From Podargus strigoides (lineage: Eukaryota), in the NCBI GenBank assembly GCA_028020825.1, contig CM051638.1, positions 14,336,861-14,400,860 of the forward strand: 64,000 bases of DNA. The letters run 5' to 3'. Numbering within the stretch: the first letter of the stretch is position 1; every line of letters starts with the position of its first letter. Under the pieces are notes generated by a model. The model worked only from the letters and a program-made list of their open reading frames with translations. It was not told the DNA's origin and searched no databases. The position numbers were made by a program, and so were the translations under genes. Shown piece by piece: positions 1 through 64,000 of the stretch.

Positions 1-231
1 TATTGTCTGATGTGGAGCTGATGTCTGTCACCACTTTAGCTCTAGAATTACTCTGAGGCCCCAGGGACTCCCATTTCCTTCAGCTGTGTCCTTGGAGCTT
101 TTCCAGGCTGGGGAATGCAGTTCCTGTCACACGTTCCAGCCCAGCGTAAGGAGAAGGGGGTACAGTGTGGGTTTTGGAAATGTTGTGGTATAGTTCTTGG
201 CTTCATACTGGATGTTCCTGGAGGTGCTTTT

Positions 232-790
232 GACACACGGAAAAGACTCTAACTCTCGTAAAGTTATAAAGTAGGTATGTTTATTCAGCGCCGGGTGCAA
301 GGGGGATCGCTCCTCCGAACTTGCACACTTGGGGGACCAAAGGGTGCTTCTTTTATGGCACTAAGTAATACATATTCATGAGGAGTGTATCATAAACATT
401 ACATCATTGTATCAGGTCATTATAATATTCCACGCCTCTTACTCCGCCTGGTCACGCCTGCGCAGTGCTCCCTGGTGGTCCTCTTCGGGGGTCTCGGGAG
501 GAAGGCTCTAAGTCTTCCTCAGTTGGCTGTGCATGCTCTGTGGGCCTCTGGCTCTTCTCCAGGCTCGAATGCTCGACCTTTCCCCCTTATCAGAAGGAGC
601 AGGAGCCTTTCTCCCCTTTCCCAATGGCCTCCTTCTAATCAGCGGCCTGTAGCACCTGTTTTGTCTAGCAAGCAAGGTCTTCAAGCGGGAGAGGCAAGAT
701 TACATACTTTACATACTTTCCAAGCAAGAGCTGCATATTTCTCTAATTAAACTATTTCTATTAACTCTTTTTTCCCCCCCCCCGTATCAG
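232..790 (-). mobile_element. Putative 3' LTR of minus-strand ERV-A; boundaries uncertain, the element may continue to the window edge
   Basis: It lies immediately downstream (minus sense) of the env stop at 860. A polypurine tract AAAAGGGGGG is seen on the minus strand at 792-801, followed by a G10 run at 774-783. A minus-strand AATAAA is at 271-276. No coding signal. Confidence 0.35.
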
Positions 791-859
791 TCCCCCCTTT
801 TCTACAGAGTTAGTAAATTCTTTTACTAATACAGAAATTCTTTATCTAGTAATCTATTT

Positions 860-2040
860 CTACAATTCTATGACTCTATGGTTTCGAAAGGTATCTCTCA
901 GTGCCTTCCCATGTGCATTAGATACAGAAATTAGGATGGCCAGTTGCTGTAACATTCTCCAATTCAAGACACACAATATTACAGAGAACACAAAGCTAAG
1001 TAAAACCAATATTAGAAGCACAACAATAGGGTGTAACATTGTATTCAGGATACCAGTTGCAGTAGGTGACCATCCAAAAAGTACATCCCACCAATTATGG
1101 CTTGCATATTGTTTTACCCTTTTTAAAATTCTGTTTATTTGTTTTGTATCATGATAAACTGTTATCAAAGTTTTCTTCCCATTTTCTTGGACCTCTTCCA
1201 AAATTTTGATCAAATCTTGGTGCTTTACCAGTTGTCTTATTAATGTCAGATTCATTCCAATAGGTACAGGTAATAATTTGTGAAACATTGTATAATTGGA
1301 TCTTATTAATTGGTGGGATACGACTGGTGCTAAGTAAGAGAAGTCACACCCGAGAATTTTAACAAAATTGCAAATACAAAAGAACGATTCTTGCTATCTA
1401 TCATTGTTTCATCTATCACTATAGAAGCACAAGCAGTTCTCAAACATGCACAACCTTGACCAATATATACAAGTACAGTCTTTTGACTGATATTTGGATG
1501 GATCTCAAAGTGACAAATGCCTTGCTCAGTATCAAGGTAAATGTCTTGGGCATCAATTGTATTACCTTCACAAATAAACCCTTGTTGTTTTCGTGTAACA
1601 CAAGATTCTAAATTTACAGTCTGCCACTTCTTGTTTGCTCTCTGTGCCCATGCCCTGTGCTCAGAAGGATAGAGCAGTTTTATCATGGTTTAATCCTAGT
1701 GCAGTGATGGGGTGGATTGTGTATATTGAGGCGTTACGTATGGTTAACACAAAAGTCGTGGCCACATTAGTAATAGGGTTGTAGGTGAAATTTCCTCGGG
1801 TCCACCAAGCTTGGAGCTTCCTTTCTACATCGGTGGCGTTGTCCCAGACAGCTTTTCGAATTTCAATGGGGAAAATGCCCTCACTGCCTTCTCTTATAAT
1901 TAAGGCGGCCAGTGATTGTATCCATAATTGTGCCTGCATACAACCGAGAGCCAAAGATATATTATTTTGGGCTACACCAAGTGCATTTATTATTATTTGG
2001 TGGTATTATTATTATTTATTATTATCAAACTACAATTGAG
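860..2040 (-). pseudogene. env: ERV-A env remnant with frameshifts. SU pieces map to 1330-1954 and TM to 860-1288.
   Basis: The TM ORF 860..1288 contains a hydrophobic membrane-spanning segment (IVVLLILVLLSFVFSVILCVL). The upstream ORFs 1330..1686 and 1661..1954 are Cys- and N-glyc-rich and SU-like. It sits directly downstream of an integrase C-terminus, as in a provirus. Confidence 0.55.
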
Positions 2041-2212
2041 AGATTTAAACCTGTTCAATAATAGCCTTCCCCCATAGACCCAGTATACCGATTAAATGCT
2101 TGGGACCAAGGCCATTCAGTACCACTCTGACTAAAGGTGTTTCCCCATCCCTGGATCATAATTATGATCGTGAGGAAGATAGTTTTCCCATTTGGACTTG
2201 CGTAACTCTCCA

Positions 2213-2480
2213 TTAGGATTTATGAGCTTTCTTCACTCTGGTGTGATGGATCCATGCCTTTTGTTCTCTGATCTTGATTGCAGTGAAGGAGGTAAGAAGC
2301 ACCTGGAAAGGGCCTTCCCACAGTGGTTCTAAAGTTTTTTCTGAAAGAGATTTTACATATACATAATCTCCAGGTTGTATGTTATGTACTGGCCCATCTA
2401 GGCCTCTACTTCGAGTACCAGCCACATGTTTTTCAATTTTCCTGAGCTGTTTTCTCAGTGCCACCATGTAGGAGGTCATA
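2213..2480 (-). pseudogene. pol: ERV-A integrase C-terminal (SH3-like) domain, gamma-retrovirus-like
   Basis: The ORF 2213..2575 C-terminal part reads LRKQLRKIEKHVAGTRSRGLDGPVHNIQPGDYVYVKSLSEKTLEPLWEGPFQVLLTSFTAIKIREQKAWIHHTRVKKA. This matches the MLV-type IN C-terminus pattern GD.V.V....LEP.W.GP..VLLT...A.K....AWIH...VK.A. Confidence 0.6.
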
Positions 2481-4610
2481 ATTTCATCTCCACATAGCTT
2501 GGTGTCGTCGGCAAACTTGCTGAGGGTGCACTTGATGCCACTGTCCATGTTGCCAACAAAGATCTTAAACAGCACCAGTCACTGTCCCGATCCCTGAGGG
2601 ACACCACTTGTCACTGGTCTCCACTTGGACATCGAGCCATTGACCATAACCCTTTGTGTGTGACCTTCCAGCCAATTCCTTATCCACCAGGTGGTCCATC
2701 CATCAAATCCATGTCTTTCCAACTTGGAGACAAGGATGTAATGCGGGACAGTTTTAAAGGCCTTGCACAGGTCTGGGTAGATGACGTCAGTTGCTCTTCA
2801 CTTGTCTATTGATGCTGTTACTCCATCATAAAAGGCCACCAAATTTGCCAGGCAGGATTTTCCCTTGGTGAAGCCATGCTGATTGCCACCAATCACCTCC
2901 ACATTTTCCATGAGCCTTCAGGAGGATCTGTTCCATGATCTTGCCAGGCACAGAGGTGAGACTGACTGGCCTGTAGTTTCCTGGATCTTTCTTTTTTCCC
3001 TTTTTGAAAATGGGGCGATGTGCCCACTGACTGGAAAAGGGCAAACTTCACCAGACTGCCATCACCTCTCAAATATGATGGAAAGTGGCCTAACAACTTC
3101 ATCTGCCAGTTCCTGTGGGACTGTGGATGGATCTCATCAGGTCCCATGGACTTGTACACCTTCAGGTTCTTTAGATGGTCTTGAACCTGATCTTCACTAA
3201 CAGTGGGCGGATTTTCCTTCTCCCAGTCTCCGCCTTCGGCTTCTACAACTTGGGCAGTGTGCCTGGAGCCCTTGTTGGTGAAGACTGAGGCAAAGAAGTC
3301 ATTGAGAACCTCAGCCTTCTCCATATCCTTTGTGACTAGTTCTCCCATTCCCATCTGGAGAGGGCCCACACCTTCCCTAGCCTTCCTCTTATCACTTGGA
3401 TGCCTATAAAAGTTTTTCTTGTTCCCCTTGATGTCCCTGGCTAGACTTAATTCTGTCTGGGTTTTAGCTTTCCTAACCTGATCCCTGGCTGCTTGGACAA
3501 CTTCCTTGTGTTCTTCCCAGTCTACCTGTGCTTTCTTCCACTTTCTGTAAATTATCATCTTGTCTTTAAGTGTGCCCAGGAGCTTCTTGTTCATCCACAC
3601 AGATCTCCTGGCATTCTTGCCTGCCTTCCTCCTTTTTGGAACACATTGCTCCTGGGCTTGGAGGAGGTGGTCCTTGAATATGGGCCAGCTTTCTTGGGCC
3701 CTCTTCCCTTCAGGGCTTCATTCCATGGTATTCCACCAAGCAGATCCCTGAAGAGGTCAAGGTCTGCTCTCCTGAAAGTCCAGGGTAGTGAGCTTGCTGC
3801 ACATTCTCCTTGTTGCCCTGAGGATCTTGAATTCTAACATTTTGTTGTCACTGCAGCCAAGACTGCCCTTCAGCTTCACATTGGCCACCAGCCCCTCCTT
3901 CTTGGTGAGAACAAGGTCCAACATTGCACCCCTTCTTGTCGGTTCCTCTAGCACCTAGAGAAGGAAGTTGTCATCTATGCACTCCAGGAATCTCCTGGAT
4001 TGCTGGCGCCCTGCTGTGCCATCCTTCCAACAGATATCCGGGTGATTGAAGTCTCCCATGAGGACCAGGGCTTGTGAATGCGAAGCCTCTCCTATCTGTC
4101 TGTAGAGGGCCTCATCTGCTTGGTCATCCTAGTTGGTGACCTGTAGCAGACCCCCACTATGATATCACCTTCCCCTGCCTTTCCTCTAACCCTGACCTGA
4201 CCCGTAAGCTCTCAGTTAGCTCCTCATTCATTCCCAGGTCAAGCTCTGTGGATTCCAGCTGGTCCTTGACATAGAGGGCAACACCCCCTCCTCTTCTTCC
4301 CTGCCTATCTTTCCTAAAGAGCCTGTACCCATCTATTCCTACGCTCCAGTCATAGGAGCCATCCTACCACGTCTCAGTGATGCCTATAACATCATAACCT
4401 TGTAGATGTGCACACATCTCTAGCTCCTCTTGTTTGTTCCCCATGCTCCGTACATTTGCATAGAGGCATTTAAGTGGGGCCCCCATTGAAGCCAACTTAC
4501 CAATGATCAGAGATGATCCAAGCGCTGGAGCACCTCTGCCCTGGGGACAGGCTGAGAGAGTTGGGGCTGTTCTGCACGCACGATACACAATAACCACACA
4601 TCTCACCTTT
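2480..4610 (-). mobile_element. CR1 LINE internal fragment (CR1-A): ORF2 from the endonuclease N-terminus to the RT FADD motif, truncated at both ends
   Basis: Minus-strand ORFs support it. 4364..4606 reads [19 protein letters not shown] (EN N-terminus). 3757..3954 is EN C-terminal. 2893..3600 is the RT N-terminal region. 2826..3044 reads [22 protein letters not shown]. The 2575 end carries [10 protein letters not shown]. All are colinear with the full-length CR1 ORF2 at 13.5-16.3 kb. Confidence 0.8.
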
Positions 4611-5174
4611 CAGTTTCAAATGAGTTTTACTTTTCCATTATATTAGTGCTGCTTTTATATGAAAGTTCCAGTTATACAATGTAATTATAGAACAGGAATG
4701 TTTAGCTAATGTATTACAGTAGTAAAAAGTTTGGAAAAGATCAAGCAGAGCACTGCTCTTGGCTTTAAAAAAAACCCCAGAGCACTCAGCCTTCTTCCTG
4801 CAGGCTGGATCCAGCCCCTAGGACTGTTCCACATCCACCTCTGGTTTGAGCCTCTCTATTCCTCCTACCCTAAGGCAGCTGCACAGCTACCAAGCATAGA
4901 ATGGTTTGACTTGGAAGGGACCTCAAAGATCATCCAGTTCCAATTTGCTACCTATATGGCTAGCAATTGTAGCTAGCAAATTTCAGTCTTTTGCAGTCTT
5001 ATTTCAATGGGATAACTCATTAAAAGACCAACTAACGTGTGCTTGAATGGCTCTTTTTGCCGCACTCGCAACCCAAAACTGTCTGGACTATCAATGAGAT
5101 GTATTCCAAACTTATCATCAAGGGAAGGGAACGACTGCAAGTCCTAGATGGCTGTGATCCACAGATAATTTGCA

Positions 5175-5818
5175 CAGATAATTTGCAGGATGACCATAAG
5201 TCAGCAATGTGCCCTTGTGGCCAAGAAGGCCAATGGCATGCTGGGGTGTAGTAGAAAGGGGGTGTTTAGTAGGTCAAGAGAGGTTCTCCTCCCCCTCTAC
5301 TCCGCCCTGGTGAGGCCGCATCTGGAGTATTGTGTCCAGTTCTGGGCCCCCCAGTTCAAGAAGGACAGGGAACTACTTGAGAGAGTCCAGCGCAGAGCCA
5401 CAGAGATGATGGAGTGGAACATCTCCCTTATGAGGAAAGGCTGAGGGAGCTGGGTCTCTTCAGCTTGGAGGAGACTGAGGGGTGACCTCATTAATGTTTA
5501 TAAATATGTCAAGGGTGAGTGTCATGAGGATGGAGCCAGGTTCTTCTCAGTGACATCCAATGATAGGACAAGGGGCAATGGGTGCAAGCTGGAACATAGG
5601 AGGTTCTGCATAAATGTGAGGAAGAACTTCTTCCCAGTGAGGGTGACAGAGTACTGGCACAGGCTGCCCAGAGAGGTTGTGGAGTCTCCTTCACTGGAGA
5701 CATTCAAAACCCGCCTGGACATGTTCCTATGTGACCTGACCTAGGTGTTCCTGCTCTGGCAGGGGGATTGGACTAGATGATCTTCTGAGGTCCCTCCCAG
5801 TCCCTGACATTCTGTGAT
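5175..5818 (+). mobile_element. CR1 LINE 3' fragment (CR1-B): ORF2 C-terminus plus 3' tail
   Basis: ORF 5190..5444 reads [16 protein letters not shown]...[32 protein letters not shown] 5550..5744 reads [53 protein letters not shown]. It ends in the CR1 tail cattctgtgatcc at about 5806-5818. Confidence 0.8.
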
Positions 5819-6960
5819 CCCAGCAACAACAGAAAATTTGAATTGGCTAATGACCGAGGACATTAACTTTCAGGCTGCCCTTGCTGATTATGCTGGTGAG
5901 CTTTCCATTCACTACCCAAAACATCGTCTCCGGACGGAGATTGGTAACTTGCCTTTAGCTGCCACAAACCACTGTCAGAAAACTCCTGTAGACGGTCCCA
6001 CTGTCTTCACAGATGCATCTGGTCGATCACAGAAGGCAGCAATAACATGGCAAGATCCAGAGACCAAGCAATGGAAACGACACGTGCAGACTATAAATCA
6101 TCATTCAGTGCAAGTGACAGAGTTAACTGCAATCTGTCTTGTTTTTGAATTATTTCCAACTGCACACACATTGTAACTGATTCCAGTTATGCAGCGGGGA
6201 TTGTTACTCTCTTAGAAGCGTCTTTTCTTTGGGAGGTGACTAACCCTTTTTTATTTACAGAATTGCGAACATTGTGGTTTCTTTTAAACCATAGACATGC
6301 TAACTATTTTATTTTACATGTACGATCCCACACAGATCTCCCAGGGCCCATAGCTGAGGGCAATCGAAGAGCAGATGCAGCAGCCATGTCAGCAGTAGTT
6401 CCAAAAGTTCTTAAGCAAGCTCAACTGTCACGTTCCTTTTTTCACCAGAATGCAAGAGCCTTAAAGCGACAGTTTCGTTTAACAATGAATCAAACCAGGG
6501 ACATTATGTCCTGTCCTGATTGTAAACATTTTGCCCCTCTTCCTTCAAAGGAAGGGGCGAACCCTCATGGTTTGATAGCCAACGAGCTATGGCAATCAGA
6601 TGTCACACACATTGCAGAATTTGGTTGTCAAAAATATGTTCATGTTATTGTTGATACCCACTCCAAATTTATTGTCCTTACAGCTCATGCAGGTGAAAAG
6701 GCACGGGATGTCTGTAAACACTGGCTGTCCTGTTTTGCTGTCTTAGGTGTTCCTAGTTGTATAAAAACTGACAATGGCCCTGCTTATTGTTCTGTGTGAG
6801 TGCGCACATTCCTCAGTGAATGGGGGGTGTCTCATACCACTGGCATACCTCACTCCCCGGTGGGACAAGCTATTGTAGAGCATGCACATCTTACCTTGAA
6901 AAACATGCTCTCTAAACAAAAGAAGGGGGAGACTCTCCAGCCCACAAGACAGACTTTGGA
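5814..6960 (+). pseudogene. pol: ERV-B pol remnant: RNase H (5814-6180) and integrase zinc-finger plus DDE core (6236-6960). It is 5'-truncated exactly at the CR1-B 3' terminus.
   Basis: ORF 5814..6176 has the RNase H motifs VFTDASGRS..AAITW...TELTAI. ORF 6236..6799 has an HHCC motif (H..H....C..C) and the DDE core (WQSDVTH...IKTDNGPAY). The continuation GIPHSPVGQAIVEHAHLTLKNML appears in another frame to about 6960. Confidence 0.75.
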
Positions 6961-6999
6961 AAGCACTGTATGTTCTTAATTTTTTTGAATTGTGATGAA

Positions 7000-8513
7000 A
7001 CAGGGAGAAGTGGATTTGAGCATCAACAATACAACTGGGGTGTTGGGTCCTCATAAACCCTCAGTGTTAGTCAAGGACTTAACCATGGGGCGTTGGACTG
7101 GGCCCATGGACCTTATAACATGGGGGAGGGGATATGCTTGTGTTTCCACAGGTTCAGAAGCGCAGTGGATTCCTTCCTGCTGTGTGTGACCTTATGTTGT
7201 CTCCGCCATTGCAAGCGGAGTGCCACTCAGACTTGGAGGAGGAATGCTGAACCAACAAAATGTGTGGCTCACCTTGGCCAATGAAATACATTCTGAAACA
7301 CTGTGTATCTCCCTTGCCACACCCACAGATCCATTCCGTACCTGTTTGGTAGGGGTTCAGCTCAATGTGTCACAACTGGGTTCCCTGTACCATTGTACAT
7401 ACCTGGAATCCTGCAGCCTTTATGGTGGTGTAACAAAAGGTGGCGACACACAGCAGGGGAAAGTTCTACATGGTATAAAAACCTTCTTTTTAAAATGGGT
7501 GATTTTCCAGTATTGCCTCTTGAACCCCAGGAGTTAGATTTATTAGGAACCATACAAGCAGCAAACTGCTTTTTTCTTATTCGTTCAGTTTTTCAGGATA
7601 ATGGACCAAGTGGTGATGTATCCCCTCAGGGATTATATTCAAATACATCTGCCTGGTGTAATGACACAAGTATTGGGCCAGTTATAACAGGGCCAGGTCC
7701 AATTGGCTTGCCTAACAATTATTTTCTGATTTGCAGACAGAGTCTGGAAGGGAATCCCTAGTAGAGCGGTGGGAGGTCCTTGCACATTTGGCCAACTAAC
7801 CATTTTCCACCCAGAACACATGTTCATAAACAAGACTATACGCCACAGAGTTAGCAGATCAGTACATTCTTTGGCCCAGAATGTGATTCGAATGTACAAT
7901 TTTGGAATCATCCAGAGATTTTTTTGCAAGTATTTTTGCCCATGTAGGAACAGCACATACATTATCAACATTAAATAAATTAGGCTGTTGGCTTGCAAAA
8001 GTGGCTAATGCAACTAGCTCGGCTCTTACTGCACTGTTAGCTGATGTTGATTCTGTAAGGCATGCAACTTTGCAAAATCAAGCGGCTATAGATTTTTTTC
8101 TCTTAGCTCAAGGACATGGTTGTCAAGAATTTGATAGGTTGTGCTGCATGAACCGTAGTCACCACTCAGAATCTATCCATTCCAGCATTCAGAAACTTAA
8201 GGTGTTAACTCAGCAGCTGAAAGAAAATGATGGAAGTGATTTGTGGGGATGGTTTTCATGGGTACAAGGACTTGGTTTTGGGCCTTGGATCAAGTGACTC
8301 TTGATCCTGGATGTTTTTATAGTGGGAGGGTTTTTCTTAATTCTGCTGTGTGTACCTTGCTTATTATGTGTACAGCTTATGATTAACAGTAGCCTAAACC
8401 ACATTACAGCCGTGCAAATTAATACTGTGTTAGTGCTAGAATATTTAAATAAAGAAGGGGGAGATGTAGAGAAGCAAGACAAAGACGAGATGGTGGGAAA
8501 GTATGGGAACTAA
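7000..8513 (+). pseudogene. env: ERV-B env remnant. The SU region (about 7000-7760) is degraded. The TM region (7902-8513) has a gamma-type immunosuppressive/CX6CC motif.
   Basis: ORF 7902..8297 reads ...LQNQAAIDFFLLAQGHGCQEFDRLCCMN... (a CX6CC motif). ORF 8301..8513 starts with the membrane anchor LDVFIVGGFFLILLCVPCLLCV. ORF 7303..7761 is Cys- and N-glyc-rich and SU-like. Confidence 0.65.
8448..8464 (+). other. ERV-B polypurine tract (AAATAAAGAAGGGGGAG) preceding the 3' LTR
   Basis: A purine run at the expected position at the end of env. It is followed by TG at 8465. Confidence 0.4.
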
Positions 8514-9120
8514 CTACGTGCGCTACGTGCATGGAGAAAAGAAGAAGAAACACTAAGAAGATACATTTGCCGTGTGGACAGCACGTGAACAAGAACCAGA
8601 TTGGAGAAGGTAGTGTGTGGACAAGAAGTGGATTGGTGGAAGCGACGTTTGCTTGTTAGCCTTAGAGTTGATAGGGTAGGAGAAGAAAACTGCTGAAACC
8701 AGGGAGTTGCTTGGCTATGAGACAATAGCTGTAGTAACAGTATAAATATGAGCTGGTAAACGGATTCTCTCTTTGCAACATTTGGAGGGTCCCAAACCCT
8801 TTGTTTTGGTTCTTTGGTTCTTTATTTTGTCACTAACACTTGTCACCCAGTCTTTAACTACTGTTCATTTGAGGCCTTGCTTTAGGACAGTGTACGTACT
8901 GATGTGTCTTGCTGATCCCTTGAACCCATACCCAGTTAAATTGGGGCCTGAATGAATTCTTTGGATTCATCTCTTTAGGATTTGTAGAAAAATTACTGAT
9001 TTACTGGATGATCATCCCACGTATAGCAGTGTTTAATGTCACAGTAGGGAACTGTAACCTAGAATAAATTCCGCTGACAAATGGATAATCAACCAACCGA
9101 TTCTTTTTTCAAAAAAAAAA
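8465..9120 (+). mobile_element. Putative ERV-B 3' LTR; 3' boundary uncertain
   Basis: It starts TGTAGAG after the polypurine tract. There is no coding signal. AATAAA is at 9063-9068. An A13 run at about 9108-9120 may mark the insertion boundary. Confidence 0.35.
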
Positions 9121-9335
9121 AAGGCAGGTTATATTGGATTGATGGAGAGAAACTGCACTGCTTTGCTGTGGCTCGTGAGGACAGGGGAGACTGGAGGTTT
9201 TGCTGACAGACCAGGACATGTGGTAAGGAATCCTCAACTAAATTTTACTTAATGGAAATCTTCAACTGAAAAAGTGTTTTCTCTCACCTGAGTGTATCTT
9301 ATCACCCACAGGTGTTGTGCAGAGCTGCAGTTTAA

Positions 9336-9740
9336 TTCATAGAATCACAGAACAGCCTTGGTTCGAAGAGACCTCTAAGATCACCCAGTCCAGCCATTAA
9401 CCCAGCACTGCCCAGTCACCACTACCCCATGTCCCTCAGCACCTCATCTACACGGCTCTGAAATCCCTCCAGGGATGGGGACTCTCCCACTGCCCTGGGC
9501 AGCCTGTTGCAATGTTTGATAACCCTTTCAGTGAAGAAATTTTTCCTTATGTCTAATCTAAACCTCCCCTGACATAACTTGAGGCCATTACCACTCCAAT
9601 TAATTACATGACTTACATTCATTGGAGGAAAAACAGGGTAGAGTTGCTGTAGAAGGCATGCTTGGGGGGCATGTATTGTGACATCCCACACTGCAGTCAG
9701 TAGCTGTTCCTGACATGTCTCTGGTTCCCAAAACACCACT
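9336..9740 (-). mobile_element. CR1 LINE 3' fragment (CR1-C)
   Basis: The minus ORF 9422..9739 ends ...[48 protein letters not shown]. The plus strand at 9336-9356 reads catagaatcacagaac, the reverse complement of the CR1 (ATTCTRTG) tail. Confidence 0.8.
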
Positions 9741-9782
9741 CAAATGGTTTCTTACACAGCCACTGTTGTGGTTTGACCTTGG

Positions 9783-10560
9783 TTAAACGCCAGGTACCCA
9801 CCAAGTCGCTCTATCACTTCCCACCCCACCCCTGCCTTTTCTCAGCAGGTCAAAAAGGGGGGTAAGATAGGAAAAAAACAACCCTTGTGGGTAAAACAAA
9901 AGTGGTTTTAATGTAAGCAAAGCAAGGTCGGTGCATGGAAGCAAAAAAGAAAATAGATTTATACTTCCCATTAGCAGGTGATGTGGGGCCTTCTCGGGAA
10001 GCAGGGCTGCAATACACATAGTGGTTGCCTTGGAGGACCAAGGATGACCCCACCCCCCTTCCTCCTTTTTCCTAGCTTTATACTTGAGCAGACATCATAT
10101 GGTATGGAATATCCCTTTGGTCAGTTCGGGTCAGCTGTCCTGGTTGTGTCCCCTCCCAAGATCTTGCCCACCCCATCCCACTGGGGGAGGAAATGTTGGA
10201 AGGAGCCTTGGTGCTGTGTAAACACTACTCAGCAGTAGCCACAACACCAGTGTGTTATCAACACCCTTCTAGCTCCCAACACAGAACACAGCACCATGAG
10301 GGCTGCTATAGGGGAAAAATCAATTTTAGCTCAGCTAGACCCAGTACAGTCTCCACCCCTTATTCCATACCATTTACATCATGCCCAGGTCCCACATAAT
10401 ACTCATTCATTCCATCATATTTAGTTCTCATCACTGAAATTCCTTCTTGCTAGCACATCTTAATCTACATACTTGGACCATATTCATAGCCAACATGCAG
10501 GTTAATACACTCTCATTAACTACTGTCCCCTGTCCTTTAACAGATAAATAGTATCTCTCC
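9783..10560. repeat. Unassigned LTR-like block
   Basis: It is non-coding, with a polypurine-like AAAAAGGGGGG at 9852-9862 and an avian-LTR-like motif tatggaatatccctttggtcagttcgggtcagctgtcctgg at about 10100-10140. Orientation and family are not determinable from sequence alone. Confidence 0.25.
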
Positions 10561-10940
10561 ATTCCGTGGGCTTTCTTCACTCCTCCAGATGTTCAATGAC
10601 TTGGCCCCCATCTGTCAAGATGAATGTTCAGGACAGGAGCAGTATGTTTGTTGGACACCAGCACCGGCTAGGTGTGGGTCATCATTGCACGCATCTGGTT
10701 CTTTGCGGAATTCACTCTTTGTTGTTCATGTTGTTCCTCTTTCCTCCATCACTTCCTGCAACATACAACTCACACCACAGATTATTTTCACCCCAAGGTT
10801 AGATCTCCTTGAGGCACACACTGAGTATCCCCATCCTCCTGCATTACCCACCAAGTACACCCAGGTCCCTGAGCAAAAACAATCCCATGAGTGGGCTTGC
10901 CTTTTCCCAAGGGAGGAGCAATCCACACTGCCTTCCCCAG

Positions 10941-23385: not shown

Positions 23386-24829
23386 TAAGAACCAAGTTGT
23401 GCTGCGGGTGGTGACACCGTGTGCCAGGATATGTGCCCAGGTAGTGCAGCAGTGATGGGATTCCAAGATGGGCTTTTCACAGTCTGGCAGCATCTGCAGT
23501 TCAGTCTTTCATGATCTTAAAGGTATATAAAGGTAATTCTCTATACCAGTTAAATTATTTGAAAACTGATTTTAAAACCATTTATTCCTGGCAAGGCTGC
23601 GCATTGGCTCTCCACCACCACTGAGTTGAATTAATTTTCTGCAAAATTCTGGTGCTGAGGAGCTGGTGAACCTGTCTGCTGTCAGTTTTACCCTCTTTGA
23701 GGGCAGAGCAGTCACCACCACCAAATGCTCAGAGGAGCAGCAGGGTTGGGTGAAGGAACTGAGAGTGTGTGCCACCACTGAGCCCTGGGGGACTTTGCTC
23801 ATCCTGGATGAGCGGTGTTAATTACTTCTTGATGGTGGTTTCACCTCTCCCGGTAACTTCTGACCTCTCCAGTTACTTCTGGCTTTGACACAAGAGTTTG
23901 CCTCTCACCCTGTGTGTTTCATGTCTTGAAAGAGAAGGGCCCCACTGAAACTGTGTCTTCAATGGTCAGGGTCCCATTGCAGGGACAGGTTCCCCGTGGG
24001 GACCCAGGAGTCCCAGGACAGCAGGGTGTCATCAGGGCTGATGGGCACTGTCCTGTGGCTGTGGGGCTGAGGCAGGAGCTGCCCCCAAGCTCTGCTGTGG
24101 TGTCTCACCCAGAAGCACCGGGGTTTGTGGGGATCAGCTGGCTGTCATGTCCTGGGGCTGCCCAGGATGGTGGGGGGCAGGAGATCCTTTGTCAGAGCCG
24201 GAAGAGCCTCTTTGTCCTTGCTGGTTGGCAGATGGCTGGGCAGGGCTGGTGCAGCCTGGGTGGGGGTATGGCTCAGGGGCAATGGGGCAGCCAGAATTCC
24301 TGGGTCTTCTCCTGACTCTGCCTGGCTGTGGGTCCTGGTGGTGGGGCTGGTTTGGAGGCAGCTGGAGCTGGCTCTGTCTGGCCTGGGGGCAGCCCCTGGT
24401 CTCTTCTTACAGGCTCCAGGCTCCTGTCCAGACCTTGCCAGGTGAACCCCAGACACGTCCAAGCCTCACTGCTGGTTGGAGGCCATGAGGCTGTGGCAGC
24501 CTTGCCTGTACCAGGCCACTATAAACAGCTGCTCCTGACACAAGACACCTCTTGAAGGGCTTGCGCTGTTTCTTCAGAGCTCTGCCTCAAGCAGTGCCCT
24601 TTATGGTCTGCTTTCTCTTTACCTATTTGAATGGTTAGTTACTGGATCCATAGTTATTCTTGACCAGGTCCCAGCAGTAAGAGGTTGCCATAATGGGTAT
24701 TTAGGAGACACACTGAGTCCAGTGTAGGCCTAGGTGCTGTGGACACCCGCAGGACCTACGTGCCAGCCCTGAGCAGGATTCGGCCATGCTGACCCATCTC
24801 TCCATGCAGCTCAGTGTTGGCTGCCCACA

Positions 24830-25200
24830 GGATGCCACAAGTCTTGTGGCAGATGACACCAGGCTGAATGGTGCAGCTGAGTGGCTGGAGGGGAGGGATG
24901 CCATCCAGAGGGACCTCGACAGGCTGGAGGGGTGAACCCCACGTGAACCTCACGAGGTTCAACAAGGCCAAGTGCAAGGTCCTGCACATGGACTCGGGAG
25001 ATCCCTGGTATCAGTCCAGGCTGGGGGATGAAGGGAGTGGGAGCAGCCCTATGGAGAAGGGCTTGGGGGTACCAGTGGGTGAAAATCTGGACATGAGCTG
25101 GGAATGGGTGCTCACAGCCCAGAAATTCAACCGTGTCCTGGGCTGCATCAGATGCAGCAGGGCAAGGGGGGGATTCTCACCGTATCTGCATTTGTTTCCA
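24830..25200 (+). mobile_element. CR1 RT C-terminal fragment
   Basis: ORF 24868..25203 reads ...NLTRFNKAKCKVLHMDSGDPWYQSRLGDEG...AQKFNRVLGCIRCS, matching the CR1 ORF2 block [12 protein letters not shown]...YRLG...KANGILGCI. Confidence 0.6.
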
Positions 25201-26883
25201 TAGCTGTAGCTGTACGCTCCAGGTTGCGAGGTGTGAGGAGGTTACGTACGGGATAAGGTAGGGCAGCAGGAAGTGTGGGGTTGGAATTTAAAGCGCTAAA
25301 CTTTACTGTTGTCAGGAAACAGGGATCAAAGCAGAGAACCCAGGGGAAGGATGGCCCCTGCAGCTGTGCTCATTCAAATTTAGTAATTGGGTTTGCACAG
25401 CCCACACATTTAGATTTGTGTGACCTGGTGAGTCTGAGGTGTGTGCCAGTATCCACGCACTGGTACCAACGTGCAGGGCAGTGGGTGGTGTGTGGGGAGG
25501 GCTGGACCCCTTTGGTGCATTCAGTAAACATGGGTTAGGCAGGGAGCTATGGTGAAGGGGCTCTGTGAGCACCAGAGCATCGCGCGGCAGAGGGGCTTGC
25601 GTGGAGACACTGGGTTTGTGGGATGGAAACCTTCCCAACGCAGGGCAGGCACTGCCGCACCAACATGCCTTGGTGACCATGCGTGGCAAGTCACTGAGTC
25701 CAGAAGCAGCTGCCCATTTGCTCTTAACTGAAGGTACAACTCGGGCTGACTGCGAGCTGGGGACCTACAGGCCCCTCAGGAGGCATCTGGTAGCGGCACT
25801 GAGCCTCCCGCTGCATCCCCTGGGGTGGGAGTGGGGGGCTGGGAAGGGCTGTGCGAGGAGAAAGGCTGGAAGTTACACCTGGAATTGCAGGGGGACATTG
25901 GCTTGTGTGATACAGCCTTGTCTGCATGCCCGCAACGGAGCACAGCAGGTGGAAGAGACCCCCTAAAAAGCACCCTGCAGCAGCTTCTCCCTGTCCCACC
26001 ACAGGACTCATCATTCCACCCGCCGTCACAAGCCCAGCGGGAGGGCAGGGGCGCAGCAGCAGGCAGGACCCCTCACTGCAGCCTCGCAGGAAGGCGCAGC
26101 CCGGCCGGGCTCCTGCCAGGGCCGTCCTGGGAAAAGCCTCAGCCCCATGGTGCAGGTAGGAAACTTGCTGTGATGAGAGTACCAGCGCGTCCCCAGACAC
26201 GTCATAGGGTGCTGAGGGTCAACATCTCGGCATTGCACAAAACATTTTGGGGAGGAGAGAAATGGAAGGGTCTAGGGGTTTCAGGGAGGAACACAGAAGG
26301 AAAATGGAGGATAAAAAGGTGTGTGACACAAAAATGGTTAGTGGTGGTGCCATGCCCAGGCGTGACCTGCAGACCCTGTCCTGCCTGGTTATGGAACCTG
26401 ACAAGAACAGTGCTCAGAGCCAACCTACAGGTGGTGGTGGGCCCAGAGCCAGCCCGCGGGTAGGATCCACAGGGGCAGCAGCGGGGGCAATGGGAGTGAG
26501 GGGAACAACGTGGGATTGGGACTGGAGGATCCTGTGGCCTCCCAGATGCTCCTGCAGCCCCTAGCCTGGTACTGGGTAGGCCGGGGGCAAGCGCACAAGG
26601 TTGGGGATGATGAGGTCACTTCTGTCTGGTGATGTGCTATGGGGGTCACTGTGCGCAGTGCCTCCACACTGACCTTGAGATCGCCACATCCTCTGGGCCG
26701 CAGCCTGGTGTGGCTGTGACATCACTTGTCCTGGTACTCAACCGCCGATGGCCTCATGGCGCCCACCCCCCAGAGCTGTAACGTAACGCCCTGCCGTCCT
26801 CATGGCTGTGACACCACAACCCCCGGCCCTGCAGCGCTACGACATCACACCCTCACCCAGCACCACCACTGCCATCTGCTCAC

Positions 26884-26889
26884 TTTATT
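26884..26889 (-). terminator. MVP: MVP polyadenylation signal AATAAA (plus-strand tttatt), 34 nt downstream of the stop
   Basis: It is the only AATAAA on the sense strand just after the stop codon. The cleavage site is expected near 26865. Confidence 0.6.
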
Positions 26890-26922
26890 GGGCTGTTCCA
26901 GTCGCTCTGGGACGTGTGGTCC

Positions 26923-27066
26923 TCAGGGGGTGGGGCCTTGGGGGGAGGTGCTTTCCACAGGCATGGCCAGCCCCAGCAGCCCCCGGGCAGTGGCAAAGAG
27001 GTTGAGGGGTGCCGTGCCATCAGTGATGAGGGTGGACTGGAGCCCCAGGCCCTGCAGCAGCTTCAC
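26923..27066 (-). CDS. MVP: MVP coding exon 16, the terminal exon (144 nt including the stop at 26923-26925)
   Basis: Acceptor tgtccccag|. Reads [47 protein letters not shown] then the stop codon. Confidence 0.85.
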
Positions 27067-27314
27067 CTGGGGACAGCAGTGCTGGTCAGGCCCCCAGAAA
27101 GCCCCACCCCAACACTCCCCCCTCAGGCCATGCCGCCACCCCTGAAGACTGCCCCTTGCCGACAGTCCACAGGTGCCATGCCCAGTAAAGCCCCACCCAT
27201 TCCCCAGAGATCCCACCCAAGGCTCTGCCCTTTCCAGGTGGCCCTGCCTCCTTTAGGCCCCACCCCCCAGTGAGCTCCACCCCCAAGAGCCTTAACCCAG
27301 CCCCGCCCCCTCAC

Positions 27315-27503
27315 CTGCAGCTCAGGCCCGGCCCGGGCAATGTCCCGGATGGTGTCAGGCCCCAGAGCAGCCGCCACCTCCCGCACCCGCGAGGCCTCCA
27401 CGTCTGCCAGCGCCTGGGCCCGTGCTGCTTCCGCCTCCCCCCGTGCTCGCTGGGCCCGCACCTCCTGGGCCTGCACCCGCTCCAGCCGCGACAGCTCCGC
27501 CTC
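27315..27503 (-). CDS. MVP: MVP coding exon 15 (189 nt)
   Basis: Acceptor caccgccag|. Reads [63 protein letters not shown]. Donor |GTGAGGGGG. Confidence 0.85.
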
Positions 27504-27603
27504 CTGGCGGTGGGGACACAGTGGGACGCGCCCCGCACAGCCCCACCCCCACAGGCAGGGCTAGCACAGGCCCTACCCCTGCCAGCCCCGCCCTCTCACG
27601 CAC

Positions 27604-27730
27604 CGTCTCGATGGCGATGGCCTCAGCCTTCAGCTTGGCCTGCAGGATGGCGGCTTCACCCTCGATGCGGGCGGCTTCCGCCCGGGCCTGCGCCTCTGCC
27701 CGCGCTGCCCCCGCGCTCTCCACTGCCGCA
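27604..27730 (-). CDS. MVP: MVP coding exon 14 (127 nt)
   Basis: Acceptor ggcccag|. Reads (S)[42 protein letters not shown]. Donor |GTGCGTGAG. Confidence 0.85.
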
Positions 27731-27872
27731 CTGGGCCGGGCAGGGGGGAAGTGGAGTCATGAGCCACGCCCACCACCCACCCTGCCCTTGTGTCCCTGGG
27801 GTGTGCTGGGAGGACCCCCAGTGCCCTGGGGGACAGTGGAGGGCCCCAGTGCATGCTGGGAAGATGTCCGAC

Positions 27873-27989
27873 CTGAGGGCCTCCAGCTCCAGCAGCTCCC
27901 TGCGCGCCCGCTCAGCCTCTGCCTGGTCCAGGAGGCGCTGCCGCTCCAGGCGTCCCCGGGCCTCCTGCGCCAGCCGCTCTGCCTCGTGC
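27873..27989 (-). CDS. MVP: MVP coding exon 13 (117 nt)
   Basis: Acceptor tccccag|. Reads (R)[38 protein letters not shown](S). Donor ag|GTCGGAC. Confidence 0.85.
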
Positions 27990-28378
27990 CTGGGGACAGG
28001 GACCGTGGGGTGGGGAGGCGCAGGGGCCAGGGGGGACGCTGGGGGTGTGGGGAGACAGTGGGGATGTGGGGCACGTCAGGGACACGGGGGAAACAGTATG
28101 TTGCGGACGGGGGCTGTAGGGGGCGTGGGGGGGTGTGTTGGGGCCCTGGGTGGTATGAGGGACATGGGGGACATTTAGAGACATGGGGGGGACCTTGTGA
28201 TATGGCAACATGGGGCATTTGGGGAGGCATAAGGACATAGGGGACATGGAGGGACACAGAGACCTGGCAGTGGCCTCCTGGGACTTAGCACTGATCTTGC
28301 TCTCCAGCTGGAAGGTGTGGTGGAGGGACACAGGAGGAACCTGGTGGGACATGGGATGACCCAGGGGGACATGGGGAC

Positions 28379-28590
28379 CTGGCAGCAGCCTCCTGGGAGT
28401 TGGTGGCAATCTCGATGGCCAGCTGGACGCTGCGCTGCAGTGCGTCACGGGTGCGCTGGTCCACAGGCTCCACGCTCTGGATGTCGACGCTCGTCACCAC
28501 CAGCCCGTTGGGTGCAAAGCTAAGCTGCTCCCGCAGATGCCCGCTCTCATCGAAGCCAAACACAGCCGAGCAGATGAGGCGGTTGGAGTT
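28379..28590 (-). CDS. MVP: MVP coding exon 12 (212 nt)
   Basis: Acceptor tgtccccag|. Reads [70 protein letters not shown](R). Donor ag|GTCCCC. Confidence 0.85.
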
Positions 28591-28902
28591 CTGGGGACAG
28601 CAGAGACATGAGACGTGGGCTATGAGGACACCTGAGGACATCAGGGATGCTGGAGCACAGGGGGACATCAGGGAACACATGGGGCTTCATCAAAGCCAAA
28701 CATGGCTGAAGGGACCAAGCTCTTTGGGTTCTTGGGACATCAGAGAGATGCAAGACACCTGGGGACTTGAGGAAATGAGGGACCTGGGGAGATGCAGGGT
28801 GACCCAGGGCCCCAGTGGGGGATGTGGGTGAGGCAGGTGAAAGCGGGGGCAGTTGTGTGCAAGCGAGGGGACATCGTGGAGGGACATGGGGGCAACAGAG
28901 AC

Positions 28903-29041
28903 CTTGTGGAAGTCGTCGAAGGTGACAGCCGCCACAGCGCCACGCACGCGGGAGGCCAAGGCCTTGCAAGCATCGCCCACGAAGTCGGGGACGCTGAAAA
29001 GGCGCCCCAGGGCCTTGTGGTCCTCTGGTACCTCGAAGTGC
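28903..29041 (-). CDS. MVP: MVP coding exon 11 (139 nt)
   Basis: Acceptor ctccgcag|. Reads (W)[46 protein letters not shown]. Donor |GTCTCTG. Confidence 0.85.
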
Positions 29042-29425
29042 CTGCGGAGGGGTGGGGCAGTGATCTGTCCTCAGGGGGCACCCACCCGGGGCTGCTCCCA
29101 CCGTGGTCCCATGCACTGCCATAACCCTGCCCTGTCCCACAGCCACCCCCACCCCAAGGGCCTTTGGCATCTGGCTCCACCTGGCTGCTAAGCCCCGCCT
29201 CTTGCCTGTAGGCCACGCCCTCTTGATAGAGGCCCTGCCCCCACAGTGCCCACTCCGATGACCAAGGCCACGCCCCCTTGTCTAGCCCCACCCACACCAC
29301 CTGACCCCACCCCATGCCGACCCTAGCCCCGCCTGTAGCACTACCACAGCCCCATGGCCCATGTTCTGCTCCAAGGTCCCTGGCCCCAGCCCCAGGGCTC
29401 GTAGCCTGACCCCTGCCCCACCCAC

Positions 29426-29623
29426 CAGTTGTAGGCCAGCTGGAGCTGGAGGCGGGCGTGGTCGGCTGTCTCGATGGTGACAATGTCGGCACAGAAGTCG
29501 GGGCCCAGGCGGAGGCAGAGGCTGCGGCGGGCGTGGGGCCGCTTGGGGCGCCCCGCCGAGAGGGACAGGACCGTCAGCTGCTCCCCAGGGTCCAGCACCA
29601 CCAGCTCGGGACCCAGCACCACC
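29426..29623 (-). CDS. MVP: MVP coding exon 10 (198 nt)
   Basis: Acceptor ctgctgcag|. Reads (R)[65 protein letters not shown](W). Donor tg|GTGGGTG. Confidence 0.85.
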
Positions 29624-29949
29624 CTGCAGCAGGGCGAAAGCGTGTCAAGGGCATGGGTGACGTACCGGGGACACCCTGAGGACAAGCCAGCACACACTGG
29701 GCCCTGCACTGCCACCTGCTCTGCGGGGCCCAGTGCCACCCTGCTGGACCAGGGGCATGCTGTGATGTGTGGGTGCCCAGCACCACCCTATGCCCCACCA
29801 AGGACAGCATTCCTGTGCCAAGGATGGTTGTCACAGGGCAAGAACACAGCAAGGAGATGTGACACGACCAAGGGCGACAGAACGGCAGCATGGCTGGCAT
29901 GGGGAGGGGCCTCTGGAGATCTCCCGTCCAACCCCCCCTGCCCAAGCAG

Positions 29950-30600
29950 CACCACCCGGGCTGGCTGCCAAGGACCAGGTCGAGTCAGGCTTCAAATAAC
30001 ACCGAGGCTTGAGGCTCCACCGCCTCCCGGGGCAGCCTGTGCCGGTCACCCTTACAGTGACAAAGTGACTCCTGATGCTCAGAAGGATCCTCCTGTGTCC
30101 CAGTTTGTGCCCAGTGCCCCTTGTCCTGTCACTGGGCACCACCTAGCAGTCTGGCCCCGTCTTCCTGACACTGCCCCTTCGATATTGATGAGCTCCCCCC
30201 TCAGCCTCCTCTGCTCCACGCTGACCAGGCCCTGCTCCCTAAGCCTCTCCTCATGTGGCGTTGCGGCGCTTTGGGCCCGCTCATCCAGAGCCCAGCAGCT
30301 CCTCCGTGAGGACCCGGCGGGAGCCAGTGTCGCAGGACCCCCGGAATCCCAGGGACCCCAGCTGCAGCTCTCCCCTCAGATACAGGCCCAGTCATTCTGC
30401 CGCAGCTGATCAGGTGGGGCGAGCAGGAGCTCCCCTCACCGAAGCCATGCTGGCCGCTCCCAATGATCTCCCTCTCCCTCAGGGGCCTGGAAATGTTTCC
30501 AGGATTGAAGGGAGGTGAGGCCTGGCCTGCCCTGGGTCCTCCTCCCTGCCTTTCTGGAGGGTGGGGGTGACCTCTCCAGTCTCTGGACACTTCTCCCAGT
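29950..30600 (-). mobile_element. CR1 fragment inside MVP intron 9: ORF2 C-terminus plus a piece of mid-RT, with an internal deletion
   Basis: The minus ORF 29831..30142 reads DRTRGTGHKLGHRRILLSIRSHFVTVRVTG, the CR1 C-terminus. The plus strand at 30420-30520 translates AMLAAPNDLPLPQG...SRIEGR, the characteristic reverse-complement reading of CR1 ORF2 (compare 14460-14580). Confidence 0.65.
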
Positions 30601-31104
30601 TGCCATGATGGATCACTGAGAGCGGCCTCTTGAAAACAGCACTCAACGTCTCATCCCCCTGGGGTCACAGACCTAAACATTTCTATACATTTTCTCAAGG
30701 ATTCTTTAACCTGAGCCTCTCCTCCTGAGGGCACGTCTTCCTCACTCCAGACCTTCCCTCTGGAGCCCAGCATCCCCCAGTGTGACTCAACTCAAGGACA
30801 TGCTGTGACACAAGAGTCCTTGCACTGTCATTTCCTCCCAGGGCCCTACACGACCAACTCTGCCCAGCACTGCTCTGTGACATGCCAAAAACATGTGAAG
30901 GACATGGCTCACACGCCTAGGACACACCAGCCCCCACGCTGTCACCTGCTCCCTGGAGCCCAGCATCAGCTGGCCACCGACATGCCAAGGACACCGGTCA
31001 CACACCAAGGACGCACCAAAGCACAGGGGTCACTGCACCACCACCTGCACGCTCCTCTGTCCCCGCCCCAGCCAACCCCCCATGCCCAGAACACGGGTGC
31101 TCAC

Positions 31105-31355
31105 CGTGCCCGCCGCTCCCGGTAGTCGTAGACCTGCACGGCGGCGTTGTGGGGCACCTGGTAGGTGACAGCACGGGTGCGGTCGCGCTGGGGGACCCCA
31201 ACATCTGGGCTGGCGGAGGAGTGGATCCCAGCATCCATGCTGTGGGGGTCTCCACGGGCTTCGGCCAGCAGCGCCTCCACCCCGGGGGGCAGCTCCTTCT
31301 CCCACAGCTCCTCGGCCTCCGTCAGCATGTAGGTCTGGCCTGTCACCACCCGCAC
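31105..31355 (-). CDS. MVP: MVP coding exon 9 (251 nt)
   Basis: Acceptor gggtgcag|. Reads [83 protein letters not shown](R). Donor cg|GTGAGC. Confidence 0.85.
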
Positions 31356-31776
31356 CTGCACCCAGAGCCACCACAAGGTTCTGCTGGGCCGGGACAGCTG
31401 CTGGGGGGTTGGGATACTGGGAGGGGTTATGCAGGGTGTGTGGAGGCACTGTGAGAGGTATAAGGGATACTGGGAGCACTGGGATATGGTGGAGGAGTAC
31501 TGGCTGCACTGGGAGGGTTTGAAGGAACTGGGATGGGGTTTGGAGGCACTGGGAGCAGGTATATATATAGGGGCTTGCACAGCTATGGTAGGCTATAGGG
31601 GTCATGGGGAGTTATAACCATTATGGGGAACCATATGGGGGGCTGTGTGGGTTATGGGAAGTTCTAGGGAGCTGTAGTGGGGTTGGGGAGCTATAGGGGT
31701 TATGGGCGGGGGGGTACAGGGGTCTATAGGGGCCTCCAAGGAGCTCCCAGGGAGCTCCAGGAGCCAGGGCGGGCAC

Positions 31777-31935
31777 CTTGCCAGTGCGGATGTCACGCAC
31801 GTAGATGCCCTCATTGTCAGCAAGGGCCACGGCCCGGCGTCGCTCCAGCACGGCCACCTCGGCTGGTGGCACGTACTCGAGGGGGCCCCGGGCCAGCCAG
31901 CGGTCACCTGCCCGCCGTATCACCTCTGTTCCCTC
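31777..31935 (-). CDS. MVP: MVP coding exon 8 (159 nt)
   Basis: Acceptor attcccag|. Reads [53 protein letters not shown]. Donor |GTGCCC. Confidence 0.85.
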
Positions 31936-32341
31936 CTGGGAATGGAAGGATGGCATCAGTGACCAGCCTGGGGACACAGGGACCACCCCCCCTTGCATGG
32001 GGACACAGCCATTCCCCCATGGTCCTCTGCCACCAGCTGGCCTCAAGACATGGAGGCAGGGACACCCCCCAGTAGTCCCTCAGCTCAGGAACAGTGTGGA
32101 AGGGACTCCTCCCATGGCCCTCTGCTACCCACCTGGCCTGGGGAGTGTCCCCTGAGGCCTCCAGAATCCCCCAGGAGTCCCTCTCATACCCCAACTGTCC
32201 TGAGGTGCCCCAGCTGTCCCCTATGACACCCCAACCACTCCTGGGTCCCCCCCCATTTGTCCTCCAATTACTCCTGGTTGCCCCAGTCATCCCAGACTCC
32301 CTGGACCGCCCCCCTGAAACCCTGGGTGTCCCCTAGGCCAC

Positions 32342-32467
32342 CTCATCAGTGTCCTTGATGGTCTGGAGTGCCTGGAGCAGCAGCCCCTCGTCCTCAGAGA
32401 GCACATAGACATCCTGAATGCCAGCCTGGAGCCGCTCGCCTGGCTGCAGAAAGAAGGACTTCTCCCC
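32342..32467 (-). CDS. MVP: MVP coding exon 7 (126 nt)
   Basis: Acceptor atccccag|. Reads [42 protein letters not shown]. Donor |GTGGCC. Confidence 0.85.
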
Positions 32468-33197
32468 CTGGGGATGTGGGGACATGTCACCAGCAGGACA
32501 GGGATGTGGCAAAACAGGGACATGGGGCAGGGTCATGGAGACACGGTGGGACATGAAGTAAGGGCATGGGGACATGGTAGGACATGGGGGAAGGACACCA
32601 GGATATGGAGGGACACGGGGCAGGGACACAGGGGCGCTAGGGTCCCCCAGGGATGCCTTATGGGTCCCGTGGGCCACCTTCAAGACCTTCCCCAAGACCG
32701 TCTACAGGTATACCAGGGACAACTTCAGGCTCCTGGTGGCCACCCGCATGTTCCTATGGAAGCTCAGGGTCCCTCAGCAAGACGTCAGGGCTAATGTATC
32801 TTGACCTTTGGGAATGTGTTTGGGTATGTCAGGGCCACCTGTGGTCTCTGGGGCCCTCGGGTCATCATAGGGACCCTTGGGAACACCACAAGGGTGTTAA
32901 GATCCTTTGGGGATGCATTGGGGACTTTTGGGGACACCTCAGGGGTACATATGGGTTTCTTGGGGGCATCTATGCATACATGAGGTTCCCTCAGAGCCAG
33001 TGGGGTGTCCCTTGGGGCCACCCTCAGGTCCTGGGAAGCACACTTGGGTCTCTTGGGGCACCTTAGGATCCCCCGGTAACACCATAGCTGTACATCATGT
33101 GTCTTAGGGTCCCTCAGGAACACCTTTGATACCTATGGGCAAGCTAAGGCTACATTAGGTGCCTTGGGGCCACCCTTGGGTACCTCAGTGTGCCCAC

Positions 33198-33434
33198 CTT
33201 GATAACGCGCTGCTGGCCCAGCTGGGGCTGTCCATTGGGCCCCACAGGATCAAGAACCACGCAGTACTGCCGGGGGCCCAGCGTCGTCACCGCCACCTCA
33301 GCCACCACCTCCTCGAAGACCTCCGGGATGTAGGCCTCACTCTGTGCCTGAGTCACCAGCCACTCCTCACCCGTGCGCCGCACCCGGCCCTGCTCATCCT
33401 CAAAGGTCCGTGTCGCCCGCAGGTGCAGGGCTTT
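33198..33434 (-). CDS. MVP: MVP coding exon 6 (237 nt)
   Basis: Acceptor tttgcag|. Reads [79 protein letters not shown]. Donor |GTGGGCA. Confidence 0.85.
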
Positions 33435-33479
33435 CTGCAAAGGGGGGACACACCGGGATATGGTGAGTGTTGGGACACC

Positions 33480-34360
33480 CAAAGCTGGCCCCAACAGGCC
33501 CTGTCACCCACAGGTGCAACGAGATGGGGTTCAGCGGCCTCCAAACCTACCCCTGAGGGACCTCATCACCTGGGGGTGCAAGGGGACAGGGATGGGGTGG
33601 GTGGAGGGGACACAACCCCCTGGAGGGTCCTTGCCACCCATGGGTGCAGTGAGAATGAGGACATGCTGGGTGGGGGCCAGGGAAGAGAGGACTCTCTGAA
33701 GGGTCCTCATCATCTGTGGGCACAGGTGGGGGAGGGATGTGATGGACTGGGGGGCCATGGCACCCCACATCCATCCTGGAGGGTCTTCATTACCCATGGG
33801 TGCAGGGGAATGGGGACAAGAGACTCCCAAACCAATCCTGAAGGGTCCTTGTCACCCATGAGTGCAGGAGAACTGGCATGTGGGACCCTCAAACCCTTCC
33901 TGGGTGTCCTTATCACCCTTTGATACCAGGGGCACAGGGAACAGGACCCCTAAACCTATCCCATTGGGTCTTCATCACCCATGGGTACAGCAGGAAAGGG
34001 GCCATGGTGGGCTGTGGGAGGCCAGGAGGGTTTTCATCAGCCACTGAGGCAGGGGGAACAGGGACACCATGGGTGAAGAGGATGGGACCTTTTGGAGAGT
34101 CTCCTCATCACTCATGGGTGCAGGTGCCATGGGAACATGGTGGCTTGGAGGGTTCCCCAGGCCCCCCTGGAGGGTCCTTGTCACCCAGGGGCACAAGGGG
34201 TCAGGGTCATGGATGATCAGGGGGTGATGGGACCCTTCATCCATTCCTGGAGGGTTCCTATCACCCATGGGTGCAGAGGAATAGGGACACAGGGCCACCA
34301 AACCCAGCCCGGAGGGGCCTCATCACCTGTGGGCACCAAGGAGGCGAGGACAAGGATGCC
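33480..34360. repeat. Degenerate minisatellite of about 60-85 bp in MVP intron 5, about 12 units. The unit core is CCT(C/T)ATCACCCATGGGTGCAGG(G/A)G.
   Basis: The core recurs at about 33557, 33640, 33705, 33790, 33850, 33910, 33970, 34030, 34100, 34180, 34255 and 34320. Periodic minus-strand ORF translations repeat (A)PMG(D/N)(E/K)DPPG. Confidence 0.6.
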
Positions 34361-34366
34361 CAGTAC

Positions 34367-34461
34367 CTTGTCGGTGAGGATGTAGGCATCCACAACATCA
34401 ACCACCTCCTCGTAGACACCGGGCAGATAGGCACCCACCTGCTTCACCAGCCACTCCTCAC
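34367..34461 (-). CDS. MVP: MVP coding exon 5 (95 nt)
   Basis: Acceptor cccccag|. Reads (G)[31 protein letters not shown]. Donor |GTACTGG. Confidence 0.85.
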
Positions 34462-35025
34462 CTGGGGGCAGGGGACGGCTGTGGGGGAGCTGAGGACACT
34501 TGGGTGCTTGTGGGGGAAGGGGACCAGGAGTTCCAGGGGTACTGGGGTGTAGGGTGGGTTTTATGGGGGGAGGGATGGGAGTGTTGGGGATCCCAGGGCT
34601 GCTGTGGGATGGGATCTGGGACTGCTATGGGGTGGGAAAGGGGTGCTGGGGGTCCCAGGGGATGGGGGTGCTGGAGGCCCCAGGGGTGCTCTCAGATGAC
34701 ATGAAGCTCCCAGGGGTGCTGGAGGGTGAGAAAAGGGTCCCAGGGGTATGGGGTGAGGTGGCAGAGGGTGTCCCAGGGTGCTGGAGGGTGAGAAAAGGGT
34801 CCCAGGGGTATAGGGTGTCCCAGGGGTGCTGGAGGGTGACACAGGGGCCCCAGGGTATGGGGTGGGGTGGCACAGGGTGTCCCAGGGGTGCCTTCAGGTA
34901 ACAGGGGGGTCCCATGGGTGCTGAGGGGTAGCACCAATGGTACAAAGTGATGTTGTGCCAACTGACACAAAGGCTGCTGAGCGAGGCCTGAACCCAGGAG
35001 GTCAATGGGGTGTCACCAGCGCTAC

Positions 35026-35157
35026 CTGTGACGCGGCGGGCACCATAGCGGTCCAGGCACTCCTTGCGTGCCCGCAGGCGGATGGCCTGATTGTGCCCAA
35101 TGACAGTGGCCTGCAGCGTCTCGGCTACCTCCACCTCCTTGCGGGGTATGTAGGTGC
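35026..35157 (-). CDS. MVP: MVP coding exon 4 (132 nt)
   Basis: Acceptor tccacag|. Reads (G)[43 protein letters not shown](G). Donor |GTAGCG. Confidence 0.85.
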
Positions 35158-35231
35158 CTGTGGACAGGTGGCACTGTCAGCCAACGGGTCCCCCCGGGTG
35201 TCCCCAAAAGGGGGGGCTCCCCCCTGCTCAC

Positions 35232-35355
35232 CGGGACCCTCAAAGAGCCATTCGTCTCCTGCCACAAACTTGTTCCCGTCCTCATCCTTGAAGTCAAGCA
35301 GGGCCCGCAGGCGCAGGGCGGTGTCAGCAAGCACCACCTGCAGTGGGGTGACGCC
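35232..35355 (-). CDS. MVP: MVP coding exon 3 (124 nt)
   Basis: Acceptor tccccag|. Reads [41 protein letters not shown](G). Donor |GTGAGC. Confidence 0.85.
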
Positions 35356-36001
35356 CTGGGGACACATAGACACCGGGGTTGAGGGGGAATCCCCTGGGGA
35401 CATGGGTGCCACAGTGGAGATGTGGAGGATGTGGGGATGAGGGGCACAGGGGGCACTTCAGGAGATGCCCTGGGGACACTCTGGAGACGCAGGCGGTATG
35501 GCGGGAGACAGCGGGGCCATGGAGGGTCACTGTGGGGGACCTGGGGAAGCATCTAGGGGGCCACCATGGGGGATGTAGGGATATGGGGTTCAGGACAGGG
35601 CTGCGGGGGCAAGGGGGACACAGGGGTGATGTCAGGGGACATGGGGGAGGTGAAACCCTGGGACTGGGACACAGGTTTTCACTGCAGGGGATGTTGGGGG
35701 GAAGGGGGGACGCTACGGGGGACACAGGTTCAGAGCAGGGATGACACACTGGGGGCTACACGAGCAATGGAGGGGTGATAAGGTGCCTACAGGAGCTATG
35801 GGGGGGGGTGGCACAGGGAGCTATATGGGCTATAGGAACTGCAACAGACAGCAGAGGGATTAGAAGAGCTGTAGTGGCTACAGGTGGCCCCAGGCGGCTG
35901 TAGGGGTGGGTTCCAGAGGGGTTATGGAGCCTATAGGGGACCATGGGAGGGCTAGAGGAGCTGTAACGAGCCCTGGGGCCACTACAGGGGGCTACAGGTA
36001 C

Positions 36002-36197
36002 CTGCTGGATCTCCTCGCCAGGGTACAGGGGGAAGGGCTCCTGGGCCAGGCGGATATCAAGGTCGGCGTGCCGCAGCCGGACCTGCCCCACTCCATCTAC
36101 CAGCACGGCCCCCGTAGGGCCCCGGGCCACAGGGTTGAGCACCACGCAGTAGTGCCGGGGGGGCACCATCACCATACGTCTGGGGGCGAACACCACC
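36002..36197 (-). CDS. MVP: MVP coding exon 2 (196 nt)
   Basis: Acceptor ccgtag|. Reads (R)[23 protein letters not shown]...[26 protein letters not shown]. Donor |GTACCTG. Confidence 0.85.
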
Positions 36198-36719
36198 CTA
36201 CGGGCGGCCCGACATTGCTCCTCTCAGCCCTATAGAGCCCCCAGGGCCCCATGGAGTCCATCAAGCCCCCCAGCCCTCTACAACCTTATGGAATCCACAT
36301 GACCCTATCAAGCCCCTATGGCCCTACAGAGCCCCCAAACACTCCCATGGCCCTATACAACCCCAGTGCTCCCCAGGGCCTATAGAGCCCCCATAGTCCT
36401 ACAGAGCCTCCTCAGCATCCCCCACAGCTCTTCAGGAGTGCCACAGTCCTACAGATCCTCTCAAGTCCCTTGTGGCCCTATGGAACCCCTCAAACACCCC
36501 CTAGACTTATAAATCTACATCACCCTATAGCCATATAAATCCACGCCCTGCCCCGTAGCACCCGCACGTTGTAGTCCTGCCAGACACTGAGGTGGGACCC
36601 ACCATCCCATAGATCCTCTCCTGTCCCATAGCACTCACCTTTATTGGTCCTGCCAGATGAAGGAACTGGATGACCCCCCCCCCCAACTCAGAGGTGCCCC
36701 CCTGCCCCATAGCACCCAC

Positions 36720-36838
36720 CTCTCGTGATCCTGTCGGATATAGGTGTGGGGGCCAACCTCCACACGGGTGACATTGCTGTTGAGGTCCAGCACATGGACG
36801 TAGTGGTAGGGTGGTATGCGGATCACAGGGTCCTCCAT
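36720..36838 (-). CDS. MVP: MVP coding exon 1, containing the ATG at 36836-36838 (119 nt, ends in phase 2)
   Basis: Reads [39 protein letters not shown] then the donor ag|GTGGGTG. An AG acceptor (ctgcctcacag|g) lies 18 nt upstream of the ATG, which suggests this is really exon 2. Confidence 0.85.
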
Positions 36839-37079
36839 GGGGCAGACTTCCCTGTGAGGCAGCAGAGCTTTCCGGGGTGGAGATGAGCTTGCTGTGGGAC
36901 AGCACAGCTTGTTGTGGCTCCCTGCGGACAGGGAGACCTCGCTGCAGGCTGGAGAAGCTTGCTGTGGGGCAGATGGGGTCATGGGGAGGGGTAGAAGGCC
37001 TCCCCATGGGGCAGAGGAGCCCACCACAGGGTGGGATGCCCCAAAACTGCCAGGGGACCCTGCCGTGGGTAGGAACTGA

Positions 37080-37800
37080 GGAGCAGACGAGCTTCCACGG
37101 GGCTGGGGTGGGGGAGACCTCACCGTGGGAGAGCAGAGCACGTCGCCGCGGGGCAGGACACTTCCCTGTGGCGCGGGAGGGCCGGAAAAGCCTTTGCCCA
37201 GGCCCAGGCCCAGCCCCGACAGCAGGCAGGGCCCAACCCAGCGGGGCCCGCCCCGTGGGCTCGGGGTCACCCCCAGCCCGACTCCACGGCCGGGATCTAC
37301 TCCTCCCGCCGAGATCTACCGTCCCAGGGCACAACCTGCCCCCTCCAGCGCTGCAGCGACACCCCCAGGCTGGATTTACCCCTCTGCGGGGAACGCTTTG
37401 TGCCCCCCCCCGTCTCAGGGCTGGGATTTCCGGGCCGGGCCGGGCCGGGCCGGGAGAAGCGGGCGCAGCCCCAGATGCGATCCGACGGCGCGGCAGGGGC
37501 GGCCCGGGGCCAGGCCGAGGTTCCAGCGGGAGCCGCAGCGCCGCCGGGCGCAAGCCGGGACCCGCCGCCGCCACACCCGCCCCAAGCCCCGGCCCCTGGC
37601 CCGGCCCCGTTGCTTGGCAACCGGCGCCGCCATCTTGCCTGACGCGCCCTGGCAGCAGGCGCTTGTCGCAGCACGCCACCCGCCCCTACGGCGGGGGAGG
37701 GTGAGGAAGGGCGGAGCAGAAGGCTCCAGGCGACCCGCTCGGCTCGCTCCCATTGGTGGGAGGGGAGAGGGGCCAATTACGGGGCGCGGCACCTGAGGGA
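37080..37800 (-). promoter_or_regulatory. MVP: MVP CpG-island promoter region. CCAAT boxes at 37752-37756 (minus sense) and 37773-37777 (inverted). Predicted non-coding first exon somewhere in 37100-37700.
   Basis: The region is extremely CG-dense with no TATA box. It is 240-960 bp upstream of the ATG exon, which itself has an upstream AG acceptor. NF-Y-type CCAAT motifs are present. Confidence 0.55.
37430..37454. repeat. (CCGGG)5 microsatellite within the MVP CpG island
   Basis: The sequence ccgggccgggccgggccgggccggg is seen directly. Confidence 0.9.
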
Positions 37801-40800
37801 ACCGGACAAGGGCGGGGGGGTGCCACGCCTGGCAGGGTGCAGCAGGCCTAGGATAAAACACACAGTGGGTTAGGGAACAGTGTGGGGGACAGCAGGCCTA
37901 GGGGGACACACAGAGTGGGTGAGGGAACAGTGTTGGGGGACAGCAGGCCTAGGGGGACACACCCAGTGGGTGAGGGAGCAGTGTTGGGGGACAGCAGGCT
38001 TAGGAGGACACACACAGTGGGTGAGGGAACAGTGTTGGGGGACAGCAGACCTAGGGGGACCCACAGAGTGGGGTAGGGAACAGTGCTGGCTGACAGCAGG
38101 CCTAGGGGGACACACACAGTGTGTGAGGGAACTGTGCTGGGGGACAGCAGGCCTAGGGGGGCATACACAGTGGGTGCGGGAACAGTGTTGGGGGACAGCA
38201 GGCCTAGGGGGGCACACACAGTGGGTGTGGGAACCGTCCTGGGGGACAGCAGGCCTAGGGGGGCATACACAGTGGGTGCGGGAACAGTGTTGGGGGACAG
38301 CAGGCCTAGGGGGACACACACAGTTGGTGAGGAAACAGTGCTGGGGGACAGCAGGCCTAGGGGGACACACACATAGGGTGAGGAAAGAGTGTTGGGGGAC
38401 AGCAGGCCAAGGGGACACAGAGAGTGGGTGAAGGAACAGTGTTGGGGGACAGCAGGCCTAGGGGGGCACACACAGTGGGTGTGGGAACTGTGCTGGGGTA
38501 CAGCAGGCCTAGGGGGACCCACACAGTGGGGTAGGGAACAGTGCTGGGTGACAGCAGGCCTAGGGGGACACACAGAGTGGGTGAGGGAACAGTGTTAGGG
38601 GACAGCAGGCCTAGGGGGACACACACAGTGGGTGAGGGAACAGTGCTGGGGGACAGCAGGCCTAGGGGGACACACACATTGGGTGACGGAACAGTGCTGG
38701 GTGACAGCAGGCCTAGGGGGACACACACAGTGGGTGAGGGAACAGTGTTGGGGGACAGCAGGCCTAGGGGGGCACACACAGTGGGTGAGAGAACAGTGCT
38801 GGGGGACAGCAGGCCTAGGGGGCATAAGCAGTGGGTGAGGGAATAGTGTTGGGTGCCACCAGACCTAGGGGGACACACACAGTGGGTGAGGGACCAGTGC
38901 TGTGGGACAGCAGGCCTAGGGGGACACACACAGTGGGTGAGGGAACAGTGCTGGGGGACAGCAGGCCTAGGGGGGCACACACAGTGGGTGTGGGAACCGT
39001 GCTGGGGGACAGCAGGCCTAGGGGGACCCACACAGTCGGGTAGGGAACAGTGTTGGGGGACAGCAGGCCTAGGGGGGCACACACAATGGATGTGGGAACA
39101 GTGTTAGGGGACAGCAGGCCTAGGGGGACACACAGAGTGGGTGAGGGAACAGTGCTGGGGGACAGCAGGCCTAGGGGGACACACACATTGGGTGAGGGAA
39201 CAGTGTTGGGGGACAGCAGGCCTAGGGGGGCACACACAGTGGGTGTGGGAACCGTGCTGGGGGACAGCAGGCCTAGGGGGACCCACACAGTCGGGTAGGG
39301 AACAGTGCTGGGGGACAGCAGGCCTAGGGGGACAAACACAGTGGGTGAAGGAACAGTGCTGTGGGACAGCTGGATTAGGGGGACACACACAGTGTGTGAG
39401 GGAACAGTGTTGGGGGACAGCAGTCCTAGGGGGACACACACAGTGGGTGAGGAAACAGTGCTGGGTGACAGCAGGCCTAGGGGGACACACACAGTGTGTG
39501 AGGGAACAGTGCTGGGTGATAGCAGGCCTAGGGGGACACACACGGTGGGTGAGGGAACAGTGTTGGGGGACAGCAGGCCTAGGGGGACACACACCATAGG
39601 TGAGGGAACAGTGCTGGGGGACAGCAGGCCTAGGGGGGCATACACAGTGGATGCGGGAACAGTGTTGGGGGACAGCAGGCCTCGGGGGACACACATATAG
39701 GGTGAGGAAAGAGTGTTGGGGGACAGCAGGCCAAGGGGACACACAGAGTGGGTGAGGGAACAGTGTTGGGGGACAGCAGGCCTAGGGGGGCACACACAGT
39801 GTGTGTGGGAACCATGCTGGGGGACAGCAAGCCTAGGGGGACCCACACAGTGGGGTAGGGAACAGTGCTGGGTGACAGCAGACCTAGGGGGACACACACA
39901 GTGGGTGAGGGAAGAGTGCTGGGGGAAGGCAGGCTTAGGGGGGCACACACAGTGGGTGCGGGAACCTTGCTGGGGGACAGCAGGCCTAGGGGGACACACA
40001 CAGTGGGTGAGGGAAAAGTACTGGGGGACAGGAGTTCTAGGGCGACACACACAGTGGGTGAGGGAACAGTGCTGGGGGACAGCAGGCCTAGGGGGGCATA
40101 CACAGTGGGTGAGGGAACAGTGTTGGGGGACAGCAGGCCTAGGGGGACACACAGAGTGGGTGAGGGAACAGTGTTGGGGGACAGCAGCCCTAGGGGTGCA
40201 CACACAGTGGGTGAGGAAACAGTGGTGGGGGACAGCAGGCCTAGGGGGACCCACACAGTCGGGTAGGGAACAGTGTTGGGGGACAGCAGGCCTAGGGGGG
40301 CACACACAGTGGGTGTGGGAACAGTGTTAGGGGACAGCAGGCCTAGGGGGACACACGGAGTGGGTGAGGGAACAGTGCTGGGGGACAGCAGGCCTAGGGG
40401 GACACACACATTGGGTGAGGAAAGAGTGTTGGGGGACAGCAGGCCTAGGGGGACACACACAGTGGGTGCGGGAACCTTGCTGGGGGACAGCAGGCCTAGG
40501 GGGACACACACAGTGGGTGAGGGAAAAGTACTGGGGGACAGGAGTTCTAGGGCGACACACACAGTGGGTGAGGGAACAGTGCTGGGGGACAGCAGGCCTA
40601 GGGGGGCATACACTGTGGGTGAGGGAACAGTGTTGGGGGACAGCAGGCCTAGGGGGACACACAGAGTGGGTGAGGGAACAGTGTTGGGGGACAGCAGCCC
40701 TAGGGGTGCACACACAGTGGGTGAGGAAACAGTGGTGGGGGACAGCAGGCCTAGGGGGACCCACACAGTCGGGTAGGGAACAGTGCTGGGTGACAGCAGT

Positions 40801-43800
40801 CCTAGGGGGACACACACAGTGGGTGAGGGAACAGTGCTGGGGGACAGCAGGTCTCGGGGGACACACACAGTGGGTGAGGGAAGAGTGCTGGGTGATAGCA
40901 GGCCTAGGGGGACACACACATAGGGTGAGGAAAGAGTGTTGGGGGACAGCAGGCCAAGGGGACACACAGAGTCGGTGAAGGAACAGTGTTGGGGGACAGC
41001 AGGCCTAGGGGGACACACAGAGTAGGTGAGGGAACAGTGTTAGGGGACAGCAGGCCTAGGGGGACACACACAGTGGGTGAGGGAACAGTGTTGGGGGACA
41101 GCAGGCCTAGGGGGACACACAGAGTGGATGAGGGAACAGTGCTGGGTGACAGCAGGCCTAGGGGGACACACACAGTGGGTGAGGGAGCAGTGCTGGGGGA
41201 CAGCAGGCCTAGGGGGACACAAACATTGGGTGAGGGAACAGTGCTGGGTGACAGCAGGCCTAGGGGGACACACACAGTGGGTGAGGGAACAGTGTTGGGG
41301 GACAGCAGGCCTAGGGGGGCACACACAGTGGGTGAGAGAACAGTGCTGGGGGACAGCAGACCTAGGGGGCATAAGCAGTGGGTGACGGAATAGTGTTGGA
41401 TGCCACCAGACCTAGGGGGACACACACAGTGGGTGAGGGACCAGTGCTGTGGGACAGCAGGCCTAGGTGGACCCACACAGTCGGGAAGGGAACAGTGCTG
41501 GGGGACAGCAGGCCTAGGGGGGCACACACAGTCGGGTAGGGAACAGTGTTGGGGGACAGCAGGCCAAGGGGGGCACACACAGTGGGTGTGGAAACAGTGT
41601 TGGGGGACAGCAGGCCTAGGGGGACACACAGAGTGGGTGAGGGAACAGTGCTGGGGGACAGCAGGCCTAGGGGGACACACACATTGCGTGAGGAAAGAGT
41701 GTTGGGGGACAGCAGGCCTAGGGGGACACACAGAGTGGGTGAGGGAACAGTGCTGGGGGACAGCAGGCCTAGGGGAGCACACACAATGGGTGAGGGAACA
41801 GTGTTGGGGGACAGCAGGCCTAGGGGGACCCACACAGTCGGGTAGGGAAAAGTGCTGGGGGACAGCAGGCCTAGGGGGACAAACACAGTGGGTGAAGGAA
41901 CAGTGCTGTGGGACAGCTGGATTAGGGGGACACACACAGTGTGTGAGGGAACAGTGTTGGGGGACAGCAGTCCTAGGGGGACACACACAGTGGGTGAGGA
42001 AACAGTGCAGGGGGACAGCAGGCCTAGGGGGACACACACAGTGTGTGAGGAGACAGTGCTGGGTGATAGCAGGCCTAGGGGGACACACACGGTGGGTGAG
42101 GGAACAGTGCTGGGGGACAGCAGGCCTAGGGGGACACACACCATAGGTGAGGGAACAGTGCTGGGGGACAGCAGGCCTAGGGGGGAATACACAGTGGGTG
42201 AGGGAACAGTGTTCGGGAACAGCAGGCCTAGGGGGGCACACACAGTGGGTGAGGGAACAGTGCTGGGGGACAGCAGGCCTAGGGGGGCATACACAGTGGG
42301 TGCGGGAACAGTGTTGGGGGACAGCAGGCCTCGGGGGACACACACAGTGGGTGAGGGAACAGTGCTGGGTGATAGCAGGCCTAGGGGGACACACACATAG
42401 GGTGAGGAAAGAGTGTTGGGGGACAGCAGGCCAAGGGGACACACAGAGTGGGTGAAGGAACAGTGTTGGGGGACAGCAGGCCTAGGGGGGCACACACAGT
42501 GTGTGTGGGAACCATGCTGGGGGACAGCAAGCCTAGGGGGACCCACACAGTGGGGTAGGGAACAGTGCTGGGTGACAGCAGGCCTAGGGGGACACACACA
42601 GTGGGTGAGGGAATAGTGCTGGGGGATAGCAGGCCTAGGTGGGCATACACAGTGGGTGAGGGAAGAGTGCTGGGGGAAGGCAGGCTTAGGGGGGCACACA
42701 CAGTGCGTGCGGGAACCTTGCTGGGGGACACCAGGCCTTGGGGGACACACACAGTGGGTGAGGGAAAAGTGCTGGGGGACAGGAGTTCTAGGGCGACACA
42801 CACAGTGGGTGAGGGAACAGTGCTGGGGGACAGCAGGCCTAGGGGGGCATACACAGTGGGTGAGGGAACAGTGTTGGGGGACAGCAGGCCTAGGGGGGGA
42901 CACAGAGTGGGTGAGGGAACAGTTTTGGGGGACAGCAGCCCTAGGGGTGCACACACAGTGGGTGAGGGAACAGTGTTGGTGGACAGCAGGCCTAGGGGGA
43001 CACACACATTGGGTGAGGGAACAGTGCTGGGGGACAGCAGGCCTAGGGGGACACACAGAGTGGGTGAGGGAACAGTGTTGGGGGACAGCAGGCCTAGGGG
43101 GGCACACACAGTGGGTGTGGGAACTGTGCTGGGGTACAGCAGGCCTAGGGGGACCCACACAGTGGGGTAGGGAACAGTGCTGGGTGACAGCAGGCCTAGG
43201 GGGACACACAGAGTGGGTGAGGGAACAGTGTTAGGGGACAGCAGGCCTAGGGGGACACACAGAGTGGGTGAGGGAACAGTGCTGGGGGACAGCAGTCCTA
43301 GGGGGACACACAGAGTAGGTGAGGGAACAGTGCTGGGGGACAGCAGGCCTAGGGGGACACACACATTGGGTGAGGAAAGAGTGTTGGGGGACAGCAGGCC
43401 TAGGGGGACTCACAGAGTGGGTGAGGGAACAGTGTTGGGGGAACGCAGGCTTAGGGGGGCACACACAGTGGGTGCGGGAAAAGTGCTGGGGGACAGGAGT
43501 TCTAGGGCGACACACACAGTGGGTGAGGGAACAGTGCTGGGGGACAGCAGGCCTAGGGGGGCATACACAGTGGGTGAGGGAACAGTGTTGGGGGACAGCA
43601 GGCCAGGGGGACACACAGAGTGGGTGAGGGAACAGTGTTGGGGGACAGCAGCCCTAGGGTGCACACACAGTGGGTGAGGAAACAGTGGTGGGGGACAGCA
43701 GGCCTAGGGGGACCCACACAGTCGGGTAGGGAACAGTGCTGGGTGACAGCAGGCCTAGGGGTACACACACAGTGGGTGAGGGAACAGTGCTGGGGGACAG

Positions 43801-46159
43801 CAGGCCTCGGGGGACACACACAGTGGGTGAGGGAAGAGTGCTGGGTGATAGCAGGCCTAGGGGGACACACACATAGGGTGAGGAAAGAGTGTTGGGGGAC
43901 AGCAGGCCAAGGGGACACACAGAGTGGGTGAAGGAACAGTGTTGGGGGACAGCAGGCCTAGGGGGACACACAGAGTGGGTGAGGGAACAGTGTTAGGGGA
44001 CAGCAGGCCTAGGGGGACACACACAGTGGGTGAGGGAACAGTGTTGGGGGACAGCAGGCCTAGGGGGACACACAGAGTGGATGAGGGAACAGTGCTGGGT
44101 GACAGCAGGCCTAGGGGGACACACACAGTGGGTGAGGGAATAGTGTTGGATGCCACCAGACCTAGGGGGACACACACAGTGGGTGAGGGACCAGTGCTGT
44201 GGGACAGCAGGCCTAGGTGGACCCACACAGTCGGGTAGGGAACAGTGTTGGGGGACAGCAGGCCAACGGGGGGCACACACAGTGGGTGTGGAAACAGTGT
44301 TGGGGGACAGCAGGCCTAGGGGGACACACAGAGTGGGTGAGGGAACAGTGCTGGGGGACAGCAGGCCAAGGGGGACACACACATTGGGTGAGGAAAGAGT
44401 GTTGGGGGACAGCAGGCCTAGGGGGACACACAGAGTGGGTGAGGGAACAGTGTTGGGGGACAGCAGGCCTAGGGGGACACCCACAGTGGGTGAGGAAACA
44501 GTGCTGGGGGACAGCAGGCCTAGGGGGACACAAACAGTGTGTGAGGGAACAGTGCTGGATGATATCAGGCCTAGGGGGACATACACGGTGGGTGAGGGAA
44601 CAGTGTTGGGGGACAGCAGGCCTAGGGGGACACACACCATAGGTGAGGGAACAGTGCTGGGGGACAGCAGGCCTAGGGGGGCACACACAGTGGGTGAGGG
44701 AACAGTGCTGGGGGACAGCAGGCCTAGGGGGGCATACACAGTGGGTGCGGGAACAGTGTTGGGGGACAGCAGGCCTCGGGGGACACACACAGTGGGTGAG
44801 GGAACAGTGCTGGGTGATAGCAGGCCTAGGGGGACACACACATAGGGTGAGGAAAGAGTGTTGGGGGACAGCAGGCCAAGGGGACACACAGAGTGGGTGA
44901 AGGAACAGTGTTGGGGGACAGCAGGCCTAGGGGGGCACACACAGTGTGTGTGGGAACCATGCTGGGGGACAGCAAGTCTAGGGGGACCCACTCAGTGGGG
45001 TAGGGAACAGTGCTGGGTGACAGCAGGCCTAGGGGGACACACACAGTGGGTGAGGGAATAGTGCTGGGGGATAGCAGGCCTAGGTGGGCATACACAGTGG
45101 GTGAGGGAAGAGTGCTGGGGGAAGGCAGGCTTAGGGGGGCACACACAGTGGGTGCGGGAACCTTGCTGGGGGACAGCAGGCCTAGGGGGACACACACAGT
45201 GGGTGAGGAAAAAGTGCTGGGGGACAGGAGTTCTAGGGCGACACACACAGTGGGTGAGGGAACAGTGCTGGGGGACAGCAGGCCTAGGGGGGCATACACA
45301 GTGGGTGAGGAAACAGTGTTGGGGAAAGCAGGCCTAGGGGGACACACAGAGCGGGTGAGGGAACAGTGTTGGGGGACAGCAGCCCTAGGGGGACACACAG
45401 AGTGGGTGAGGGAACAGTGTTGGGGGACAGCAGGCCTAGGATGGCACACACAGTGGGTGTGGGAACTGTGCTGGGGTACAGCAGGCCTAGGGGGACCCAC
45501 ACAGTGGGGTAGGGAACAGTGCTGGGTGACAGCAGGCCTAGGGGGACACACAGAGTGGGTGAGGGAACAGTGTTAGGGGACAGCAGGCCTAGGGGGACAC
45601 ACAGAGTGGGTGAGGGAACAGTGCTGGGGGACAGCAGGCCTAGGGGGACACACAGAGTGGGTGAGGGAACAGTGCTGGGGGACAGCAGGCCTAGGGGGAC
45701 ACACACATTGGGTGAGGAAAGAGTGTTGGGGGACAGCAGGCCTAGGGGGACACACAGAGTGGGTGAGGGAACAGTGCTGGGGGACAGCAGGCCTAGGGGG
45801 ACCCACACAGTCGGGTAGGAAACAGTGCTGGGGGACAGCTGGATTAGGGGGACACACACAGTGTGTGAGGGAACAGTGTTGGGGGACAGCAGTCCTAGGG
45901 GGACACACACAGTGGGTGAGGAAACAGTGCTGGGGGACAGCAGGCCTAGGGGGACACACACAGTGTGTGAGGGAACAGTGCTGGGTGATAGCAGGCCTAG
46001 GGGGACACACACGGTGGGTGAGGGAACAGTGTTGGGGGACAGCAGGCCTAGGGGGACACACACCATAGGTGAGGGAACAGTGCTGCGGGACAGCAGGCCT
46101 AGGGGGACACACAGAGTGGGTGAGGGTACAGTGTTGGGGGACAGCAGGACTAGGGGGGC

Positions 46160-49100
46160 ACACACTGTGGGTGTGGGAACCGTGCTGGGGGACAGCAGGC
46201 CTAGGGGGACCCACACAGTCGGGTAGGGAACAGTGCTGGGCGACAGCAGGCCTAGGGGGACAAACACAGTGGGTGAAGGAACAGTGCTGGGGGACAGCTG
46301 GATTAGGGGGACACACACAGTGTGTGAGGGAACAGTGTTGGGGGACAGCAGTCCTAGGGGGACACACACAGTGGGTGAGGAAACAGTGCTGGGGGACAGC
46401 AGGCCTAGGGGGACACACACAGTGTGTGAGGGAACAGTGCTGGGTGATAGCAGGCCTTGGGGGACACACACCATAGGTGAGGGAACAGTGCTGCGGGACA
46501 GCAGGCCTAGGGGGACACACACATAGGGTGAGGAAAGAGTGTTGGGGGACAGCAGGCCAAGGGGCACACAGAGTGCGTGAAGGAATAGTGTTAGGGGACA
46601 GCAGGCCTAGGGGGGCACATACAGTGTGTGTGGGAACCATGCTGGGGGACAGGAAGCCTAGGGGGACCCACAAAGTGGGGTAGGGAACAGTGCTGGGTGA
46701 CAGCAGGCCTAGGGGGACACACACCGTGGGTGAGGGAGTAGTGCTGAGGGATAGCAGGCCTAGGTGGGCATACACAGTGGGTGAGGGAAGAGTGCTGGGG
46801 GAAGGCAGGCTTAGCGGGGCACACACAGTGGGTGCGGGAACCTTGCTGGGGGACAGCAGGCCTAGGGGGACACACACAGTGGGTTAGGGAAAAGTGCTGG
46901 GGGACAGGAGTTCTAGGGCGACACACACAGTGGGTGAGGGAACAGTGCTGGGGGACAGCAGGCCTAGGGGGGCATACACAGTGGGTGAGGGAACAGTGTT
47001 GGGGGACAGCAGGCCTAGGGGGACACACACAGTGGGTGAGGGAACAGTGTTGGGGGACAGCAGCCCTAGGGGTGCACACACAGTGGGTGAGGGAACAGTG
47101 CTGGGTGATAGCAGGCCTAGGGGGACACACACATAGGGTGAGGAAAGAGTGTTGGGGGACAGCAGGCCAAGGGGACACACAGAGTGGGTGAAGGAACAGT
47201 GTTGGGGGACAGCAGGCCTAGGGGGGCACACACAGTGTGTGTGGGAACCATGCTGGGGGACAGCAAGCCTAGGGGGACCCACACAGTGCGGTAGGGAACA
47301 GTGCTGGGTGACAGCAGGCCTAGGGGGACACACACAGTGGGTGAGGGAATAGTGCTGGGGGATAGTAGGCCTAGGGGGACACACAGACTGGGTGAGGGAA
47401 CAGTGTTAGGGGACAGCAGGCCTAGGGGGACACACAGAGTGGGTGAGGGAACAGTGCTGGGGGACAGCAGGCCTAGGGGGGCACACAGAGTAGGTGAGGG
47501 AACAGTGCTGGGGGACAGCAGGCCTAGGGGGACACACACATTGGGTGAGGAAAGAGTGTTGGGGGACAGCAGGCCTAGGGGGACACACAGAGTGGGTGAG
47601 GGAACAGTGTTGGGGGAACGCAGGCTTAGGGGGGCACACACAGTGGGTGCGGGAACCTTGCTGGGGGACAGCAGGCCTAGGGGGACACACACAGTGGGTG
47701 AGGGAAAAGTGCTGGGGGACAGGAGTTGTAGGGCGACACACACAGTGGGTGAGGGAACAGTGCTGGGGGACAGCAGGCCTAGGGGGGCATACACAGTGGG
47801 TGAGGGAACAGTGTTGGGGGACAGCAGGCCTAGGGGGACACACAGAGTGGGTGAGGGAACAGTGTTGGGGGACAGCAGCCCTAGGGGTGCACACACAGTG
47901 GGTGAGGAAACAGTGGTGGGGGACAGCAGGCCTAGGGGGACACACACAGTGTGTGAGGGAACAGTGCTGGGTGATAGCAGGCCTAGGGGGACACACACGG
48001 TGGGTGAGGGAACAGTGTTGGGGGACAGCAGGCCTAGGGGGACACACACCATAGGTGAGGGAACAGTGCTGCGGGACAGCAGGCCTAGGGGGACACACAG
48101 AGTGGGTGAGGGTACAGTGTTGGGGGACAGCAGGACTAGGGGGGCACACACTGTGGGTGTGGGAACCGTGCTGGGGGACAGCAGGCCTAGGGGGACACAC
48201 AGAGTGGGTGAGGGAACAGTGCTGGGGGACAGCAGGCCTAGGTGGACACACACATTGGGTGAGGAAAGAGTGTTGGGGGACAGCAGGCCTAGGGGGACAC
48301 ACAGAGTGGGTGAGGGAACAGTGTTGGGGGACAGCAGGCCTAGGGGGGCATACACAGTGGGTGAGGGAACAGTGTTGGGGGACAGCAGGCCTAGGGGGAC
48401 ACACACAGTGTGTGAGGGAACTGTGCTGGGGGACAGCAGGCCTAGGGGGGCATACACAGTGTGTGCGGGAACAGTGTTGGGGGACAGCAGGCCTCGGGGG
48501 ACACACACAGTGGGTGAGGTAACAGTACTGGGTGATAGCAGGCCTAGGGGGACACACACATAGGGTGAGGAAAGAGTGTTGGGGGACAGCAGGCCAAGGG
48601 GACACACAGAGTGGGTGAAGGAACAGTGTTGGGGGACAGCAGGCCTAGGGGGACACACAGTGGGTGAGGGAACAGTGTTGGGTGACAGCAGGTCTAGGGG
48701 GACACACAGAGTGGGTGAGGGAACAGTGCTGGGGGACAGCAGGCCTAGGGGGGCCCACACAGTGGGGTAGGGAACAGTGCTGGGTGACAGCAGGCCTAGG
48801 GGCACACACAGAGTGGGTGAGGAAACAGTGTTGGGGGACAGCAGGCCTCGGGGGACACACAGAGTGGGTGAGGGAACAGTGTTGGGGGACACCAGGGCTA
48901 GGGGGACACACAGAGTGGGTGTTGGAACAGTGTTGGGGGACAGGAGGCCTAAGGGGAACCACACGGTGGGGTAGGGAACAGTGCTGGGTGACACCAGGCT
49001 TAGGGGGACACGCACAGTGGGTGAGGAAACAGTTTTGGGGGACAGCAGGCCTAGGGGGACACACAGAGTGGATTAGGGAACAGAGGTGGGGGACAGCAGG

Positions 49101-51040
49101 CCTAGGGGGACACACACAGTGGGTGAAGGAACAGTGCTGTGGGACAGCTGGATTAGGGGGACACACACAGTGTGTGAGGGAACAGTGTTGGGGGACAGCA
49201 GTCCTAGGGAGACACACACAGTGGGTGAGGAAACAGTGCTGGGGGACAGCAGGCCTAGGGGGACACACACAGTGTGTGAGGGAACAGTGCTGGGTGATAG
49301 CAGGCCTTGGGGGACACACACGGTGGGTGAGGGAACAGTGTTGGGGGACAGCAGGCCTAGGGGGACACACACCATAGGTGAGGGAACAGTGCTGGGGGAC
49401 AGCAGGCCTAGGGGGGAATCCACAGTGGGTGAGGGAACAGTGTTGGGGGACAGCAGTCCTAGGGGGGCACACACAGTGGGTGAGGGAACAGTGCTGGGGG
49501 ACAGCAGGCCTTGGGGGACACACACAGTGGGTGAGGGAACAGTGCTGGGTGATAGCAGGCCTAGGGGGGCACACACAATGGGTGAGGGAACAGTGTTGGG
49601 GGACAGCAGGACTAGGGGGGCACACACAGTCGGGTAGGGAACAGTGCTGGGGGACAGCTGGATTAGGGGGACACACAGTGCGTGAGGGAACTGTGTTGCG
49701 GGACAGCAGTCCTAGGGGGACACACACAGTGGGTGAGGAAACAGTGTTGGGGGACAGCAGGCCTAGGGGGACACACACAGTGGGTGCGGGAACAGTGTTG
49801 GGGGACAGCAGGCCTCGGGGGACACACACAGTGGGTGAGGTAACAGTACTGGGTGATAGCAGGCCTAGGGGGACACACACATAGGGTGAGGAAAGAGTGT
49901 TGGGGGACAGCAGGCCAAGGGGACACACAGAGTGGGTGAAGGAACAGTGTTGGGGGACAGCAGGCCTAGGGGGACACACAGTGGGTGAGGGAACAGTGTT
50001 GGGGGACAGCAGGTCTAGGGGGACACACAGAGTGGGTGAGGGAACAGTGCTGGGGGACAGGAAGCCTAGGGGGACCCACACAGTGGGGTAGGGAACAGTG
50101 CTGGGTGACAGCAGGCCTAGGGGCACACACAGAGTGGGTGAGGAAACAGTGTTGGGGGACAGCAGGCCTCGGGGGACACACAGAGTGGGTGAGGGAACGG
50201 TGTTGGGGGACAGCAGGGCTAGGGGGACACACAGAGTGGGTAAGGGAACATTGCTGGGGGACAGCAGGCCTAGGGGGGCACACGCAGTGGGTGAGGGAAG
50301 AGTGCTTGGGGACAGCAGGCCTAGGGGGGCACACACAGTGGGTGTGGGAACAGTGTTGGGGGACAGGAGCCCTAAGGGGAACCACACAGTGGGGTAGGGA
50401 ACAGTGCTGGGTGACACCAGGCTTAGGGGGACACGCACAGTGGGTGAGGAAACAGTTTTGGGGGACAGCAGGCCTAGGGGGACACACAGAGTGGATTAGG
50501 GAACAGAGGTGGGGGACAGCAGGCCTAGGGGGACACACACAGTGGGTGAGGGAACAGTGCTGGGGGACAGCAGGTCTAGGGGGTCACACACAGTGGGTGA
50601 AGGAACAGTGCTGTGGGACAGCTGGATTAGGGGGACACACACAGTGTGTGAGGGAACAGTGTTGGGGGACAGCAGTCCTAGGGGGACACACACAGTGGGT
50701 GAGGAAACAGTGCTGGGGGACAGCAGGCCTAGGGGGACACACACAGTGTGTGAGGGAACAGTGCTGGGTGATAGCAGGCCTTGGGGGACACACACGGTGG
50801 GTGAGGGAACAGTGTTGGGGGACAGCAGGCCTAGGGGAACACACACCACAGGTGAGGGAACAGTGCTGGGGGACAGCAGGCCTAGGGGGGAATCCACAGT
50901 GGGTGAGGGAACAGTGTTGGGGGACAGCAGTCCTAGGGGGGCACACACAGTGGGTGAGGGAACAGTGCTGGGGGACAGCAGGCCTAGGGGGGCATACACA
51001 GTGAGTGCGGGAACAGTGTTGGGGGACAGCAGGACTAGGG
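46160..51040. repeat. Higher-order repeat block A (4,885 bp, about 96 units). It is sequence-identical to block B over every ORF examined.
   Basis: ORF pairs at a constant +4,885 offset have identical translations. 46591..47178(-) matches 51476..52063(-), 195 aa. 47117..49015(-) matches 52002..53900(-), 632 aa. 47301..48563(+) matches 52186..53448(+), 420 aa. 48645..50438(-) matches 53530..55323(-), 597 aa. 49985..51004(+) matches 54870..55889(+), 339 aa. Confidence 0.9.
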
Positions 51041-51044
51041 GGGC

Positions 51045-54000
51045 ACACACTGTGGGTGTGGGAACCGTGCTGGGGGACAGCAGGCCTAGGGGGACCCACA
51101 CAGTCGGGTAGGGAACAGTGCTGGGCGACAGCAGGCCTAGGGGGACAAACACAGTGGGTGAAGGAACAGTGCTGGGGGACAGCTGGATTAGGGGGACACA
51201 CACAGTGTGTGAGGGAACAGTGTTGGGGGACAGCAGTCCTAGGGGGACACACACAGTGGGTGAGGAAACAGTGCTGGGGGACAGCAGGCCTAGGGGGACA
51301 CACACAGTGTGTGAGGGAACAGTGCTGGGTGATAGCAGGCCTTGGGGGACACACACCATAGGTGAGGGAACAGTGCTGCGGGACAGCAGGCCTAGGGGGA
51401 CACACACATAGGGTGAGGAAAGAGTGTTGGGGGACAGCAGGCCAAGGGGCACACAGAGTGCGTGAAGGAATAGTGTTAGGGGACAGCAGGCCTAGGGGGG
51501 CACATACAGTGTGTGTGGGAACCATGCTGGGGGACAGGAAGCCTAGGGGGACCCACAAAGTGGGGTAGGGAACAGTGCTGGGTGACAGCAGGCCTAGGGG
51601 GACACACACCGTGGGTGAGGGAGTAGTGCTGAGGGATAGCAGGCCTAGGTGGGCATACACAGTGGGTGAGGGAAGAGTGCTGGGGGAAGGCAGGCTTAGC
51701 GGGGCACACACAGTGGGTGCGGGAACCTTGCTGGGGGACAGCAGGCCTAGGGGGACACACACAGTGGGTTAGGGAAAAGTGCTGGGGGACAGGAGTTCTA
51801 GGGCGACACACACAGTGGGTGAGGGAACAGTGCTGGGGGACAGCAGGCCTAGGGGGGCATACACAGTGGGTGAGGGAACAGTGTTGGGGGACAGCAGGCC
51901 TAGGGGGACACACACAGTGGGTGAGGGAACAGTGTTGGGGGACAGCAGCCCTAGGGGTGCACACACAGTGGGTGAGGGAACAGTGCTGGGTGATAGCAGG
52001 CCTAGGGGGACACACACATAGGGTGAGGAAAGAGTGTTGGGGGACAGCAGGCCAAGGGGACACACAGAGTGGGTGAAGGAACAGTGTTGGGGGACAGCAG
52101 GCCTAGGGGGGCACACACAGTGTGTGTGGGAACCATGCTGGGGGACAGCAAGCCTAGGGGGACCCACACAGTGCGGTAGGGAACAGTGCTGGGTGACAGC
52201 AGGCCTAGGGGGACACACACAGTGGGTGAGGGAATAGTGCTGGGGGATAGCAGGCCTAGGGGGACACACAGACTGGGTGAGGGAACAGTGTTAGGGGACA
52301 GCAGGCCTAGGGGGACACACAGAGTGGGTGAGGGAACAGTGCTGGGGGACAGCAGGCCTAGGGGGGCACACAGAGTAGGTGAGGGAACAGTGCTGGGGGA
52401 CAGCAGGCCTAGGGGGACACACACATTGGGTGAGGAAAGAGTGTTGGGGGACAGCAGGCCTAGGGGGACACACAGAGTGGGTGAGGGAACAGTGTTGGGG
52501 GAACGCAGGCTTAGGGGGGCACACACAGTGGGTGCGGGAACCTTGCTGGGGGACAGCAGGCCTAGGGGGACACACACAGTGGGTGAGGGAAAAGTGCTGG
52601 GGGACAGGAGTTGTAGGGCGACACACACAGTGGGTGAGGGAACAGTGCTGGGGGACAGCAGGCCTAGGGGGGCATACACAGTGGGTGAGGGAACAGTGTT
52701 GGGGGACAGCAGGCCTAGGGGGACACACAGAGTGGGTGAGGGAACAGTGTTGGGGGACAGCAGCCCTAGGGGTGCACACACAGTGGGTGAGGAAACAGTG
52801 GTGGGGGACAGCAGGCCTAGGGGGACACACACAGTGTGTGAGGGAACAGTGCTGGGTGATAGCAGGCCTAGGGGGACACACACGGTGGGTGAGGGAACAG
52901 TGTTGGGGGACAGCAGGCCTAGGGGGACACACACCATAGGTGAGGGAACAGTGCTGCGGGACAGCAGGCCTAGGGGGACACACAGAGTGGGTGAGGGTAC
53001 AGTGTTGGGGGACAGCAGGACTAGGGGGGCACACACTGTGGGTGTGGGAACCGTGCTGGGGGACAGCAGGCCTAGGGGGACACACAGAGTGGGTGAGGGA
53101 ACAGTGCTGGGGGACAGCAGGCCTAGGTGGACACACACATTGGGTGAGGAAAGAGTGTTGGGGGACAGCAGGCCTAGGGGGACACACAGAGTGGGTGAGG
53201 GAACAGTGTTGGGGGACAGCAGGCCTAGGGGGGCATACACAGTGGGTGAGGGAACAGTGTTGGGGGACAGCAGGCCTAGGGGGACACACACAGTGTGTGA
53301 GGGAACTGTGCTGGGGGACAGCAGGCCTAGGGGGGCATACACAGTGTGTGCGGGAACAGTGTTGGGGGACAGCAGGCCTCGGGGGACACACACAGTGGGT
53401 GAGGTAACAGTACTGGGTGATAGCAGGCCTAGGGGGACACACACATAGGGTGAGGAAAGAGTGTTGGGGGACAGCAGGCCAAGGGGACACACAGAGTGGG
53501 TGAAGGAACAGTGTTGGGGGACAGCAGGCCTAGGGGGACACACAGTGGGTGAGGGAACAGTGTTGGGTGACAGCAGGTCTAGGGGGACACACAGAGTGGG
53601 TGAGGGAACAGTGCTGGGGGACAGCAGGCCTAGGGGGGCCCACACAGTGGGGTAGGGAACAGTGCTGGGTGACAGCAGGCCTAGGGGCACACACAGAGTG
53701 GGTGAGGAAACAGTGTTGGGGGACAGCAGGCCTCGGGGGACACACAGAGTGGGTGAGGGAACAGTGTTGGGGGACACCAGGGCTAGGGGGACACACAGAG
53801 TGGGTGTTGGAACAGTGTTGGGGGACAGGAGGCCTAAGGGGAACCACACGGTGGGGTAGGGAACAGTGCTGGGTGACACCAGGCTTAGGGGGACACGCAC
53901 AGTGGGTGAGGAAACAGTTTTGGGGGACAGCAGGCCTAGGGGGACACACAGAGTGGATTAGGGAACAGAGGTGGGGGACAGCAGGCCTAGGGGGACACAC

Positions 54001-55925
54001 ACAGTGGGTGAAGGAACAGTGCTGTGGGACAGCTGGATTAGGGGGACACACACAGTGTGTGAGGGAACAGTGTTGGGGGACAGCAGTCCTAGGGAGACAC
54101 ACACAGTGGGTGAGGAAACAGTGCTGGGGGACAGCAGGCCTAGGGGGACACACACAGTGTGTGAGGGAACAGTGCTGGGTGATAGCAGGCCTTGGGGGAC
54201 ACACACGGTGGGTGAGGGAACAGTGTTGGGGGACAGCAGGCCTAGGGGGACACACACCATAGGTGAGGGAACAGTGCTGGGGGACAGCAGGCCTAGGGGG
54301 GAATCCACAGTGGGTGAGGGAACAGTGTTGGGGGACAGCAGTCCTAGGGGGGCACACACAGTGGGTGAGGGAACAGTGCTGGGGGACAGCAGGCCTTGGG
54401 GGACACACACAGTGGGTGAGGGAACAGTGCTGGGTGATAGCAGGCCTAGGGGGGCACACACAATGGGTGAGGGAACAGTGTTGGGGGACAGCAGGACTAG
54501 GGGGGCACACACAGTCGGGTAGGGAACAGTGCTGGGGGACAGCTGGATTAGGGGGACACACAGTGCGTGAGGGAACTGTGTTGCGGGACAGCAGTCCTAG
54601 GGGGACACACACAGTGGGTGAGGAAACAGTGTTGGGGGACAGCAGGCCTAGGGGGACACACACAGTGGGTGCGGGAACAGTGTTGGGGGACAGCAGGCCT
54701 CGGGGGACACACACAGTGGGTGAGGTAACAGTACTGGGTGATAGCAGGCCTAGGGGGACACACACATAGGGTGAGGAAAGAGTGTTGGGGGACAGCAGGC
54801 CAAGGGGACACACAGAGTGGGTGAAGGAACAGTGTTGGGGGACAGCAGGCCTAGGGGGACACACAGTGGGTGAGGGAACAGTGTTGGGGGACAGCAGGTC
54901 TAGGGGGACACACAGAGTGGGTGAGGGAACAGTGCTGGGGGACAGGAAGCCTAGGGGGACCCACACAGTGGGGTAGGGAACAGTGCTGGGTGACAGCAGG
55001 CCTAGGGGCACACACAGAGTGGGTGAGGAAACAGTGTTGGGGGACAGCAGGCCTCGGGGGACACACAGAGTGGGTGAGGGAACGGTGTTGGGGGACAGCA
55101 GGGCTAGGGGGACACACAGAGTGGGTAAGGGAACATTGCTGGGGGACAGCAGGCCTAGGGGGGCACACGCAGTGGGTGAGGGAAGAGTGCTTGGGGACAG
55201 CAGGCCTAGGGGGGCACACACAGTGGGTGTGGGAACAGTGTTGGGGGACAGGAGCCCTAAGGGGAACCACACAGTGGGGTAGGGAACAGTGCTGGGTGAC
55301 ACCAGGCTTAGGGGGACACGCACAGTGGGTGAGGAAACAGTTTTGGGGGACAGCAGGCCTAGGGGGACACACAGAGTGGATTAGGGAACAGAGGTGGGGG
55401 ACAGCAGGCCTAGGGGGACACACACAGTGGGTGAGGGAACAGTGCTGGGGGACAGCAGGTCTAGGGGGTCACACACAGTGGGTGAAGGAACAGTGCTGTG
55501 GGACAGCTGGATTAGGGGGACACACACAGTGTGTGAGGGAACAGTGTTGGGGGACAGCAGTCCTAGGGGGACACACACAGTGGGTGAGGAAACAGTGCTG
55601 GGGGACAGCAGGCCTAGGGGGACACACACAGTGTGTGAGGGAACAGTGCTGGGTGATAGCAGGCCTTGGGGGACACACACGGTGGGTGAGGGAACAGTGT
55701 TGGGGGACAGCAGGCCTAGGGGAACACACACCACAGGTGAGGGAACAGTGCTGGGGGACAGCAGGCCTAGGGGGGAATCCACAGTGGGTGAGGGAACAGT
55801 GTTGGGGGACAGCAGTCCTAGGGGGGCACACACAGTGGGTGAGGGAACAGTGCTGGGGGACAGCAGGCCTAGGGGGGCATACACAGTGAGTGCGGGAACA
55901 GTGTTGGGGGACAGCAGGCCTTGGG
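51045..55925. repeat. Higher-order repeat block B (4,885 bp), a tandem copy of block A
   Basis: Same ORF pairs as block A. Divergence from the flanks begins at about 46170/51055 on the left and about 51037/55922 on the right. Confidence 0.9.
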
Positions 55926-58029
55926 GGACACACACAGTGGGTGAGGGAACAGTGCTGGGTGATAGCAGGCCTAGGGGGGCACACACAATGGGTGAGGGAA
56001 CAGTGTTGGGGGACAGCAGGACTAGGGGGGCACACACAGTCGGGTAGGGAACAGTGCTGGGGGACAGCTGGATTAGGGGGACACACAGTGCGTGAGGGAA
56101 CTGTGTTGCGGGACAGCAGTCCTAGGGGGACACACACAGTGGGTGAGGAAACAGTGCTGGGGGACAGCAGGCCTAGGGGGACACACACAGTGGGTGCGGG
56201 AACAGTGTTGGGGGACAGCAGGCCTCGGGGGACACACACAGTGGGTGAGGTAACAGTACTGGGTGATAGCAGGCCTAGGGGGACACACACATAGGGTGAG
56301 GAAAGAGTGTTGGGGGACAGCAGGCCAAGGGGACACACAGAGTGGGTGAAGGAACAGTGTTGGGGGACAGCAGGCCTAGGGGGACACACAGTGGGTGAGG
56401 GAACAGTGTTGGGGGACAGCAGGTCTAGGGGGACACACAGAGTGGGTGAGGGAACAGTGCTGGGGGACAGGAAGCCTAGGGGGACCCACACAGTGGGGTA
56501 GGGAACAGTGCTGGGTGACAGCAGGCCTAGGGGCACACACAGAGTGGGTGAGGAAACAGTGTTGGGGGACAGCAGGCCTCGGGGGACACACAGAGTGGGT
56601 GAGGGAACAGTGTTGGGGGACAGCAGGGCTAGGGGGACACACAGAGTGGGTAAGGGAACATTGCTGGGGGACAGCAGGCCTAGGGGGGCACACGCAGTGG
56701 GTGAGGGAAGAGTGTTTGGGGACAGCAGGCCTAGGGGGGCACACACAGTGGGTGTGGGAACAGTGTTGGGGGACAGGAGGCCTAAGGGGAACCACACAGT
56801 GGGGTAGGGAACAGTGCTGGGTGACACCAGGCTTAGGGGGACACGCACAGTGGGTGAGGAAACAGTTTTGGGGGACAGCAGGCCTAGGGGGACACACAGA
56901 GTGGATTAGGGAAAAGAGGTGGGGGACAGCAGGCCTAGGGGGACACACACAGTGGGTGAGGGAACAGTGCTGGGGGACAGCAGGTCTAGGGGTACACACA
57001 CAGTGGGTGAAGGAACAGTGCTGTGGGACAGCTGGATTAGGGGGACACACACAGTGTGTGAGGGAACAGTGTTGGGGGACAGCAGTCCTAGGGGGACACA
57101 CACAGTGGGTGAGGAAACAGTGCTGGGGGACAGCAGGCCTAGGGGGACACACACAGTGTGTGAGGGAACAGTGCTGGGTGATAGCAGGCCTTGGGGGACA
57201 CACACAGTGGGTGAGGGAACAGTGTTGGGGGACAGCAGGCCTAGGGGGACACACACCATAGGTGAGGGAACAGTGCTGGGGGACAGCAGGCCTAGGGGGG
57301 AATCCACAGTGGGTGAGGGAACAGTGTTGGGGGACAGCAGGCCTAGGGCGGCACACACAGTGGGTGAGGAAACAGTGCTGGGGGACAGCAGGCCTAGGGG
57401 GGCATACACAGTGGGTGCGGGAACAGTGTTGGGGGACAGCAGGCCTCGGGGGACACACACAGTGGGTGAGGGAACAGTGCTGGGTGATAGCAGGCCTAGG
57501 GTGACACACACATAGGGTGAGGAAAGAGTGTTGGGGGACAGCAGGCCAAGGGGACACACAGAGTGGGTGAAGGAACAGTGTTGGGGCACAGCAGGCCTAG
57601 GGGGGCACACACAGTGTGTGTGGGAACCATGCTGGGGGACAGGAAGCCAAGGGGGACCCACAAAGTGGGGTAGGGAACAGTGCTGGGTGACAGCAGGCCT
57701 AGGGGGACACACACCGTGGGTGAGGGAATAGTGCTGGGGGATAGCAGGCCTAGGTGGGCATACACAGTGGGTGAGGGAAGAGTGCTGGGGGAAGGCAGGC
57801 TTAGGGGGGCACACACAGTGGGTGCGGAACCTTGCTGGGGGACAGCAGGCCTAGGGGGACACACACAGTGGGTGAGGGAAAAGTGCTGGGGGACATGAGT
57901 TCTAGGGCGACACATACAGTGGGTGAGGGAACAGTGCTGGGGGACAGGAGGCCTAGGGGGGCATACACAGTGGGTGAGGGAACAGTGTTGGGGGACAGCA
58001 GGCCTAGGGGGACACACACAGTGGGTGAG

Positions 58030-61000
58030 GAACCAGTGTTGGGGGACATCAGCCCTAGGGGTGCACACACAGTGGGTGCGGGAACAGTGTTGGGGGACAG
58101 CAGGCCTAGGGGGACGGACACATTGGGTGAGGGAACAGTGCTGGGGGACAGCAGGCCTAGGGGGACACACACAGTGGGTGAGGGAACAGTGTTGGGGGAC
58201 AGCAGGCCTAGGGGGGCACACATAGTGGGTGTCGGAACTGTGCTGGGGTACAGCAGGCCTAGGGGGACCCACACAGTGGATGAGGGAACAGTGCTGGGGG
58301 ACAGCAGGCCTAGGGGGGCACACACAGTCGGGTAGGGAACAGTGCTGGGGGACAGCAGGCCTAGGGGGGCATACACAGTGGGTGCGGGAACAGTGTTGGG
58401 GGACAGCAGGCCTCGGGGGACACACACAGTGGGTGAGGAAACAGTGCTGTGGGACAGCAGGTCTAGGGGGTCACACACAGTGGGTGAAGGAACAATGCTG
58501 TGGGACAGCTGGATTAGGGGGACACACACAATGTGTGAGGGAACAGTGTTGGGGGACAGCAGTCCTAGGGGGACACACACAGTGGGTGAGGAAACAGTGC
58601 TGGGGGACAGCAGGCCTAGGGGGACACACACAGTGTGTGAGGGAACAGTGCTGGGTGATAGCAGGCCTTGAGGGACACACACGGTGGGTGAGGGAACAGT
58701 GTTTGGGGACAGCAGGCCTAGGGGGACACACACCATAGGTGAGGGAACAGTGCTGGGGGACAGCAGGCCTAGGGGGGAATCCACAGTGGGTGAGGGAACA
58801 GTGTTGGGGGACAGCAGTCCTAGGGGGGCACACACAGTGGGTGAGGGAACAGTGCTGGGGGACAGCAGGCCTTGGGGGACACACACAGTGGGTGAGGGAA
58901 CAGTGCTGGGTGATAGCAGGCCTAGGGTGACACACACATAGGGTGAGGAAACAGTGTTGGGGGACAGCAGGCCTAGGGGGGCACACACAGTGTGTGTGGG
59001 AACCATGCTGGGGGACAGGAAGCCAAGGGGGACCCACAAAGTGGGGTAGGGATCAGTGCTGGGTGACAGCAGGCCTAGGGGGACACACACCGTGGGTGAG
59101 GGAATAGTGCTGGGGGATAGCAGGCCTAGGTGGGCATACACAGTGGGTGAGGGAAGAGTGCTGGGGGAAGGCAGGCTTAGGGGGGCACACACAGTGGGTG
59201 CGGGAACCTTGATGGGGGACAGCAGGCCTAGGGGGACACACACAGTGGGTGAGGGAAAAGTGTTGGGGGACATCAGCCCTAGGGGTGCACACACAGTGGG
59301 TGCGGGAACAGTGTTGGGGGACAGCAGGCCTAGGGGGACACACACAGTGTGTGAGGGAACTGTGCTGGGGGACAGCAGGCCTAGGGGGGCATACACAGTG
59401 GGTGCGGGAACAGTGTTGGGGGACAGCAGGCCTCGGGGGACACACACAGTGGGTGAGGAAACAGTGCTGGGGGACAGCAGGCCTAGGGGGACACACACAG
59501 TGTGTGAGGGACCAGTGCTGGGTGATAGCAGGCCTTGGGGGACACACACGGTGGGTGAGGGAACAGTGCTGGGGGACAGCAGGCCTAGGGGGACACACAC
59601 CATAGGTGAGGGAACAGTGCTGGGGGACAGCAGGCCTAGGGGGGAATCCACAGTGGGTGAGGGAACAGTGTTGGGGGACAGCAGGCCTAGGGGGGCATAC
59701 ACAGTGGGTGCGGGAACAGTGTTGGGGGACAGCAGGCCTAGGGGGACACACACAGTGGGTGAGGGAACAGTGTTGGGGGACAGCAGGCCTAGGGGGGCAC
59801 ACAGAGTGGGTGTCGGAACTGTGCTGGGGTACAGCAGGCCTAGGGGGACCCACACAGTGGGTGAGGGAACAGTGCTGGGGAACAGCAGGCCTAGGGGGGC
59901 ACACACAGTCGGGTAGGGAACAGTGCTGGGGGACAGCAGGCCTAGGGGGGCATACACAGTGGGTGCGGGAACAGTGCTGGGGGACAGCAGGCCTAGGGGG
60001 ACACACACCATAGGTGAGGGAACAGTGCTGGGGGACATCAGCCCTAGGGGTGCACACACAGTGGGTGCGGGAACAGTGTTGGGGGACAGCAGGCCTAGGG
60101 GGACGGACACATTGGGTGAGGGAACAGTGCTGGGGGACAGCAGGCCTAGGGGGACACACACAGTGGGTGAGGGAACAGTGTTGGGGGACAGCAGGCCTAG
60201 GGGGGCACACAGAGTGGGTGTCGGAACTGTGCTGGGGTACAGCAGGCCTAGGGGGACCCACACAGTGGGTGAGGGAACAGTGCTGGGGGACAGCAGGCCT
60301 AGGGGGGCACACACAGTCGGGTAGGGAACAGTGCTGGGGGACAGCAGGCCTAGGGGGGCATACACAGTGGGTGCGGGAACAGTGTTGGGGGACAGCAGGC
60401 CTCGGGGGACACACACAGTGGGTGAGGAAACAGTGCTGGGGGACAGCAGGTCTAGGGGGTCACACACAGTGGGTGAAGGAACAATGCTGTGGGACAGCTG
60501 GATTAGGGGGACACACACAATGTGTGAGGGAACAGTGTTGGGGGACAGCAGTCCTAGGGGGACACACACAGTGGGTGAGGAAACAGTGCTGGGGGACAGC
60601 AGGCCTAGGGGGACACACACAGTGTGTGAGGGAACAGTGCTGGGTGATAGCAGGCCTTGAGGGACACACACGGTGGGTGAGGGAACAGTGTTTGGGGACA
60701 GCAGGCCTAGGGGGACACACACCATAGGTGAGGGAACAGTGCTGGGGGACAGCAGGCCTAGGGGGGAATCCACAGTGGGTGAGGGAACAGTGTTGGTGGA
60801 CAGCAGTCCTAGGGGGGCACACACAGTGGGTGAGGGAACAGTGCTGGGGGACAGCAGGCCTTGGGGGACACACACAGTGGGTGAGGGAACAGTGCTGGGT
60901 GATAGCAGGCCTAGGGTGAAACACACATAGGGTGAGGAAACAGTGTTGGGGGACAGCAGGCCTAGGGGGGCACACACAGTGTGTGTGGGAACCATGCTGG

Positions 61001-62010
61001 GGGACAGGAAGCCAAGGGGGACCCACAAAGTGGGGTAGGGATCAGTGCTGGGTGACAGCAGGCCTAGGGGGACACACACCGTGGGTGAGGGAATAGTGCT
61101 GGGGGATAGCAGGCCTAGGTGGGCATACACAGTGGGTGAGGGAAGAGTGCTGGGGGAAGGCAGGCTTAGGGGGGCACACACAGTGGGTGCGGGAACCTTG
61201 CTGGGGGACAGCAGGCCTAGGGGGACACACACAGTGGGTGAGGGAAAAGTGTTGGGGGACATCAGCCCTAGGGGTGCACACACAGTGGGTGCGGGAACAG
61301 TGTTGGGGGACAGCAGGCCTAGGGGGACACACACAGTGTGTGAGGGAACTGTGCTGGTGGACAGCAGGCCTAGGGGGGCATACACAGTGGGTGCGGGAAC
61401 AGTGTTGGGGGACAGCAGGCCTCGGGGGACACACACAGTGGGTGAGGAAACAGTGCTGGGGGACAGCAGGCCTAGGGGGACACACACAGTGTGTGAGGGA
61501 CCAGTGCTGGGTGATAGCAGGCCTTGGGGGACACACACGGTGGGTGAGGGAACAGTGCTGGGGGACAGCAGGCCTAGGGGGACACACACCATAGGTGAGG
61601 GAACAGTGCTGGGGGACAGCAGGCCTAGGGGGGAATCCACAGTGGGTGAGGGAACAGTGTTGGGGGACAGCAGGCCTATGGGGGCATACACAGTGGGTGC
61701 GGGAACAGTGTTGGGGGACAGCAGGCCTTGGGGGACACACACAGTGGGTGAGGGAACAGTGCTGGGTGATAGCAGGCCTAGGGTGACACACACATAGGGT
61801 GAGGAAACAGTGTTGGGGGACAGCAGGCCTAGGGGGGCACACACAGTGTGTGTGGGAACCATGCTGGGGGACAGGAAGCCAAGGGGGACCCACAAAGTGG
61901 GGTAGGGAACAGTGCTGGGTGACAGCAGGCCTAGGGGGACACACACCGTGGGTGAGGGAATAGTGCTGGGGGATAGCAGGCCTAGGTGGGCATACACAGT
62001 GGGTGAGGGA
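58030..62010. repeat. Two tandem copies of a 1,989-bp higher-order repeat (39 units), about 99% identical
   Basis: 58471..59037(-) versus 60460..61026(-) is 188 aa with 2 differences. 58342..58671(+) versus 60331..60660(+) is 109 aa with 1 difference. 58739..58930(+) versus 60728..60919(+) and 59056..(+) versus 61045..(+) also match. All offsets are exactly 1,989, which is 39 x 51. Confidence 0.85.
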
Positions 62011-64000
62011 AGAGTGCTGGGGGAAGGCAGGCTTAGGGGGGCACACACAGTGGGTGCGGGAACCTTGCTGGGGGACAGCAGGCCTAGGGGGACACACACA
62101 GTGGGTGAGGGAACAGTGTTGGGGGACAGCAGGCCTAGGGGGGCACACACAATGGGTGAGGGAACAGTGTTGGGGGACAGCAGGCCTAGGGGGGCACAAA
62201 CAGTCGGGTAGGGAACAGTGCTGGGGGACAGCAGGCCTAGGGGGACAAACACAGTGTGTGAAGGAACAGTGCTGGGGGACAGCTGGATTAGGGGGACACA
62301 CAATGCGTGAGGGAACTGTGTTGCGGGACAGCAGTCCTAGGGGGACACACACAGTGGGTGAGGAAACAGTGTTGGGGGACAGCAGGCCTAGGGGGACACA
62401 CACAGTGGGTGGGGAACAGTGCTGTGTGACAGCAGGCCTAGGGGGACACACAGCGTCGGTGAGAGAATAGTGCTGGGGGATAGCAGGCCTAGGTGGGCAT
62501 ACACAGTGGGTGAGGGAAGAGTGCTGGGGGAAGGCAGGCTTAGGGGGGCACACACAGTGGGTGCGGGAAACTTGCTGGGGGACAGCAGGCCTAGGGGGAA
62601 ACACAGAGTGGGTGAGGGAAAAGTGTTGGGGGACAGCAGGCCTAGGGGGGCATACACAGTGGGTGAGGGAACAGTGTTGGGGGACAGCAGGCCTAGGGGG
62701 ACACACACAGTGGGTGAGGGAACAGTGTTGGGGGACAGCAGCCCTAGGGGTGCACACACAGTGGGTGAGGGAACAGTGTTGGGGGACAGCAGGCCTAGGG
62801 GGACACACACATTGGGTGAGGGACCAGTGCTGTGGGACAGCAGGCCTAGGGGGACACACACAGTGGGTGAGGGAACAGTGCTGGGGGACAGCAGGCCTAG
62901 GGGGACACACACATTGGGTGAGGAAAGAGTGTTGGGGGACAGCAGGCCTAGGGGGACACACAGAGTGGGTGAGGGAACAGTGTTGGGGGACAGCAGGCCT
63001 AGGGGGGCACACACAATGGGTGAGGGAACAGTGTTGGGGGACAGCAGGCCTAGGGGGGGCACACACAGTCGGGTAGGGAACAGTGCTGGGGAACAGCAGG
63101 CCTAGGGGGACAAAGACAGTGGGTGAAGGAACAGTGCTGGGGGACAGCTGGATTAGGGGGACACACAGTGCGTGAGGGAACTGTGTTGCGGGACAGCAGT
63201 CCTAGGGGGACACACACAGTGGGTTAGGAAACAGTGCTGGGGGACAGCAGGCCTAGGGGGACACACACAGTGTGTGAGGGAACTGTGCTGGGGGACAGCA
63301 GGCCTAGGGGGACACACACAGTGGGTGAGGTAACAGTACTGGGTGATAGCAGGCCTAGGGGGACACACGCATAGGGTGAGGAAAGAGTGTTGGGGGACAG
63401 CAGGCCAAGGGGACACACAGAGTGGGTGAAGGAACAGTGTTGGGGGACAGCAGGCCTAGGGGGGCACACACAGTGTGTGTGGGAACCATGCTGGGGGACA
63501 GCAAGCTAAGGGGGACCCACAAAGTGGGGTAGGGAACAGTGCTGGGTGACAGCCGGCCTAGGGGGACACACACCGTGGGTGAGGGAATAGTGCTGGGGGA
63601 TAACAGGCCTAGGTGGGCATACACAGTGGGTGAGGGAAGAGTGCTGGGGGACAGCAGGCCTAGGAGGACCCACACAGTGGGGTAGGGAACAGTGCTGGGT
63701 GACAGCAGTCCTAGGGGGACACACAGAGTGGGTAAGGGAACATTGCTGGATGACAGCAGTCCTAGGGCGACACACACAGTGGGTGAGGGAACAGTGTTGG
63801 GGGACAGCAGGCCTAGGGGGGCACAAACAGTGGGTGAGGGAACAGTGCTGGGGGACAGCAGGCCTAGGGGGACACACACAGTGGATGAGGAAACAGCGTT
63901 TGGGGACAGCAGGCCTAGGGGGACACACACAGTGGGTGAGGGAACAGTGCTCGGGAACAGCAGGACTAGGGGGACACACACAGTGGGTCAGGGGACAGTG

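What the first reader, a model, noticed from the sequence alone, without database searches (positions are those of the whole stretch)
36720..37900. The satellite array begins about 60-85 bp from the MVP CCAAT boxes and CpG island
The first satellite unit is at 37,838. The CCAAT motifs are at 37,752-37,777. The CpG island runs 37,080-37,800, and the ATG is at 36,838. A multi-kb, presumably heterochromatic, satellite is therefore in direct contact with a CpG-island promoter of a broadly expressed gene. This raises the question of what insulates the promoter. The CpG island itself may act as the boundary, and the (CCGGG)5 run and G-rich tracts are candidate CTCF or G4 elements. Alternatively the array may be transcribed from the MVP bidirectional promoter.
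Basis: partly seen in the sequence, partly recalled or inferred. Interest (0 to 1): 0.6.

Follow-up and report, generated by a model that had tools for sequence, protein, structure and literature searches.

The report
Satellite array abutting the MVP promoter
In what is almost certainly a bird genome, a tandem array of a 51-base repeat at least 26 kb long starts about 60 bases beyond the last recognisable promoter motif of the intact major vault protein gene; the junction is real and sharp, but this arrangement looks typical of small GC-rich bird chromosomes and needs no special insulator to explain it.

Summary
A one-orientation 51-bp array (514 units, 92% identical to its consensus) begins abruptly at 37,840 and runs off the window end. 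That is 62 bp from the + strand CCAAT (37,773-77) and 83 bp from the MVP-sense CCAAT (37,752-56). MVP appears intact.

- The array is almost CpG-free (o/e 0.084), so it can carry little DNA methylation. "Heterochromatic" is an assumption.
- No CTCF consensus lies near the junction.
- The array has no canonical G4 motif, only long-loop ones, all on the + strand.
- A perfect AAGATGGCGGC (YY1-type) motif plus GC and CCAAT boxes put the likely MVP TSS near 37,650, about 180 bp from the array.

Literature on chicken and zebra finch dot chromosomes describes the same landscape. My best reading is a self-sufficient NF-Y/Sp1/YY1 CpG-island promoter whose upstream edge limits an array that grows by internal unequal exchange. 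Divergent transcription into the array is plausible: it has no poly(A) signals, 304 GGTGAG sites, and a unique ATAAAA in the first unit. This is untested. Interest is modest.

The parts
37840..64000 (+). 51-bp tandem array, 514 units, single orientation, G-rich on the + strand (GC 0.62, GC skew +0.42), CpG o/e 0.084. Consensus CAGCAGGCCTAGGGGGACACACACAGTGGGTGAGGGAACAGTGCTGGGGGA. Runs off the window end.
37080..37800 (.). CpG island (GC 0.752, CpG o/e 0.727; core 37,300-37,800)
37773..37777 (+). CCAAT box pointing toward the array
   Evidence: enrichment
37752..37756 (-). CCAAT box in the MVP sense (ATTGG on +)
37810..37820 (+). GGGCGGGGGGG: a GC box plus a G7 string, 20 bp from the array edge. 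Candidate Sp1/VEZF1-type site.
   Evidence: VEZF1 binds (dG-dC)6-9 strings, PMC2795164. Binding is inferred, not tested.
37709..37714 (+). GC box GGGCGG
37680..37685 (-). GC box (GGGCGG in the MVP sense), about 20-35 bp upstream of the inferred TSS
37626..37636 (-). AAGATGGCGGC in the MVP sense: a perfect extended YY1-type motif, usually just downstream of a TSS. Places the likely MVP TSS near 37,650-37,665.
   Evidence: 0 of 1000 shuffles contain it. Its usual position relative to a TSS is from general knowledge, not tested here.
37430..37454 (+). (CCGGG)5 run; G3N2 G4-type motif on the + strand
37853..37858 (+). ATAAAA in the first satellite unit, the only ATAAA(A) between 36,800 and 64,000. 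Possible TATA-like element of a divergent promoter.
   Evidence: function inferred
36720..36851 (-). First coding exon of MVP. Acceptor CTGCCTCACAG|GG gives an exon start at 36,851; ATG at 36,838-36,836; donor GAG|GTGGGT at 36,719.
37124..37660 (-). Region that must hold the non-coding exon 1. Candidate donors at 37,576, 37,379 and 37,123; which one is used is unknown.
   Evidence: inference
26884..36838 (-). MVP coding exons and the AATAAA signal (TTTATT on + at 26,884). All expected exons were recovered.
46142..55911 (+). Two tandem copies of a 4,885-bp (96-unit) block inside the array, 99.98% identical. A partial third copy lies at 55,912-57,436.

Best explanation
This is the upstream edge of a compact, TATA-less CpG-island promoter (CCAAT/NF-Y, GC-box/Sp1-type and YY1-type motifs) of an intact MVP gene. 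It is abutted by a large G-rich, CpG-poor 51-bp satellite of the kind that fills the space around genes on small GC-rich avian chromosomes.

The array grows and turns over by unequal exchange in its interior. Its promoter-side edge is old and static. I infer the array has expanded as far as it can without removing motifs needed for MVP expression.

No separate insulator is required. The factor-bound, unmethylated island, including G-strings next to the junction, keeps itself open. The neighbouring array has almost no CpG from which methylation could spread.

Shown: the anatomy, the sharpness of the junction, the CpG contrast, the motif content and the internal duplications. Inferred: factor binding, TSS position, chromatin states and the selective limit on array spread.
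For: - Sharp junction. The unit profile and local alignments find no similarity in the 100 bp flank beyond shuffles (122 of 300 shuffles score as high or higher). The first 25 units are as close to the consensus (93%) as interior units.
- Interior turnover. There is a 4,885-bp duplication at 99.98% and others at 99%. The best 5-unit block match rises from 0.952 in the promoter-proximal 1.3 kb to 1.0 in the interior.
- CpG contrast. CpG o/e drops from 0.79-0.85 to 0-0.17 within about 100 bp at the junction. The array is at 0.084, against 0.23-0.30 in flanking non-island DNA.
- Promoter grammar. Two opposed CCAAT boxes, GC boxes and the 11-mer AAGATGGCGGC in the MVP sense (0 of 1000 shuffles). 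An acceptor sits 13 bp before the ATG. In-frame and out-of-frame upstream ATGs argue for a spliced non-coding exon 1.
- MVP is intact.
- No CTCF consensus.
- Context. Chicken dot chromosomes are rich in housekeeping genes. Satellites are their main repeat and carry relatively low H3K9me3 (PMC9974502). Local tandem expansions surround dot-chromosome genes (PMC12954441). Their minisatellite units are multiples of 10-11 bp and G4-rich in euchromatin.
- Chromosome placement. Tinamou MVP lies on a 4.35-Mb chromosome amid dense arrays, including an unrelated 51-bp one. KCTD13, a 16p11.2 neighbour of MVP in human, is on chicken dot chromosome 38.
Against: - No expression, methylation or chromatin data could be consulted, so 'self-sufficient island' is inference from motifs.
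- The species and chromosome are unidentified.
- The other side of MVP (1-24 kb) is TE-rich (CR1, ERV). In chicken that marks pericentromeric heterochromatin, so the gene may sit in a more repressive setting than typical dot-chromosome euchromatin.
- The orthologous promoter could not be compared. The sunbittern contig ends inside the island and the tinamou 5' end is disrupted by a gap and an insert.
- The GC-box count is not above chance in this GC-rich DNA.
Confidence: 0.6

Rival explanations
1. The island is a bidirectional promoter and the array is its divergent transcription unit. RNA polymerase II starts near 37,880 and runs far into the array, making a long G-rich non-coding RNA prone to R-loops or long-loop G4. 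This transcript, or the act of transcription, keeps the array open or forms a nuclear RNP domain. This is compatible with the best explanation rather than exclusive of it.
For: - A + strand CCAAT (37,773) lies 21 bp from the MVP-sense one.
- GGGCGGGGGGG sits at 37,810-20.
- The only ATAAAA in 27 kb sits in the first unit at 37,853-58.
- There is no AATAAA or ATTAAA on either strand in 26 kb.
- There are 304 GGTGAG donor-like sites on the + strand, about one per unit.
- The G-rich strand is the non-template strand for rightward transcription (GC skew +0.42). All 326 long-loop G4 motifs are on that strand.
[quoted passage not shown] It is donor-rich and PAS-depleted and recruits splicing factors (bioRxiv 10.64898/2026.03.19.712899).
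Against: - No RNA evidence was available.
- Picking out the ATAAAA is post hoc, and edge units of arrays are often aberrant.
- No Rfam family matches.
- ViennaRNA with G4 terms predicts no G4 in the unit.
- Lampbrush data report that most chicken loci are transcribed from one strand with rare read-through.
Confidence: 0.3
2. The array is constitutive heterochromatin. A dedicated barrier element in the 60-bp gap (37,778-37,839), for example a VEZF1/USF/CTCF-type site as in chicken beta-globin 5'HS4, actively stops its spread into the promoter.
For: - A G7 string within GGGCGGGGGGG lies 20 bp from the array edge. VEZF1 binds (dG-dC)6-9 strings and protects CpG islands from methylation (PMC2795164).
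- The strong CpG depletion of the array is what long-term germline methylation of arising CpGs would produce.
- TE-rich DNA lies on the other side of the gene.
Against: - No CTCF consensus and no E-box CACGTG (USF) in 36,700-37,900.
- G-strings also occur twice in every satellite unit, so they do not mark the boundary uniquely.
- The array's CpG poverty may simply reflect a CpG-less founder unit.
- Chicken dot-chromosome satellites have comparatively low H3K9me3.
Confidence: 0.12
3. The junction, or the size of the array, is an assembly artefact: a mis-join at a repeat or an artificial expansion.
For: - There is a 4,885-bp tandem duplicate with 99.98% identity and a partial third copy.
- GC-rich, repeat-rich bird regions are known to be hard to assemble.
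- The window ends inside the array.
Against: - The junction shows no Ns or other discontinuity.
- The first unit is a diverged edge-type unit followed by a gradient of block similarity. That pattern looks biological.
- The sunbittern contig is colinear up to 37,429.
Confidence: 0.07
4. The real MVP promoter is elsewhere, at a distal first exon beyond the array. The island next to the array would then be an intragenic or orphan CpG island.
For: - The first-exon donor cannot be assigned; candidates score 1.9-4.9.
- No transcript evidence was available.
Against: - The island has an orientation-consistent CCAAT / GC box / YY1 arrangement at the spacing expected for a TSS near 37,650.
- A distal exon would need an intron of more than 26 kb made of pure satellite in a gene that otherwise spans about 10.8 kb.
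Confidence: 0.05

Closest known systems
Tandem-repeat landscape of avian dot/micro-chromosomes: chicken T2T (PMC9974502), 'sequence stuttering' (PMC12954441), zebra finch T2T and non-B DNA surveys (bioRxiv 10.1101/2025.10.14.682431 and 10.1101/2025.10.17.683159)
   Same: - GC-rich tandem arrays of tens-of-bp units packed against and inside housekeeping-type genes.
- Unit length near a multiple of 10-11 bp (51 bp).
- G-run-rich on one strand.
- Evidence of local expansion by duplication.
- A relative's MVP locus (tinamou) is equally array-dense.
   Different: - This is one very long (at least 26 kb), homogeneous intergenic array, not short, messy intronic 'stutters'.
- Its unit is not detectably derived from adjacent unique sequence.
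- TE-rich DNA flanks the other side of the gene.
- Chromosome identity is unknown.
Chicken LL2R transcribed tandem array (bioRxiv 10.64898/2026.03.19.712899)
   Same: - Long one-orientation array next to a promoter.
- High density of donor-like splice sites.
- No or few poly(A) signals.
- Predicted G4 potential.
   Different: - The LL2R unit is about 446 bp and is driven by a LINE promoter. Here the unit is 51 bp and the candidate driver is a gene's CpG island.
- Transcription is demonstrated for LL2R and untested here.
Chicken beta-globin 5'HS4 barrier and VEZF1 elements at CpG islands (PMC2795164)
   Same: - A boundary between repeat-containing DNA and an active gene in a bird.
- G-strings of the length VEZF1 binds lie at the boundary and in the island.
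   Different: - No CTCF or USF motif is present.
- There is no separate hypersensitive element; the boundary coincides with the promoter itself.
- Binding is untested.
Ubiquitous chromatin opening elements: methylation-free CpG islands of divergently transcribed housekeeping genes (PMC9764128, PMC4330381; titles and abstracts)
   Same: A CpG-island promoter with motifs in both orientations that presumably stays active beside repetitive DNA.
   Different: - UCOEs are defined functionally, by anti-silencing in transgenes, and by two annotated divergent genes.
- Neither was shown here.
Chicken 41-42 bp satellites CNM and PO41 (mentioned in PMC9974502 and PMC4301066)
   Same: Short-unit avian microchromosomal satellites, some of them transcribed.
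   Different: - The period here is 51 bp, not 41-42.
- No regular higher-order repeat was found.
- Sequences could not be compared, because no eukaryotic repeat library was available.

Membership tests
CpG island (Gardiner-Garden type criteria) | Length over 200 bp, GC over 50%, CpG o/e over 0.6 | tested here: met
   37,080-37,800: 721 bp, GC 0.752, o/e 0.727
TATA-less NF-Y/Sp1/YY1 CpG-island promoter | CCAAT box(es) about 60-120 bp upstream of the TSS, GC boxes, no TATA, YY1 motif just downstream of the TSS, all in a consistent orientation | tested here: met
   Met at motif level only. MVP-sense CCAAT at 37,756-52, GC boxes at 37,685-80 and 37,714-09, AAGATGGCGGC at 37,636-26, and no TATA on the minus strand. 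Factor binding and the TSS were not testable.
Satellite / tandem array | Head-to-tail copies of one unit, far more than chance | tested here: met
   TRF score 38,262, 513.8 copies; 514 aligned units
Avian dot-chromosome tandem-repeat landscape | Located on one of the small, very GC-rich 'dot' chromosomes | not testable with these tools
   Indirect only. Window GC is 0.60-0.72 from 24 kb onward. Tinamou MVP is on a 4.35-Mb chromosome. KCTD13 is on chicken chr38.
Avian dot-chromosome tandem-repeat landscape | Unit length a multiple of about 10-11 bp, G-run-rich, GC-rich | tested here: met
   51 bp, GC 0.62, four G-runs per unit
Sequence stuttering (local expansion of adjacent unique sequence) | Repeat unit derived from neighbouring unique sequence | tested here: not met
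   nhmmer unit profile against 1-37,839 finds nothing above shuffles. The flank alignment is no better than shuffles.
Centromeric higher-order-repeat satellite | Regular multi-monomer higher-order period | tested here: not met
   No dominant lag beyond single large duplications (lag 96 = one 4,885-bp duplicate). CENP-A binding was not testable.
CTCF insulator | Match to the CTCF core consensus CCASYAGRKGGCRS | tested here: not met
   With up to 1 mismatch, the only 3 matches in the window are at 465, 20,904 and 32,027; none lies in 36.7-64 kb. The count is below the chance expectation.
Canonical G-quadruplex motif (G3+N1-7)x4 | Four G-runs of at least 3 with loops of at most 7 | tested here: not met
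   For the array: 0 motifs; 326 only if loops up to 12 are allowed; G4Hunter mean 0.99. The (CCGGG)5 run in the island does meet the motif.
VEZF1-type methylation-barrier element | Homopolymeric dG-dC string of about 6-9 bp bound by VEZF1 | tested here: inconclusive
   G7 at 37,814-20 and C9 at 37,403-11 are present. Strings of G5 recur in every satellite unit, and binding is not testable.
Bidirectional promoter | Two divergent TSSs within about 1 kb | not testable with these tools
   Only motif hints: opposed CCAAT boxes and the ATAAAA at 37,853
Transcribed donor-rich, PAS-poor array (LL2R-like) | Excess of donor sites, depletion of poly(A) signals, one-strand transcription | tested here: inconclusive
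   304 GGTGAG and 0 AATAAA/ATTAAA in 26 kb. Transcription was not testable.
CNM / PO41 chicken satellites | 41-42 bp unit | tested here: not met
   The period is 51 bp. The sequence comparison was not done.

The most novel reading that the evidence does not exclude
The MVP CpG island is a true bidirectional promoter. Its second product is a very long, unterminated, G-rich satellite RNA, with the non-template strand G-rich over at least 26 kb, a donor-like site in every 51-bp unit and no poly(A) signal. Transcription-coupled R-loop and RNP formation on this array, not a protein insulator, would keep the satellite from silencing the gene. That would be an immunoglobulin-switch-region-like or LL2R-like structure attached to a housekeeping promoter.
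Probability: 0.12. Interest if true: 0.55.

Novelty: new member of a known kind. Interest (0 to 1): 0.3.

Why it matters
If the simple reading holds, this is a clean single-locus example of how close a large satellite can sit to a working promoter: about 180 bp from the inferred TSS and 62 bp from the last motif. It would show that a CpG-island promoter can serve as its own boundary. That makes it a convenient test case for boundary function on bird microchromosomes, but not a new principle. It would matter more if the array proves to be transcribed from the MVP island, because that would link housekeeping promoters to satellite RNA production.

Tried and rejected
- Species identification failed. 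The MVP N-terminus gives at most 76% identity (turtles, tinamou). CR1 ORF2 gives at most 73% (kiwi). Exact look-ups of the CR1 ORFs found nothing. I conclude 'bird' from the 71-75% non-coding alignment to the sunbittern contig.
- Searches for the satellite elsewhere found nothing. I tried a translated 615-aa satellite ORF against 5.8 billion proteins, exact consensus patterns in metagenome and prokaryote genome collections, and a literal 16-mer and '51 bp' terms in the paper library. These collections are essentially non-avian, so the negatives are weak.
- Origin of the unit from local sequence is rejected. A shared 9-mer TGAGGGAAC in the flank is at chance level. A nominal similarity at 36,840-36,939 (3 of 300 shuffles) does not survive seven tests.
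- Orthologous promoter comparison was inconclusive. The sunbittern contig stops inside the island. The tinamou 5' end has a gap and an AT-rich insert, and its ATG exon was not found. Two 'ENA' MVP hits turned out to be compact genes of unrelated eukaryotes.
- The CpG-decay signature from unit variants was too sparse and too confounded by block duplication to interpret.
- The splice-donor PWM cannot pick the exon-1 donor, because real MVP donors score from -4 to 4.9.
- Rfam scan: nothing. Telomere repeats: none. The bacterial promoter/terminator scan is irrelevant here.
Full report
**1. What is in the sequence**

Tandem Repeats Finder reports one array from 37,840 to the last base of the window (64,000). 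Its period is 51 bp, with 513.8 copies and consensus CAGCAGGCCTAGGGGGACACACACAGTGGGTGAGGGAACAGTGCTGGGGGA.

A wraparound alignment to that consensus resolves 514 units, all in one orientation, with mean identity 92.4%. Identity does not decay toward the promoter: the first 25 units are at 93%. The first unit starts at 37,840 and matches 45 of 51 positions.

Composition is constant across the 26 kb: GC 0.62 and GC skew +0.42, so the + strand is G-rich.

- CCAAT at 37,773-37,777 (+).
- ATTGG at 37,752-37,756, which is CCAAT in the MVP sense.
- (CCGGG)5 at 37,430-37,454.
- The ATG on the minus strand at 36,838.

The interval 37,080-37,800 is a bona fide CpG island: 721 bp, GC 0.752, CpG o/e 0.727. 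The gaps from the two CCAAT motifs to the first unit are 62 and 83 bp.

**2. The gene**

The minus-strand ORF from 36,838 reads [30 protein letters not shown]... A probe alignment recovers MVP exons from 36,838 down to about 26,968. The one exon that the alignment missed ([32 protein letters not shown]) is present near 34,460.

Database hits are Vault/Vault_2 proteins named major vault protein. The best is 76% identical, from turtles and a tinamou. An AATAAA lies at 26,884 on the gene's strand. The gene looks intact and spans about 10.8 kb.

The source is a bird. The 5' UTR, intron and exon region 37,429-36,701 aligns at 71-75% to a sunbittern (Eurypyga helias) contig. The species could not be identified.

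**3. Promoter anatomy**

In the MVP sense, going downstream from the array edge, the island carries:
- a G7 string within GGGCGGGGGGG (37,820-37,810);
- an inverted CCAAT (37,777-73);
- a sense CCAAT (37,756-52);
- GC boxes (37,714-09 and 37,685-80);
- the 11-mer AAGATGGCGGC (37,636-26).

That 11-mer is the extended YY1-type motif. From general knowledge it usually lies just downstream of the TSS in TATA-less promoters. None of 1,000 dinucleotide shuffles of the island contain it.

Two CCAAT motifs in the last 240 bp exceed chance (P=0.018). The GC-box count does not.

This arrangement puts the likely TSS at about 37,650-37,665, roughly 180 bp from the array.

A good acceptor (CTGCCTCACAG|GG) sits 13 bp before the ATG, and upstream ATGs litter the interval. 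A spliced non-coding exon 1 is therefore likely. Its donor cannot be assigned: the candidates are at 37,576, 37,379 and 37,123, and real MVP donors score no better.

A distal first exon beyond the array is unlikely. It would require an intron of more than 26 kb made of pure satellite.

**4. The junction and the array's dynamics**

The junction is abrupt. A profile built from the units finds nothing in 1-37,839 above shuffled controls. The 100 bp next to the array aligns to the unit no better than shuffles do, with 122 of 300 shuffles scoring as high or higher. The unit is therefore not visibly derived from promoter or intron sequence.

There is no regular higher-order repeat. The interior does contain very recent large duplications:
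- 46,142-51,026 and 51,027-55,911, 96 units each, 99.98% identical;
- a partial third copy of that block;
- a 1,989-bp pair.

The best 5-unit block match rises from 0.952 in the first 1.3 kb to 1.0 in the interior. This is the pattern expected for an array that turns over by unequal exchange internally and has an older, static edge.

**5.

*Heterochromatin and methylation.* The consensus unit has no CpG. The array holds 176 CpGs in 26,161 bp (o/e 0.084), against 0.23-0.30 in flanking non-island DNA and 0.73 in the island. The switch happens within about 100 bp of the junction. The array therefore can carry little CpG methylation. The depletion is what germline methylation of new CpGs would produce, but a CpG-less founder unit explains it equally well, and my attempt to separate the two was uninformative.

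*CTCF.* No match to CCASYAGRKGGCRS (up to 1 mismatch) lies between 36.7 and 64 kb.

*G4.* (CCGGG)5 fits G3N2 on the + strand. The array has 0 canonical motifs and 326 only with loops up to 12, all on the + strand. Its G4Hunter mean is 0.99, and no G4 appears in the ViennaRNA minimum-energy fold.

*Divergent transcription.* This idea gains some sequence support:
- the two CCAAT boxes are opposed;
- GGGCGGGGGGG lies at 37,810-20;
- the only ATAAAA between 36.8 and 64 kb lies in the first unit, at 37,853-58;
- the array has no AATAAA or ATTAAA on either strand and 304 GGTGAG donor-like sites on the + strand.

All of this is at motif level, and picking out the ATAAAA is post hoc.

**6. Context from elsewhere**

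Published work describes this kind of landscape:
- The complete chicken genome paper describes ten 'dot' chromosomes that are very GC-rich and enriched for housekeeping genes. Satellites are their main repeat class and carry less H3K9me3 than LINEs/LTRs (PMC9974502).
- A 2026 study describes pervasive local tandem expansions in and around dot-chromosome genes (PMC12954441). Its supplement places KCTD13, a human 16p11.2 neighbour of MVP, on chicken chr38.
- The zebra finch T2T papers report euchromatic minisatellites with units that are multiples of 10-11 bp, co-localising with G4 motifs.

The tinamou (Eudromia elegans) MVP locus sits about 0.12 Mb from the end of a 4.35-Mb chromosome. It is saturated with tandem arrays, including an unrelated 51-bp array of 90 copies upstream of the gene. 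Its 5' end is interrupted by a gap and an AT-rich insert, so the promoters cannot be compared.

The sunbittern contig ends inside the CpG island.

Chicken LL2R is a precedent for a long, donor-rich, PAS-poor array transcribed on one strand from an adjacent promoter.

VEZF1 binds (dG-dC)6-9 strings and protects CpG islands from methylation (PMC2795164).

**7. Conclusion**

The most economical reading is an ordinary avian microchromosomal arrangement. A compact, self-sufficient CpG-island promoter has an upstream edge that sets the limit for an adjacent, internally expanding, CpG-poor G-rich satellite. No dedicated insulator is visible (confidence about 0.6).

Divergent transcription into the array is a compatible and testable addition (about 0.3). 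A dedicated barrier element, misassembly or a distal TSS are less likely.

One caveat is that the other flank of MVP (1-24 kb) is TE-rich. It holds an intact CR1 and ERV fragments, so the gene may lie nearer to heterochromatin than typical dot-chromosome euchromatin.

I class the satellite as a new member of a known kind. I could not show it to be undescribed, because no avian repeat library or genome database was available. Interest is modest at 0.3.

Noticed in passing
window 13,581-17,341 (- strand): A full-length CR1-like LINE with both ORFs open: ORF1 of 356 aa at 16,271-17,341 and ORF2 of 895 aa at 13,581-16,268. ORF2 has endonuclease and reverse-transcriptase domains. The best database identity is only 73% (kiwi). 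Intact CR1 copies are uncommon in birds and suggest recent activity.
   Followed up: partly
window 5,800-8,300 (+) and 11,440-12,740 (-): Endogenous retrovirus fragments: integrase (6,236-6,799), env transmembrane domain (7,902-8,297) and RNase H (12,076-12,738). Together with other CR1 pieces (2.2-3.6 kb, 18.6-21.1 kb), they make the DNA downstream of MVP TE-rich. The upstream side is pure satellite.
   Followed up: partly
window 37,853-37,858: The only ATAAAA (or ATAAA) between 36,800 and 64,000 lies in the first satellite unit, where four clustered substitutions replace GGGGGAC. It sits 76 bp downstream of the + strand CCAAT and 33 bp downstream of GGGCGGGGGGG.
   Followed up: partly
window 46,142-57,436: A 4,885-bp block (96 units) is present as two adjacent copies at 99.98% identity, plus a partial third copy at 99%. 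This is either a very recent unequal exchange or an assembly duplication. A 1,989-bp pair lies at 58,047-59,729 and 60,036-61,718.
   Followed up: partly
window 37,840-64,000: Because 51 is divisible by 3 and two frames per strand lack stops, the array contains very long spurious ORFs, up to 1,500 aa at 57,801-62,303 (-). Gene callers could mistake these for proteins. No homologue was found in the protein database.
   Followed up: yes
window 32,517-32,594 and 34,708-34,919: There are short G-rich tandem repeats (periods 30-31, 48 and 110 bp) inside MVP introns, in the style of 'sequence stuttering'. They are unrelated to the 51-bp satellite.
   Followed up: no
window 36,840-36,939: The 5' UTR / intron 1 segment (GCTGTGGGACAGCACAGC...) shows a nominal similarity to the satellite unit (3 of 300 shuffles). 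This is not significant after seven tests. The interval 36,850-37,180 also has loosely repeated C(C/T)GTGGGGCAG-like motifs.
   Followed up: partly
L001 (Eudromia elegans CM106454.1) 77-4,707; 7,708-12,560: The tinamou MVP locus has its own 51-bp array (90 copies, CpG-containing, no similarity to the window's unit). It also has an AT-rich insert with 19-bp and 23-bp arrays next to an assembly gap, and the MVP ATG exon was not found. The annotated protein P0048 starts with a non-MVP peptide.
   Followed up: partly
L002 (Eurypyga helias JJRO01075440.1) 833-2,623: The sunbittern MVP N-terminus looks degraded: a His-rich insertion and many R-to-C/H/Q changes typical of CpG decay, with CpG o/e 0-0.29 across the 5' region. 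It may be a pseudogene or low-quality sequence. The contig breaks inside the region homologous to the CpG island.
   Followed up: no
window 36,811-37,704 (+): A 297-aa ORF lies antisense to MVP across the CpG island and has no Pfam match. It is probably a by-product of GC-rich sequence.
   Followed up: yes

Follow-up and report, generated by a model that had tools for sequence, protein, structure and literature searches.

Beside the gene for major vault protein (MVP) of Podargus strigoides, a G-rich repeat of 51 bp is tandemly arrayed over more than 26 kb and reaches the end of the 64,000-nucleotide stretch of DNA that was analysed (the window). This locus raises the question of what such an array is, how it grew to this size next to a housekeeping-type gene, and whether it does anything there. 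We answer it from the structure of the array, the gene beside it, the distribution of the unit in other sequences and a comparison with known bird satellites.

Structure of the 51-bp repeat array

The array occupies positions 37840..64000 and was delimited by TRF, unit parsing and a per-column consensus. Its units stand head to tail and unbroken on the plus strand, and the consensus of the G-rich strand is CAGCAGGCCTAGGGGGACACACACAGTGGGTGAGGGAACAGTGCTGGGGGA. TRF reported a single array over this interval with a period of 51, 513.8 copies, 86% matches, 0% indels and a score of 38262. Identity at lag 51 was 0.83 vs 0.22-0.40 at the other lags within 45-57. Parsing with the initial 13 bases of the unit as anchor yielded 513 full units and a last unit of 43 nt, which is clipped by the window end. 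The length of the array, at least 26,161 bp, is a lower bound since the window end cuts it off. Unit lengths were 51 bp (476 units), 50 bp (23), 49 bp (12) and 52 bp (2). All anchor spacings were 49-52 bp or 102 bp (two units), therefore the array holds no insert larger than one unit, and no inverted unit was found by the parsing. This is one continuous array of at least 513 units in a single orientation. It has the general properties of satellite DNA: one unit in hundreds of head-to-tail copies, a size above 10 kb (26.2 kb) and no coding function.

A preliminary description of this DNA had reported an uninterrupted 51-bp array of satellite scale, longer than 26 kb, running off the window and free of transposon insertions, and all of this agrees with the parsing. 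Its figure of about 510 units is borne out as well; the start it had placed at 37,838 lies at 37840, give or take a few bases. The units had also been called near-identical, which they are not. On average, two units are 86.9% identical and a unit is 92.4% identical to the consensus. The array contains 215 different unit sequences, and exact copies of the consensus number just 6. The mean distance from the consensus is 3.9 edits per 51 bp (7.6%, below 20%), and divergence is even along the entire array, with no gradient. The 49-, 50- and 52-bp variants reappear with their own linked substitutions and are therefore not random homopolymer errors.

GC content of the whole array is 0.62, with a GC skew of +0.40 to +0.43 and an AT skew of about +0.33. 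The plus strand is the G-rich strand throughout, in keeping with the plus-strand G-runs and strong skew already described. The consensus contains no CpG at all; the observed/expected CpG ratio is 0.08 (0.084) for the array and 0.066 for its first 560 bp. Each unit junction is spanned by a short dyad, TGCTG-GGGGA-CAGCA. No canonical G-quadruplex motif (four runs of at least 3 G, loops of 1-7 nt) was found in the array; when loops of up to 12 nt were allowed, 326 motifs appeared, on the plus strand only. A G-quadruplex in each unit was rejected, as folding by ViennaRNA with the G4 option gave hairpins with an energy no better than that of shuffled units. An internal 17-bp sub-repeat, hinted at by weak TRF rows, was not significant (46% of shuffles reached the observed maximum). 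Rfam gave no match over the whole window.

Block duplications and growth of the array

A block of 96 units (4,885 bp; 46142..51026, plus strand) is repeated in direct tandem at 51027..55911 (plus strand). The two copies differ by 1 edit (99.98% identity), and the spurious ORFs of the second have the same sizes as those of the first, offset by 4,885 bp. A partial third copy of 28 units, derived from the end of the 96-unit block, lies at 55912..57334 (plus strand) and is 99.3% identical to 49502-50924 and 54387-55809. Two blocks of 33 units at 58047-59729 and 60036-61718 (plus strand) are 99.5% identical, with an offset of 39 units (1,989 bp). Altogether, 401 of the 513 units (78%) recur in identical form at another place in the array, the median lag being 96 units, and 71% of units fall within near-identical blocks at least 8 units long.

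Resemblance between units does not increase with proximity, the mean distance being 6.93 for adjacent units vs 6.66 over all pairs. No higher-order repeat was detected at lags of 1-200 units, where unit-to-unit distance drops only at isolated block duplications. The present length of the array was built mainly by repeated duplications of many units (0.4-4.9 kb), not by slippage of single units. Such duplications would be produced by unequal exchange between sister chromatids or homologues, together with gene conversion. The second 96-unit copy (51027..55911) stems from an unequal exchange of very recent date or from a duplication made in assembly.

The MVP gene and the DNA around it

The multi-exon coding region of MVP was recognised from ORF translations on the minus strand at 26923..36838, with the start codon at 36838 and the stop codon at 26923-26925. 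The protein carries the Pfam domains Vault, Vault_2, Vault_3, Vault_4 and MVP_shoulder, by which the adjoining housekeeping gene of the preliminary description is identified as the housekeeping-type MVP. Its top protein matches were neoavian species, with 85-90% identity.

A CpG island at 37301..37839 (GC 0.757, CpG observed/expected 0.76) adjoins the array directly. It appears to contain the core promoter and the 5' untranslated first exon of MVP on the minus strand, and probably functions as the promoter of this gene. Within it, the motif CAAGATGGCGGCGCCGGTTGCC (37616..37637, minus strand) lies 203 bp from the array edge and has one A/C difference from the gull copy; the gull MVP 5' region matches the degenerate pattern of the motif at L001 9971-9992. 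The motif includes AAGATGGCGGC, which we take to be a YY1-type core. The array lies in intergenic DNA and begins some 200 bp upstream of the MVP promoter. Its sharp edge at 37840 may be kept by selection on that promoter.

GC content is 0.60-0.67 throughout the MVP gene, and little repetition is seen in its introns within the window, where repeats have 2-3 copies. In the gull, the orthologue is found on a record of 3.2 Mb, about 370 kb from its end, and all bird MVP models found in the protein searches are partial. The high GC, the gull record and the partial models make the microchromosome setting suggested earlier a plausible one.

Downstream of MVP the DNA is rich in transposable elements (TEs) and lower in GC. 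A CR1 LINE at 13231..17341 (minus strand) has both frames open, ORF1 of 356 aa and ORF2 of 895 aa with Exo_endo_phos and RVT_1 domains (endonuclease and reverse transcriptase), and a 3' octamer repeat at 13231-13257. No exact match to the ORF1 protein is on record. Besides CR1, fragments of a retroviral integrase and RNase H are present, and positions 1-25 kb are indeed TE-rich, as had been stated. This DNA lies on the opposite side of MVP from the array, 12 kb away. The heterochromatin-euchromatin boundary proposed at the array is not supported: the sharp junction is with a CpG-island promoter, no heterochromatin block is visible, and the TE-rich DNA is located beyond the other side of the gene.

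Search for the unit in the window, in databases and in other birds

The flanks and the other 38 kb of the window contain no unit-like sequence beyond chance 10-15-mers, that is, neither a progenitor nor a second copy. Telomeric (TTAGGG)n is absent from the window. Exact 20-/21-mers of the unit had zero matches in JGI metagenome contigs, IMG/VR viral contigs and GTDB genomes, which are collections with little or no bird DNA. Phage BLAST with 1 kb of the array gave no match. The searchable literature contained no 51-bp bird satellite; a 16-mer of the unit had no match there, and no bird paper used a name of the form 'SatNN-51'.

The MVP loci of other birds were used as a direct comparison. The 51-mer was absent from all seven (Chroicocephalus, Chlamydotis, Ibidorhyncha, Stercorarius, Atlantisia, Nipponia and Rhea). 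By DNA identity to these loci, the window belongs within Neoaves and outside Charadriiformes. Other bird MVP loci bear local arrays of their own, whose units are unrelated to the 51-mer. The gull has a 50 bp x7.7 array just upstream of the shared promoter motif, also C-rich on the sense strand; the Chlamydotis locus has a 20 bp x31 array, and the Rhea locus a 151-bp x20 exon-containing array and many others. Homology of the 51-mer with the gull 50-mer at the equivalent position was not significant (575 of 2000 shuffles reached the score). Judged by these seven loci, the 51-bp array is lineage-specific.

Comparison with known repeat systems

Lineage-specific expansions of tandem repeats are known from the GC-rich microchromosomes of birds, and the array has the look of an exceptionally large example. 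On avian dot chromosomes these minisatellite expansions have been described as 'sequence stuttering' (PMC12954441; zebra finch, 10.1101/2025.10.17.683159). They consist of imperfect tandem units of tens to hundreds of bp that diverge by less than 20% from the consensus (7.6% for the 51-mer), are GC-rich and lineage-specific, and are found mainly in and near housekeeping genes on the GC-rich microchromosomes of birds, as the 51-bp array lies beside MVP. Arrays of this type are present in the MVP locus of other birds too. Unlike most of them, which lie in genes, the 51-bp array is intergenic and not intronic, and it is at least 10 times longer than the MVP-locus arrays of the other birds examined. 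Stuttering arrays originate locally from adjacent unique sequence, and no such origin was found for the 51-mer. The TE-rich DNA near the array also differs from the setting of stuttering.

PO41 (PMC4301066, PMC3091757) is a subtelomeric tandem repeat with a 41-bp unit, known from chicken and Japanese quail. It shares with the 51-mer a short unit, a GC content of about 62-63% and distinct G-rich and C-rich strands, and it forms long arrays on small chromosomes beside gene-rich DNA, in which the 51-bp array may resemble it. The unit is 51 bp here and not 41 bp, and the host is neoavian and not galliform; the comparison is one of unit size and composition. CNM, the 41-bp centromeric repeat of chicken microchromosomes, has higher-order repeats at CENP-A-bound centromeres (PMC9974502). 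It too is a short-unit satellite in large arrays, those of CNM being on small bird chromosomes, but the 51-bp array has no higher-order repeat and adjoins a promoter. Tgut191A forms the distal satellite block in the dot-chromosome layout of zebra finch (10.1101/2025.10.14.682431). There, as probably here, a satellite directly follows the euchromatic, gene-bearing part of a small chromosome; the zebra finch unit is 191 bp vs 51 bp, and this comparison is by description, not by sequence.

GC-rich, strand-asymmetric minisatellites of human have a G-rich bias and units of tens of bp, and grow and turn over by unequal exchange and conversion near recombination-active DNA. They are usually 0.5-20 kb long, and the 51-bp array is larger. 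Recombination hotspots of birds are located at CpG islands rather than at PRDM9 sites.

Discussion

The explanation we prefer, with moderate confidence, is that the array is a lineage-specific non-coding satellite in the intergenic DNA directly upstream of the MVP promoter, grown by unequal exchange in a GC-rich, tandem-repeat-prone, microchromosome-like region, and without a dedicated sequence function. The local instability would be the same 'sequence stuttering' by which the genes and intergenic DNA of avian dot chromosomes become filled with lineage-specific minisatellites. The extreme size may be reached because the array is intergenic and hence would be under no length constraint. The array would have no sequence-specific function of its own, and its likely effects would be passive: repeat chromatin beside a promoter, some potential of the G-rich strand for non-B DNA, copy-number polymorphism and difficulty of assembly. 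We counted for local expansion that the MVP locus is repeat-prone in several birds, with units differing by bird. Counted against it were the failure to find a progenitor of the 51-mer in the window and the light repetitiveness of the MVP introns here. Moreover, the 'stuttering' arrays described in the literature lie for the most part in introns and fall far short of 26 kb, and the euchromatin of chicken dot chromosomes is described as TE-poor (PMC9974502), while TE-rich DNA lies 12 kb away in this window. The divergence of about 13% between units suggests an old array, and this would fit a dispersed satellite family too.

A dispersed family is the main competing explanation, possible but less probable. 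The array would be one locus of a genome-wide satellite family of the species, a subtelomeric or heterochromatin-border block of a microchromosome like PO41 or the zebra finch distal block, with MVP as the last gene before it. Arrays of this sort are capable of being transcribed and may overlap regions hot for recombination. The size of the array, which is that of a satellite (at least 26 kb, continuing past the window end), points to a dispersed family, as do the 62% GC with strong G/C strand asymmetry, close to the 63% GC of PO41, and the unit divergence of about 13% with patchy recent homogenisation, which is found in old dispersed satellites. A local progenitor is not detectable in the window or in the gull repeat, the junction with unique DNA is sharp, and the G-rich strand of the array runs 5'->3' away from MVP. 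Telomeric repeats and many subtelomeric ones have their G-rich strand running 5'->3' toward the chromosome end, which fits if the end lies to the right of the array. Against this stand four observations, none of them strong: (TTAGGG)n occurs nowhere in the window, the gull MVP is not at the tip of its 3.2-Mb record but about 370 kb from the end, the other 38 kb of the window has no second copy of the unit, and no 51-bp bird satellite is present in the searchable literature.

A partial assembly artefact (false tandem duplication, mis-joined reads) is unlikely. In that case the repeat itself would be genuine, but the length or internal order of the assembled array would be wrong in part, the true array being much shorter or differently arranged. 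The 4,885-bp direct tandem block with a single difference is the pattern expected of a false duplication, and G-rich repeats on bird dot chromosomes are reported in the zebra finch T2T papers to lower HiFi coverage and complicate assembly. However, the 215 distinct unit variants follow one another in a non-periodic order, and the 49/50/52-bp variants recur with linked substitutions. Differences of 0.5-0.7% between the copies of the other duplicated blocks are in line with real events of different ages, and more than 21 kb of array is left even after removal of the suspicious 4,885-bp copy.

We also regard as improbable that the array is a functional chromosomal element of an uncharacterised satellite family, a terminal or subtelomeric block or the border of a dot chromosome. 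Its G-rich strand would be transcribed divergently from the MVP CpG island and form R-loops or long-loop G4 and Z-DNA, and the array would be recombination-hot and RNA-producing like PO41 and would shield the MVP promoter.

An active centromere or inner pericentromere of a small chromosome is very unlikely, and nothing in the window indicates the pericentromere that had been suggested. Large arrays of short-unit satellites mark acrocentric chicken centromeres (41-bp CNM; PMC9974502), and the short dyad crosses each unit junction, but the array contains no higher-order repeat or homogenised core and its units are only about 87% alike. An expressed-type CpG-island promoter is 200 bp away, flanking layers of degenerate monomers are absent, and divergence from the consensus is flat.

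A giant coding VNTR, that is, a mucin-like exon of 17-residue Ser/Pro/Thr-rich repeats, is hardly conceivable and was refuted by frame analysis: 51 equals 3 x 17, 4 of 6 consensus frames are open, the minus-strand consensus translates as SPSTVPSPTVCVPLGLL and spurious ORFs reach 1,500 aa, but every frame is broken by at least 111 stop codons along the array, the lengths of 37 units shift the frame, the variation shows no codon (3-base) periodicity (p=0.42), SPSTVPSPTVCVPLGLL (minus strand, the sole open frame searched) has no homologue among 5.8 billion proteins, and neither a terminal exon nor a polyadenylation signal lies ahead of the MVP promoter. The array is unable to encode protein.

The 51-bp array brings to light no new type of genetic element, and its 4.9-kb duplication is a caution for trust in the assembly. 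If the 51-mer is confined to this locus, the array would rank with the largest individual tandem expansions on record in intergenic DNA next to a conserved housekeeping promoter of a bird, and it would offer a clean natural test of how far an array can grow without silencing the neighbouring gene. If the 51-mer is genome-wide, it would add another to the species-specific satellites of microchromosomes and could serve as a marker for cytogenetics and assembly. In either case, the array helps explain why MVP of birds is only partially assembled and annotated in most genomes.

Structure and composition of the array

The 51-bp G-rich tandem repeat is a real, well-defined feature, rightly recognised in the preliminary description as continuous to the end of the window. 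Tandem Repeats Finder placed a single array at 37840–64000; the period is 51, the copy number 513.8 and the match rate 86%, without indels, and base identity within the array was 0.83 at lag 51 vs 0.22–0.40 at neighbouring lags. Parsing anchored on the 13 bases that open the unit gave 513 complete units, with lengths of 51 (476 units), 50 (23), 49 (12) and 52 bp (2), and a last one truncated to 43 nt where the window stops. Anchors are always one or two units apart. The array is thus free of insertions, and the parsing detected no inverted units in it. The consensus of the G-rich strand is CAGCAGGCCTAGGGGGACACACACAGTGGGTGAGGGAACAGTGCTGGGGGA. The array has a GC content of 0.62 and a GC skew of +0.40 to +0.43 along its full length, which fits the earlier statement that the plus strand carries the G-runs. 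The units had also been called near-identical, which was overstated: the units comprise 215 different sequences, their mean identity is 86.9% between pairs and 92.4% to the consensus, and only six units match the consensus exactly. No CpG occurs in the consensus, and the array contains 176 CpGs vs 2,084 expected (obs/exp 0.084); the 539 bp directly to its left have a GC content of 0.757 and a CpG obs/exp of 0.76.

The array is non-coding. A coding VNTR was considered because 51 is 3 × 17 and the minus-strand translation is a Ser/Pro/Thr-rich 17-mer; it was rejected, since no frame has fewer than 111 stops, 37 of the units are frame-shifting and variation shows no codon periodicity (p = 0.42). 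A 17-bp sub-period within the unit was not significant. One G-quadruplex per unit is a weak reading: the array contains no canonical motifs, 326 motifs appear only with loops of up to 12 nt, and folding with the G-quadruplex option preferred hairpins, with energies similar to those of shuffled units.

Growth by block duplication

Distance to the consensus is even along the array, therefore its edges are not degenerate, the first unit excepted. Adjacent units differ by 6.93 edits on average vs 6.66 for distant ones. As neighbouring units are no closer than far-apart units and unit distance does not dip at any short lag, the array has no higher-order repeat. An identical twin exists elsewhere in the array for 401 of the 513 units, the median separation being 96 units, and 71% of units fall within near-identical blocks of eight units or more. 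The largest block, of 96 units (4,885 bp), is present as direct tandem copies at 46142–51026 and 51027–55911, one edit apart, with a third partial copy of 28 units (99.3%) at 55912–57334. Two 33-unit blocks, at 58047–59729 and 60036–61718, are 99.5% identical to each other. The array therefore grew chiefly through multi-kb duplications that differ in age, a signature of unequal exchange, which we infer to be the mechanism.

The block pair at 46142–55911 may have arisen by tandem duplication very recently, or else this one-edit duplicate may represent inflation by the assembly. For the array as a whole, a unit order that is variant-rich and non-periodic speaks against inflation and for a real structure, and so do the length variants, which recur together with linked substitutions.

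The MVP gene and its promoter region

Minus-strand ORF translations between ∼26.9 and 36.9 kb are major vault protein (MVP), with Pfam domains Vault, Vault_2, Vault_3, Vault_4 and MVP_shoulder; its coding region extends from 36838 to 26923. The closest database relatives are bird MVP fragments with 85–90% identity (Ibidorhyncha, Chlamydotis, Atlantisia, Stercorarius, Chroicocephalus). All bird MVPs in the protein collection are partial models of 223–640 aa vs ∼850–890 expected, which fits a locus that is difficult to assemble in birds.

The MVP sense strand is the C-rich strand of the array. A CpG island at ∼37301–37839 contains CAAGATGGCGGCGCCGGTTGCC, a 22-nt motif (CAAGATGG[C/A]GGCGCCGGTTGCC) at 37616–37637 on the minus strand; upstream of this motif, the edge of the array is 203 bp away. 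The motif is common to the MVP 5′ regions of the window and the gull (L001, 9971–9992), with one A/C difference, and the sequence around it is merely ∼70–74% identical between the two. It includes what we take to be a YY1-type core, and it probably marks a core promoter or TSS element.

MVP loci of other birds

Seven MVP loci were compared with the window, those of gull, houbara, ibisbill, skua, Inaccessible Island rail, crested ibis and lesser rhea (L001–L007, in this order), and the 51-mer is absent from all of them. DNA identity of the window to L001–L005 is 73–79%, while the three Charadriiformes share 80–84% among themselves, which places the source bird within Neoaves but not in Charadriiformes. 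The locus is repeat-prone, and every species has arrays of its own. In the gull (Chroicocephalus ridibundus, GCA_963924245.1), a 50-bp unit is repeated 7.7 times at 9548–9928, leaving 43 bp between this array and the shared promoter motif downstream of it. The gull array is C-rich on the MVP sense strand, with relative position and polarity as in the 51-bp array; similarity of its unit to the 51-mer is not significant (575 of 2000 shuffles). The houbara (Chlamydotis macqueenii, L002) carries 31 copies of a 20-bp unit, GGGTCGATCCTGCCCTGGGG, at 8021–8665 in the MVP 5′ region; a related motif occurs in the window at ∼37290–37340, in only about two degenerate copies. In the rhea (Rhea pennata, L007, GCA_028389875.1), MVP is expanded to ∼28.5 kb by many tandem arrays, including those at 4083–7139 and 20371–22285. 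A 151-bp unit, present in 20.3 copies with 99% identity, spans the end of MVP exon 2 and the start of the intron, and an array of 11.8 copies of a 159-bp unit also includes coding sequence, a clear example of "exon stuttering". Such species-specific arrays match the "sequence stuttering", or lineage-specific minisatellite expansion, reported for avian dot-chromosome genes (PMC12954441), and the euchromatin of zebra finch dot chromosomes, described as filled with minisatellites.

Transposon-rich DNA downstream of MVP

Downstream of MVP, GC content drops from ∼0.65 to ∼0.48. The step is sharp, at ∼25000, from 0.60–0.67 from the MVP 3′ end on to ∼0.42–0.54 in the left part, which is rich in transposable elements as previously described. 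A CR1 LINE at 13231–17341 (minus strand) has open ORF1 (356 aa) and ORF2 (895 aa), the latter with endonuclease and reverse-transcriptase domains, and terminates in a CR1-type octamer repeat, AATCACAG × 3.4 (plus strand). This element may have been active recently; such copies are uncommon in many birds. Two further CR1 fragments lie at ∼2.9–3.6 kb and 19.4–21.4 kb. Endogenous retrovirus fragments at 6236–6799 (+), 11440–12738 (−) and 860–1288 (−) include integrase zinc-binding and core domains and RNase H; Pfam gave no match for the env-like ORF at 860–1288 or a further ORF at 11440–11919. Rfam gave no match within the window.

Origin of the array

Outside the array, the remaining 38 kb of the window contain no further 51-mer copy. 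Exact 20-/21-mers of the unit had no match in JGI metagenome contigs, IMG/VR viral contigs or GTDB genomes, collections with essentially no bird DNA; the translated repeat, in one of four open frames, had no relative among 5.8 billion proteins; and in the literature searched neither a 51-bp bird satellite nor a match to one 16-mer of the unit was found.

The explanation we prefer, at about an even chance of being correct, is a lineage-specific non-coding satellite without sequence-specific function. It would have arisen in the intergenic stretch upstream of MVP and expanded there through conversion and unequal exchange, within a region that is GC-rich, prone to repeats and probably microchromosomal, and selection on the MVP promoter may have fixed its proximal edge.

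The main alternative, possible if somewhat doubtful, is that the array belongs to a genome-wide family of subtelomeric or border satellites comparable to PO41, the 41-bp subtelomeric repeat of chicken and Japanese quail. PO41 has ∼63% GC, is strand-asymmetric and adjoins gene-rich DNA (PMC3091757, PMC4301066); the array is likewise GC-rich (0.62), strand-asymmetric and beside a gene. A genome-wide family and a local satellite account equally well for the lack of a local progenitor, the ∼13% divergence among units and the great size of the array. A centromere is unlikely, given the lack of higher-order repeat, unit identity of only ∼87% and a promoter 200 bp away, and the pericentromeric location proposed earlier is unsupported.

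The array belongs with the known tandem satellite and minisatellite expansions of GC-rich bird microchromosomes. It would be more notable if it were, like PO41, a transcribed, recombination-active chromosomal element.

Follow-up and report, generated by a model that had tools for sequence, protein, structure and literature searches.

Two adjacent 4,885-bp blocks of a 51-bp satellite, located in a 64,000-nucleotide stretch of Podargus strigoides DNA (assembly GCA_028020825.1, contig CM051638.1; the whole stretch analysed is referred to as the window), probably stem from a genuine tandem segmental duplication that took place very recently within non-coding satellite sequence, by unequal exchange or template switching. 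Alignment of positions 46128–51033 to positions 51013–55918, the offset being exactly 4,885 bp, returned one mismatch in 4,906 bp (99.98% identity), and the longest exact run on this offset measured 3,667 bp. A sequence-only reading of the same DNA had placed two tandem 4,885-bp blocks at 46160–55925 and reported no detectable differences between them. The offset held, while the limits had to be moved (46128–51012 and 51013–55897), and the claim of 100% identity fell with the discovery of a T at 47366 facing a C at 52251. That reading had itself warned of mismatches hidden at synonymous positions, and this is precisely where the substitution was found: it occupies a third codon position and is silent in both open reading frames (ORFs) covering it, one of 632 aa on the minus strand and one of 420 aa on the plus strand.

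Wrap-around alignment to the 51-bp consensus divided each block into 96 units (89 of 51 bp, four of 49 bp and three of 50 bp, amounting to 4,885 bp), in agreement with the number of diverged units given previously. The 49- and 50-bp variants had been anticipated correctly, but the blocks hold no 52-bp unit; the only two in the entire array lie at 44256 and 63042. The order of unit types forms an identical string in block A and block B. When unit order was shuffled 200 times as a chance control, the longest near-identical diagonal run reached 2–4 units, against the 96 observed.

The array containing the blocks is at least 26 kb long, its right end lying outside the window (Table 1). Tandem Repeats Finder (TRF) reported a period of 51, 513.8 copies and 86% matches, and the full units comprised 476 of 51 bp, 23 of 50 bp, 12 of 49 bp and two of 52 bp. 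Units differed by a mean of 13.0% in pairwise comparisons and by 7.6% from the consensus, values which replace the earlier estimate of 5–15%; the pairwise figure falls within the range expected of clearly diverged monomers (about 10–40%). Copies consisting of many monomers are thus far closer to each other than single monomers are (99.98% versus 87% identity). The array has a GC content of 0.62, a GC skew of +0.42, which makes the plus strand the G-rich one, and a CpG observed/expected ratio of 0.08. Canonical G-quadruplex motifs (loops of up to 7 nt) were absent from the array; long-loop motifs numbered 326 on the plus strand and zero on the minus strand, with a mean G4Hunter score of ~ 1.0. 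The 51-bp unit has no significant hairpin or cruciform potential (z = −1.3 on one strand, −1.1 on the other). No known RNA families or tRNAs were matched in the sequence analysed, no solitary satellite units were seen in the window to the left of 37840, and no match to the satellite was present in the metagenome contigs scanned. Likewise, 16–17-mers of the unit did not occur in the text of the literature searched, and no microchromosome repeat of 51 bp came up when the literature was searched for one.

Table 1 Features of the window (positions on the forward strand, position 1 being the first letter of the window)
Feature	Position	Strand	Remarks
Major vault protein (MVP) coding exons	26929..36838	-	Pfam Vault families; ATG at 36838, ~ 1 kb from array start
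CpG island, presumed MVP promoter	37200..37839	.	Adjoins first satellite unit; CpG observed/expected 0.72 vs 0.08 in array
51-bp satellite array	37840..64000	+	Consensus CAGCAGGCCTAGGGGGACACACACAGTGGGTGAGGGAACAGTGCTGGGGGA; 513 full units and one partial; continues past window end
Block A	46128..51012	+	96 units, 4,885 bp
Sole base difference between blocks	47366 (T) vs 52251 (C)	+	Consensus base C
Novel junction (block end to block start)	51013..51033	+	Inside 21-bp identity ACAGTGTTGGGGGACAGCAGG
Block B	51013..55897	+	Block A copied head-to-tail; 21-bp overhang to 55918
T', older third copy of the last 30–31 units of the block	55905..57485	+	1,525-bp-period tandem duplication
Separate intermediate-age duplication	58040..61783	+	Period 1,989 bp (39 units)

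Block B follows block A directly, with no spacer, through a seamless junction at which the 51-bp unit phase is kept; the window contains no N letters, and hence none at this point. The 21-mer ACAGTGTTGGGGGACAGCAGG inside which the junction lies is also found at the left edge (46128–46148) and at the right edge (55898–55918), an identity common to both breakpoints and the junction. This 21-mer occurs 110 times in the array, while the 61-mer spanning the junction (50993–51053) is unique within the window. Along the 4,885-bp diagonal, the number of mismatches per 51 bp jumps at the block edges, from 0 to 3–9 on the left and to 6–14 on the right. The left flank was ~ 11% mismatched on this diagonal, compared to 13% between units array-wide. 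Similarity of the flanks is therefore that of the inter-unit background, and nothing in them points to an earlier periodicity of 4,885 bp.

Several other duplications were identified in the array. The sequence designated T' corresponds to 49495–51019 in block A and to 54380–55904 in block B, from which it diverges by ~ 0.95% (~ 15 mismatches over 1,581 bp); its edges are sharp. The two copies of the 1,989-bp-period duplication have 33 units in common and differ by ~ 0.5%. Internal duplications with periods of 1,321 and 1,474 bp (~ 1% divergent) are identical in both blocks and are consequently older than the 4,885-bp event. Collectively, divergence forms a series of 0.02% (4,885 bp), ~ 0.5% (1,989 bp), ~ 0.95% (1,525 bp) and 1–3% for the others, and the array is a mosaic of nested, variable-length duplications of graded age, of which the 4,885-bp pair is both the youngest and the largest.

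The label 'higher-order repeat', given to the blocks by the sequence-only reading, had to be withdrawn. Only 2.004 multi-unit copies are present at a period of 96 units, where a higher-order repeat calls for at least three, and many different local periods coexist in the array. No array-wide multi-unit period was detected: after removal of block B, the lowest mean divergence was 0.117 (at an offset of 39 units), compared to ~ 0.13 generally. With the unit-type map resolving into a mosaic of recurring cassettes, a true higher-order repeat was ruled out. Also rejected was a crossover through the recurring 'GAEHF(N)' cassette found near both breakpoints, as these cassettes stand two units off the junction register and the sequence flanking the blocks shows only background similarity along the 4,885-bp diagonal.

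The features described above (head-to-tail arrangement without spacer, in-register junction, breakpoint identity, flanks at background level) are those of a tandem duplication, and of the three origins previously left side by side (crossover, gene conversion or assembly artefact) they favour unequal crossover. Starting from a proposed ancestral arrangement X-[H(66 units) T(30 units)]-T'-Y, misalignment of two 51-bp units separated by 4,885 bp could have been followed by an exchange between them inside the 21-bp identity, or by a template switch of the replication fork at the same place; either would yield X-[H T]-[H T]-T'-Y. Stretches of 21 exact bp in ~ 87%-identical sequence are short for classical homologous recombination, which leaves the exact mechanism among several candidates, namely unequal sister-chromatid exchange, replication slippage and microhomology-mediated template switching. 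The event fits the usual growth of satellites by unequal exchange or layered expansion, rather than a fixed higher-order repeat; layered expansion has likewise given rise to repeat blocks of 26–98 monomers in the 41-bp CNM satellite of the chicken (PMC9974502). One observation counts against this explanation: a single 51-bp unit contains both the right breakpoint of the 4,885-bp duplication and the junction of the earlier 1,525-bp one, which is not predicted by a single random event.

Gene conversion or homogenisation, in which a long tract would have equalised two older and already diverged 4,885-bp repeats, appears improbable to us. Concerted evolution is frequent in satellites, and a conversion tract would also leave sharp edges and near-identity. 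Such a tract would, however, have to coincide with the entire period to a precision of 21 bp, and at 4.9 kb it would be long for a vertebrate conversion tract; moreover, conversion of an older periodicity is disfavoured because the diagonal drops to the inter-unit background just outside the blocks. An assembly artefact, either a false tandem duplication or a block number misjudged by the assembler, is somewhat easier to conceive of, though still unlikely. A false duplication would look near-perfectly identical, and the tandem placement of two haplotypes could make a heterozygous SNP appear as the single C/T difference. Ko et al. (2022, PMC9516828) described false heterotype and homotype duplications in vertebrate assemblies, with false duplications documented for birds as well, and the pair resembles them in consisting of adjacent, near-identical copies on one scaffold of a bird genome. 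In addition, high-GC, G-quadruplex-prone avian satellite arrays receive low HiFi coverage and cause assembly trouble, in line with the poor PacBio depth and difficult assembly of G-rich, high-GC avian regions (PMC9974502; bioRxiv 10.1101/2025.10.17.683159). Same-scaffold false duplications, however, mostly have a gap between the copies (PMC9516828), unlike the gapless sequence and in-register junction seen here. Arbitrary contig ends would give the exact 51-bp register only about one time in 51. The unique junction between the end of T and the start of H must presumably stem from reads, which, chimeric reads aside, would imply two copies or more, and the entire 9.8-kb structure is probably shorter than a typical long read. 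Finally, the sole difference is a substitution and not a homopolymer indel, and an artefact would not yield the graded divergence seen in the other duplications of the array.

The long ORFs of the blocks raise the further alternative that the array encodes a protein with 17-residue repeats, the duplication being then gene-internal or a gene duplication. The 632-aa ORF at 47117..49015(-) recurs at 52002..53900(-), and the 597-aa ORF at 48645..50438(-) recurs at 53530..55323(-), in each case with the same translation, just as the sequence-only reading had described. ORFs of up to 632 aa on both strands and a unit length divisible by 3 speak for a protein, but four of the six consensus frames lack a stop codon from base composition alone, and with a unit of exactly 17 codons (51 bp) such open frames give rise to the long ORFs as a by-product. 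Synonymous fractions in the six frames ranged from 0.13 to 0.39 (0.23–0.32 expected), with no synonymous excess in any of them, and 37 of the 513 units (7%) are 49, 50 or 52 bp long and disrupt every frame. Not a single homologue of the array ORFs was found at E ≤ 0.001 among 5.8 billion proteins. Pfam matches to Hexapep_GlmU and Nup214_FG were dismissed as repeat noise, their scores being summed over repeats with zero individually significant stretches. The array ORFs show no coding signature and have no biological meaning of their own, and we consider a protein-coding array extremely improbable. As a word of caution, long ORFs in satellites with a period divisible by 3 are not genes.

Human alpha-satellite, whose higher-order repeats and layered expansions are cited in PMC9974502, has a monomer of 171 bp, higher-order copies numbering from hundreds to thousands, and a centromeric function. 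The 51-bp array is similar to it in having diverged monomers, near-identical multi-monomer copies and a youngest layer that is the most identical, and differs in that its pair reflects a single two-copy event. The 41-bp satellite CNM, described by Huang et al. (2023, PMC9974502) from acrocentric micro- and dot chromosomes of the chicken, is likewise avian and built from short diverged monomers (41 versus 51 bp), with head-to-tail blocks of very high identity (26–98 monomers versus 96 here) formed in layers. Its higher-order clusters, however, are centromeric and repeat one unit 5–162 times (PMC9974502), whereas the 51-bp array, compared by description, has two copies only, no global period and a position adjoining a gene promoter. 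PO41, a 41-bp subtelomeric repeat of chicken and quail, shares GC-richness (63% versus 62%) and the division into a G-rich and a C-rich strand; both repeats form extended tandem arrays where bird microchromosomes are gene-rich, and PO41 has been associated with recombination (PMC4301066, PMC3091757). Again compared by description, PO41 differs in its period (41 versus 51 bp); transcription and conservation between chicken and quail are known features of PO41 (PMC4301066, PMC3091757). The 41-bp period of the avian CNM and PO41 satellites is therefore not that of the array.

Head-to-tail copying of a 96-unit block is ordinary satellite dynamics. Recent near-identical duplications within arrays are expected, and complete genomes of birds and humans have already provided examples, so that no concept is changed by the present pair. 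It does offer a base-resolved case of vertebrate satellite growth, in which one event can be followed together with its two breakpoints, the 21-bp identity at the point of exchange and the underlying older layers. The pair may also serve as an assembly-quality check in a difficult GC-rich avian region, and is likely to be a copy-number-polymorphic marker.

A more speculative reading, to which we attach little probability, would see in the array an actively expanding satellite specific to its lineage, lying against the CpG-island promoter of MVP and having a G-rich strand prone to form G-quadruplexes or R-loops, with structure-induced breaks recurring at the same unit. Such recurrent breaks, if real, would account for the presence of the 1,525-bp junction in the same unit as the right breakpoint of the 4,885-bp pair. 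Like the PO41 arrays at the chiasma site of chicken chromosome 16, the array could in that case act as a recombination or instability hotspot or as a chromatin boundary.

Further sequence similarities were also recorded for the window. CR1 matches were ~ 60% identical across birds and turtles. The MVP protein shared 93% amino-acid identity with that of Chlamydotis macqueenii, and a metagenome contig carrying a bird MVP was also found, which was only 88% identical and therefore originates from another species.

Direct nucleotide self-comparison of the array of 51-bp units showed that positions 46128–51033 and 51013–55918 are equal at an offset of 4,885 bp over 4,906 bp with one exception, a T at 47366 against a C at 52251 (identity 99.98%, longest exact run 3,667 bp). 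We refer to 46128–51012 as block A and to its head-to-tail copy at 51013–55897 as block B. The sole difference falls at a third codon position and is silent in both open reading frames covering the site, which is why a sequence-only reading based on translations had overlooked it and described the copies as 100% identical, although it had itself raised the possibility of a mismatch hidden at a synonymous position. Its limits for the pair, 46160–55925, were essentially right (46128–55918 by nucleotide comparison), and the minus-strand ORFs that it had reported do recur 4,885 bp apart with unchanged translations, one of 632 aa (47117..49015 and 52002..53900) and one of 597 aa (48645..50438 and 53530..55323). 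Mean divergence was 13.0% between units and 7.6% between units and consensus. The longest near-identical diagonal run spanned 96 units, compared with 2–4 units when unit order was shuffled 200 times; the repetition of the block is real and far beyond chance.

Units were delimited by aligning the full array to the 51-bp consensus with wrap-around. This gave 96 units per block, the number counted previously, of which 89 were 51 bp long, four 49 bp and three 50 bp (4,885 bp in total). Variant units of 49 and 50 bp had thus been correctly predicted, while the 52-bp units also expected in the block were absent from it: the array contains two, at 44256 and 63042, both outside the blocks.

Along the 4,885-bp diagonal, the number of mismatches in a 51-bp window rose from 0 to 3–8 at the left edge and from 0 to 6–14 at the right edge, after which register was lost. 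Such values correspond to ordinary unit-to-unit similarity, so the blocks are not embedded in an older 4,885-bp periodicity. Identity extends 21 bp beyond one period, and the 21-mer ACAGTGTTGGGGGACAGCAGG is found at 46128, 51013 and 55898 with divergence directly on both sides. Since this 21-mer is common in the array (110 occurrences), the breakpoint site itself is unremarkable. The sole novel junction (51013–51033), at which the block's final 30 units (T) end and its first 66 (H) begin, is seamless and in 51-bp phase, and a 61-mer spanning it is unique in the window.

The 21-bp identity at the edges and junction is what is left when two units pair out of register and exchange within such a patch, which would have produced the second block. 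We infer a single event: unequal exchange between sister chromatids or homologues, or else slippage or a template switch during replication with the same outcome. All of these fit the sequence equally well; 21 exact bp in ~ 87% identical DNA is short for classical homologous recombination. Avian mutation rates are roughly 2–5 × 10^-9 per site per year or generation. At this rate, one difference in 4,906 bp would date the event to the order of 10^4–10^5 years ago, with a very wide Poisson range, and the 1,525-bp and 1,989-bp duplications elsewhere in the array would be roughly 25–50 times older.

A very recent unequal crossover, the leading interpretation of the sequence-only reading, is the best supported explanation. 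Gene conversion, put forward in the same reading as another way in which the two blocks could have been made alike, is disfavoured by the flanks, which are at background similarity on the 4,885-bp diagonal. An assembly artefact is a minority possibility. High-GC, non-B-DNA-rich avian regions do have poor PacBio coverage (PMC9974502; bioRxiv 10.1101/2025.10.17.683159), but false duplications on the same scaffold are mostly separated by a gap (PMC9516828), whereas the window contains no N and unit register is kept across the junction between the blocks. Moreover, the unique junction sequence would have to stem from reads, and the whole 9.8-kb structure should be shorter than a typical long read. 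The sole difference between the blocks is a substitution rather than a homopolymer indel, and an artefact would not generate the older duplications of graded divergence seen in this array.

When units were clustered into types, the resulting letter map revealed a mosaic of recurring multi-unit cassettes in differing combinations, and off-diagonal matches formed a graded divergence series (see table). Block-internal duplications with periods of 1,321 and 1,474 bp (~ 1% divergent) are identical in A and B and are therefore older than the event that produced the second block. Block B runs straight into T', which is an older copy of its last 30 units, so that the local structure reads X-[H66 T30]-[H66 T30]-T'30-Y, X and Y standing for what lies on either side. 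With block B removed, no global higher-order period was detected, mean unit divergence being ~ 0.13 at every offset with shallow local dips only. 'Higher-order repeat', the label previously given to the blocks, is a misnomer for two copies in an array with no array-wide period.

The 1,989-bp duplication (58040–61783) is not a clean tandem: its two 33-unit copies have six units ('AiAABF') between them that in part match the beginning of the copy, implying that another rearrangement accompanied or followed the duplication. Within 55898–55960, one 51-bp unit is shared by the right-hand breakpoint of the 4,885-bp duplication (55898–55918) and the junction window of the older 1,525-bp duplication (55905–55960), either by chance or, as this may hint, because a fragile unit was reused.

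Among described systems, the chicken 41-bp CNM satellite comes closest: it has higher-order units of 26–98 monomers repeated 5–162 times and, like human alpha satellite, evolves by layered expansion (PMC9974502). The 96-monomer block is of the same scale and mode of origin, but lacks what defines a higher-order repeat, as there are only two copies and no array-wide period. PO41, a strand-asymmetric 41-bp repeat (63% GC) that occurs in gene-rich microchromosome regions and is associated with recombination (PMC4301066, PMC3091757), is alike in composition and differs in period (41 vs 51 bp). Zebra finch dot chromosomes are rich in tandem repeats, minisatellites above all, which make up > 70% of intron sequence there; tandem repeats of that genome are also enriched in non-B motifs, G-quadruplex motifs among them (bioRxiv 10.1101/2025.10.17.683159), a pattern that fits this locus. 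The duplication of the block is a further example of a process that is already well known.

The array begins abruptly with a complete unit at 37840, ~ 1 kb upstream of the start codon of the major vault protein (MVP) gene, and is at least 26.2 kb long (~ 514 units), a lower bound as it reaches the window end; no solitary units were found to its left in the window. Its G+C content is 62% (GC skew +0.42), yet CpG is absent from the consensus and reaches an observed/expected ratio of only 0.08 in the array. Long-loop G-quadruplex motifs numbered 326 on the G-rich plus strand and 0 on the minus strand (mean G4Hunter ~ 1.0), canonical short-loop motifs were absent from the array, and the hairpin potential of the unit was not significant on either strand. 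Consensus positions 17 (A/G, 31% non-consensus) and 44 (C/T, 45% non-consensus) are hypervariable and define unit subtypes. The unit had no match in the literature searched or in metagenome contigs, and the 64-kb window contained no Rfam families or tRNAs. Protein coding was rejected: the long ORFs follow from the unit itself, 51 bp being 17 codons and four of the six consensus frames lacking a stop, synonymous variation was not in excess in any frame, 7% of units shift the frame, none of 5.8 billion proteins was homologous to the 632-aa translation, which is not on record, and Pfam matches included no individually significant stretch.

Repeat periods and other features of the window
Feature	Position	Strand	Details
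Period 4,885 bp			96 units; 0.02% divergence
Period 1,989 bp	58040-59794 vs 60029-61783		33 shared units; ~0.5%
Period 1,525 bp	54380-55960 vs 55905-57485		31 units; ~0.95%
Periods 510, 867, 1,321, 1,474, 2,445, 2,856, 2,955 bp			shorter segments; 1-3%
CR1-like fragments	2213-3600	-	
Retroviral integrase	6236-6799	+	
Retroviral env TM-like	7902-8297	+	
Retroviral RNase H	12076-12738	-	
CR1 LINE	13581-17341	-	apparently full-length, both ORFs open
CR1 ORF2	13581..16268	-	895 aa; endonuclease + reverse-transcriptase domains
CR1 ORF1	16271..17341	-	356 aa; weak GDSL/esterase-like match
Second CR1	~18658-21141	+	frameshifted
MVP exons	26929-36838 (26929 approximate)	-	protein matches
CpG island	~37200-37839		observed/expected 0.72

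The content of the window is avian/eukaryotic, with a CR1 LINE, retroviral fragments and a bird-like MVP. Endogenous retrovirus fragments occur on both strands within 1–12800. Because avian CR1 copies are mostly 5'-truncated, the intact element at 13581–17341 may be young. The MVP protein shares 93% identity with that of the bustard Chlamydotis macqueenii and 66–75% with MVPs of turtles and other vertebrates. The introns of the gene are short and GC-rich; TE-rich DNA of lower GC content borders it on one side, the CpG island and then the satellite on the other. Among the exons, and presumably intronic, lies a G-rich minisatellite (34708–34919, GGGGTGCTGGAGGGTGA..., periods 30, 48 and 110 bp), similar in flavour to the large array and built from a different unit. 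An ENA metagenome contig (ERZ27241793:k133_111489, 1228–1556) matched window positions 33190–34556 with 88% identity in an MVP exon and 80% in an intron, and is host DNA of another bird species in a metagenome assembly.
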